Shown: piece after piece, positions 1 to 64,000 of the stretch
Layout: every line of letters begins with the position of its first letter
Numbering within the stretch: position 1 is the stretch's first letter
Assembly (NCBI GenBank): GCA_028826165.1
Contig: JAPDFW010000069.1
Location: 372,001-436,000 of the forward strand
Source of the DNA: Anaeramoeba ignava BMAN
Lineage: Eukaryota > Protista > Anaeramoebae
DNA: 64,000 nt
Direction: 5' to 3'
Notes under the pieces: model-generated
Told to the model about the DNA's origin: nothing
Database searches by the model: none
Seen by the model: the letters and a program-made list of their open reading frames with translations, nothing else
Position numbers and translations under genes: made by a program

Positions 1-382
1 AATTCTCAATTTTTTGGAATCTTAATTTTGGATTTTTTGAATAACGAAAATTCACTCCAAATATTTCTTCAACTAAATTAACTAATAAAACACCATCTTT
101 AAAATCTGTTTCAATATTATTTACTTCAAGATCTCTTCTATTAAGATATCTGTTTGTCCATTCAGTAAATTTCTTTTTAATTTAATTTTTAATTTTATAT
201 TTTTTTTTTTATTTTAATTTTGGTTTAACAAACAGAAAAATAAAAGAAATGATCATTTTATATTTTTTATATTTTATATATTTTTTTATATTTTTTTTGC
301 GTTAAAATTTTAATTTAAATTTTTTTTTTTATTTTTTATTTAAATAATAACTAACTTGAATCTGAATTTGATCCCAACTCAT
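1..382 (-). CDS. Calponin-homology (CH1) actin-binding protein, alpha-actinin/filamin/cortexillin type; 5' part only, runs off window
   Basis: Manual splice: exon1 382-356 (MSWDQIQIQ), GT-AG intron 355-173, exon2 172-1 KFTEWTNRYLNRRDLEVNNIETDFKDGVLLVNLVEEIFG...QKIEN. Matches the W..IQ..F..W.N / D..DG..L..L.E CH1 pattern. Confidence 0.85.
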
Positions 383-731
383 TTTTAATTAAAAAAAAAA
401 CAAACAAAAGTTTAGAATTATTAAAATGGAAAAAAAGAAATGGAAATAAAAGGAAAAAAATGAAAAAAAATGAATTCTTTTTGAAAATAATAGAAATAAA
501 TTTTTTTTTTTAAAAATAAATTTCTTTTGCCATTTAAAAAGCAATTTATTGAAAGAAAAATCTTAAATCAATTTTCGCTTTTTTAGGATTTTAATTTAAA
601 TGAGAAAATTAGAAATTTTTCTTTTTTCTTTCTTTTTTCTTTCAATTTTTTTTACTAATTTTATTAATAAAAAAAAATTTTTGATTGATTTTTTGTTTTT
701 TAAAAAAAAAAAGTCAAAATTCATTAATTCA

Positions 732-1337
732 TTAATTTGTAAGACTATCATCTGCAAGAGTACCAGAATCTGTTTCAGATTCAGATTCAGATTCAGAACT
801 TAAATTTGGAGATTTTTTTATTGAAGGTTGATTTTGTTTTATTTGTTGTTTTGGTTTTTCTGAACTTGATTCTGAATCACTTTCTGAATCACTTTCATTT
901 GATTGTTGAATTTTTTTAAATTTATTTATTTTATTTGAATCTGAATTTGAATCTGAATCTGAATCTGAATCTGAATTTGATTTTGATTTTGATTTTGATT
1001 TTGATTTTGAATTTGATTTTGAATTTGATTTTGATTTTGATTTTGATTTTGATTTTGATTTTAATTTTGAATCAACTTTTATTTTCCTTTTGATTTTTTG
1101 AAAATTTTCTTTTTTATTTTGTATTTCATTTTCAGATTCAGAATCAGTTTCAGATTCAGGATTTGTTTCTACTTTTTTTTTTGTTTCTTCTTTTATTTTT
1201 AATTCTGATTTTTTTTCAGAATTTGATATACTTATTGATTCTGATTGTTTTGAACTATCATTTTTACTTTCATCAGCTTCATATTGATTTTCATTTACTG
1301 AATGTTCAGAAGAATCTGAATTTGTTTGTGAACTCAT
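732..1337 (-). CDS. Low-complexity Ser/Lys/Glu-rich protein of unknown function
   Basis: 201-aa ORF with ATG in A-rich context and TTTCATTTT motifs upstream; SK and SD dipeptide runs; no recognisable domain. Confidence 0.45.
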   Translation of the reverse strand: MSSQTNSDSSEHSVNENQYEADESKNDSSKQSESISISNSEKKSELKIKEETKKKVETNPESETDSESENEIQNKKENFQKIKRKIKVDSKLKSKSKSKSKSKSNSKSNSKSKSKSKSKSNSDSDSDSDSNSDSNKINKFKKIQQSNESDSESDSESSSEKPKQQIKQNQPSIKKSPNLSSESESESETDSGTLADDSLTN

Positions 1338-1585
1338 TTTAAAAATTTAAAGAAAAAGAAAAGAAAAGAAAAGAAAAAGAAAAAAAATGAAAAAATGAAA
1401 TATTTTTTTTTCCTTTTTTTTTTTTAAAATTATTTAAAATTAAAATTTTTTTTTGAGTTAAAAAATGGATTTGGAAAAGAAAAAATAGATCAAAAACAAA
1501 ATTAAATTTTTTTTTCCTTTTTAGATTTGATTTTGGATTGGATTTTCAATTTGGATTTTCATTTTGGATTTTCAATTTGAATTTG

Positions 1586-3865
1586 TTATAAGTTAAAGAA
1601 AGCAATTTTAGTTTTCTTCATATAATTCTCAATAAGAGTAACAAAATCCTTGAGAACAAAAAGAATTATTGCTGAATCTAAAAATGATGTAATAACTTTC
1701 ATTTTATCTAAAAGTTCTGTATTTTTGGATTGATTAGATTCAAAGTGAGTAATCCAAGTGTCAAGGAATTGAGAATTTTCAAAAAGATGAACAATAGTTT
1801 CAACATAATTTGTTGTGTTTTTCCTATTATTTTTTTTTTAATTAAGAAAATAAATATAAAAATAAATATAAAAATAATTATAAATATTTTACATCTTGCT
1901 GCTATATTTTTTAATTGGTTTTGGTTTTGATGATTTTTTCTTGTCTTTATCTTTAATTTCTCCAATAAATTTTAAACTTTTTGATAATTGGTTTTGTAAT
2001 TCAACAACTCTATCAACAATTTGGTCTAAATCTTTAGAAATTTCAACAGTTTCTAAAATATCTCTTTGAGTTTTTAATCTGAGAATTTTTTGAAGAAATT
2101 CTTCACAACATGATATTTTAACACCAAGTGAACTAATATGAATATCTGATTGAAACCTAAAAAGAGGAATAAATAAAAACAAAATAAAATAATTAAGAAA
2201 AAAAGATTTTAACATGAAATGAAATGAATAAAAAAAAATATCATTTGTTGTTTTTGTTTTAAATACCAAACTGAATTTGGAATACGAATTCCAGGAGACA
2301 AAGAAATTCCATCATAAATTGCTTTCAATATTACTCTCATCATGAAAAATGGATGATGAATATTTTGAGGGGGTTTTGAAGGGATATCTTTCTCTTCTTC
2401 AAGACATATTTGTTTTCTAATTTCACGGAATGAATATTGAAAGTTTTGTTTAGATAAAACTTCTTTCAGAGATTCTGCTTTGATTTCTAATTCTTGCGCT
2501 CCTTTTCTTGACAAATTCGAAACAACTGGAGCGAGTATTTTCAATCTTTCTTTGTATGAATTGACTAATTCTCTAACTTTTACAAGACGTTTTCCTGTTG
2601 ATTCTGGTTGTATACTTTCTAGTTGTGAAATGACATTTTGGTATTCTGTAAATGCTTCTGAATAATTTTCCTCAGTATCCAATTTAATAGCTTTGTGAGC
2701 AGATTCCAAGGCCTGTTTAATAATTTCGTGAATTTCTCCTTCTCTTTGTATCAGATATGCACTTTCAATTTTTGTTTCACTTTTTTCAACTTCTAATGGA
2801 TCTGGATCATTAGTAGCTCGACTTTATTTAAGAATTATTTTTTTTTTATTAATTTCATGTAAATGATTTATAATTTATAATTTTTTCATTCATTTCATGT
2901 AAATACCGAAAAACTGAAGATTTTGCAATTCTTCCTTTTTTTTTCTTTTCATAATCACTTAGCAAACTTGAGCAAGTTGTGAATCCATTTTTAATAGCTA
3001 AATCCAAAGGTGTTTTTTGATCTTCATTTTTTATAAAGGGATTTGCGTGATATTGAATAAGTAAACGAGCCAATTCATCATATCCATTTAAAGCAGCTAA
3101 ATGAAGAGCAGTTTCTTGAGTACTATCTTTTAAATTAACATCAATTCCTTGTTCAAGTAATTCTCTGCAACAATCAATATTTCCTCTTGCAGCAGCAAAA
3201 TGAAGAGCTGTTCGATGATTATCAGAAAGTGTATTAATATCAATTCCTTGTCGAATTAAAAATTTGAGTACTTGAAGTCTTGAAGTTTGTGCAGCGATAT
3301 GAAGAGCATTTTGACCATTAGTAGCTTTTGTTTCTATATGTACTTGACCTGATTTGATTAATTGAATAGCTTCATCTTCATTTCCGACAACAATTTGTTT
3401 ATGAAGAGAAGTAAATCTATAAAAATATTTATTAAATTAAATATAAAATTTTATTTAAAATTTTAAATAAAATTATATATAAAATTAATTATAAATTTAT
3501 TATAAAATTATATTTATATTTTTTTACTCTCGTGGCAAATTTGATTCAACTGGTTCTTTTTTTGTAAATAAAACTATTCCTCTTAAATCACAAAAATTTT
3601 TAACAAAAGCAATTGATTTCTCATTTTCTTGTTGAATTAAAATATCATAAGGAGTAATTCCATCAAAATCTGTAACACTTGGAAGAGCTCCATTTTCAAT
3701 TAATGCTCTAATTGTTTCATAATCACCTTCTTTTGCTGCAATATGTAATGGAGTTTTTCCATCATCATCAACAACATTTGGATCTATTCCTTCAACTTGA
3801 ATTAATTTTTCAATTTCATCAAGCGAATGAGTCCAAGCAGCTTCATGTAAAACAGACCAAGTCAT
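1586..3865 (-). CDS. Ankyrin-repeat + MIT-domain protein, 5 exons
   Basis: Frame-consistent GT-AG introns 3527-3417, 2906-2822, 2266-2157, 1892-1824. N-terminal ankyrins (DDDGKTPLHIAA, EDQKTPLDLA), MIT helix (AHKAIKLDTEENYSEAFTEYQ...Y.ER), C-terminal PFFMMR...VW region; stop TAA 1588-1586. Confidence 0.85.
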
Positions 3866-4024
3866 TTTTGTTTGTTTTATAAAAATTTTTGTTTATAAAA
3901 AAAAAAAATATAATGAAAAGAAAAAGAAAAAGAAAAAATGAAAATTTTTTTTTCTTAATTTTTTTATTTTAAAAAAAAAAAAAAAGAAAGAAAAACAATT
4001 AAAAATTAAAAATTAAAATTAATT

Positions 4025-4336
4025 TTAAACTCCATAACCATAAACTGTTTTTCTTTGTCTTCTTAATGCATAAACAATATCAATTGTTGTAACTGTTTTT
4101 CTTTTTGAATGTTCTGTATAAGTAACTGCATCTCTAACAACTGATTCAAGAAATGATTTTAATATTTTTCTTGTATCATCATAAACTTGACTTGAAATTC
4201 TTTTAACTCCTGCTCTTCTTGCAAGTCTTCTAATTGCTGGTCTTGAAACTCCTTTTGCAATTTCTTTCATTGATTCTTTTCTTTTTTTTCCTCCTTTTCC
4301 CATTCCTTTTCCTCTTCCTTTTCCTTTTCCTGACAT
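4025..4336 (-). CDS. H4: Histone H4, divergent
   Basis: [37 protein letters not shown] core; GK-rich tail. Confidence 0.95.
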
Positions 4337-4434
4337 TTTTAAATTTAATAATAATAAAAAATATTTAAAAAAAAAAATAAAAAATGAAAAAAAAAATTAA
4401 ATTAAAATTTTCTTTTTATAATTTTTTTTAATCA

Positions 4435-4497
4435 AATATTATCCAATAATTTTTTATTTTTTATTCTTTAAAAATTCAAAATTTATTGGATAATATT
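4435..4497. promoter_or_regulatory. 15-bp perfect inverted repeat with opposed CCAAT boxes upstream of H4
   Basis: aatattatccaataa (4435-4449) and ttattggataatatt (4483-4497), 33-nt spacer, about 100-160 bp upstream of the H4 ATG. Confidence 0.5.
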
Positions 4498-4509
4498 GAT
4501 TCGATTTTT

Positions 4510-6925
4510 TTAAAATAAAATATTTTATTAATTTTATTTTAATAATTTTAATAACTTTAATTTAATATTTTATTTAGATTTTAATTTATAATTTAATTTT
4601 ATTATTATTTTAAATTTAAATATTAATAAAATATTAATTTATTAATGATTAAAAATTAAATAAAATATTTTATTAATTTTATTTTAATAAATTTAATAAC
4701 TTTAATTTAATATTTTATTTAGTTTTAATTTATAATTTAATTTTATTATCATTTTAAATTTAAATATAAATAAAATATTAATTTATTATTTATTAAAAAT
4801 TAAATAAAATATTTTATTAATTTTATTTTAATAGATTTAATAACTTTAATTTAATATTTTATTTAGTTTTAATTTATAATTTAATTTTATTATCATTTTA
4901 AATTTAAATATTAATAAAATATTAATTAATTATTTATTAAATTTAAATAAAATATTTTATTAATTTTATTTAAATAATTTTAATAACTTTTAATTTAATA
5001 TTTTACATAAATTTAATTTATAATTTAATTTTATTATCATTTCAAATTTAAATATTAATAAAATATTAATTTATTATTTATTAAAAATTAAATAAAATAT
5101 TTAATTAATTTTATTTAAATAATTTTAATAACTTTAATTTAATATTTTACATAAATTTAATTTATAATTTAATTTTATTATCATTTTAAATTTAAATATA
5201 AATAAAATATTAATTAATTATTTATTAAAAATTAAATAAAATATTTTATTAATTTTATTTTAAATAAATTTAATAACTTTTAATTTAATATTTTATTTAA
5301 ATTTAATTTATAATTTAATTTTATTATCATTTTAAATTTAAATATTAATAAAATATTAATTTATTATTGATTAAAAATTAAATAAAATATTTTATTAATT
5401 TTATTTTAATAATTTTAATAATTTTAATTTAATATTTTATTTAAATTTAATTTATAATTTAATTTTATTATTATTTTAAATTTAAATATTAATAAAATAT
5501 TAATTTATTAATGATTAAAAATTAAATAAAAATATTTTATTAATTTTATTTTAAATAATTTTAATAACTTTAAATTTAATATTTTATTTAGTTTTAATTT
5601 ATAATTTAATTTTATTATTATTTTAAATTTAAATATTAATAAAAATTAATTAATTATTTATTAAAAATTAAATAAAATATTTTATTAATTTTTATTTTAA
5701 TAATTTTAATAACTTTAATTTAATATTTTATTTAAATTTAATTTATAATTTAATTTTATTATCATTTTAAATTTAAATATTAATAAAATATTAATTTATT
5801 ATTTATTAAAAATTAAATAAAATATTTTATTAATTTTATTTTAAATAATTTTAATAACTTTAATTTAATATTTTACTTAAATTTAATTTATAATTTAATT
5901 TTATTATCATTTTAAATTTAAATATTAATAAAATATTAATTAATTATTGATTAAAAATTAAATAAAATATTTAATTAATTTTATTTTAATAATTTTAATA
6001 ACTTTAATTTAATATTTTATTTAAATTTAATTTATAATTTAATTTTATTATCATTTTAAATTTAAATATAAATAAAATATTAATTAATTATTTATTAAAA
6101 ATTAAATAAAATATTTTATTAATTTTATTTAAATAAATTTAATAACTTTAATTTAATATTTTTATTTAAATTTAATTTATAATTTAATTTTATTATTATT
6201 TCAAATTTAAATATTAATAAAATATTAATTTATTATTGATTAAAAATTAAATAAAATATTTTAATAATTTTATTTAAATAAATTTAATAACTTTAATTTA
6301 ATATTTTATTTAGTTTTAATTTATAATTTAATTTTATTAACATTTTAAATTTAAATATTAATAAAATATTAATTAATTAATTATTAAAAATTAAATAAAA
6401 TATTTTATTAATTTTATTTTAATAATTTTAATAATTTTAATTTAATATTTTACATAAATTTAATTTATAATTTAATTTTATTATCATTTTAAATTTAAAT
6501 ATAAATAAAATATTAATTTATTATTGATTAAAAATTAAATAAAATATTTTATTAATTTTATTTTAATAATTTTAATAACTTTAATTTAATATTTTACATA
6601 AATTTAATTTATAATTTAATTTTATTATCATTTTAAATTTAAATATAAATAAAATATTAATTTATTAATGATTAAAAATTAAATAAAATATTTTATTAAT
6701 TTTATTTTAATAATTTTAATAATTTTAATTTAATATTTTACATAAATTTAATTTATAATTTAATTTTATTATCATTTTAAATTTAAATATTAATAAAATA
6801 TTAATTTATTAATGATTAAAAATTAAATAAAATATTTTATTAATTTTATTTTAATAAATTTAATAACTTTAATTTAATATTTAATTTAAATTTAATTTAT
6901 AATTTAATTTTATTAACATTTTAAA
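4510..6925. repeat. AT satellite array 1, unit about 145 bp, about 16-17 copies
   Basis: Marker aataactttaatttaatatttta recurs about every 145 bp; almost no G/C. Confidence 0.9.
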
Positions 6926-6969
6926 TTTTTTTTTTTGAATTTTTTATTTTCATTTTTTTATTTCATTAA

Positions 6970-9390
6970 ATGTCAATTTTTTCAAAAGAACAAATTTCTC
7001 ATCGTTTTCCTCAATCAGAAAACTTTATACTTTTCCAAAAAACTCTTGAAACAAAATCGGAATTAATTTATCAAAAATTAGAATTTAATAAATTATCAAC
7101 AAAAATACAAAAACAATCAATTATCAAAATTGATTCTTTATTTAAAGGAAAACAAAATAATAAAAGAAAAAAAAGTGCAAATCTTCGAGTTTCTATTGAA
7201 AGATTTTTACATAGAATTACAAACTTTGTTTTCTTACCATTTGTTATTCAAAAAGTTACTCAAGAAAGAAAACATTTACTTTTAATAAATTATATCAAAT
7301 TGCTTCCTATTCAAAAAAAAGCTACAAATTCAAATCATTTGATTGATTCATTTTCCAAAAGTTCAAGTTATCCAAAATTATGGAATTCAAAACAAATTGA
7401 TTTGGCTATTGAATTTATTAAAGATATTTCAACAGAAATTATCAATTCCAAAGCATTGGAAAATATCAATAAGAAAATATTAACTGAATTCCAATTTAAA
7501 TATTCAGTAATTTTTTACAATGAAGAAAAAACCCAAAAATCAAAGGAAAAAACAAGAATTCCGAGTCTGGAATATCTAGCAAGAGAAACAATCACAAATA
7601 CTTGGTTCATGTTCAAAAACAAACTTTACAAAGTGATTCCGTTGAATATTTTGGAAGATATTTTGGAAGATTTAATTTCATATGGAAAATTAAATCATAT
7701 TAATATTTGCAATTTCAAAAATTTGGAAATTTTGGATTTGAAAAGAGTTTTGGGAGTTTCGACTAAATGGATCACAAAAATAGCCAAATTCGATAATCTT
7801 TATGAACTGGATTTGACAGGATGCACATTTCTTTCAAACGAAAATTTAGAGAAGTTTTGCCAAAACGAACAAATTCAATCCAATTTACAAACTCTAATTC
7901 TTGGAGAATGGAATTGTGCACCTGTTTATTTCCACGAAAAAACATGTTCTGTCAAACTATCTGATGATATGAATTTATACAAACAAACGCCCAAGAGCTT
8001 TCTTTCGTTTTCTGAAAAAGGGCTTATTAATTTGAAGTATTTGAAGAACTTGATTTATTTGGATTTGACTGGATGTGCTGCTGATAACTCTCCCTTAAGA
8101 AAAAATCGATATATCGAAAATACAAATATTGGGTTGTTTCAGTACAAAACATTTGAGCAATTTCTTCCAAATCTTGATAAGCTAAACGCTTTGATTCTCG
8201 GAAGGGATTGTATTTCAATTGATATGATTGATTTAATTCCAAAATCAATAAGAAACTTGAAAATTTCACTTTTTCCTTTTTATCGTGAAAATCTTGAAAA
8301 TTCTTTCTCAAATGAATTTGGGAATCAAAATGTCTTGTCTCTGTTCCATCAATTCCCAAATATTCAGGCATTACATTTGAAAGAAGTTGATACTATTCCT
8401 GATTCTGTTTTGGATCCTCCACAAAATGTACCCAAAAAATTATTTCAAGAAAATTTTGGAGAATTATTAAAAAAATGGGATGGATTAATTGAGTTGAAAT
8501 TACATCCAGTATATGATATTTTGGATATGGAAAAAATAAGGAATTGGATCCCAAATTTTTCATCGAAACTTCTTGCATTAGATCTATCGGAAAACAACTG
8601 GATTACAGACACGTTACTACTTGAACTTGAATCGCAATCTTCTGGTTTATCTCGACTTTGTTTGTTGCAATCACTTGATCTATCCAGAACAAAAATATCT
8701 GATTCAAGTTTTTGCAAGTTTTTACCGAGCATGAATGAATTAATGTTTCTCAATATTCAGTTTACGAATGCAGGAGATCAGACAATTCAATGTGTGAATG
8801 AAAATTTAAGAAGATTATCCACTTTGATGATTGGAGGAATACTTAATTATGAGGAACCAAGTCGGTTGACAAACGAAGGAATGATGATATTATCTGAAAA
8901 CAAAACGATTCGCAAACTTTCTTTCTTAACAGCACCGAATATCACAGTTCTTTCTCGATGTTCATGTTCAAAGAATGAAAAGGAAAATTGTATTTTTAAT
9001 TCAATATTATGGAAAAATTTGGAAGAATTGAAAATGAATGAAATGAGTGCTGGTGGATTACTTCTACATTTGAATCAAGCATTTGATCCTTTTTATCTCC
9101 AGAATATAAGATATTTAGATTTGCAAGCTACTTCAGTAATCAGTTGGATGAATGGGGTTTTTTATGATTTGAATAATATATATTCTTGTGAAATGGAAAG
9201 TATTCATTTGAGAGTAAATGATCCTGTAAGATGGGTATGTCCAGCAAAATGTCTTAAAAAACTGAAGAATTTACAAACAATTATCTTTTCAAAAGATGGT
9301 GGAAATGGAGGTTTTAGTCCTTTAAATTTCTGTAGTTGCAGGAATAAAGTAGTTTTAGATAAACCAAATCGTTATTATTATCATTATTAA
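6970..9390 (+). CDS. Leucine-rich repeat (RNI/FBXL-like) protein
   Basis: 806-aa ORF with LxxLDLxG/S repeats (LYELDLTGC, LIYLDLTGC, LLALDLSEN, LQSLDLSRT, IRYLDLQAT). Confidence 0.8.
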   Translation: MSIFSKEQISHRFPQSENFILFQKTLETKSELIYQKLEFNKLSTKIQKQSIIKIDSLFKGKQNNKRKKSANLRVSIERFLHRITNFVFLPFVIQKVTQERKHLLLINYIKLLPIQKKATNSNHLIDSFSKSSSYPKLWNSKQIDLAIEFIKDISTEIINSKALENINKKILTEFQFKYSVIFYNEEKTQKSKEKTRIPSLEYLARETITNTWFMFKNKLYKVIPLNILEDILEDLISYGKLNHINICNFKNLEILDLKRVLGVSTKWITKIAKFDNLYELDLTGCTFLSNENLEKFCQNEQIQSNLQTLILGEWNCAPVYFHEKTCSVKLSDDMNLYKQTPKSFLSFSEKGLINLKYLKNLIYLDLTGCAADNSPLRKNRYIENTNIGLFQYKTFEQFLPNLDKLNALILGRDCISIDMIDLIPKSIRNLKISLFPFYRENLENSFSNEFGNQNVLSLFHQFPNIQALHLKEVDTIPDSVLDPPQNVPKKLFQENFGELLKKWDGLIELKLHPVYDILDMEKIRNWIPNFSSKLLALDLSENNWITDTLLLELESQSSGLSRLCLLQSLDLSRTKISDSSFCKFLPSMNELMFLNIQFTNAGDQTIQCVNENLRRLSTLMIGGILNYEEPSRLTNEGMMILSENKTIRKLSFLTAPNITVLSRCSCSKNEKENCIFNSILWKNLEELKMNEMSAGGLLLHLNQAFDPFYLQNIRYLDLQATSVISWMNGVFYDLNNIYSCEMESIHLRVNDPVRWVCPAKCLKKLKNLQTIIFSKDGGNGGFSPLNFCSCRNKVVLDKPNRYYYHY

Positions 9391-9719
9391 AATTTAAAAT
9401 TTAAAATTATTTTTATTAAAAAAGAATTTAGATAAAAAATAATATTTTCAATAATGATATTTGATTTTGAAATCATTTTCAATTTCATTTTCAATAATGA
9501 TATTTGATTTTGAAATCATTTTCATTTTCATTTTCTTTTTCAACAATAAAAATAGAATTGAAATCAATATCATTTTCATTTTCATTATCAATATCGTTAT
9601 CATTTTCATTTTCATTTTCATTATCATTATCATTTTCAATTTCAATTTCATTTTTAATTTCAATATCATTTTCAATATCATTTTCATTTTCAATATCATT
9701 TTTAATTTTAATATCATTA

Positions 9720-10845
9720 TCAATAATGATATTTGATTTCGAAAGAATTTAGATTTTGTTCTTCTTTTTCAACAATAAAAATAGAATTGAAATCAATATC
9801 ATTTTCATTTTCATTTTCATTATCAATATCGTTATCATTTTCATTTTCATTTTCAATATCAATATCATTTTCATTTTCATTATCAATATCATTTTCAATT
9901 TCAATTTCATTTTTAATTTCAATATCATTTTCAATTTCAAAATCATTTTCAATTTCATTTTTAATTTCAATTTCATTTTTAATATCATTCCCATTTTCAA
10001 TATCATTTTTAATTTTAATATCATTTTTAATTTCATTCAAAGGAGCTGGAAAAAAACAAAGAACTAAGAAAACAATAAAAGCACCACCAATCAAATCCAT
10101 AAGGAAATGATGCCACAAATAAACAGCAGCTAAACCTAATAAAATAGTATAAGACCAAAAAAACTTAGATTTTGGATTCTCAAAAAAAGTGCAAAACAAA
10201 GGCCAAGCAAAATGAAGAGAAGGGAAAGGAACCAAAAACAATTTTAGAATTTGAGTAAATATTCTTGAAGAGATCATAATGAATAAGAGAATCAACTCTT
10301 GATAAACCAGCTGGATCTCCTTGAGTAGGTAGTTGAGGAGTGTATCCTAAAGCAATAGATTTTTCCCAAAACCAAGGAGGAGAAGTGGGAACTAAAAGTT
10401 GGATAGTGACTCCTATTGTGTTAATGATTCCAAGACACCAGAAGAGATATGCAACACGACTTGGATTTTTGTATTTTTTCCAGATATAAAGTGAGAAAAT
10501 AAAGGGAATAATATAATGAAGAATATAAAGAGTTCCTGAAATCAGATCAAATACTGGATTTATAAATTGAGTTATCCATCGATGAAAAAATCCTCGAAAT
10601 ATCACATATTCTAATCTTGGTAAACCTTGAATATCAATTGTTGGTTTGTCTTCTTTGGGTAATAAATGAAATATAGTTGGAAGAGCAAAATAACTTATCA
10701 TTGGTAATAAAGTAATCAAAAGTCGACTTGAAATATAAGGGAATTTTTTATGAATAAAATTTGCATTTCCACAATAAAAAATATGCCAATCAATAAAATT
10801 TGAATTTCTATTTGAATTTTGATTTATATTTGAATTTGTATTCAT
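9720..10845 (-). CDS. AUR1/IPT1-like inositol phosphorylceramide synthase (PAP2 superfamily), one apparent +1 frameshift near 10222
   Basis: PTSPPW, GDPAGLSRVD, FGSFP|SLH (split across frames at TTTCCCTTCTCTTCAT) and YLWHHFLMDLIGG motifs; several TM segments; repetitive N/D/E/I tail, true stop uncertain (9448-9720). Confidence 0.8.
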
Positions 10846-11052
10846 TGTTTATTTGAGAAGTAAAAAAATGAAAAAAAAAAAAGAATCAAAATGAAAAAAA
10901 ATTTGTTTTAAAGTAATTTTGTTGTTTTTTGTTTTTTGAATTTGATCTGAAATGATTTGATTAATAAATTTGTTTTTTTTTTTCAATAAAAATAAAAATT
11001 TATAAAAAAAAAAAAGAATAATATCTAATAATAATATTTCCTTAATTTCTTT

Positions 11053-14000
11053 TTAAGAAAGATGAAAAGAAGATTGACCTTCATTAATAGCAATAGTAAA
11101 CTTTTCTGCAAGAATAGATTTAGAAGAATATCTAGGAATTTTAAGATAATTTGCGCAAGTCATAACAGTAGGAAGAAAAGAATCAGGATCAAAAGGAGTA
11201 ACAATTCTTTCAACAATAGTCAAAGTTGGTGATAATTTAGCTATTCCACCAACAGGAAGACGAGAACTGCCAGTGATAAATTGAAGAAACTTTCTTTGAT
11301 CGTTTGGAGACAATTCCAGAAGAAACTCAACAAAAAATTCAACAACTTGACTCTCACTTGAATATCCATGTTCGCATTTTATATTATTTTTCAGTAATTC
11401 TTTTGTCCAAATTTCAGAACATCCATTCACTAAGAAATCAAATTCTTCGTAATTGAAAATTTTCAATGAATTCCAGGGAAGAATCTCGTTAAAACCGGAG
11501 CGAAAAGCATCAATTTGCCGTTGGATTCCGGCATGAAGTCTGATATTAATGATCAAATCAATGTATTCGTGAAGATTTTCAAGAGTGACATCAATATTTT
11601 TTCCATTTGGTTTGAGTTCGATATTATCTGAAGGCATCACAAATGACAAATAGAGATCCTCAATTGAAGAGTCTCTGTATTTGATTGATTTGTCTTTTGT
11701 TCTTCGGTATTGTTTTGCGATTTGAGAGAGTTCTTTGAGCGACCGTGCAAGTTCTGGCTCAAGAATCTCAAGATCAGTGAAGGTTAATTTATTCTTCAAA
11801 AAAAACCGATAAAAAGGTTCTGAAAATGGAAGATCGATCATCCTTTCGTCGCTCAATGCCTTGGCAACAAACTTGCCCATGAATTCAAAAAGAGCGAGAA
11901 TTTTCTCGTTTTCTTTGCGGATTTCTTCGCTCGGTTCAATATAAATTACTGATGGATTTTGATCCAAATTGAGCGAATTTTCCTGGTTTTGAAGATGCAT
12001 CAAATACTGATATGAATCTGCAAGCGGTTTCGGAAACAATCCATTTGGCGAGTTTACATAAATATTTTCGCTATCATTAGTGAAGGAATTTTGCGACATA
12101 TCAGACCACAAATTGAGGGTTTTTTTGCGCAATTCCTGTGAGACAAGAACAAAGAATTCCTGAGAAGGACCGGATCCGACACCGACTTCGCCAAAATACT
12201 CAATCTCCAGAATAGACGCTCCAAGCGCCTCGCGTGTTGACATGATCTGCATCGCATTCTCAAGGATGTTTTCCCGCGAAACTTGTATTTTGTGTCTTGG
12301 AATTCGCGGCAGTTCGAAATCAAGTGATTTTTCGATATGATGTTCCAAAAAAGAATGAAAATGATGGAAGCTGCGCAGCGATTCTAGAGAGAACAGTTTA
12401 AAGAACCGCACACGCACATGGAAAGGCACGAGGAAATGGTATCCCGACCACAACATCCTTCGACACCATATTGGGATAAATTGTGTCAAAACAACAAATG
12501 GATCTTCGAGACAAACAAGAATTTTTGAAGTTAACTTCGAAGATATAAATTGATTTGGATGCAGAAATTCATAATTGGGCGCATCGTTTATCGTGCTTGT
12601 TTGTGTGTTGTCAATCGTGGGAATCTTTGCGTGAATTCTTTTGAATCGGAAATACTCGTTTATGTAGTAAAGAATGTAAAGTAGTTGGAGTGATGCCTTG
12701 AAATCTTCGATTACAAATGGAGAGGAATCGTCTCCGAAATCAAGAAGAAAATCAGAGTTGAGCTGTTGAGAAAGAATCGTATCATCAACAGTGATACGTT
12801 TGTATTGCTCCTTTTGCCTCTGGGTATTCTCAATGTTTACTGGCTTTGATTTCTCATATTGATATTCTTCCTGTTGAATTTCGGCAATTTGCTCCAAATC
12901 TGGATTTAATCTTTGATATTGGATCACGTGAATGCTATCCCAGAAACTGGAGATGCCTTTGTTTTCAGAATTTTGGTACCAAATCAAGAAAATTTGCGGG
13001 AAATAATTGATGTTTGTTTGTATGATTTTTCCTTGATATGTGAGATGCAAAGGATGGAAACTTGAATGCAAAGATTTTTTGAGTTGATTTTCTACTGCTT
13101 GTTCTTCTTTCTTCGGCAAATTATCGATATTTGGCGGTTTTTTGAATGGATTAATGTTGTTTGATTTTTCTTTTGATTTCTTTGTTTTTCTTTGATGTTT
13201 CATGGAAGATCGAGAGTTGCGCTTTTTCTTTTTTGGAGGATGATTTCTGAGAAACCTATCCTTCTTCTGAATTGTTGATTCTATTTTCAACCGCTTTTTT
13301 TGGATTTTTTTGTTGAAAATTGTTTGTCTTAATGGCGATGATTTGACTTTATTTGCTTTCATTTCAAGTTTTGTAATTTTCTTTTCTAATGAATTAATTT
13401 TGCGATCAAAACCGCGAATTTTTGAGTTTAGATAGCTGTCATCTTCATCAGAAGAATCTGAACTATCACTATCAGTATCAGATTTATCAGTTGACTCTGA
13501 ATCAGAGCTTTTACTTATATTGAATTTACGATGCAATTCAAGCATTTCCAAAAATTCTCGCAGATGATTATGCTCTTTTCCAATAGACAAAGCTGATTTT
13601 AATCGAGAAAATGGTGATTTTGATGTATTTATAGAAAAATGTGGATTTCCAAGTAAAAATGGATCATCTTCAAGATGAACATTTTGGAAAATCATGTCTT
13701 CAAGTTCATTTGTTGTTGTTGTGCAACTGATTGATAAGGATTTTTTCCTGTATTCATTCAATCCTAATTCGTCAGGATGTTTTTGGAATTGGATATTCAC
13801 GCTGTTTCCGACAACGGTGATGTCCATCCACGGGAATGTGAACACAAAAAGCATCTCGTATTTAGAGAACACTTCTTGTAGTTTTGCAATCAGTATTTGG
13901 ATCGGCATCAAAGGTGCTTTATTTGGATCTTTTGACTTTGTTGTCTTGAAAAAGACCTTTTCAATTTTTTCAATTTTCGATTCGAATTTGTGATTATTTT

Positions 14001-16626
14001 CAAATTGCATATTATTTTCATTTGGAATATTTTCATTTTGAACATTTTCATTTTGGTTATTTTCTGAAAGTGGATTGAGATAACGGAAAAATTCAATAAG
14101 GAATTGACTTTTATGGAGCTCAAATACAGAAAAGGAGTTTTGTCTCGACATCAACATCAGCTTTGTTTTGATTAAATATTCCATCTCTTTTTCAGGGTTA
14201 TGAAGAAACAAAACTCTTCTTCTTAATATTTTGACTCTTTGAGTTGAATAGAGTTTTTTTTCCACAAGTTTCCCAAATTGAGAAACAAATAGTGCTGCTT
14301 TTTCGCAGTTACTTTCATGAAGTTTGAGTTCATTTTCTGAGCAATATTTCTGAAGTACATCTATCCATTTTTGGTTTTTTTGATTATTATTATTATTATT
14401 TAAATTATTTGGATTATTTTCTTCTGGATTTGGTTTTGGTTTTGATTTTGATTTTGATTTTAATTTTAATTTTGGATTTGATTTTAATTTTAATTTTAAT
14501 TTTGGATTTGATTTTGATTTTAGTTTTTCTGTTGTTGCTAATTTTGAATCTGATTTCATTTTTCGGTATAATCTTGATTTATGATTTGAATGTTCTTTTT
14601 GTGTTTTTGGTATTTTTTGAGTATTTTTTATTCGAATTGATCTTGATTTTTTTTCTTTTTTCTTTGGATTTTCAATTTGATTTTCATTTTCATTTTCAAT
14701 TTGATTTTCAATTTGATTTTCATTTTGATTTTCAATTTGATTTTCATTTTCATTTTCAATTTCATTTTCAATTTGATTTTCATTTTGATTTTCAATTTGT
14801 TTTTCAATTTTATTTTGATTTTCATTTTGATTTTGATTTTCAATAGTTTTAAATATCAAATTTCCTTTTCTTTTTGCAATTTTGGATATTTCATAAAAAA
14901 TTCCATGTTGGAAAAAATAATGAGTAAAAATTTCTGGTGATTTATGCATCAAAATAGTTGCAAAATGAATTGCATAACCCATTCTTAATGGATCCAATTC
15001 TTTTGTAATTAATTCTGTGATAACAACTGTTGTTTCCTTTGCATAATTTTGAAGTATATTTGAAAGAAATTTTGCATCTAAAAAGAAAAAACATTTAAAA
15101 ATTATCAACAAACATTTGGCACGATTTCTTTGAAGAACAAGTTCTGTTTGAAACTGAATAAAATTGGGCAAAAGCCCTAAACTAAAATCGGCAATTAACT
15201 GTAAATTTACTTCAAAAAATTCAATTTGCTTTTTCCATATTTCTTCATTGACTGTTATTTTTCTTGTGTATCCAATTGATTTTTTTGATTTTTCAACATC
15301 ATCATTTGGAGAAATCATGATATTTGGGAGAATGTCATTAGGAAGAAAAGGAAGAAGTGATTCTGCAAGAGAAAGAATTTGAAAAATTTGTTTTTTGGAG
15401 AATTTTCCAGAAATTTCTTTAAGAATTAAATCTAATATAAAAATATAAATAAATTAGAAAATATAAATAAATTAGAAAATATAAATAAATTAGAAAATAT
15501 AAATAAATTAGAAAATATAAATAAATTAGAAAGTATAAATAAATTAGAAAATATTTTCTTTCATTTGACTAACTTTGTTGAGAAAAAACAATCTGTAATA
15601 GTTTTATCACTCCATGTTCATGTAAATAAATGATTGTTTTTGGATACACTTTGCATAAATCTGCTAAAAGTCCAAGAATTGAAGAAAAAGTTGATGGTGA
15701 AATTTTGGATCCTTTTTGGATTTGTTGAAATAAAAGTCCAAGTAATTCTGAAACAAATTTTTCGTTTGCTAAAATTTGAACTTTTTCAGGTGATTCAATA
15801 AATTGATTAAAAATTCTAAACATTGATAAACAAGAAAGATCAAGAACTAAAAAGAATTTGGATGATTGATTATGATTATTATTATTATTATTGATGAATT
15901 TAAAAAAAAAAGTTGTTGTTTTTTTATTAACCTTTTTCATTATCACATTCAAATTGTTGAATTAATAATGGAATTGAATCTGAAATTAATTTAAAATAAT
16001 TTTCTGGAATGTCTCGAGTCATATTTGCAACAGCAGAAAGAGCTTTTTGTCTTCCAAACATTGAAAAAAAACCTGAGAAAGCTAAAACAGCCATTAAACC
16101 ACCTTGTCTTAAAATTTGTTTATTTTCTTCATAACTTAATTTTTCAAGAATCTTAATTGATTTTTTTTTATATTAATTTAATTCAAAAAATTGGAAAAAA
16201 AATTTTTCGATAAATTATACTTCTAATGCATTTTCAGCAAGATCAATATCTTCAATTGATAATAATTTTGCAATTAAACTGGGAATGGCAAGTTGTGAAA
16301 CTTTTGGAGAGCAAAAAGGAAAAACAACAAGTAAATTAACTAAAGTTTGACAAGCAAGAACTAAAAAGAAAAAATTAAAAGAAAAATTAAATTAAATTAA
16401 AAAATAAAACAAAATAAAAATTGATTTGAATTTATAATTTTATACTGTTAATGTTTTTTGCATTTTCTAAATTAATAAGTCTAACAATTTCTGGTAAAAG
16501 TTTTTCCATAATAGATTTTGGCATTCTATTTTCTGTTGAAAGTACAATTCTATCATTGATTTCTCGTAATATTTCGTATACAACAGTTGTATTTTGTTGA
16601 TTTAATTGATTAACTAAATTATCCAT
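11053..16626 (-). CDS. HECT E3 ubiquitin ligase, UPL3/TRIP12/Ufd4 family, 5 exons
   Basis: Introns 16445-16361, 16220-16152, 15931-15847, 15573-15432 join in frame. N-terminal ARM region (IEDIDLAENALEILEKLS, GGLMAVL); C-terminal HECT (GEVGVGSGPSQEFF, LPTVMTCANYLKIPRYSS, EGQSSFHLS). Confidence 0.92.
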
Positions 16627-16734
16627 TCTAAATAATAATAATAATAATGAAAAAAAAAGGAAAAAAAAGGAAAAAAATGAAAATTAAAAAAAAGGAAAAA
16701 AATAAATCAAAAACAAAATTTGTTCCACATTTTA

Positions 16735-19700
16735 CAATAATTAATAATTTATTAATAAATTTATATAAAATTATATTTAGAAATAAAATATAAATAAATA
16801 ATTATTATTTAATATAGATTTAATTATTAATATTTAATAAATAAAAGAAAAGGAAATGAAAATAAGAATAAAATTAAATAATATTAAATAATAATTTATT
16901 AATAAATTAATATAAAATTATATTTAGAAATAAAATATAAATAAATTATTATTTAAAATAGATTTAATTATTAATATTTAATAAATAAAAAGAAAAAGGA
17001 AATGAAAATAAGAATAAAATTAAATAATATTAAATAATAATTTATTAATAAATTTAAATAAAATTATATTTAGAAATAAAATATAAATAAATTATTATTT
17101 AATATATATTTAATTATTTATATTTAATAAATAAAAAAAATAGAATAATAAAATTAAATAATATTAAATAATAATTTATTAATAAATTTATATAAAATTA
17201 TATTTAGAAATAAAATATAAATAAATTATTATTGTTTAAAATAGATTTAATTATTGATATTTAATAAATAAAATAAAATGAAAATAAGAATAAAATTAAA
17301 TAATATTAATTAATAATTTATTAATAAATTTAATATAAAATTATATTTAGAAATAAAATATAAATAAATAATTGTTTAATATAGATTTAATTATTAATAT
17401 TTAATAAATAAAAATATTGAATAAATAAAATAATAATAAAATTAAATAATATTAAATAATAATTTATTAATAAATTTATATAAAATTATATTAGAAATAA
17501 AAATTAAATTAATATAAAATTATATTTAATAAAAAAAAAATAAATAAAATAAATAAAATTAAATAATTTAATAATAAGATTTATAAAATTATATTTAAAA
17601 ATAAAATAAAAATTGTTTTAAAATTGAATAAATAATATAATAAATAAAAATATTGAAATGAAAATAATAATAAAATTAAATAATATTAATTAATAATTTA
17701 TTAATAAATTTATATAAAATTATATTTAGAAATAAAATATAAATAAATTATTATTTAATATAGATTTAATTATTAATATTTAATAAATAAAAAAAGGAAA
17801 TGAAAATGGGAATAAATAAAAATAGTTAATTTAAAATAATTTAATTATTAATATTTTAAAGAAAAGGAAATGAAAATATTTAATAAAAATAAAAATATAA
17901 AAATAAAATTATATTTGAAATAAAATATAAATTTAAAATAGATTTAATTATTGATATTTAATAAAAAAAAGATTGAATAAAAAAAAAATAATAAAATAAA
18001 TAAAAATAATAAAAATAAAATATAAAATTATATTTAGAAATAAAATATAAATAAATTATTATTTAATTATTAATATTTAATAAATAAAAATATTGAATAA
18101 ATAAAATAATAATAAAAATTAAATAATATTAAAAATAATTTATTAATAAAAATAAAATATATTTGAAATAAAAATATAAACAAATAAGTTTTAAAATAGA
18201 TTTAATTATTAATATTTAATAAATAAAAAAAAAAAAAAATAAAATGAAAATAAATAATAAAAATTAAATAATAAATTAATATAATTAATTTATTAATAAA
18301 AATTTAATATAAAATTATATTTAAGAAAAAAAATAAATAAATAAATAAAATTAAATTTTAATATATTTATTTAATTTATTGATATTTAATAAATAAAAAT
18401 ATTGAATAAATAAAAATAATAATAAAAAATTAAATAATATTAATAATATTAATTAATATTAATAAATTTATTAATAAATTTATATAAAATTATATTTAGA
18501 AATAAAAATATAAACAAATTATTGTTTAAAATAGATTTAATTATTAATATTTAATAAATAAAAAGGAAATGAAAATAATAATAAAAAAATAAGAATAAAA
18601 ATTAAATAATAATTAAATAATAATTTATTAAATAAAATTATTTAAAATATTTAAAATTATATTTGAAATAAAATAAGAATAAAATTAATTATTTAAAAAT
18701 AGATTTAATTATTGATATTTTTAATAAATAAAAAGATTGAATAAATAAAATAATAATAAAATTAAATTAAATAATATTAAATAATAATTTATTAATAAAT
18801 TTATATAAAATTATATTTAGAAATAAAATATAAATAAATAATTGTTTAAAATGATTTTTATTGATATTTAATTATTTAAATATTTAATAAATAAAAATAT
18901 TGAATAAATTAATATAAAAATAATAATAAAATTAAATAATATTAAATAATTTAATTTATTAATAAATTTATATAAAATTATATTTAGAAATAAAAATATA
19001 AAAATATAAAATAATAATTGTTTAAATATAGATTTTAATTAATATTTAATAAATAAAAAAAAAAATATTGAATAAAATTAAATAATAATAAAAATAATTT
19101 ATTAATAAATTTATATAAAATTATATTTAGAAATAAAATTAAATAAATAAAATTTTAAAATATTTAAAATTATATTTAGAAATAAAAAATATAAATAAAA
19201 TAATTAAAATTTTAAAATATTAATATAAAATTATATTTAATAAATAAAAAAGAAATGAAAATTTAATAAATAAAAAATTGAATAAATAAAATAATAATAA
19301 AATTAAATAATATTAAATAATAATTTATTAATAAATTAATATAAAATTATATTTAGAAATAAAATATAAATAAATTATTGTTTAAAATAGATTTAATTAT
19401 TAATATTTAATAAATAAAAATATTGAATAAATAAAATAATAATAAAATTAAATAAAATTAAATAATAATTTATTAATAAATTTATATAAAATTATTTAGA
19501 AATAAATATAAATAAAAATTATATTTTTAGATATTTAATAAATAAAAATATAAACAAATAATTATTTAATATAATTTAATTATTTATATTTAATAAAAAA
19601 AAAAATATTGTTTTAAAATAGATTTAATTAATTTAATAAATAAAAATATTGAATAAATAAAATAAAATAAAATAAATTTATTAATAAAAATTAATATAAA

Positions 19701-19800
19701 ATTATATTTAGAAATAAAATATAAACAAATAATTGTTTAAAATAGATTTAATTATTGATATTTAATAAATAAAAATATTGAATAAATGAATATTTAAATA
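16735..19800. repeat. AT satellite array 2, unit about 140-147 bp, heterogeneous/degenerate
   Basis: Recurrent aaaattatatttagaaataaaatata ... atagatttaattatt ... units; many truncated or reshuffled copies in the middle. Confidence 0.85.
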
Positions 19801-20069
19801 AAAAAATTTAAAAATTTTTAATTGTTTTTTTTAATTTATTTTTTAATAAATAATTGAATAAAGTTAATAATAATATTAAAAAATTTTTAAATTAAAAAAG
19901 AGAAAAATAAGAAAAAATATAATTTTAAAATTGATAAGTTAAAAACGATTTCTTTTTTAATTTCTTTTTAATTTCTCTTTAATTTCTTTTTTTTTTTTTT
20001 CATTTTTTTTTTACTTTTTAAATTTTTATTTTTTTTTTCTTCACAACAAAATTTCAGCATTCATTATAA

Positions 20070-21542
20070 ATGCCGAGAGAAGTTGTATCAATTCATTTAG
20101 GACAAGCAGGATGTCAAATAGGAACATCATGTTGGGAATTATATTGCGCAGAACATGGAATAACATATGATGGACTTATGCCATCAGACACAACAAAAGG
20201 ACAAGAAACAGATGCATTCAACACATTTTTCTCAGAAACAAGTGCAGGTCAACACGTTCCAAGAGCAGTATTTTTTGATTTGGAACCATCAGTAGTTCAA
20301 GAAGTAAAAAACGGAAAATTTCGAAAATTATTTCATCCCGATTACATGTTGACAGGCAAAGAAGATGCAGCAAATAATTATGCAAGAGGTCATTTCACAG
20401 TTGGTCGAGAATATCTTGAAGATGCCATTGAAAGAATTCGCAAGATTGTCGAGCAATGCAGTTCAATTCAGGGATTTTTGCTTTTCAATTCACTTGGTGG
20501 AGGAACTGGATCTGGTTTTGGATCGTTACTTTTGGAAAGATTTGCTTCTGATTACAAGAAAAAATCAAAGCTTGATTTCTGCATTTATCCTGCGCCCCAA
20601 GTTTCTACCTCAGTTGTTGAACCTTATAACACTGTTCTCTCAACTCACTCAATGATGGACTATTGTGATGTCACTTTCTTAGTTGATAATGAAGCCATTT
20701 ACGATATTTGCAAGCAAAAACTCGGAATTGAAAGACCAACTTACGTCAATTTGAACCGTTTGATTGCTCAAGTTCTTTCTTCAATTACAGCCTCTTTAAG
20801 ATTTGAAGGTGATTTGAATGTTGATTTGAATGAGTTTCAGACAAATCTTGTGCCGTATCCAAGAATCCACTTTCCGTTAGTTTCATATTCGCCAATTATC
20901 AATTCAAAACGAGCAGCACATGAAGCAATGACAGTTAACGAATTGACATCATCTGTTTTTGATCCAGGAAGCGTTATGATCAAATGCGATCCTCGTCAAG
21001 GAAAGTACATGGCTTGCACAATGCTTTATCGTGGTGATGTTATTCCAAAAGACACAACGGCTGCTATTGCGAATATCAAGACAAAACAACAGATCCAATT
21101 TGTTGACTGGTCGCCAACTGGTTTCAAAGTTGGTATCAATAAAAGACCTCCTTCAGTTGTTCCTGGTGGTGATTTGGCTCTTGTTAAAAGAGCTTTGTGT
21201 ATGTTGGCTGCTACTACTGCTGTTGGTGAAACTTGGAATAGAGTCAATCATAACTTTGATTTGATGTTTGCTAAACGTGCTTTTGTTCATTGGTATGTTG
21301 GTGAAGGTATGGAAGAAAGTGAATTCAAAGAATCAAGAGATGATTTAGCAGCTTTAGAAAACGATTATGAAGGTAAATTTTTTAAACTTAATTTAATTTA
21401 ATTTTTTTAATTTAATTTAATTTAAATTTATTTTATTTTTTAATTTAAATTTATTTTTTAATTAGTTGCTGGTAAAGATACTGATGAACTTGAAGAAATG
21501 TCTGATGGTGATGAAGTTGTTGAGGATGATGATTCAGATTAA
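20070..21542 (+). CDS. TUBA: Alpha-tubulin (divergent), 2 exons
   Basis: [56 protein letters not shown]. Intron 21373-21465 gives acidic tail [25 protein letters not shown]. Confidence 0.95.
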
Positions 21543-21787
21543 ATCAAAATTTTGATTTTTGATTTTCTGATTTTCTTTTTTCTAATTTGATTTTCCAATT
21601 CCAATTTCAATTTCAATTTTTTTTTATTATTCTGATTTTCATTTTGATTTTGATTTTCATTTCCAATTTAAAGAATAATAAAAAAAAACTTTCCAAAAAT
21701 TCAAAACAAACACAATTTTAATTTCTTATTAAATTTTTATTTCATTTCTTTTTAATTTCTTTTTTAATTTCTTTTTTAATTTTCTTA

Positions 21788-22792
21788 TTAATTTTGATTT
21801 GTATTTCTTATCATCCTTTGACCAATTGATTTTAAAAATGTTTTCCAATTTTCATGACTTAATTTTGTAAAATCATCAGCATATTTAGCAATATATTCTA
21901 AATATTCAGTAAGATAAAGTAATTCTTGATCATCCGAAGGTCCTTCTAATTTATCAAAAGATTTGATTTTTAAACCATTTTTTGGATTCAAAACAAAATT
22001 ACGAGAAAGATCATCAACATGAATAGTATTTTTTGGAGAATAGAATTCAGGAAGCTTTGCCCAGATAATCTCCAAAGGTTTGACATAATGGTCATGATCA
22101 TTTTCGAGATGGTTAGATTTAATCTTAATCATTGAACTAGTATCCATGATGAAAGTGATTTTAATATCAGGATTTGAAAACAAGTTCATTTCATAACATT
22201 TTGCTTCGATCCATTTCCAACTTGTTTGAGACCAGATGCATATATCATAAAGCGGAGAAATGCGCTTAAGGAAATAATGCAAATAAGGACGTGTTAGTTC
22301 AGCAATAGTTGTGCCTTTTCCTCCAAGATGAAAAATTGTGTGATCGATATCAAGAACAAGTAATTTGACGTTTTTCCTCATTTCCGAAATGGGTTGAATA
22401 TTCACAGTTTCGATTCTTTTTTTAAGCAATTCTTGAACGCGGGAATCTTGATGGAATGCTTCTTCATCTTTTTGTGATGGATAATAATCATATTCAAGAT
22501 CATTGATAATTTCAGGTAAATCATCAGGCACTTGTTGTATTTCTTGAACTACTTTTTCTGGTGTTCCGATAAGCATAATTTTCTTGCTAATTACAAGTTT
22601 TGAATCGCTTAGTTTGATTGAATCATCTGGCATTTTCCCGGATAATTTAAACCCAATTATTTTTTGTCTTTTGATTAAAACTCCTGTCAATTCTTCTAAT
22701 TTTTGTTTTAAGTTGTAAATTGTGTTTTCTTTTTCCATTTCGATTTCAATTTTTTGTGATTTGAAATTAATTAAAAGAGTAATTTGATCCAT
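21788..22792 (-). CDS. UBLCP1: Ubiquitin-like domain-containing CTD phosphatase 1
   Basis: N-terminal UBL (LKQKLEELTGV...RQKI...MLIGT), HAD motif LLVLDIDHT, RPYLHYFL, IWSQT, NTIHVDDLSRNF..NP.NGLKI. Confidence 0.92.
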   Translation of the reverse strand: MDQITLLINFKSQKIEIEMEKENTIYNLKQKLEELTGVLIKRQKIIGFKLSGKMPDDSIKLSDSKLVISKKIMLIGTPEKVVQEIQQVPDDLPEIINDLEYDYYPSQKDEEAFHQDSRVQELLKKRIETVNIQPISEMRKNVKLLVLDIDHTIFHLGGKGTTIAELTRPYLHYFLKRISPLYDICIWSQTSWKWIEAKCYEMNLFSNPDIKITFIMDTSSMIKIKSNHLENDHDHYVKPLEIIWAKLPEFYSPKNTIHVDDLSRNFVLNPKNGLKIKSFDKLEGPSDDQELLYLTEYLEYIAKYADDFTKLSHENWKTFLKSIGQRMIRNTNQN

Positions 22793-22923
22793 TATTTTTA
22801 ATTTTTTTTAACTTCAAAAAGAAAAAAAATGAAATCGGAAAAAAAATTCAAAAAAAAAATAATTTGAAAAAAAATATTCGTTCTTTTTTTTTTGCTTAAA
22901 ATGAAAATCAAAATGAAAAACTT

Positions 22924-24707
22924 TTAAAGAATCAAACAAGGATTAGCATGTTTCTTATTATCTTTATGAGTTTCATTCTTATCTTTTTCTTTTTCATTTT
23001 CATTATCATTTTCATTATCATTTTTATTATCCAATTTAGGTTCAGAAGCGTCTTTAAAAGCAGATTTAAATTCATCATAAAGAGAGTTCCAAGTATCATC
23101 AAGAGGCGGCATTTCAAAAGCTTCAGGTTCAGTTAATTGTATTCCTTGAGGGAGTTCAGGAAGATCATCAGTGGATTGAAAATACAAATGGTCATTTTCC
23201 AATTTCTTTGAATTCAAAGATTTTGTAATTGATTGTAAAAAAACTTCCAATTCTTTCATTGGAATTTTTGGATCGGTTTTTGGAGAAAAATCAGCATAAC
23301 TTGTGATAACTTCGTCCAAATTTGTGAGCATTGATTTTGCCTTTTCTAGACCGCAAACTGCCTGTCCTGCGCCGTGTTCTTTGTCTGCAACGCTGATGTG
23401 ATCTCCATGATATTGAAGTGCAACTGCTTCGTAAATATTCATTTTATATTTTGCATATGATCTGATTTTGTGAACCTTTGCTCCAGGTGTTTTGGAAAAT
23501 TCGTTTAATCCGTAGTAAAATGTTGAGTATTTAGTGTGTACATCAACAGCTAATTTTGCTATTAAGGATGATTTGTTTTTTTTGAAAATTGCTCTTTGTA
23601 TTGTTACTTCTTGTCCCATTGCTAATATCATATCTTTCATTACTTTTACGAGTTCTGGTTTGAGTTCGTAAGGAATATGTTCTCCTTGAAGTTTTGAAGA
23701 TTGACTTTCTAACTCTTGGCATACACCAGCAGCCTTTATAGATTAAAAATAAAATTCATTTTGAAATTCATTTATAAATTCATTTTGAAATTCATTTTGA
23801 AATTAAAATTAAAATTCATTTTGAAATTAAAATTCATTTTAAAATTCATTTTAAAATTAATTTTGAAATTAAAATTCATTATAAAATTAAAATTCATTTT
23901 GAAATTAAAATTCATTTTTAAATTAAAATTCATTTTGAAATTAAAATTCATTTTGAAATTAAAATTAATTTTGAAATTAAAATTAAAATTATAATTAAAA
24001 TTATAATTCATTTTGAAATTCATTTTGAAATTAAAATTCATTTTGAAATTAAAATTCAATTTGAAATTAAAATTAAAATTAAAATTCATTTTGAAATTAA
24101 AATTCATTTTGAAATTAAAATTCATTTTGAAATTCATTTTAAAATTAAAATTATAATTAAAATTTAAATTCATTTTGAAATTAAAATTCATTTTGAAATT
24201 CATTTTGAAATTAAAAATTACTTTCAAAAGAAGATGATACATTTCTTTATGAACTTGATCAGCATTACTTTGAGTAACAGTTTGAGCTAAAGAACTAGCT
24301 TTATTAATCATCCAAATAGTAGCAGTAAGTAAAACAGAACAAACATCGAACTGAGCATCAAAAACAGTAGTTTTTTCTTCAGGATCAATAATATTTGACC
24401 AAGAAAAAGAAATTCTTTTTCTAAGACCAGAATCACTGCCATCATTTGGATGAACAATAAATCCAAGCAATAAAGAAAGGTATCTCTTAAGTGCCTCAAT
24501 CAACTGCTCATCGCTACTTGTTGCCGTTGGGTTTTTGTGAAGGATGTCTAATAATAGTGCTCTTTGTTGTGTTAATAAACTTAATTGTGCTCGAGGTCCT
24601 TCTGATTTGATCTCTTTTGATAACCAATTTACAAAATTAACTGGCTTCCCTGTTTTCGTTTGTGAACGATAGAAGTGAATTGGTGCAACTTCAGGTTCTT
24701 CAAACAT
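22924..24707 (-). CDS. BROX: BRO1-domain protein with C-terminal CaaX (BROX-like), 2 exons
   Basis: GT-AG intron 24221-23734 joins LLLK|AAGVCQ. BRO1 features (F.WSN, LLKAAG, LAMGQEV, ENDHLYFQ); ends CLIL. Confidence 0.8.
23740..24220. repeat. Intronic microsatellite mosaic (aaattc-attttg / aaatta units)
   Basis: Fills the 488-nt BROX intron; source of the spurious FKMN ORFs. Confidence 0.85.
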
Positions 24708-24786
24708 TTGCTAAATGAAAAAAAAATTTTTAAAAAAAAGGAAAAAAAAATGAATTTTGTTTTTTTCATTTTTTTCATTTTTAAAA

Positions 24787-26560
24787 ATGAATGAAATTTT
24801 ATTTTTTGGCTCAAATCAAAATCCAAAACTTTTTAAAAATGAACCAGAAATAATAACAAAACCAATTCAATTTAAATTTGAAAATGAAAATGAAAATGAA
24901 AAACAAATTAAACAAATTTCAACAAGTTTTTTTTCAACAATTTTCCTGTTTAAAAATGGAAAAGCAATAGAATATTTAAATGAAAATTATTCAAAACAAA
25001 AATCCTGAAAAAATCCAAATTGAAGAAAATATTCAAAAAGTAACTGTTAGTTCTGGAAATGAAGCTATTTTAACAAAAGAAGGAAATGCATTTGCAAAAG
25101 GATACAATATTAATCCAAAAAATCCAAATGAACTTATCAATATTTCATCATTAATTGAAGATACAAATGATAGAGTAATTCAAGATATTATTTCTGGAAA
25201 CAATTCAATTTACTTATTAACTTCAAATCATAATGCTTATGGAATTGGTTCAAATCAATATTTTCAACTTGGTTTTGATTCTAGAACACTTCCAAAAATA
25301 GAAAAACCAATTTTAATGATGAAAAATGTTTCTAAAATATTTTCAGGAATTGATTCAAAACATGCTTTTCTTTTAAATTCAAATCAAGAATTATTTGGAT
25401 GCGGATATAATGAATATGGTCAAATTGGATTAGGAGAATCAAGAAAACAAGAAATAAAAATCCATAAATTAACCAAAATCCAAAATATTCCAAAAGGCAA
25501 AATAATTGATATTCAAACAGCATGGTTTCATTCAATAATGTTGATTGAAATTGAAAATGAAAATGAAAATCCAAAAAGAAAACTTTATTCATGTGGATAT
25601 TATCCATTTAATGGACTTGGCAAAGATGAAAATACTTATGAATTTACTGAAATCAAATCATCTTTATTTGAAAATGATTATATTCTTGAAATTTGTGTTG
25701 CGTATGATCATAATTCGGTTTTAACATCCAAAGGGAAATTAATAGGATTTGGAGATAATTTTTCAGGTCAATTAGGAACTGGAGATACAAATAATCAATT
25801 AATTCCAATTCAAATTGAACTTCCTAAATTAAGATTTAATGAAGATATTTCTAATTATCATATTTCTTGTGGATATGAAAGATCATTTCTTTATTATTCT
25901 CCTTTTCTTTCTTCTTTTTCCAATCTTGAAGAAGATTTGATAAAATTATTTAGAAGAAAAGAATTTTGCAATATTTCATTTAAAACAGAAAATGGAGAAA
26001 TAATTGAAGCTCATAAATTAATATTGAAATATAGATTAAATCAAAATCAAAATGAAATTGAAAAACTTAAAGAAATTATTTCAAAAAAATCAATTAAAGA
26101 ATCAAATCAAATATTTGAAATGATTTATTCAAATAATTCCAAAATAAATCCAAAATTATATTCTGAAATTAAAGAAATTATAAATTCCAATGAAAAAATT
26201 GAAGAAACAATGAAAAGAATTTATTTAAATGAAAATGAAAAAGATTTTATTATTGAAAGAAAAGAAAAACAATATAAATTTCCTAAATTAATATTAATAA
26301 TGAGAAGTGAATTATATCGAGGAATGTTTTTATCTGTAACTGAAGATAAATCTAATAAAGTTACAGATTATAGTGAATTAAGTAATAAATCATTTCAAAT
26401 ATTTGAATATTGGATTTATTCAAATCAAATTAAAGAAGATATCCAAATTACACAAGAAATTATTGATGAAATTGAAATTGGAATTGATTATTTTCAATTA
26501 AATCAAACAAATCCAAATTTATTTGATTTATTAATTAAGAAATTTAATAATCAAAATTAA
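24787..26560 (+). CDS. RCC1-like beta-propeller + tandem BTB protein, copy 1 (frameshift near 25000)
   Basis: G.N..GQLG RCC1 repeats; BTB motifs FCNISF...EAHKLIL and KDFII...FPKLILIMRSELYRGMF...YWIYSN; extra A in run 24998-25002 relative to paralogues. Confidence 0.85.
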
Positions 26561-26781
26561 AATTAAAATTAAAATTAAAATTAAAATTAAAATTAAAATT
26601 AAAATTAAAATTAAAATTAAAATTAAAATTAAAATTAAAATTAAAATTAAAATTAAAAATTAAAATCAAAATTAAAATTAAAATTAAAATCAAAATTAAA
26701 ATTAAAATTAAAATCAAAATTAAAATCAAAATTAAAATTAAAATTAAAATTAAAATTAAATTTAATATTTTTTTCATGCTT

Positions 26782-29700
26782 TCATTTTAAAATCAAATCT
26801 ATTATGGAATTCTGATTTAATTGATAATAATCTTTTAAATCTTCAAATTCATCTTTGTCGATTTCTTTTTTGTTATCAAATTTATCATGATAAAGGAAAT
26901 AAATTAATTGGTTTATTGTTTGAAATGATTTTCTTGAATAATCATGAACTTGATTAGATGAATCCTCAACACTTAAAAACATTCCTTTAAATAAATCGCT
27001 TCTTATTATCAAAATCAATTTGTGAACCTTAATTTCTTTTTCTTCACAAATGATTGTAAAATCTTTTGATGATTCTTGTTGAAACAATTTCTCAAAATCT
27101 TTTAAAATTCCTTTTCTTCCTTTTTTGTTTTCAATCCATTTTGAATCAAATCCAACTTCTTTAAAGAATTCTTCACATATTGATAGTTTTTCAAACCAAT
27201 TTTCCAATATAACTTTTTCTTGATCAAGATCTAAGTAATTGTAAGAAATTTCCACAAATCCTCTTTTATTTTCGGTAATTTGAATCAATTTATTCTGGAG
27301 TTTGTCAAAATCCAAGAATCCTGTATAAAGAAAATTTAAAGCAATTTCAACATCTTCTTTGGGTTTTTGTTGGCAAATATCGATAAATTTTTGTAAAGTA
27401 AATGCACTATTATCAAATCTTGTTAATAAAATTAATTTATGAGTATGAAATTTGAAAAAGTCTTTTGACCGAATTTGTTGATCTGAAAAATTTTCTGTCG
27501 ATTTAAAAAATTTATTTAAATCTTCATTAATTGAATGGAATTGAAAGAATAATTCAACAAATTTTTTAGAAATGTGAGATTTTTTTAAATCATATATATT
27601 TGCTCCATTTTTCAATAAAAATTTTACAGTTTTCATTTCCCAATTTACATTTTGAATTATTAATGAAAGAGGTGTTTCATTATTATTTGTTTTAGAATTA
27701 ATATCAATTCCTTTTTCAATTAGATATTTGATAATATCAATTGATATATTATTATTTTTGCAAGCATAATGTAAAATTGTTTCATTATTATTTGTTTTAG
27801 AATTAATACCAACACCTTTTTCAATTAGATATTTGATAATATCAATTGATATATTATCATTTCTGCAAGCATAATGCAAAGATGTTTCATTATTATTTGT
27901 TTTAGAATTAATATCAATTCCTTTTTCAATTAGATATTTGATAATATCAATTGATATATTATCATTTTTGCAAGCATAATGTAAAATTGTTTCATTATTA
28001 TTTGTTTTAGCATTAATATCAATTCCTTTTTCAATTAGATATTTAATAATTTCAATTGATATATTATTATTTTTGCAAGCATAATGCAAAGGTGTTTCAT
28101 TATTATTTGTTTTAGAATTAATATCAACACCTTGTTCAATTAGATATTTGATAATATCAATTGATATATTATCATTTTTGCAAGCATAATGCAAAATTGT
28201 TTCATTATTATTTGTTTTAGAATTAATATCAATTCCTTTTTCAATTAGATATTTGATAATATCAATTGATATATTATCATTTTTGCAAGCATAATGTAAA
28301 ATTGTTTCATTTCTGTTTGTTTTAGCATTAATATCAATTCCTTTATCAATTAGATATTTAATAATATCAATTGATAGATTGTTATTTTTGCAAGCATAAT
28401 GTAAAATTGTTTCATTATTATTCTTTGTTTTCTCATTAATATCAGCTCCTTTATCAATTAGATATTTGATAATTTCCAATGTGCTTTTTTGACAGGCAAG
28501 ATGTAAAGGAGTCTCTTTTATGTAGCGAGCTTTGGAATTAATATCAATTCCATTCTCAATTAGATATTTAATAATATCAATTGATATATTATTATTTTGT
28601 AAAGTATAATGTAAGGCTGTTTTGTTGTTAGATGATTTCTCATTAATATCAATTCCTTTTTCAATTAAATATTTGATAATATCAATTGATATATTATTAT
28701 TTCTGCAAGCATAATGCAAAGGTGTTTCATTATTGTTTGTTTTAGAATTAATATCAATTCCTTTTTCAATTAGATATTTAATAACATTAATTGATATATT
28801 TATTATTTCTGGCACAAATAATGCAAAGGTGTTTCATTATTATTTGTTTTAGAATTAATATCAATTCCTTTTTCAATTAGATATTTAATAACATTAATTG
28901 ATATATTTATTATTTCTGGCACAAATAATGCAAAGGTGTTTCATTATTATTTGTTTTAGAATTAATATCAATTCCTTTTTCAATTAGATATTTAATAATA
29001 TCAATTGATATATTTGGATTATGGCACAAATAATGCAAAATTGTTTCATTATTCTTTGTTTTCTCATTAATATCAGCTCCTTTATCAATTAGATATTTGA
29101 TAATTTCCAATGTGCTTTTTTGACAGGCAAGATGTAAAGGAGTCTCTTTTTTATACCTAACTTTGGCATTAATATCAGCTCCATTCTCAATTAAGTATTG
29201 GATAATCTCAAATGAATTTCTCTGACAAGCAAAATGCAAAGCAGTCTCTTTTTTATTTGTTTTCTCATTAATTTCAGCTCCATTTTCAATTAAGTATTTA
29301 ATGACTGGAAACGAGGAATTAGTTTGACAAACAAAATGCAAAGCAGTCTCTTCATTACTTGTTTTCTCATTGATTTCAGCTCCATTTTCAATTAAGTATT
29401 TAATGACTGGAAACGAGGAATTAGTTTGACAAGCAAAATGCAAAGCAGTCTCGTTTTTTTTGGTTTTTAGAGATGCATTAACGCCATTCTCAATTAGATA
29501 TTTAATCGTTTCAAATGATGGATTGTTTTGGCAAGCCAAATGCAAAACAGTTTCATTGTTAATGGTTTTGGAATTAATATCAAATCCTTTTGAAATGAAA
29601 TATTTGAGAACTTGACTAGAATAATTTTGACAAGCAAAGTGCAAAACTGTCGCATATCTAGATGTTTTTGCATTTATATCGGCTCCTTTTTCAATGAGAT

Positions 29701-30772
29701 ATTTAACAACTTCAAATGAATTAAGTTGGGAAGCAATATGCAAACTTGTGGTATTATTTAACTGAGAAAATTGGGATGTGTGAATTTTAGCATTAATATC
29801 AATTCCCATTTCAAGCAAATACCCCAAAACTTCAGGTGAATTCTTTTGGGAAGCAAAATGCAATGGTGTCAGACCATAATTTGTTTTTGTATTCATATCA
29901 GCTCCTATTGAAATCAAATACTTGATATTTTCAAGTGAATTTGCTTTGCAAGCAAAATGTAAAGGGGTTTGATTTTCATTTGTTTTTGCATTGACATCAA
30001 GCCCTTGTTGAAACAAATATTCAAGAACTTCTCGTGAATTATTTTGACATCCATAATGAAAAATCGAGTGATTATCATTTGATTTTGAATTGATATCAAA
30101 TCCCTCAGAAACTAAAAACTTAATAACTTCAAGTGAATTGGATTTGCAAGCAAAATGTAAAGCTGTTTCTTTATAGTTTGTTTTTGCATTAATATCTACT
30201 CCTTTGGAAACTAAAAACTGGATCACTTGAATGGAATTCTTTTTACAGGCATAATGCAAAGGTGTTTTAGTTTGATTATCTTTTTCATGAGCATTAAGCC
30301 CTTTAGAAATCAAAAATTCAATCATTTCAATCGACTGATATTGGCAAGCAAAATGCAAAGCTGTTTGATTATCAATTGTTTTTGCATGAATATCGGCTCC
30401 TTTCTCCTCAAGAAAATGTGTTATTTTGATCGCTTCATTTGGTTTTAAATGAATCATTGCTAAATGAATAACTGTTTTCTTTTTATAATCACATGAATTA
30501 ATTGAAACTCCTTTTGAAATTAATAAATCAATTATTTCAATTTTTGGATTGTTCATGATCGTGCTATGTAATGAATTTCTTGCTGACTTATCAAGTAAAT
30601 TTAGTTTTGCTCCTTTTTCAATTAATTTCTCAATCATTTCTTTTGAAACTTTTTTTTCTATTGCAAAATTTAAAATGGGTTTTTGATCTTTTTCTAAATC
30701 ATTTTCTTCAATTGAATTAATTTCTAACAATAATTCTATTTTATTTTCTTCAATGATATTCCAAATATTCAT
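26782..30772 (-). CDS. Intronless ankyrin-repeat (about 30 repeats) + tandem BTB protein, frame broken at 28800-28915
   Basis: ORFs 30772-28910 and 28815-26782 share the same ETxLHYAC..N.SI.IIKYLI.KG.DIN repeats; C-terminal HKLIL and KDFTI...VHKLIL..RSDLFKGMF BTB pair. Confidence 0.85.
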
Positions 30773-30849
30773 TTTGTTTTTAAAATTGAAAAAAAAAATG
30801 AAAATGAAAAAAAGAAAAAAAATTTTTTTCATTTTTTACTTTTTAAAAA

Positions 30850-32717
30850 ATGAATGATTGTATATTTTTTGGTATAAATCATTATCCAAAACTTTTAAAA
30901 AATGAACCAGAAGAAATAACAAAACCAATTCAATTTAAATTTGAAAATGAAAATGAAAATGAAAATGAAAATGAAAATGAAAATGAAAATGAAAAGCAAA
31001 TTAAACAAATTTCATCAAGTTATTTTTCAATAATTTTCCTTTTTGAAAATGGAAAAGCAATAGAATATTTAAATGAAAATTATTCAAATCAGAATCCTTC
31101 AAAAATCCAAATTGAAGAAAATATTCAAAAAGTAACTGTTGATTATGCAAATGAAGCTATTTTAACAATAGAAGGAAATGTATTTGCTAAAGGAAATAAT
31201 ATTAATCCAAGAAATCCAAAAGAATTTATCAATATTTCATCATTAATTGAAGATACAAATGATAGAGTAATTGAAGATGTTGTTTCTGGTGCTAATTCAA
31301 TTTATTTATTAACTTCAAATCAAAATGCTTATGGAATTGGTGATAATGAATTAGGTCAACTTGGTTTTGATTATGAAACACTTGAAAAACACAAAAACCA
31401 ATTTTAATGATGAAAAATGTTTCTAAAATATTTTCAGGAAATGCTTCAAATCATGTTTTTCTTTTAAATTCAAATCAAGAATTATTTGGATGCGGAAATA
31501 ATAGCCATGACCAACTTGGATTAGGAGAATCAATAAGAAAAGAAAGAAAAATCCCAAAATTAACCAAAATCCAAAATATTCCAAAAGGCAAAATAATTAA
31601 TATTCAATGTGGATCTTATCATTCAATAATGTTGATTGAAAATCAAAATCAAAATCCAAAAAGAAAACTTTATTCATGTGGTTATTCCGGATTCAATGAA
31701 CTTGCCCAAGATGAACATAATTATGAATTTACTGAAATCAAATCATCTTTATTTGAAAATGATAATATTCTTGATTTTTCTGTTGGAAATTCTCATACTT
31801 TGATTTTAACTTCTAATTCAAAATTAATAGGATTTGGAAGTAATTTTTATGGTGAATTAGGAACTGGAGATAAAAAAGAATATCAATCAATTCCAATTCA
31901 AATTGAACTTCCTAAATTAAGATTTAAAGAAGAAATTTCTAATTATCATGTTTCTTGTGGAAATGAAAATTCATTTATTTATTATTCTCCTTTTCTTTCT
32001 TCTTTTTCCAATCTTGAAGAAGATTTGATAAAACTATTTGAAAGAAAAGAATTTTGTAATATTTCATTTAAAACCAAAAATGGAGAAATAATTGAAGCTC
32101 ATAAATTAATATTGAAATATAGATTAAATCAAAATCAAGATGAAAATCAAATTGAAAAACTTGAAGAAATTATTTCAAATAAATCAATTAAAGAATCAAA
32201 TCAAATATTTGAAATGATTTATTCAAACAGAATTATAAATCCAAAATTATATTCAGAAATTAAAGAAATTATAAATTCAAATGAAAAAATTGAAGAAACA
32301 ATGAAAAGAATTTATTTAAATGTAAATGAAAAAGAAAAAGATTTTATAATTGAAAGAGAAGAAAAACAATATAAATTTCCTAAATTAATATTAATAATGA
32401 GAAGTGAATTATATCGAGGAATGTTTTTATCTGTAAAAGAAGATACTTCTAATAAAGTTACAGATTATAGTGAATTAAGTAATAAATCATTTCAAATATT
32501 TGAATATTGGATTTATTCAAATCAAATTAAAGATGAAATTCAAATTACACAAGAAATTATTGATGAAATTAAAATTGGAATTGATTATTTTCAATTAAAT
32601 CAAACAAATCCAAATTTATTTGATTTATTAATTAACAAATTTAATAATCAAAATCCAAATCACAAAAACAAAGAAAAAATTCAAAAAGAAAAAAAAAATA
32701 AATGTTTAATTTTTTAA
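30850..32717 (+). CDS. RCC1-BTB-BTB copy 2 with polybasic + CaaX tail (frameshift near 31387)
   Basis: Near-identical scaffold to copy 1; one A missing in run 31385-31389; ends KEKKNKCLIF*. Confidence 0.85.
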
Positions 32718-32805
32718 AAGAAATTATTGATGAAATTAAAAAAGGAATTGATTATTTTCAATTAAATGAAACATATCCGAATTTATTTGATTTATTAATT
32801 AATAA
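32718..32805 (+). pseudogene. Orphan fragment duplicating the RCC1-BTB 3' end
   Basis: KEIIDEIKKGIDYFQLNETYPNLFDLLIN repeats the last BTB helix directly after the copy 2 stop. Confidence 0.7.
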
Positions 32806-32885
32806 TTCAGAAGCACTAAAATCATCAAAAATAGTTCCAAAATTAAAAAAAATTTTTTTCATTTTTTTCATTTTTTTTCATTAAA

Positions 32886-34662
32886 ATGAATGATTGTTTA
32901 TTTTTTGGTTACAATCTATATCCAATTCTTATAAAAAATGAACCAGAAATAATAATAAAACCAATTCAATTTAAATTTGAAAATGAAAATGAAAATGAAA
33001 ATGAAAAACAAATTAAACAAATTTCATCAGGAGATTTTGGAACAATTTTCCTTTTTGAAAATGGAAAAGCAATAGAATATTTAAATGAAAATGATCCAAA
33101 TCAAAATCCTTCAAAAATCCAAATTTGAAGAAAATATTCAAAAAGTAACTGTTGGTTCTTCTAATGAAGCTATTTTAACAAAAGAAGGAAATGTATTTGC
33201 AAAAGGATATGCTATTAATTCAAAAAATCCAAATGAATTTATCAATATTTCATCATTAATTGAAGATACAAATGATAGAATAATTGAAGATATTATTTCT
33301 GGAGTTGATTCAATTTACTTATTAACTTCAAATCAAAATGTTTATGGAATTGGTTCAAATATATTTGGTCAACTTGGTTTTAGATTATGAAACACTTCCA
33401 AAAACAGAAAAACCAATTTTAATGATGAAAAATGTTTCTAAAATATTTTCAGGAAATACTTCAAATCATGTTTTTCTTTTAAATTCAAATCAAGAATTAT
33501 TTGGATGCGGGAATAATAACTATCTTCAACTTGGATTAGGAGAATCAATAAAAGAACAAATAATTCAAAAATTAACCAAAATCCAAAATATTCCAAAAGG
33601 TAAAATAATTGATATTCAATGTGGAGAATTACATTCAATAATGTTGATTGAAAATGAAAATGAAAATGAAAATTCAAAAAGAAAACTTTATTCATGTGGA
33701 GATTATATTTATAATGGACTTGGAAAAACTGAACATAGTTATGAATTTACTGAAATCAAATCATCTTTATTTGAAAAAGATGATAATATTCTTGATTTTT
33801 CTGTTGCATATGAACATACTTTGATTTTAACTTCCAAAGGCAAGTTAATCGGATTTGGATATTCTGATTTTGGTCAATTAGGAACTGGAGATACAAAATA
33901 TCAATCAATTCCAATTCAAATTGAACTTCCTAAATTAAGATTTAATGAAGAAATTTCTAATTATCATATTTCTTGTGGTGGTAATAAATCATTTCTTTAT
34001 TATTCTCCTCCTTTTTTTCCAATCTTGAAGAAGATTTGATAAAACTATTTAGAAGAAAAGAATTTTGCAATATTTCATTTAAAACCGAAAATGGAGAAAT
34101 AATCGAAGCTCATAAATTAATATTAAAATATAGATTAAATCAAAATGAAAATCAAATTGAAAAACTTCAAGAAATTATTTCAAATAAATCAATTAAAGAA
34201 TCAAATCAAATATTTGAAATGATTTATTCAAACAGAATAATAAATCCAAAATTATATTCTGAAATTAAAGAAATTATAAATTCAAATGAAAAAATTGAAG
34301 AAACAATGAAAAGAATTTATTTAAATGAAAATGAAAAAGATTTTATTATTGAAAGAAAAGAAAAACAATATAAATTTCCAAAATTAATATTAATAATGAG
34401 AAGTGAATTATATCGAGGAATGTTTTTATCTGTAACTAATGATACTTCTAATAAAGTTACAGATTATAGTGAATTAAGTAATAAATCATTTCAAATATTT
34501 GAATATTGGATTTATTCAAATCAAATTAAAAATGAAATTCAAATTACACAAGAAATCATTAATGAAATAGAAATTGGAATTGATTATTTTCAATTAAATC
34601 AAACAAATCCAAATTTATTTGATTTATTAATTAGAAAATTTAATAATCAAAATTATAATTAA
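32886..34662 (+). CDS. RCC1-BTB-BTB copy 3 (frameshifts near 33125, 33381, 34015)
   Basis: Four overlapping ORFs reconstruct a full paralogue colinear with copies 1 and 2. Confidence 0.8.
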
Positions 34663-34689
34663 AATTAAAATTAAAATGAAAACGAAAAC

Positions 34690-35420
34690 AAATCTAAAAT
34701 AAATCTAAAATAAATCCAAATCAAATCCAAATCAAATCCAAATCTAAATCAAATCCAAATCAAATCAAATCCAATCCAAATCAAATCCAAAACAAATCTA
34801 AAACAAATCCAATCCAAATCAAATCAAAATCTAAAATCAAATCAAATCCAAAAATCCAAATCAAATCAAATCAAATTCAAATCAAATCAAATCAAATCAA
34901 ATCAAAATCAAATCAAATTTAAATCAAATCAAATCAAATCAAATCAAATCAAAATCAAAATCAAATCAAAATCTAAATTCAAATCAAATTCAAATTAAAA
35001 ATCAAAATAAATCAAATTAAATCAAATCAAATCAAATTCAAAATCAAAAAATCAAATCAAAATCAAAATCAAAATCAAAATCAAATCAAATCAAATTCAA
35101 ATCAAATCCAAAACAAATCTAAATCAAATCAAATCCAAATCAAATCAAATCCAAATCAAATCAAATCAAATCCAAATCAAAATCAAATCAAATCTAAATC
35201 AAATCAAATCAAATCTAAATCAAATCCAAATCCAAATCAAATCCAAATCCAAATCAAATCCAAATCAAATCAAATCCAAATCAAATCAAATCCAAATCAA
35301 ATCCAAATCAAATCCAAATCAAATCCAAATCAAATCTAAATCAAATCCAAATCCAAATCAAATCCAAATCCAAATCCAAATCAAATCCAAATCAAATCCA
35401 AATCAAATCTAAAACAAATT
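34690..35420. repeat. (AAATC/AAATCC)n microsatellite, about 730 bp
   Basis: Mixed 5- and 6-mers; no G on the + strand. Confidence 0.9.
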
Positions 35421-35525
35421 AAAATTAAAATTAAAAAGATAAAAAAAGCAAAAAAAAGTTTTCATTTTTTTTCTTTCATTTTTTTCTTTTTAATTTACAA
35501 GAATATAAAAAAAAATAATTTAAAA

Positions 35526-37977
35526 ATGGGAAATGTATTTACAGATGTTCAAGTTTCACGGAAAATCACAAAAAAAAATTTAAAACGTTACTATAAAATG
35601 GTTGATAGTTCAATTGAGGCCATTATTTTAGTAAACCAAAAAGGGGAATGTGTTTATGTAAATCAACCTTATTGTCAAATGATGGGAGCAAAATCCAAAG
35701 ATTCAATTATACATACAAATGCAGGTGATTTTTCTCCACCAACACAGAAGCATTTAAATATGGAATCTTTACCAGCAGCAATTTTAATGGTTAAAACAAC
35801 ACTTGAGTGTGTTTCTTGACAAAATATCTTTAAAACTCTTTATTAAATTAAATATAAAATTATTTATAAAATTAAATATAAAATTAAATATAAAATTATT
35901 TATAAAATTATTTATAAAATTATTTATAAAATTATTTATAAAATTATTAATAAAATTATTAATAAAATTAAATATAAAATTATTTATAAAATTATTTATA
36001 AAATTATTTATAAAATTAATTATAAAATTATTTATAAAAAATTTAAAAAAATTATTTATAAAATTAATTAAAATATAAAATTAAATATAAAATTAAATAT
36101 AAAATTATTTATAAAATTAATTATAAAATTATTTATAAAATTATTTATAAAATTAAATATAAAATTATTTATAAAATTATTAATAAAATTAAATATAAAA
36201 TTAAATATAAAATTATTTATAAAATTAATTATAAAATTAATTATAAAATTAAATATAAAATTAATTATAAAATTAATTATAAAATTAATTATAAAATTAG
36301 CAATTTTAATTTTAAAATTAAATATAAAATTATTTATAAAATTATTTATAAAAATCATTAAAATTATTTATAAAATTATTTATAAAATTAAATAAAATTA
36401 AATATAAAATTATTTATAAAATTATTTTAAAATTATTTATAAAATTATTTATAAAATTAAATATAAATTATTTATAAAATTGATTTATAAAATTAAATAT
36501 AAAATTATATAAAATTATTTATAAAATTATTTATATAAAATTAAATATAAAATTAAATATAAATTATATATAAAATTATTTTATAAAATTAATTATAAAA
36601 TTAATTATAAAATTATATATAAAATTATTAATAAAATTATTTATAAAATTATTTATAAAATTTATTATAAAATTATTTATAAAAATTATTAATAAAATTA
36701 AATATAAAATTAAATATAAAATTAATTATAAAATTATTTATAAAATTATTTATAAAATTATTTATAAAATTATATATAAAATTATTTATAAAATTAATTA
36801 TTAAATTATTTATAAAATTAAATATAAAATTAAATATAAAATTATTTATAAAATTATTTATAAAAATTATTTATAAAATTATTTATAAAAATTAAATATA
36901 AAATTATTTATAAAATTATTTATAAAATTATTTATAAAATTAATTATAAAATTAAATATAAAATTAAATATAAAATTATTTATAAAATTATTTATAAAAT
37001 TAAATATAAAATTAAAATTATTTATAAAATTATTTATAAAATTATTTATAAAATTAAATATAAATTATTTATAAAATTGATTATAAAATTGATTATAAAA
37101 TTAAATATAAAATTATTTATAAAATTATTAATAAAATTATTAAATATAAAATTATTTATAAAATTAAATATAAAATTAAATATAAAATTAATTATAAAAT
37201 TAAATATAAAATTATTTATAAAATTATTAATAAAATTATTTATAAAATTATTTATTAAATTATTTATAAAATTATTTATAAAATTATATATAAAATTATA
37301 GATCTAAAACTGGAACACACGATTTTGATTGGTATCATATTGATTGTAATAAGAATGAATTTTTATCCCATGTATGGACATCCTCAATAGATTTAATGGG
37401 AGAATTTGTTGTTCAAGCAATTGTCAGGAAACTTTCATTAATCAATGATCCATATTCAACAAAAAGACCACCTCCAAAACTTCATAATCAAAAAATTGAT
37501 TTTAGTTCAGAAGAATCTCTTTCATCAAAACACAGTTCTGATAATTTACTCCATATTGTGAATATTGAACAACTTGAATTGGAACATCAACATTGTAATA
37601 CAATTGAACAAGCAAAAGATTTAGTTCGTGATTTTGATAATCTTAATTTGGAACAAAAAATAATTCCATTATTGAATCAAGCTCAAGATATTTTCAAAAA
37701 TTATATCAAAATTCAAAACGAACAAATTTTATTCATGATGAAAAATGATCCTTCTAAATTTTCCTTTTCTTCAAATCAATCAAATCAATCAAATAATAAT
37801 CAATCAAATAATAATAATAATAATAATCAATCAAATCAAAAAAAATTGGAAAATATTAATTTCAAACCTTTATTCCAAGATCATCAAAAAGAAACTTCAC
37901 AAAAACTTCAAAAGGAAATGAATCGAATAATGAGAAACGAACAACAATTTGCTCGTGATTCTTCAAATATGATTTAA
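35526..37977 (+). CDS. PAS-domain protein with coiled-coil tail, 2 exons
   Basis: Exon1 35526-35806 (MVDSSIEAIILVNQKGECVYVNQPYCQMMG...FSPPTQ), intron 35807-37301 (GT..AG), exon2 ESKTGTHDFDWYHIDCNKNEFLSHVW...VVQAIVRK completes the PAS/PAC fold in frame with ORF 37396. Confidence 0.8.
35835..37300. repeat. Intronic 12-bp minisatellite (aaattatttata / aaattaaatata variants)
   Basis: Roughly 120 units filling the 1495-nt PAS intron. Confidence 0.9.
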
Positions 37978-38053
37978 TTATTTTAAAATATTTCTTTGTT
38001 AATTTTGAAAATTTTTTTTTTATTATTTTTGAATTAAAAAATTAAAATCAAAA

Positions 38054-41000
38054 TCATTTCATTCCTTGTTTAATTGTTTTTAATTGATCTTCAAAATCGG
38101 ATTTTTCATTTAATTGATAAAAATCAGAAGCATCAGAAAGTTCTTCAATAATAATATTAGAAATTGAATTATCAAGTTTATCTGTGTACAAATATTTAAT
38201 AAATTGATTAAGTGATTCAAATGATTTCTGACTGTAATCATTAACTTCTCCTGAAGAATCATTTTTGACATTTAAAAACATGCCTCGAAACAAACCACAT
38301 CGTGCAATTAGAACCCATTTATGAACAGGAAATTTTTCTTCCTTGAACCAAAATGGCAAAATCCTTTGTTTCATTTTGTTCATATAATCTTTTCAAATCT
38401 TCTAAAATTCCAATTCTTCCTGACATTTTGTTTATTTTTTCAATTGAAATTCCCATTTTTTCTGCAATTCCAAGAATAATATTATAATTTTTATCCAAAA
38501 CATTTCCTGAATAAACAAACTCCAAAAATGCTTTTACATTTTCCTCTTCATAATTAATCAGAGCTTCACTTATTTTTTCCACTTCAATTCCAAGCCTAAA
38601 TTCTAAAATAAATTTGTGGGCTGATATTTCGTTATTTAATGTTTTGATTTGAATATCAGAAAGATCTTTTTCATCCAACAAATCCAAAAAGTCTTGTTGA
38701 ATTTGTTCATATTTCTCAAAAAATCGTTCAATTTCTTTAATTTGATATTGTTTTTGTTCAAATTCCTTTGAATTGATAAAAATTCTTTGATCCTATTTGA
38801 TGTTTTGATTAATTCTTTTCTTTTTGATTTCTTTTTTTTTTTTTCTCAAATTTCTTACAGTGTTTTCAAGATTTTTAAAATTTCCTCCATGGGAAAATAA
38901 TAATTTAATAATTTCAAAATTTAAAGTTGAATGATCTTCTAGATAATATTTTAACAGATTTTGAATCTTTGTTTTTTTTTAAAAAAAAAGAAGGAAAAGA
39001 AAAAATCTCTATTAATTCAAAATATTCCATTTTCTTTTTATCAAAACTAAATTATTTTTCATTTTATACATCGTAATCAATAATTCTTGCAGAGTATTTG
39101 ATTAAGATTTCAAATATTGGTAATTGTTGATTGTTTTTGCAACATAATATCAAAGGAGTTAATTCCTACATTTATTATGATTTTTAAATTGAAATTGAAA
39201 TTGATTTTGATTTTGATTTTGATTTTGATTTTACTTCATTCTAAAAATTAGGTTTATATTGAAAATTAAAAAAAATTAATATTTTTTCATAAATCAAGAA
39301 AAAGTTGGAAAATGAAAATTTCTTACATTATGTTCATTAATATCAACTCCAATTGAACAAAGTTTTTCAACAAGTTCACCATTTGCAGGAAATCTGGATA
39401 AAATATGATGTAAGACATTATTTCCCTTAAAATAAAAATAAAAATAAAATAATTGATTTTAACAATTTTTCTTTCTTCTTTTTAAAATCCAAAAAAGAAT
39501 TGTTTACTTTTTTCTACAAAAATATAAAATAAAATAATTATTTTTTGTTAATTAAATAATCAATTAAATTTTGATCAAACATTTTTTGCATTAATATTTG
39601 CTCCTTTTGAAACTAATAAATCAATCATTTCAATAGAATGTGTTGCTGCATAAAAAAATGCTGTGTTTCCTTGCTATAAAATGAAATTATGGAATAGAGA
39701 TGATTTTTTTTAAATTTCTTTTTTTTGATTGAATTATTTTTTTTTTACTTCCTGTTTTTACAAAAAAAAAAAGGAAATGAATATCAAAATGGATTTAATT
39801 TAAATCAATTCAAATTACATCAAGTAATTCTAAATCCACATTCTTTTCTAATAAAACTTCAACAATATCAACAGAATTTTTGCAAGCTCGATGAACACAT
39901 GGAATTTTCTAATAATTTTAATTTTAATTTTGATTTTGATTTTAAAATAATTTCTCATTCAAAATTTTTATTATTCTTTCTTATTTTTACAATTTTAATA
40001 TTTGGATTTCCTCCATGTTTTAAAAGTAATTTGATTAATTCTGGATTTTTAGAATAAGTGCAAGCAACTGCAAATTCTGTTCCTTCATTCTAAATTTTAT
40101 TTTTTTCAAACTTAGTTTTTTTCAATAATAAAAGAAGAAGAAAAACAATCAAATTTACAAATTTTGATGCATAAGGAAGTGAATTTGTAAATTCTTCGTT
40201 TAAATTAAAATTTTCAATAATTAATTCTACAACTTCAGAAGGAGCTGATTTTTTTATTAAAATGGAAAGTAGTGAAGTTCCCTATTTATATAGGAATTAT
40301 ATCCAAATAAATCAATTTTTTTTTTCTTTTGAATTTTTAATAGAATTTACTCGCTAATGAAAATTAAAATGAAAATTAAAATAAAAATTAAAATGAATTT
40401 AAATGAAAATTAAAATGAAAATTTAAATGAAAATTAAAATAAATTTAAATGAAAATTAAAATAAATTTAAATGAAAATTAAAATGAAAATTAAAATGAAA
40501 ATTTAAATGAAAATTAAAAATAAATTTAAAATGAAAATTAAAATGAAAATTTAAAATGAAAATTTAGTTTTGTTTTTCTCTTTGATAAAATAAAAACTTT
40601 ATCAGAATTAGATTTTGCACCATTTTCAATCAACACTTTAATAATATCAACTTTAGAATCTGCTGCACAAGCAAGAAAAAGTGGTGTTTCATTCTAATCA
40701 AAACAAATCAGAATAAATTTTCATTCTTATTTTGAATGATTTAAAAAATAAATTTTTACTTGCTTTTTAAAGAAATAAATCAATTTTGAAGAAAGAAATA
40801 AAATTGAATTTTGAATTTTAATATAAATTAAACTAACATCCTATCATTCAATAATTTTAATTTTAATTTTCTATTTAATTTTAATTTTCAATTTTTTGAA
40901 TTTTCTCTTTACATTTAATTGATTAATAGGTGATTTTGCATCAACCAAAAGTTGTATAATTTTTGGATCATTTGCTTTTTTAACTGCATAATGAAGAGGA

Positions 41001-43388
41001 ATGTTAGACTAATTAATGTATTTATTTTTAAAATATTGTCAATATAATTATTATTTTTCTCATTTAAAAATATTTCATTTTCTTAATTTACCCACTTAAA
41101 TAAACAAAAAATCATTTTTGTACATTTAATTCACACAATAATAAATAAATTTGAATTTTGATTTGTTTATTTACCAACTAATATAAAATTAATTTTTACA
41201 ATACAAATTTAATCCAAAAAAAAATAGGGAATAATAATTTTAATTTTGATTTAGATTTTGGATTTAATTTTAATTTTAATTTTAATTTTAATTTTAATTT
41301 AATTTTGATTTTGAATTTTAATTTTAATTTTAATTTTAATTTTAATTTTAATTTTAATTTTGATTTTAATTTTAATTTTGATTTTGATTTTAATTTTGAT
41401 TTTGATTTTAATTTTGATTTTAATTTTGATTTTAATTTTAATTTTAATTTTAATTTTAATTTTGATTTTAATTTTAATTTTAATTTTGATTTTAATTTTG
41501 AATTAGATTTTGATTTAGATTTTAATTTTGATTTTGATTTTGATTTTGATTTTAATTTTAATTTTAATTTTAAGATTTTAAGAATTTTAATTTTAATTTT
41601 AATTTTAATTTTAATTTTAATTTTAATTTTAATTTTAATTTTAATTTTAATTTTGATTTTGATTTTGATTTTCAATTTTAAACAATTTTGATTTTTTTTG
41701 TTATTTTTTTTAATCAATTTTGAGATTTTGATTTTAATTCATAAAAAGAATTTTTAACAATTTTGATTTTATAAATGAAAATTTTATCCAAAATAAATAA
41801 TTTTTAATCAAAATTTTAAGAAAAAGAAAAATTTTATTTTAATTTTAAATAAAATCAAATTTAAAAAGAAATAATTTAGGAATCATTTTTATTTTTTCTT
41901 CAAAGAGATTTTTACATTTTTCAAACCAGAAATTTCATTTTAATTAAAAAGGTTTAATCTTTTCTGATTTTTTTTAATTTTATTTAACATTTTAAATTTT
42001 GGGATTTTGTTTTTTTTAAAAATAAAGAATAAAAACAAAAATAATTTCCTTTTTTTATAAATTGACATTCAAGAGAAAACATGGAAAATTTTTAATCAAA
42101 TTTTTATTTCCTAATTTTCCATTTTTTTAAATTTTAATCAAAACAAAAATAAAAATAAATCAAAATTAAAAAAGAAAAATTATTTACACCCTAAATAAAA
42201 TCAAAAATATCTAAATAATTGGGGAATCATTTTATATTTTTCTTCAAAGAGATTTACATTTTCGAACTGAAATTTCATTTTTCTAAAAAGGTTTAATCTT
42301 TCTGGATTTTTGAAATTAAATTAAATTTGAAATAAATTAAAAATTAAATTAAAATTAAAAATGTTTCCTTTTATAAATTTCACAAGAAAACATGGAAAAT
42401 TAAAATCAATTTAAACCTGAAATAATTTGAAATTTTAAATTTTAAATCAAATTGAAAATCAACAGAATTAAAAAAAATACAATTGAAATTTGTAAAGAAT
42501 CAGCTCCCTTATCTATTAATAATTGGGGAATTTGAAAACTTTCGGAACAATGTTGAACTGCATAAAAAAGTGGAGATTCATTCTTAAAATTTGAAATGAA
42601 TTGAATTGAAATAAATTAAAATTGAAATAAATTAAAATTTGAAATGAAATAAATTGAAATAAATTAAAATTGGAATTGAATTGAAATTTGAAATTGGATT
42701 AAATTGAAATAAATTAAAATTTGAAATTGAATTGAAATTTGAAATTGGATTGAAATTGAAATAAATTAAAAATACTCTCTATCAAAAAAGAAAAATAAGT
42801 TTTCAATTTAAATTCAATAAATTAAGGAAGGGTTTATTTTTATAGAAATTGATTTACATTCTAAAAATATAATGAAATCATAAATATTTTTCTTTTTGAA
42901 ATTAATTTTTGATTTTACATTTGAAATTTTTGGATCTGCTCCTCTTTCTAATAATAAACGAACAACTTCAAGTTTTTCATCATAACGGCAAGCATAAAAT
43001 AAAGCAGTAGAATTTGAAGTCTTTTGTTTTTGTTTTTGTTTTTATTTTTATTTTTATTTTTATTGAATTAAAAATCTAAAAATAAAAAATGATATTTTTT
43101 TACATCAACTTCATTCACATCAACTCCAGAATCAAGAATAGCTTTAATTACTTGTAAAGATTGATTAGAAGAAACAGCATACATTAATACTGGTATTTCA
43201 TACTTAAAAAAAAAGAAAAGAAAAAAAAGAAAAAGAAAAAAAGAAATTAAAATCAATTTGCTTTTTTTTTGTTGTTTTAAAATTTTATTTACAATTTTTA
43301 TTTTTGCAAGAGAAGGTTTTCTTCTTAATAAATCAAGAATTTGTTTTTCCTTTCTTTCATTAAGATATTTTATGAATTGTTTAGACAT
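38054..43388 (-). CDS. Ankyrin-repeat (about 12) + tandem BTB protein, 14 main exons plus up to 11 micro-exons
   Basis: Main exons 43388-43293, 43202-43104, 43020-42919, 42582-42481, 41008-40913, 40693-40598, 40281-40159, 40089-39991, 39908-39819, 39673-39581, 39425-39327, 39165-39070, 38966-38859, 38792-38054. All introns are phase 0 GT-AG; internal exons are each about one ankyrin repeat. BTBs SAHKFIL and VHKWVLIARCGLFRGMF; +1 frameshift near 38340. Confidence 0.85.
39235..40353 (-). other. Micro-exons CGA (40353-40351), GAA (39751-39749), AAAAAA (39513-39508), AATGAA (39240-39235)
   Basis: Each has AG and GT flanks; give DK-R-GTSLL, LLD-E-QGNTAF, NAKN-KK-GNNVL, NEHN-NE-ELTPL. Confidence 0.78.
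40760..40840 (-). other. Two 3-nt micro-exons: GAT (40840-40838, Asp) and CAA (40762-40760, Gln)
   Basis: gatag|GAT|gttagt, aaaag|CAA|gtaaaa; split a 219-nt gap into 72, 75 and 66-nt introns; give INQLN-D-Q-NETPL. Confidence 0.8.
41092..42190 (-). other. Candidate 3-nt micro-exons GGT (42190-42188), TTG (41177-41175), TGG (41094-41092)
   Basis: tttag|GGT|gtaaat, attag|TTG|gtaaat, ttaag|TGG|gtaaat; canonical spacing needs only one codon at this junction. Confidence 0.6.
42776..42860 (-). other. Two 3-nt micro-exons: AAT (42860-42858, Asn) and AGA (42778-42776, Arg)
   Basis: ttttag|AAT|gtaaat and gatag|AGA|gtattt; give GAD-PKISN-N-R-NE-SPL, the canonical 9-residue ankyrin linker. Confidence 0.75.
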
Positions 43389-43521
43389 AAAAATAAAAAT
43401 AAAATAAAAATAAAAAATAAGAAAATGAATGAGAAAAAAATGAATTTGGGTTTTTATTTTGTTTTTTTTTTTTTGAGTGAGAAAAGAATAACAAAATAAA
43501 ATGAGAAGAATGAATTAAAGT

Positions 43522-45342
43522 TTAATTTGAATTGAGATTTTCCATTGCTACTTTATTAACATCACCATTAAATTTGATAAGTAATTCCTTATTCTTTTCA
43601 GTATTAGCAAAACCCATATCAACAAGTAGCTTTAATTGCTTTTCAAAAGCAAAAGAATTTGGATCATTTGGTTCTGAAATTGGAACTTTTTCAAGATCTT
43701 GAAGAGAGGATTCAACTTGAATAATAATCCAAATACGATGACCAAAACGAGAACCGTCTTTGCGACAAACGCGATAGTAGCCTGTGTATCTTCCAGGATT
43801 TGAGGGTGCTTTGAACTTCATAAAAATATCAGCAGATTCACTGGGTTTGAGTTGAGGAATTTCAACAATATCATCATTAAGTCTGAAATCATCACCACCA
43901 ACAAAATCAAGTGAACAACCTTCTTCCCATTCTGAAGTTCCATCGTTCCTGATGCGCCAACCTTTCTCGAATTCTTGGTTGGGTTCGAATTTATCTTCAT
44001 CATTAACAAGTAAGTGTTGAACAAATCGAACGGTTAGTTTGGGAGGTTTTGGGATTTTTGGATTTTTCCGATTTAAGCCTCTTCCTCGAAATTTGTATGA
44101 ACAATCGTGACAAAAACCAGTTGAATTTGAATTTGGAGTTGAATTTGAATTTAAATTTAAATTTAAATTTTGATTGTGGTTTGTGGAGTGTTGTTGTGGA
44201 GGAGGCATAAATGAGGAGAAAGGTGATTGAGGAGGCATAAAATTAAAGGGTGGATTGACATGAGGAGGAATATAGGATTGTGTTGGATCAAAATTGGGTG
44301 TGAAAGGAAAACCTTGTCCGAATCCTCCCATTCCCATCATTCCATTTCCTCGACGGTTGTGATGATATGGTGGATGTGGATGTGGATGTGGATGTGGATG
44401 TGGATGTGGATGTCCGCCTCCAAAAAATGGTGGGAATTTTTTGAAAGAATTTGGAGGAATGTTTTGTATAAAATTATAAGGATTGAATTGCATGTTTGTT
44501 GGTATTTGGAATTCGGATACAAAATGTTTGGGGAAATTATTTGTTTCTTTTTGTGTTGGGTTGTTTTCTTGTGTTTTTTGTTCTTCTTCTGGTGGGAATG
44601 GAATTATTTTTGTGAAATTTTCGCACAATCCTTTGAGATTTAGTTCGCTAACTGAAGTGATAATTTTGCTCAATGATTTTATTCTTTCTGCGATTTGTTG
44701 AGCAACAAATCCAATTTTCAATTTTGTTTCTTCTTTGATTTCAATAAATTTATCTTGAGCATAAATATCTTGGACAAACTTGACAAAATCTTGAGAACTT
44801 TTTTCAGCATTTTGGAACAAATTGATTAATTCTGCGATTAGTTTAGATTTGACTCTGTAAAACCATTGAACAAGATTATAATCTTGCATTAGATCATAAA
44901 CAGTATTCCAAGCTTGTTTCAAGCCGTCAAAAAGACTAAAAGAAGGGATGTTGTTTTGAGTATCAGAAAATTGGTCTTCAGTTTGCTTATTGAAATAATC
45001 ATTATCATCATTATTGCTGTCATTTCCTTTTAGCTTGCTCTGCTTGTCATTCTCTTCATCATCTCTTTGGCTGTCATTTGCTTTAGCTTCAATAAAGATC
45101 CGAAGAACATGATTATTTGCTTGTTCTAAAAGTTGAATAGCTTCTTTTAATTCCATTGTTGATGTTAATGTAATATAATCCATTTCGTTATCTTGATATT
45201 TTACAACATAATCATCCATGTTAATTTTGTAAATTTGACAAAGAAGGTTACAAAGATCTTCGAAGGTTGAATTTTTTGTTATTGAAACACGTCGAATATC
45301 TTGTTTGAATTTAGATTTGATTTCAATTTTTTCAGAAGTCAT
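43522..45342 (-). CDS. NBR1: NBR1-like selective autophagy receptor (PB1 - FW/NBR1 domain - UBA)
   Basis: PB1 (KSKFKQDIRR...KYQDNEMDYITL), FW domain (FEKGWRIRNDGTSEW...APSNPGRYTGYYR...FGHRIW), UBA (LKLLVDMGF...N..LL..FNGDV). True start likely MTSEK at 45342. Confidence 0.85.
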   Translation of the reverse strand: MTSEKIEIKSKFKQDIRRVSITKNSTFEDLCNLLCQIYKINMDDYVVKYQDNEMDYITLTSTMELKEAIQLLEQANNHVLRIFIEAKANDSQRDDEENDKQSKLKGNDSNNDDNDYFNKQTEDQFSDTQNNIPSFSLFDGLKQAWNTVYDLMQDYNLVQWFYRVKSKLIAELINLFQNAEKSSQDFVKFVQDIYAQDKFIEIKEETKLKIGFVAQQIAERIKSLSKIITSVSELNLKGLCENFTKIIPFPPEEEQKTQENNPTQKETNNFPKHFVSEFQIPTNMQFNPYNFIQNIPPNSFKKFPPFFGGGHPHPHPHPHPHPHPPYHHNRRGNGMMGMGGFGQGFPFTPNFDPTQSYIPPHVNPPFNFMPPQSPFSSFMPPPQQHSTNHNQNLNLNLNSNSTPNSNSTGFCHDCSYKFRGRGLNRKNPKIPKPPKLTVRFVQHLLVNDEDKFEPNQEFEKGWRIRNDGTSEWEEGCSLDFVGGDDFRLNDDIVEIPQLKPSESADIFMKFKAPSNPGRYTGYYRVCRKDGSRFGHRIWIIIQVESSLQDLEKVPISEPNDPNSFAFEKQLKLLVDMGFANTEKNKELLIKFNGDVNKVAMENLNSN

Positions 45343-45695
45343 TGTTTTTGTGTTTGATTTTTTTTTTTTTAATAAAAAAAAAATTTTATAAAAAATAAAA
45401 AATAAAAAGAAATAAAAAGAAAAATAAAAAGATAAAGTGAATTGAAATATAAGTAAATTTAAAAAGAAAAAAAGAAAAAAAAAAAAAAGAATCAAATAAA
45501 GTATGTAAAAAAAAAAATAAAATGAAAAAGAAAAAAATGAAAAAATTAAAATGGGAAAAAAAAATTTTTTTTATTTAAATTAATAAGAGTTCTCAATTTT
45601 ATAATAATTAAAAAAAAAAAAGGAGAAAAAAAAATAAAATTAAAAATAAAAAGGAGAAAAAATTTTTTTTCATTTTTTTTTTCATTTTTTTCATA

Positions 45696-46382
45696 ATGTC
45701 AATTGAAGCTTTAAATAAAATTAATCAACAAATTGAAGATTTATCAAAAGAATTAAATTTAGATTATAAACCAAATTTAGTTGCAATTTCTAAAACAAAA
45801 CCAAAAGAATCAATTTTAATACTTTATGAATCAGGACAAAAACATTTTGGAGAAAATTATGTTCAAGAAATAATTGAAAAGGCAAAAGAATTACCTAAAG
45901 ATATTAAATGGCATTTTGTTGGGCATTTACAATCAAACAAAGCAAAATCACTTGTTCAACTTGATAATTTATATGTTATTGAAACTATTGATACAATTAA
46001 ACTAGCAAAAATTCTTAACAAATTATTGGCTCAGCAAAAAAGAACATTGAATATCATGATTCAAGTTGATATTAGTCATGAAGGTACAAAATCTGGTTGT
46101 TCTGAAAATGATTTACCTGATTTAACTAAATTTATTTTGGAAAAGTGTCCAAATTTAAAGTTAATTGGATTAATGTCTCTTGGAAATCCAAATTCAATTG
46201 AAGAATTTGAACAAATGAAAAAATTAAAAGCTCAACTTATTGAAAAGTTTGAAATTGATAAGAATCAATTTGATTTAAGTTTTGGTACTTCTCAAGATTT
46301 TGAAGAAGCAATTAAACATGGATCTAATAGTGTTAGAATTGGAACAACATTATTTGGGCCTCGAGCATGCAAAAAGAAGTGA
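45696..46382 (+). CDS. PLPBP: Pyridoxal phosphate homeostasis protein (YggS/PROSC)
   Basis: LVAISKTKP, FGENYVQE, WHFVGHLQSNK, VRIGTTLFG. Confidence 0.95.
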   Translation: MSIEALNKINQQIEDLSKELNLDYKPNLVAISKTKPKESILILYESGQKHFGENYVQEIIEKAKELPKDIKWHFVGHLQSNKAKSLVQLDNLYVIETIDTIKLAKILNKLLAQQKRTLNIMIQVDISHEGTKSGCSENDLPDLTKFILEKCPNLKLIGLMSLGNPNSIEEFEQMKKLKAQLIEKFEIDKNQFDLSFGTSQDFEEAIKHGSNSVRIGTTLFGPRACKKK

Positions 46383-46651
46383 AATTTTAAATTTTAAATT
46401 TTGATTTTGATTTTGATTTTGATTTTGATTTAAATTTTGATTTTTGATTTTGATTTAAATTTTTAAGTTTAAATTAGTTTTTGATTTAAAATTTGGTTTT
46501 AAAATTTGGATTTAAAATTTGAAACGTTAATGAAATGATTAAAAAAAAAATAAAAACAAAAGATCCGTTAATTTTTCTTTTTTATTTTTTTTCAATAAAT
46601 TTTTTTTTTCATTTTTTTTCTAATTTCATTTAAATAATTTTTATATATATA

Positions 46652-49600
46652 ATGACAACTGAATTAACAAGAAAATTAATTGATTCAAGTCAAAATAATT
46701 TAGATTCTTTCATTTCTTTTATGGTTAAATTAAAAACACCTTTAAAAGAAATGATCCAAACTTTAAATAAAAGATCTTCAATGAAAATTTGGGAAAATTT
46801 AAATCATTTATTCAATAAAATTATTCAAGAAAATTTATACATCTTTGACACAAATATCCAAAATAGAATTCATTATTTAAAAGGATTATTTCATTTAGCG
46901 ACGCTGATTGAAAGTTTTCTTGAAGAAAAAAAGCAATTTCTTCCAAATGCTTGTTTTGAAATGATTGTTGGATTGCATGATTCCATATTCTTAATGAGAC
47001 AAGAAAGAAAAAATGATCCAATTTCTTATTCAACACCAACAAAAAAACAAGAAAAAAATGAAACAAATGAAAATGAAAATGAAAATGAGAATGAAAATGA
47101 AAATGGAAAGGAGAATACAATGGAAATTGAAATACAAAATGAGGATTTATCAAAAGACCAATTGGATAACTTAATCGAACAAGAAAACTCTAAAATTCTT
47201 CTTTTCCAAGAAAAAGTGGTTCAAATTTGTGAGAAGTATTATCTCCTCGAAAAAGAAGAACGAGAACGAATTGTTCCACAAATGATTTCTTATTTAGTTT
47301 TGGTTTCACTTGATCTCTCAGCAAAACCAGCACATATTAAAAGACTTTATAGCACAAGAAGTTCACTTTTATTACTTGATTTTTCAGATGAAAGCACAAC
47401 ATGGTTGAAAAATTTACTTCTTCGCTGTTTCATTTCTCCACTCTTCCTGAAGACAGAGGAAGGCAAAAAGTTTCTGGTTTATCTTTTTGGATTATATCCA
47501 CCTTTTATTGACCAAATACATGCTACAATCAAGAATCAACTTCCCGTATCAAGTTCTGCAATAATTGATATTTTTGGAGAAATTTATTTCAAAGCTTGGA
47601 AAATGGCTGTTTCTTCGTACAGAGTCAGAATCGAGTATTCCTGCATCCAAGATCTTATGAATCATGCGATTCATGCATCAACTCCAAAGATGACAAAGGT
47701 TCTTCATCAACTTCTTTCCAAAATTCACACACAAAAAAATTTCAGAGGAGTTGATGAAATGCTTCTCCGGTTATACGAACCGATTCTTTTCAGATCTCTT
47801 AATGTTTCAAATCCATTGGTTAGGAAAAACGCAGCACTACTTTTAATTGATGCGTTTCCTCTCCAAGATCCAGACTCTTTACACGAAGAAATTGATCAGA
47901 TCCTGCAAATCCAATTTGATCATCTCACAAACCTTATGACTGATTCATGTGTTCCTGTTCGTTCTGTTGCTGTTCAAGGTGTTTGCCGAATTTTAAGCAT
48001 ATTCTGGGAACTTATCCCTTCAGAGATTTCCCAGTCTTTCCTCAACCTAATATTCCATGATCTGATCTATGATAAATCTTCTTCGTCTTTTCGAGTCGCA
48101 GTCATAAAAGGCATTTCTTATTTGCTTGATTCACACTTGGTGCAGACGAGTCTGAAGAAGTTTCTCCCTTCGATCCGTTCTATGATTAATGACAAAGTGG
48201 AAAGTGTGCGTTTGGCATTTATACACTTGCTGATCCAAATCAAGAACTTGAGGTTCATCAAATTCTATGAGGTTGTTCCGTTGAAATTCTTGCTTTATCG
48301 GTTAGCAAAAGATAATATCTTTGCGAGCCAACAAGGATATCCAAATCAGTTATCTGTAGGTGAATCTATAAAGAAGATCAATTCAAATGCAGACAAGATT
48401 GGAGAAAGAATCACTTCGTTGCTTTTGAGTACTTATTTTCCCCATGAAACCCATCATGGTTCTGAGCTGATATATCGCTGTTTGCGTTTGATGAAGAAGA
48501 ATATTGTTGCTGCCAAAATATTCTTTTATTATCTTACAAGAGTTGCTCCTTTAGATTCAATTTGCAGACTTGTAATCTTGTTCATGAAGATACTCGACAG
48601 ATGCTATAACACCAAAATGATGGGAGCTGAACAAAGTTTCCTTGATGTTCTCAAATCCACAAGAAATTCAACTAAACCAAACCAAGAACAAGAACAAGAA
48701 CAAGAACAAAATGATCAAGAAAAAGAAAAAGAAAAAGAACAAAATGATCAAAAGAAATCAAAGAAACGAAAATCAAAACGCAAAAAGTCGAAAGAAGAAC
48801 GAAAACGCGAAATTGAACCTTCTTATAAAGAATTTGAATTTGAATTTGAACCCCAAATTTTGCACATTGTTTCGATTCTTGTTGAAGGAATCGAACCATC
48901 AATATCTGACAAGAAGAATAAGAAACTAAAAGACTTCTTATCAAACGTGTTCAACAATTCTTTTCTTTCAGATTTCTATGATGCTTTTCCTTCAGCATTG
49001 ACTCATTCATCCATTTTGAAAATTGTATCTTTTCATTCAGACTCCTCAGTAATCGATATTTCAATATCAAAAATCAAAGATCTCCCAAACCAAGATTTCT
49101 CAAAGCTTCCGCTATATTATCAAGATGAGGTTTATTACGGTTCTCTTGTGGATTGTCTTGTGAAAAATGGAAAGGAAGTGCTGCTTCTTAATTTGATTCG
49201 TGATTGGATCTTAGAGCCGTTTTCTAGTATGAAAAAAGAAGCTGAAAACGAAAAGAAAGAAAAAACCAAATCCAAAAAGAGAAAATCCAAAGCAAAAAGC
49301 CCAGAGCCGAATACAAGTGCTGAATGGAAAATGCTTGAACAGAAGGCTTTTGTTGCAATCAAATTGTTGGATTATATGATGAAAACTGAAAGTAACCGAA
49401 GAGTTGTTGTAACTCATGATGAAATTTCGGACTTGATTATCGTTCTTCAGCAATACCATCTCATTATAAGCTATCGTATTTCTTCTGAGAAAAACCAAAA
49501 TTTCATTTCAGACGATCTTCTTTTAGAATTATTGCAAGTCGAAGGCAAATCACTCATTTCATTATTCACTCAACTCTCACTTGAACCACTTGATCCAACA

Positions 49601-50638
49601 GAACAATTCGAAGATGAAACTCCGCCAATCTTTCTGAATATTGTCGATTGGTTTTTCCAAGGAATTGTTCCAGCTTTACAAAAAATTAAAGTGCAAAAGA
49701 ATAAAGAACAGAATTCCGATGATATTGAACCAGAAATGATCAACAAAAATTTTGTGGAAAAAATTTCTGAACTTCTCTTTGTTATCATAACAGAAAGTGT
49801 TTCTTTAGGCATTTTGGATAGTAAAACTCGAAATGATATTTCTTCTCATTTCATTAATTTGCTTGAAGATGATCAATCAAATTTATTTATTGATTTTTTT
49901 CTCTCTCGTTTATTAAAGTTATTGTATCAATTAATTTTCAAAGAGATTGATCCACCAAGCAATCAGAATCAAACACAAAAACTGATGTTTTTAATATTTT
50001 CACTTATTCATTCACAACAAAATGAAAATGAAAACGAAAATGAAAACGAAAATGAAAACAAAAACAAAAACAAAAACAAAAATCAAAATATTAATGCAAA
50101 TCTGATGGATTCATTTTTATCGGAAATACTTACACTATTTTTGCAAAGAAACCGATTGAAGTTTATTATGGAAAGTTTTGTTCACTTCATCTTACAAATT
50201 GGTGAGAATAAATTAAATGAAATGGAAAATCAAGATGTTTTCTTTCAAAGTTTTGATGATTTTTCATTTTCAACTTTTTTGATTATGAAAACAATTTTAA
50301 GACGCAAAGATTTCACCAAAAATTTATTATTAAGAATAATACTTCCAATTTTGGAAAATGAACAAACAAAACCTGAACAATTATGGGGTCTAATTCAAAT
50401 TCTTCATTTAATTCAACAAAAGGAAAAAAATCAACAAGATGAATTGAAAAAGAAATTTCCCAACAAAGAATTTAAATTATTTAAATTTCCTGATCAAATT
50501 CTTAATCAATTACAATTAATTCGTGAATATATAAACAATAACAATAATAATGAAAATGAAAATGAAAATGAAAATGAACAAATTAATTTGGAAAATTGTG
50601 TTTCTTTAATGATTGAATCCTTTTTAGATTCAAATTAA
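46652..50638 (+). CDS. NCAPG2: Condensin II complex subunit G2
   Basis: GEIYFKAW, IEYSCIQDLM, GVDEMLLRLYEPILFRSL...NPLVRKNAA.L..DAFPL, VRSVAVQGVCRILS.FWELIP. Confidence 0.9.
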   Translation: MTTELTRKLIDSSQNNLDSFISFMVKLKTPLKEMIQTLNKRSSMKIWENLNHLFNKIIQENLYIFDTNIQNRIHYLKGLFHLATLIESFLEEKKQFLPNACFEMIVGLHDSIFLMRQERKNDPISYSTPTKKQEKNETNENENENENENENGKENTMEIEIQNEDLSKDQLDNLIEQENSKILLFQEKVVQICEKYYLLEKEERERIVPQMISYLVLVSLDLSAKPAHIKRLYSTRSSLLLLDFSDESTTWLKNLLLRCFISPLFLKTEEGKKFLVYLFGLYPPFIDQIHATIKNQLPVSSSAIIDIFGEIYFKAWKMAVSSYRVRIEYSCIQDLMNHAIHASTPKMTKVLHQLLSKIHTQKNFRGVDEMLLRLYEPILFRSLNVSNPLVRKNAALLLIDAFPLQDPDSLHEEIDQILQIQFDHLTNLMTDSCVPVRSVAVQGVCRILSIFWELIPSEISQSFLNLIFHDLIYDKSSSSFRVAVIKGISYLLDSHLVQTSLKKFLPSIRSMINDKVESVRLAFIHLLIQIKNLRFIKFYEVVPLKFLLYRLAKDNIFASQQGYPNQLSVGESIKKINSNADKIGERITSLLLSTYFPHETHHGSELIYRCLRLMKKNIVAAKIFFYYLTRVAPLDSICRLVILFMKILDRCYNTKMMGAEQSFLDVLKSTRNSTKPNQEQEQEQEQNDQEKEKEKEQNDQKKSKKRKSKRKKSKEERKREIEPSYKEFEFEFEPQILHIVSILVEGIEPSISDKKNKKLKDFLSNVFNNSFLSDFYDAFPSALTHSSILKIVSFHSDSSVIDISISKIKDLPNQDFSKLPLYYQDEVYYGSLVDCLVKNGKEVLLLNLIRDWILEPFSSMKKEAENEKKEKTKSKKRKSKAKSPEPNTSAEWKMLEQKAFVAIKLLDYMMKTESNRRVVVTHDEISDLIIVLQQYHLIISYRISSEKNQNFISDDLLLELLQVEGKSLISLFTQLSLEPLDPTEQFEDETPPIFLNIVDWFFQGIVPALQKIKVQKNKEQNSDDIEPEMINKNFVEKISELLFVIITESVSLGILDSKTRNDISSHFINLLEDDQSNLFIDFFLSRLLKLLYQLIFKEIDPPSNQNQTQKLMFLIFSLIHSQQNENENENENENENKNKNKNKNQNINANLMDSFLSEILTLFLQRNRLKFIMESFVHFILQIGENKLNEMENQDVFFQSFDDFSFSTFLIMKTILRRKDFTKNLLLRIILPILENEQTKPEQLWGLIQILHLIQQKEKNQQDELKKKFPNKEFKLFKFPDQILNQLQLIREYINNNNNNENENENENEQINLENCVSLMIESFLDSN

Positions 50639-50701
50639 AATTAAAAAAAATTTTTTTATTTTTATTTTTGATTAATTTCATTTTTTTATTTTCCAAAAAA
50701 A

Positions 50702-52485
50702 ATGAATGATATTTTCTTTTTTGGTGAAAATAAGCCTTTATTTTATCCAAATCAACCTCTTAAAATAATAAAACCAATTCAATTTAAATTTGAAAATGAA
50801 ACACAAATTAAACAAATTTCAACAGGTCAATTTGCAACAATTTTTCTTTTTAAAGATGGAAAAGCAATTCAATATTTAAAAGAAGAAAAAGATTTAAAAC
50901 AAAATATTGAAAAAATCCAAATTGAAGAAAATATTCAAAAAGTAACTGTTGGTTGGAGAAATGAAGCTATTTTAACAATAGAAGGAAATGTATTTGCAAA
51001 AGGAAAAGATATTAATTCAGAAAATCCAAATGAATTTATCAATATTTCATCATTAATTGAAGATAAAAATGATAGAATAATTGAAGATATTGTTTGTGGT
51101 TCAAGTTCAATTTACTTATTAACTTCAAATCAAAATGCTTATGGAATTGGTTCAAATTATTATGGCCAACTTGGTTTTCAAATTGCAAAAAAAGAAGAAA
51201 AACCAATTTTAATGATGAAAAATGTTTCTAAAATATTTTCAGGAAATTATTCAACTTCTGTTTTTCTTTTAAATTCAAATCAAGAATTATTTGGATGTGG
51301 ATATAACTTTTTTGGAAGACTTGGAATAAAAACGTTAGAAGGACAGTTTATTGGTAAATTAACCAAAATCCAAATATTCCAAAAGGTAAAATAATTGATA
51401 TTCAAATAGCATGGTTTCATTCAATAATGTTGATTGAAGATGAAAATGAAAATGAAAATCCAAAAAGAAAACTTTATTCATGTGGATGTTATCATTATAA
51501 TGGACTTGGACAAAATGAAGATGTGAATGAGTTTACTGAAATCAAATCATCTTTATTTGAAAATGATAATATTCTTGATTTTTCTGCAAGAGGAAATCAT
51601 ACTTTGATTTTAACTTCCAAAGGGAAATTAATCGGATTTGGAAGTAATTTTTCAGGTCAATTAGGAATTGAAAAGATAGAAAAACAAAATTTTCCAATTC
51701 AAATTGAACTTCCTAAATTAAGATTTAATGAAGATATTTCCAATTATCATGTTCATTGTGGACTTGAAAGATCATTTCTTTATTATTCTCCTTCTTTTTC
51801 CAATCTTGAAGAAGATTTGATAAAACTTTATCAAAGAAAAGAATTTTGTAATATTTCATTTAAAACCGAAAATGGAGAAATAATTGAAGCTCATAAATTA
51901 ATATTGAAATATAGATTAAATCAAAATCAAAATGAAATTGAAAAACTTCAAGAAATTATTTCAAAAATAAATCAATTCAAGAATCAAATCAAATATTTGA
52001 AATGATTTATTCAAATAATTCCAAAATAAATCCAAAATTATATTTAGAAATTAAAGAAATTATAAATTCAAATGAAAAAATTGAAGAAACAATGAAAAGA
52101 ATTTATTTAAATGAAAAAGAAAATGAAAAAGATTTTATAATTGAAAGAAAAGAAAAACAATATAAATTTCCAAAATTAATATTAATAATGAGAAGTGAAT
52201 TATATCGAGGAATGTTTTTATCTGTTACAGAAGATACTTCTAATAAAGTTACAGATTATAGTGAATTAAGTAATAAATCATTTCAAATATTTGAATATTG
52301 GATTTATTCAAATCAAATTAAAGAAGGAATTCAAATTACACAAGAAATAATTAAAGAAATTGAAACTAGGAATCGATTATTTTCAATTAAATCAAACAAA
52401 TCCAAATTTATTTGATTTATTAATTAACAAATTTAATGATGAAAAGAAGAAGAAAAATGAAAAAGAGAATTGTTTAATTTTTTAA
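50702..52485 (+). CDS. RCC1-BTB-BTB copy 4 with CaaX tail (frameshifts near 51373, 51967, 52368)
   Basis: Three ORFs plus a terminal segment GIDYFQLNQTNPNLFDLLINKFNDEKKKKNEKENCLIF* ending 52485. Confidence 0.8.
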
Positions 52486-52494
52486 ACAATAAAC

Positions 52495-55400
52495 TTATAT
52501 AAAAATTGGGATAAATAATTAATAATAAATTAATTATAAAATTATTTATTTATATTATAATTTAAAATAATTATTAATTTAGAATTAATTTTATTTAATT
52601 TATTTATTATTAATTTATTATTAAATTTAATTTTATTTTTTATTTAATTTATATAAAAATTGAGATAAATAATTAATAATAAATTAATTATAAAATTATT
52701 TATTTATATTATAATTTAAAATAATTATTAATTTAGAATTAATTTTATTTAATTTATTTATTATTAATTTATTATTAAATTTGATTTTTATTTTTTATTT
52801 AATTTATATAAAAATTGAGATAAATAATTAATAATAAATTAATTATAAAATTATTTATTTATATTATAATTAAAATATTTATTAATTTAGAATTAATTTT
52901 ATTTAATTTATTTATTATTAATTTATTATTAAATTTGATTTTTACTTTTTATTTAATTTATATAAAAATTGGGATAAATAATTAATAATAAATTATTTAT
53001 AAAATTATTTATTTATATTATAATTAAAATAATTATTAATTTAGAATTAATTTTATTTAATTTATTTATTATTAATTTATTATTAAATTTGATTTTATTT
53101 TTATTTAATTTATATAAAAATTGAGATATATAATTAATAATAAATTAATTATAAAATTATTTATTTATATTATATTTAAAATAATTATTAATTTAGAATT
53201 AATTTTATTTAATTTATTTATTATTAATTTATTATTAAATTTGATTTTTATTTTTTATTTAATTTATATAAAAATTGGGATAAATAATTAATAATAAATT
53301 AATTATAAAATTATTTATTTATATTATATTTAAAATAATTTATTAATTTAGAATTAATTTTATTTAATTTATTTATTATTAATTTATTATTAAATTTTTA
53401 TTAAATTTTTTATTTAATTTATATAAAAATTAAGATAAATAATTAATAATAAATTAATTATAAAATTATTTATTTATATTATAATTAAAATAATTATTAA
53501 TTTGGAATTAATTTTATTTAATTTATTTATTATTAATTTATTATTAAATTTAATTTTTATTTTTTATTTAATTTATATAAAAATTAAGATATATAATTAA
53601 TAATAAATTATTTATAAAATTATTTATTTATATTATATTTAAAATAATTATTAATTTAGAATTAATATTATTTAATTTATTTATTATTAATTTATTATTA
53701 AATTTTTATTTAATTTATATAAAAATTGAGATAAATAATTAATAATAAATTAATTATAAAATTATTTATTTATATTATAATTAAAATATTTATTAATTTG
53801 GAATTAATTTTATTTAATTTATTTATTATTAATTTATTATTAAATTTAATTTTACTTTTTATTTAATTTATATAAAAATTAAGATAAATAATTAATAATA
53901 AATTAATTATAAAATTATTTATTTATATTATAATTAAAATAATTATTAATTTAGAATTAATATTATTTAATTTATTTATTATTAATTTATTATTAAATTT
54001 GATTTTTATTTTTTATTTAATTTATATAAAAATTGGGATATATAATTAATAATAAATTAATTATAAAATTATTTATTTATATTATAATTAAAATAATTAT
54101 TAATTTAGAATTAATTTTATTTAATTTATTTATTATTAATTTATTATTAAATTTGATTTTATACTTTTTATTTAATTTATATAAAAATTGAGATAAATAA
54201 TTAATAATAAATTAATTATAAAATTATTTATTTATATTATATTTAAAAATATTTATTAATTTAGAATTAATTTTATTTATTTTATTTATTATTAATTTAT
54301 TATTAAATTTTTTCCCATTTTTAATTTATATAAAAATTAAGATATATAATTAATAATAAATTAATTATAAAATTATTTATTTATATTATAATTAAAATAA
54401 TTATTAATTTAGAATTAATATTATTTTATTAAATTTATTATTAATTTATTATTAAATTTGATTTTTATTTTTTATTTAATTTATATAAAAATTGAGATAT
54501 ATAATTAATAATAAATTAATTATAAAATTATTTATTTATATTATAATTAAAATATTTATTAATTTAGAATTAATTTTATTTAATTTATTTATTATTAATT
54601 TATTATTAAATTTCATTTTACTTTTTATTTAATTTATATAAAAATTGAGATAAATAATTAATAATAAATTAATTATAAAATTATTTATTTATATTATAAT
54701 TTAAAATAATTATTAATTTGGAATTAATTTTATTTAATTTATTTATTATTAATTTATTATTAAATTTGATTTTATTTTTTATTTAATTTATATAAAAATT
54801 GAGATAAATAATTAATAATAAATTAATTATAAAATTATTTATTTATATTATAATTTAAAATATTTATTAATTTAGAATTAATATTATTTAATTTATTTTA
54901 TTATTATTAATTTATTATTAAATTTGATTTTACTTTTTATTTAATTTATATAAAAATTAAGATAAATAATTAATAATAAATTAATTATAAAATTATTTAT
55001 TTATATTATAATTAAAATATTTATTAATTTAGAATTAATTTTATTTAATTTATTTATTATTAATTTATTATTAAATTTGATTTTACTTTTTATTTAATTT
55101 ATATAAAAATTGGGATAAATAATTAATAATAAATTAATTATAAAATTATTTATTTATATTATAATTAAAATATTTATTAATTTAGAATTAATTTTATTTA
55201 TTTTATTTATTATTAATTTATTATTAAATTTGATTTTACTTTTTATTTAATTTATATAAAAATTGAAATAAATAATTAATAATAAATTAATTATAAAATT
55301 ATTTATTTATATTATATTTAAAATAATTATTAATTTAGAATTAATTTTATTTAATTTATTTATTATTAATTTATTATTAAATTTCATTTTATATTTTTAT

Positions 55401-55860
55401 TTAATTTATATAAAAATTAAGATAAATAATTAATAATAAATTAATTATAAAAATTATTTATTTATATTATAATTTAAAATAATTATTAATTTAGAATTAA
55501 TTTTATTTTAATTTATTTATTATTAATTTATTATTAAATTTTTATTAAATTTTTATTTAATTTATATAAAAATTGGGATAAATAATTAATAATAAATTAA
55601 TTATAAAATTATTTATTTATATTATAATTAAAATAATTATTAATTTAGAATTAATTTTATTTATTTTTATTTATTATTAATTTATTATTAAATTTCATTT
55701 TACTTTTTATTTAATTTATATAAAAATTAAGATATATAATTAATAATAAATTAATTATAAAATTATTTATTTATATTATAATTAAAATAATTATTAATTT
55801 AGAATTAATATTATTTAATTTATTTATTATTAATTTATTATTAAATTTGATTTTATTTTT
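52495..55860. repeat. AT satellite array 3, unit about 154 bp, about 22 copies
   Basis: aaaaattg(g/a)gataaataattaataataaatt...atttagaattaa recurs about every 154 bp. Confidence 0.9.
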
Positions 55861-56100
55861 TTTCCCATTTTTTAATTTTCTTTTTTAAAATTTATTTTTA
55901 GAAAGAGTTTTAAATTGAATATTAATTCAATCTTATTCAAAAATAAAGTAAAAAAATTAATAAAATTATTACACGTGTATAATCAAAGATCTTACGAAAT
56001 GATCAAAATAAAAAGAAAAACAATTTTTTTTTAATTTTTTTTTTTCATTTTTTTATTTTTTTTTATTTACAAAAAAATTAAAAATTAAAAATTAAAATAA

Positions 56101-56941
56101 ATGTCTTTTCAACAATTTACAAATAATTCATTTAGACACAATCAAAGAAAAAACAAAAATACAAAAAAAAATATAAAAAAAAATTTGGTAAATAAATAAC
56201 ACACAATAACACACAATAACATAAAAGAATCAAGTTCTAACTTTAATAAACAAAGCAACAAAGCAACAAAGAAAACAAAATAAAACAAAATAAATTAAAT
56301 TTAAACAAAATTTAAACAAAATTATTGGAACTTCTGATTTTAACAAATTATTTCACACTTTTTTTTTTTAAAAAAAAAATGATTGATGATTTTAACAAAA
56401 ATTTCTAAACTCATTTTAAATCTTTTATATCTCTATATTTTTTTTTTCTCCGTTCTTTTACAAAAACAAACAGAAACCAAAACGAACGAAAACTATTCAA
56501 TTTCCAAATCAAACAACAAACCAAATTCAAAAGCCAAAAACTTTAGATCAAATAAAAATGGAAAAACAAGAAAAACAAAATCAATCTCGAAAAAGAAACA
56601 TTGATAATTCTGAACTGAAAAAAGAAATTTCAATGCAAATGCAAATTCAAATGAAATCTCCGCAAAAATCTTCTCCAAATGAACAAATAGATTTACAAAA
56701 TGAAACTTTATCTATATTACATCCAGATGAGAAGCTTTTAATTGAACAAAAAAGATCTAAATTTAGTGTTGATTCAAAACAAAATGCAATTCTTGATTCT
56801 CAAATTTTTAAGCATAATGAAAGTTGGAAAAGTGAATTTGAAACTTTTGATTTCTCAAGTATTGAGGAACAATTAAAAGAAAATATTTTTAATTTTTATG
56901 ATCAATTAGAATCAGAAATTATGTCAATTTTTACAAACTGA
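56101..56941 (+). CDS. Hypothetical protein, 2 exons
   Basis: Exon1 56101-56187 (MSFQQFTNNSF...), phase-0 intron 56188-56473 (GT..cag), exon2 in frame with ORF 56558; TTTCATTTT upstream. Confidence 0.55.
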
Positions 56942-57604
56942 AAAAAAAAATATTAACAAAAAGAAGAAGAGAAGATCAAGAATAACTTTTTTTTTATCAA
57001 AAAAAAAACATCTGTTAAATTTTTATCTTTAGTTGATTGATTTAATTTATATTTTTTTTTCTCAAATTTTATGGAATTTATTTATTTATTCCTTATTCTT
57101 CATTCTTATTTTCTTTCACTTCTGATAAAGATTCTTATAAAGATTCTTATTTGATCGTGTATGATAAAGAAATCAAAAAAAAAAAAATTGAATAAAAAAC
57201 AACAAATGAAACAAACAAAGAAAATAGATGTCAAGTTCTACATTTCCTTTCCAAATTTCAATTTTTCACAATTTTTTTTTTCAAAAGACACAAATCAAAT
57301 TTAAAAGAAAAAACAAAAGAAAAATTATTTAAATTCGAATTGGTTGCTTATTAATTTAATTTAATTTAATTTAATTTAATTTAATTTACTATTATTAATT
57401 TTGTTACTTATTCTCCAATATTCGATTTTCCAAACAAAAAATTTTTTTACCAATTTACAATTTACAATTTCAAATATTTTTTTTACATATTATATATATC
57501 TCTCTCCATTTCTGAATTTCTATTTATATTTTTATCAAACAATTTAGATCTTTCAAAGCCAAAGAATTAAATACAAATCAATTTTATATTTCCAAATGAT
57601 TTAA

Positions 57605-58415
57605 CAAAACAAAAATATATATATAAATCAAAATAGATAAGAAGAAGAACAAAAGAACAAAAGAAACCAAAATATTATTTATATTTACAAAGTGTTGATT
57701 TAAACTGCTTTTCATTTCATTACATTTTATTATATAAATTGAGTGACTTTTTATTTTCAAAAAACAAAAAACAAAAAACAAAAATATATATAAATCAAAA
57801 TAGATAAAAAGAAGAACAAAAGAACAAAAGAAACCAAAATATTATTTATATTTACAAAGTGTTGATTTAAATTGCTTTTCATTTCATTTCATTTCATTTT
57901 ATTATATAAATTGAGTGACTTTTTATTTTCAAAACAAAAAACAAAAAAAAAAACAAAAATATATATATAAATCAAAATAGATAAGAAGAAGAACAAAAGA
58001 ACAAAAGAAACCAAAATATTATTTATATTTACAAAGTGTTGATTTAAATTGCTTTTCATTTCATTTCATTTTATTATATAAATTGAGTGACTTTTTATTT
58101 CCAAAAACAAAAAACAAAAACAAAAATATATAAATCAAAATAGATAAGAAGAAGAACAAAAGAACAAAAGAAACCAAAATAATATTTATATTTACAAAGT
58201 GTTGATTTAAATTGCTTTTCATTTCATTTCATTTTATTATACAAATTGAGTGACTTTTTATTTCCAAAAAACAAAAAACAAAAAACAAAAAACAAAAACA
58301 AATACATATATAAATCAAAATAGATAAGAAGAAGAACAAAAGAACAAAAGAAACCAAAACAATACTTATATTTACAAAGTGTTGATTTAAATTGCATTTC
58401 ATTTTATAAACTGAG
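57605..58415. repeat. Tandem repeat, unit about 165-180 bp, about 4.6 copies
   Basis: aaaatagataagaagaagaacaaaagaacaaaagaaacc...caaagtgttgatttaaa...ttgagtgac repeated. Confidence 0.9.
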
Positions 58416-59239
58416 TTTTCATATAGAAAAAAAGAGAGAGATAAAATATCATTTTATTATTTTCAATTCACAAAGAACAAATAGGAGAAAATTTTCAACA
58501 AAATTTTTCAAATCAATTCAGCATACAGACATATTTTTTTTCCAGCAATTTAATTTATATTTACATTTATATTTATATTTACGTTCTAGATGGTTGTTAC
58601 TTTTCAATTTATTTGAATTAATTATTATTATTTATTATTATTACAATTAATTAATTAGTTGGTTTATTATTTATTTATTTATTTAAATTCAAGTGCATTC
58701 AAATTCAAGTTCATGATTTAATTTTATTAATTTCAACTTTAATTTTAATTTTTATATTGCAAGTTTATTCAAATTTATTATTTATATTTTAATTATTTAA
58801 TTATTTAATTATTTAAAGAAATGTTAAATTAGGTTGTAGATTCGGTAAGTTTTTATTTTTTTTTAATTTTAATTTTAATTATTTTATAATTATTTTAGTA
58901 GTTCATTTATAAATTTATTATTTAATTTACAATATTCACAAATGAATTTTATTAAGAAGGATTGCAAATAAAAAAAAACAAAATATAATTATTTATCAAT
59001 TTAAAATTAGTTTAGAAATTAGTTATTTATTTATTAATTTATTTATAAAAGAAGATTCAAGTTTATACAATTATTTAAATTTATTCAACATCAACAACAA
59101 AATATTACAAGAACGATTTAATCAGATTTATTAAATTTATTTTCAAATTCAAAATTAAATATTCAATATTTAATTTAATCAAATTTAATTACCAGTTTAT
59201 GATTTAATATAATTTTAATTTAAGTCAATTATCAAATAC

Positions 59240-62200
59240 AATTTAAACATCAATTTCTCCTATTTCCAAATATCAATTATCAAATATCAATTTAAACAGT
59301 TTCTTTATTTTCAATTTAATTATCAATTTAAATATCAATTTCTCCTTATTTCCAAATATTAATTATCAATTTAATTATCAATTTCTCCTTATTTCCAAAT
59401 ATCAATTATCAATTATCAATTTAAACAGTTCTTTATTTCCAATTTAATTATCAATTTAAACAGTTCTTTATTTCCAAATATCAATTATTAATTATCAATT
59501 TAAACAGTTTCTTTATTTCCAAATATCAATTTAAACAGTTTCTTTATTTTCAATTTAATTATCAATTTAAACAGTTCCTTATTTCCAATTTAATTATCAA
59601 TTTCTCCTTATTTCCAAATATCAATTATCAATTTAATTATCAATTTCTCCTATTTCCAAATATTAATTATTAATTATCAATTTAAACAGTTTCTTTATTT
59701 CCAATTTAATTATCAATTTAAACAGTTCTTTATTTTCCAATTTAAAATTATCAATTTCTCCTATTTCCAAATATCAATTATCAATTTAATTATCAATTTC
59801 TCCTTATTTCCAAATATCAATTATTAATTATCAATTTAAACAGTTTCTTTATTTCCAATTTAATTATCAATTTAAACAGTTCTTTATTTTCCAATTTAAT
59901 TATCAATTATCAATTTCTCCTATTTCCAAATATCAATTATCAATTTAAACAGTTCTTATTTCCAAATATCAATTATCAATTTAAACAGTTCTTTATTTCC
60001 AAATATTAATTATCAATTTAATTATCAATTTAAACAGTTCTTTATTTTCAATTTAATTATCAATTTAAACATCAATTTCTTCTATTTCCAAATATCAATT
60101 ATTAATTATCAATTTAAACAGTTCTTTATTTTCAATTTAATTATCAATTTAAACAGTTCTTTATTTTCAATTTAATTATCAAATATCAATTTAAACAGTT
60201 TCTTTATTTTCAATTTAATTATCAATTTAAACAGTTTCTTTATTTCCAATTTAATTATCAATTTAAACAGTTCTTTATTTTCCAATTTAATTATCAATTA
60301 TCAATTTCTCCTTATTTCCAAATATCAATTATCAATTTAATTATCAATTTCTCCTTATTTCCAAATATCAATTATTAATTATCAATTTAAACAGTTTCTT
60401 TATTTCCAAATATCAATTTAAACAGTTCTTTATTTCCAAATATCAATTATCAATTATTAATTTAAACAGTTCTTTATTTCCAAATATCAATTATTAATTA
60501 TCAATTTAAACAGTTTCTTTATTTCCAAATATCAATTTAAACAGTTCTTTATTTCCAAATATCAATTATCAATTTAAACAGTTCTTTATTTTCAATTTAA
60601 TTATCAATTTCTCCTATTTCCAATTTAATTATCAATTATCAATTTAAACAGTTTCTTTATTTCCAAATATCAATTATCAATTATCAATTTCTTCTTATTT
60701 CCAAATATCAATTATCAATTATCAATTTAATTATCAATTTCTCCTTATTTCCAATTTAATTATCAATTTCTCCTTATTTCCAAATATCAATTATCAATTA
60801 TCAATTTAATTATCAATTTAAGCAGTTTCTTTATTTCCAATTTAATTATCAATTTAATTATCAATTTAAACAGTTCTTTATTTCCAATTTAATTATCAAT
60901 TTAAACAGTTCTTTATTTCCAATTTAATTATCAATTTAAACAGTTCTTTATTTTCCAATTTAATTATCAATTTAAACAGTTCTTCTATTTCCAAATATCA
61001 ATTATCAATTTAATTATCAATTTCTCCTTATTTTCAAATATTATCAATTATTAATTATCAATTTCTCCTTATTTCCAAATATCAATTATCAATTTAAACA
61101 GTTCTTTATTTTCCAATTTAATTATCAATTTAATTATCAATTTAAACAGTTTCTTTATTTTCAATTTAATTATCAATTTAAACAGTTCTTTATTTCCAAA
61201 TATCAATTATCAATTATCAATTATTAATTATCAATTTAAACAGTTCTTTATTTTCCAATTTAATTATCAATTTAAACAGTTCTTTATTTCCAATTTAATT
61301 ATCAATTTCTCCTTATTTCCAAATATCAATTATTAAATATCAATTTAATTATCAATTTAAACAGTTTCTTTATTTCCAATTTAATTATCAATTTCTCCTA
61401 TTTCCAAATATCAAATATCAATTTAATTATCAATTTAAACAGTTCTTATTTCCAATTATCAATTATTAATTATCAATTTCTCCTATTTCCAAATATTAAT
61501 TATCAATTATCAATTTAATTATCAATTTCTCCTATTTCCAAATATCAATTATCAATTATCAATTTAAACAGTTCTTTATTTCCAATTTAATTATCAATTT
61601 CTCCTTATTTCCAAATATTAATTATCAATTATCAATTTAATTATCAATTTAATTATCAATTTCTCCTATTTCCAAATATCAATTATTAATTATCAATTTA
61701 AACAGTTTCTTTATTTTCAATTTAATTATCAATTTAAACAGTTCCTTATTTCCAAATATCAATTATTAATTATCAATTTAAACAGTTTCTTTATTTTCAA
61801 TTTAATTATCAATTTAAACAGTTCCTTATTTCCAATTTAATTATCAATTTCTCCTTATTTCCAAATATCAATTATCAATTATTAATTATCAATTTCTCCT
61901 TATTTCCAAATATCAATTATCAATTTAAACAGTTCTTTATTTTCCAATTTAATTATCAATTTAATTATCAATTTAAACAGTTTCTTTATTTCCAATTTAA
62001 TTATCAATTTAAACAGTTCTTTATTTTCAATTTAATTATCAATTTAAACAGTTCTTTATTTCCAAATATTAATTATCAATTATCAATTATTAATTATCAA
62101 TTTAAACAGTTCTTTATTTTCCAATTTAATTATCAATTTAATTATCAATTTAAACAGTTTCTTTATTTCCAATTTAATTATCAATTTAATTATCAATTTA

Positions 62201-62800
62201 AACAGTTTCTTTATTTCCAAATATTAATTATCAATTATCAATTTAAACAGTTTCTTTATTTCCAAATATCAATTATTAATTATCAATTTAAACAGTTTCT
62301 TTATTTCCAAATATCAATTATTAATTATCAATTTAAACAGTTTCTTTATTTCCAAATATTAATTATCAATTATCAATTTAAACAGTTTCTTTATTTCCAA
62401 ATATCAATTATCAAATATCAATTTAAACAGTTCTTTATTTCCAAATATCAATTATTAATTATCAATTTAAACAGTTTCTTTATTTCCAAATATCAATTAT
62501 CAATTATCAATTTAATTATCAATTTAAACAGTTCTTTATTTTCCAATTTAATTATTAATTATCAATTTCTCCTATTTCCAAATATCAATTATTAGTTATC
62601 AATTTAAACAGTTCTTCTATTTCCAAATATCAATTATTAATTATCAATTTCTCCTTATTTTCAAATATTATCAATTATTAATTATCAATTTAAACAGTTT
62701 CTTTATTTTCAAATATCAATTATTAATTATCAATTTAAACAGTTCTTTATTTCCAAATATCAATTATCAATTTAAACAGTTCTTTATTTCCAATTTAATT
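59240..62800. repeat. Modular variant minisatellite, about 3.5 kb
   Basis: Two cores (aatttaaacagtt[t]ctttatttcc; aatttctcc[t]tatttcc) joined by short linkers (aaatatc, aattatc, aatttaattatc, aattattaattatc) in irregular order. Confidence 0.9.
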
Positions 62801-63064
62801 CAGAACTATGATCATTTAAAAAAAGTAAGAAAATTTGCTTTATTTTTTAACTAACAAAATCAATCAAAAATTCTATCAAAAAATAAGATTGTTGCTTTGT
62901 TGCTTTGTTACTTAAATTTATTTATTTTTCTTTCTTTTTCTTTTTTTTTTTTTTTTATTTAATAAAATTAAAATTAAAATTGAAATTTGTTTTTGTTTTT
63001 ATTTTTGTTTTTCTTTTTGTTGTTGTTTTTGTTTTTGTTTGTGTTGTTGAATTGAATAAAAAAA

Positions 63065-63781
63065 TTAATTCCTTTTCTCAAGTGAAAACCAAAGAATAAA
63101 AATAGGTTCATCCAATACTCGGAAATACATTTTTCCAACAAATAAATTAGTATTGGGAATTTGACGAATTTCATCAAGAAGTGGAGCAACTTCAATAGCA
63201 TTATTTCCATAAACATCATAATCAATTTTCAAACTGTAATAAGAAGAATTTTGAACTGCTGGAGAAATATAAATCTTCATTGGATAATCTTCTGAATGCT
63301 TCATTGGCCAATAATTGGTTCCACTTCTATTGTGAGCATCGTTTTGTGGATAAAATCTTTTCTGGAAATTTAAACCTTGAGAAAAAAGTTCATCTGTAAA
63401 AATATCAGGAGTTTGACCTGTCAAAAGCTCAAAAACATCTTTTCCAAGAGTTCCAAAATCAACATAATTCACAATCCCATCATATCGATTCCCTCTCATA
63501 CTTTGAGTTGATGGACATACTCCCCAATCAAATAAAGTTTGTAAATCCTTATTAGAAAAAAAAAAAAAGCAAAAAAAATGAATATGAATTTTTGTTGCAT
63601 TTTGGAATTGTTTTACTCCTTTATCAGTTGAAGATAAATCCCAAAGATGATAAGAATAATTGGATATGAAAACACCTGTGCGAACATAACATTCCAAAGG
63701 AGTGTATTTGGATAAGTCACAACTTTGACAAATAGCAAATAAAAAGAAAAGAGAAAGTGAAAGGAATTGAAAAACTTTCAT
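63065..63781 (-). CDS. Secreted protein of unknown function, probable 69-nt in-frame intron 63616-63548
   Basis: Hydrophobic signal peptide MKVFQFLSLSLFFLFAICQS; C-terminal KIDY...LLDEIRQIP..NLFVGKMY...LWFSL. Confidence 0.7.
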   Translation of the reverse strand: MKVFQFLSLSLFFLFAICQSCDLSKYTPLECYVRTGVFISNYSYHLWDLSSTDKGVKQFQNATKIHIHFFCFFFFSNKDLQTLFDWGVCPSTQSMRGNRYDGIVNYVDFGTLGKDVFELLTGQTPDIFTDELFSQGLNFQKRFYPQNDAHNRSGTNYWPMKHSEDYPMKIYISPAVQNSSYYSLKIDYDVYGNNAIEVAPLLDEIRQIPNTNLFVGKMYFRVLDEPIFILWFSLEKRN

Positions 63782-63868
63782 TTTTGGAAATGAAAAAGAA
63801 AAATGGAAAAAAAGTGAAAAAAATTTTTTTATTTTTTTTTAATTTTTAAGTGTTTTTTTTTGTCTGGA

Positions 63869-64000
63869 ATGGAAAAAGAAAAAGACAGAAAAATGCAAAT
63901 TTTCATATTTGGAAACGCAGAAACAGGAAAACAAAGCATTGTGTTAAGATATTATCACGATCGTTTTATTGAAGAAACTGTCTCTCTATTTCATGAAGAC
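63869..64000 (+). CDS. Ras-superfamily small GTPase-like protein with degenerate P-loop, 5' part only
   Basis: MEKEKDRKMQIFIFGNAETGKQSIVLRYYHDRFIEETVSLFHED resembles the beta1-G1-alpha1 region of Ras/Rab; not in the ORF track (truncated by window end). Confidence 0.7.
   Translation, partial: MEKEKDRKMQIFIFGNAETGKQSIVLRYYHDRFIEETVSLFHED

Follow-up and report, generated by a model that had tools for sequence, protein, structure and literature searches.

Large and unstable families of genes for F-box and for MATH-BTB proteins have been described in nematodes and plants (Thomas 2006, as cited in PMC1866355; PMC8120010), and a role in defence has been hypothesised for these expansions on indirect evidence (PMC1866355). 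Their products couple a constant domain of the cullin-docking type to a diversified substrate-binding domain. The family of RCC1-BTB-BTB genes that we analysed in Anaeramoeba ignava has a similar layout. Unlike the families of F-box and of MATH-BTB genes, its putative binder is an RCC1 propeller carried by a tandem BTB, it is found in a free-living metamonad, and its more than 1,100 copies share ~90% DNA identity, show almost no linkage and include a subset with a CaaX box (predicted to be prenylated).

RCC1 repeats followed by one or more BTB domains are also found in IBTK/Btb1 and RCBTB1/2, which are CUL3 adaptors (PMC4447969, PMC4974088) but, in contrast to the A. ignava family, low-copy conserved genes. 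We ruled out that the family is orthologous to IBTK/Btb1, since the ankyrins and the C-terminal extension are missing (PMC4447969). The features of IBTK that are absent are the N-terminal ankyrins, the 3-box and the substrate-binding C-terminal region of ~500 aa. The predicted structures nearest to the BTB tail are those of LZTR1, RhoBTB3, ABTB1 (TM 0.67–0.75 for these three) and BTBD7. The first three are tandem-BTB CUL3 adaptors, but they are single-copy and not hypervariable, and the A. ignava tail lacks a BACK or 3-box extension. LZTR1 couples a propeller to its tandem BTBs, and RhoBTB3 has a CaaX box.

Gene conversion has shaped the MHC, the opsins and the plant RPP8 NLRs, which show a homogenised scaffold with peaks of divergence at the selected sites (PMC3924837). 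The A. ignava family resembles them in this respect, but it has two to three orders of magnitude more loci, spread over many contigs, and its linkage is lost within ~15 nt. Diversity-generating retroelements (DGR) also produce hypervariable ligand-binding residues on a constant scaffold. In A. ignava, by contrast, diversity is stored across paralogues, with no mutagenesis specific to adenines, no template repeat and no linked reverse transcriptase (RT). The main text of the genome paper does not use the terms RCC1, BTB, cullin or ubiquitin, and we found no description of Anaeramoeba BTB or ubiquitin systems, or of hypervariable BTB expansions in protists, in a literature search whose coverage left out most subscription journals.

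The window, i.e., the 64-kb stretch of DNA that we analysed, encodes four such genes, all intronless and on the forward strand, with Pfam RCC1 and Pfam BTB matches (Table 1). Among full-length homologues, the best match to copy 1 is its own annotated product, KAJ5074752.1 (98%), in which the annotation omits the region around the frameshift. An earlier note on this DNA had described four paralogues with an almost identical scaffold interrupted by short, radically different patches. We found the four 9-mers that it quoted at exactly 25049, 31141, 33154 and 50951, flanked as it had stated, and every other quoted patch in the frame-aligned translations. Near identity held for the BTB half (94–96% DNA identity among the four copies) but not for the RCC1 half (82–89%), and the four genes, although real RCC1-BTB-BTB genes, are a small part of a far larger family.

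Table 1. Features of the four RCC1-BTB-BTB copies, numbered from the first nucleotide of the window
Feature	Position	Strand	Remarks
Copy 1, RCC1(7-blade)-BTB-BTB gene	24787..26560	+	annotated KAJ5074752.1 (P0002); ends FNNQN, without CaaX
Copy 1, +1 frameshift	A-run near 24998	+	
Copy 1, variable loop stretch	25046..25888	+	
Copy 1, variable loops, blades 2-4	AB2 25046-60, AB3 25193-207, CD3 25247-73, AB4 25343-63, CD4 25400-23	+	
Copy 1, variable loops, blades 5-7	AB5 25514-34, CD5 25589-612, AB6 25697-714, CD6 25751-71, AB7 25868-88	+	
Copy 1, near-invariant tandem BTB tail	25913..26560	+	predicted intramolecular BTB pseudo-dimer, without 3-box
Copy 1, T-x-D motif	around 26339-26347	+	
Copy 2	30850..32717	+	C-terminus with polybasic stretch and CLIF CaaX box
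Copy 2, -1 frameshift	A-run near 31385	+	
Copy 3	32886..34662	+	without CaaX
Copy 3, single-base frameshifts	near 33124, 33378-82, 34013	+	compensating indel in short-read contigs at each
Copy 4, most divergent of the four	50702..52485	+	C-terminus with polybasic stretch and CLIF CaaX box
Copy 4, frameshifts	near 51372, 51963, 52367	+	

The assembly of A. ignava, an anaerobic, symbiont-bearing amoeba, comprises 42.8 Mb in 147 contigs. With one mismatch tolerated, a 22-mer of the propeller matched 1,113 sites and a 17-mer of the second BTB matched 1,267, whereas the reversed patterns, used as controls, had no match. The family thus counts 1,113–1,267 copies, and roughly 2 Mb (about 5%) of this protist genome consists of variants of one binding scaffold. 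The copies are dispersed over many contigs as singletons and short tandem arrays. Among 85 sampled copies the median pairwise DNA identity was 90%, and adjacent copies were barely more similar than remote ones. The tree of the sampled copies is star-like, with internal branches making up 14% of its total length. We rejected a local tandem burst or haplotigs as the origin of the window copies: they resemble one another no more than they resemble copies on other contigs, and only three of the 3,570 pairs exceeded 97% identity. Amplification by a transposon was also rejected; what the copies share is the ORF with a short leader rich in T and repeats of the AAAATT type, and inspection of 40 pairs of flanks by eye showed no conserved termini.

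After KAJ5074752.1, the next ~120 matches to copy 1 were all A. ignava paralogues, mostly at 81–86% identity, and a search with the BTB tail returned A. ignava in 108 of 108 matches. The near-identical family therefore looks species-specific within the databases searched. Remoter subfamilies (30–60% identity), some of them fused to ARM repeats, were likewise from A. ignava, and the sole relative identified in A. flamelloides was a distant protein of 1,590 aa.

We modelled an intact paralogue (P0022) with AlphaFold2 (pLDDT 91). In the model, two BTB domains follow an RCC1 propeller that has seven blades and 2+2 closure, and in Foldseek the propeller matched RCC1, RPGR and HERC2 (E~1e-25). Loop classes were set from the strands of the model independently of variability, except that the starts of three CD loops were set inside the strand before them, by one residue. 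On average, entropy was 1.94 bits in the AB loops and 1.75 bits in the first five residues of the CD loops (face 1). It was much lower elsewhere, with 0.42 for BC loops, 0.25 for DA loops, 0.39 for strands and 0.19 for the BTBs. The 29 positions that exceed 2.5 bits all fell in AB or CD loops; neither the BC/DA face nor the BTBs had any, and loop entropy differed between the two faces (P=2e-16). The AB and CD loops align to the UVR8 motifs GWRHT and GW-x-x-G-Q-L-G, which carry residues of the UVR8 dimer surface (PMC5108777). Strand topology and this alignment, rather than a distance map, support the placement of AB and CD loops on the same face of the modelled propeller. The earlier note had proposed about two patches per blade forming a single variable face. 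The former was borne out across 93–100 paralogues, and the latter is supported by the topology of the model, in which the variable sites are not scattered over both faces. Each gene has about 30–45 variable codons on this face, and the face was distinct in each of the 84 copies compared.

The tail was modelled as two BTB folds (pLDDT 92), and its BTB matches among known structures include SPOP (4eoz). Its best sequence matches also include SPOP, together with KBTBD4. Most of the tandem-BTB proteins closest to it are known as CUL3 adaptors. At the phi-x-E position in the alpha3-beta4 loop, which aligns to L-K-E of KBTBD4, the family has T-x-D, in which D520 is invariant and T518 nearly so. No 3-box or BACK helices were found after BTB2: the chain ends after the last BTB helix (578–589), followed by a short tail or the CaaX box. 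Such helices are present in most CUL3 adaptors, but not in all. The 3-box matters for high-affinity binding to CUL3 (PMC4447969). Since it is missing here, and since we only infer CUL3 binding, we do not file the family as a CRL3 adaptor. By analogy with IBTK, RCBTB1 and LZTR1 (PMC4447969, PMC4974088), the tail would dock a cullin, of which the genome has 7–8 loci. A separate candidate substrate-binding domain is present, i.e., the N-terminal propeller with its variable face.

We propose, with moderate confidence, that the family is a germline repertoire of about 1,100–1,270 cytosolic binders whose constant BTB tail makes them cullin receptors for the ubiquitination of bound proteins. Gene conversion or ectopic recombination would homogenise the scaffold and reshuffle loop alleles, while selection would keep the differences on the binding face. 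The constant BTB pseudo-dimer would dock one common partner, most likely a cullin of the CUL3 type, and proteins bound by the variable face would then be ubiquitinated. More speculatively, the targets might be fast-changing foreign proteins, such as effectors of prey or symbionts, viruses or mobile elements. [quoted passage not shown]

The binding repertoire might instead work with a non-cullin tandem BTB, which would form a dimer-like hub to sequester or sort targets, or would recruit another effector, e.g., trafficking, autophagy or a HECT E3. The missing 3-box and the non-canonical phi-x-E position are in line with such a hub. So is the model of the whole tail, an intramolecular pseudo-dimer whose best PDB match is the tethered Miz1-BCL6 dimer, a non-cullin BTB dimer, and the CaaX subset hints at membranes. 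A HECT E3 and an NBR1-like protein are also encoded in the window, although adjacency is no evidence of partnership. On the other hand, the CUL3 adaptors prevail among the closest tandem-BTB relatives, an acidic residue is invariant at the phi-x-E position, and the same type of tail is reused behind ankyrin and ARM domains, as a modular adaptor would be. We regard the non-cullin hub as possible, if unlikely.

The paralogues swap short tracts of DNA. Among 101 biallelic scaffold sites, r2 was 0.33 at 1–5 nt, 0.03 at 6–15 nt and 0.012–0.017 beyond 15 nt, where 0.014 is expected for unlinked sites; scaffold variants are unlinked beyond ~15 nt. All four gametes were present in ~99% of the pairs of sites. 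Complex scaffold alleles, differing by 3–5 nt, were in linkage equilibrium with each other. Recurrent mutation is an unlikely source of the lost linkage, because these complex alleles, which have few intermediates, are unlinked too. Ten pairs of copies, several of them across contigs, shared significant identical tracts of 140–390 nt, and some pairs had the propeller in common but not the tail. Given the lack of linkage, the equilibrium of complex alleles and the shared tracts, the family behaves like a recombining population, with protected islands of divergence at the variable codons.

A bolder version of the proposed cullin-receptor repertoire would be antibody-like and intracellular. In a panmictic pool of over 1,100 loci, exchange of very short tracts, possibly mediated by cDNA, would keep recombining about 14 loop alleles while the scaffold stays fixed, at a pace sufficient for new specificities to arise within cultures, and soluble and membrane-anchored versions would feed a cullin ligase against prey, viruses or the symbiosome. 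We find this version, taken as a whole, doubtful.

Selection was assessed per structural class. The Nei-Gojobori pN/pS values were 0.52/0.29 for the 29 top sites and 0.26/0.18 for the face-1 loops as a whole; face 2 had 0.05/0.09 and the BTBs 0.04/0.09. Tree-based tests of the codeml type were not used: internal branches are too small a part of the tree and four-gamete violations too frequent (14% and ~99%, see above), and the standard test would be confounded because recombination is pervasive. We used a tree-free Dirichlet-multinomial codon approximation of our own, whose values are approximate. Omega was 0.21 in the BTBs and 0.36 in the remainder of the propeller, i.e., purifying selection acts on the scaffold and on the tandem BTB. 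When all sites shared one synonymous rate, a class with omega>1 improved the fit (2dlnL=326) and included 46 codons at PP>0.95, of which 40 are on face 1 and six at the adjacent edges of strand D, with none on face 2 or in the BTBs. With a synonymous rate free at each site, just three codons kept omega>1. The pooled codon-local omega at variable codons was 1.1 (0.5 under neutral base frequencies), a value close to 1 because synonymous diversity itself peaks at these codons. It was 3–5 times higher in and beside them; for example, pi at the third positions of neighbouring Gly codons was 0.29 vs 0.08 elsewhere (P=0.0007) and returned to background within two codons. Where selection acts against gene conversion, one expects the scaffold to be homogenised and divergence, synonymous as well as non-synonymous, to form narrow peaks (PMC3924837); the family would be an extreme natural case of such selection.

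Residues at variable sites differ from the outcome expected of AT-biased mutation. Tyr reached 17.6% vs 4.0% and Trp 1.9%, whereas Ile stood at 1.9% vs the 16–22% expected under neutrality. Stops were found in two of 2,430 codons vs ~10% expected, and one of the two is an alignment effect of the frameshift in copy 2. The patches had been described as rich in Y, W, F, S, N and G: Tyr and Trp are indeed strongly enriched, and Ser, Asn and Phe slightly, but Gly is depleted (2.1% vs 5.5%) and flanks the variable positions instead. The diversifying selection proposed on this basis is upheld relative to the gene-wide synonymous rate, by residue composition and by the near absence of stops, but not by codon-local dN/dS, which is about 1.

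The local excess of synonymous diversity could also be the work of a mutator dedicated to the loops (DGR-like, cDNA-templated or acting through error-prone repair), with selection merely filtering its output. Intronless genes, 17 RT matches in the genome and multi-nucleotide changes of patches between close pairs would fit this explanation. Yet all four bases vary, at every codon position, with no adenine-only pattern and no template, and the best RT matches lie within retroelement-like ORFs of 1,100–1,870 aa. Moreover, the synonymous excess is gone within 1–2 codons, which is the scale of linkage, and the variable sites share a face of the structure, with no common DNA motif apparent and with residue preferences specific to each site. 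A mutator is improbable. DGR-type mutagenesis in particular was rejected on the codon patterns and on the context of the RT matches, which are dispersed and mostly in long ORFs.

Many copies have broken frames: there are 1, 1, 3 and 3 frameshifts in window copies 1 to 4, and 35 of the 85 sampled copies (41%) have no full ORF in the assembly. This is what one would expect of genomic drift, i.e., a selfish or neutral amplification with unconstrained surface loops and many pseudogenes, as has been argued for plant F-box genes (PMC3030570), and a codon-local omega of about 1 agrees with it. However, 44 of the 51 breaks have a homopolymer of four or more no farther than 8 nt away (background 44%), in an assembly made from nanopore reads and polished with Pilon (PMC11550330). 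For each of the three breaks in copy 3 there is a compensating indel in short-read contigs, the one at 33378-82 being at roughly single-copy depth and the other two including paralogues. Homopolymer placement and compensating indels indicate that most breaks are probably assembly errors; true pseudogenes may be among the copies, copy 4 possibly being one. Drift is also at odds with the conservation of the opposite-face loops, which are equally exposed (0.25–0.42 vs 1.75–1.94 bits), with a composition unlike AT-driven neutrality in which stops are nearly absent, and with a pN at variable codons five times the background pS. We consider it very improbable. An artefact of assembling or polishing a repeated gene, which the nanopore data and the frequent homopolymer frameshifts might suggest, is scarcely credible, since it would not keep the codon frame, avoid stops and track one structural face, and since short-read contigs of 61–84 nt are identical to copy 3 over variable patches and neighbouring scaffold dimorphisms.

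Part of the family ends in a basic stretch followed by CLIF or CFIF. This ending was found in 16 of 118 proteins and in 16 of 83 DNA copies. About 16–19% of the copies have it, window copies 2 and 4 among them. Judging from this motif, these copies are probably anchored to membranes by prenylation, and, most speculatively within the proposed cullin-receptor repertoire, they might patrol endomembranes, e.g., the phagosome or symbiosome. The genome has three genes for prenyltransferase beta-subunits. Like the scaffold variants among themselves, the CaaX ending is unlinked to the scaffold alleles.

The ankyrin-BTB gene lying among the RCC1-BTB-BTB (RCC1-family) copies has an ankyrin part built of tandem units of 99-105 nt, and is broken apart by single-base frameshifts near 28815-28910. 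The motif GMFLSV..D.SN.V.DYS occurs both in its second BTB domain and in the RCC1 family, which suggests that they have one partner in common. On other contigs, members of the family are fused as ARM-repeat-RCC1-BTB proteins (P0122, P0124, P0126 and P0129, identity 49-73%).

The BTB-tail duplicate is likely to be a recombination scar. Genome-wide, we found 17 reverse-transcriptase matches, several of them within intact ORFs of 1,100-1,870 aa; these sequences might supply the means for cDNA-mediated exchange between RCC1-family copies, which have no introns. The presence of the HECT, NBR1-like and NIF phosphatase genes in the same window as copies 1-4 is probably coincidental.

Features of the window, and a cullin pair elsewhere in the A. 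ignava assembly (contig G000:C57)
Feature	Position	Strand	Remark
Near-pure A+T tract	4513-6928		GC 2-4%; tandem array, ~144-146-bp units
HECT E3 ligase gene	11053-15318	-	
Near-pure A+T tract	16700-19900		GC 2-4%; tandem array, ~144-146-bp units
NIF phosphatase gene	21788-22792	-	Ubiquitin-like domain
Ankyrin-repeat + tandem-BTB gene	26782-30832	-	Between copies 1 and 2
Degenerate short duplicate, 3' end of BTB tail	32717-32830	+	Between copies 2 and 3
NBR1-like protein gene	43522-45495	-	PB1 + Ig-like
Near-pure A+T tract	about 52500-56000		GC 2-4%
Two near-identical cullin genes	G000:C57:231551-239837		In tandem; among the genome's 7-8 cullin loci
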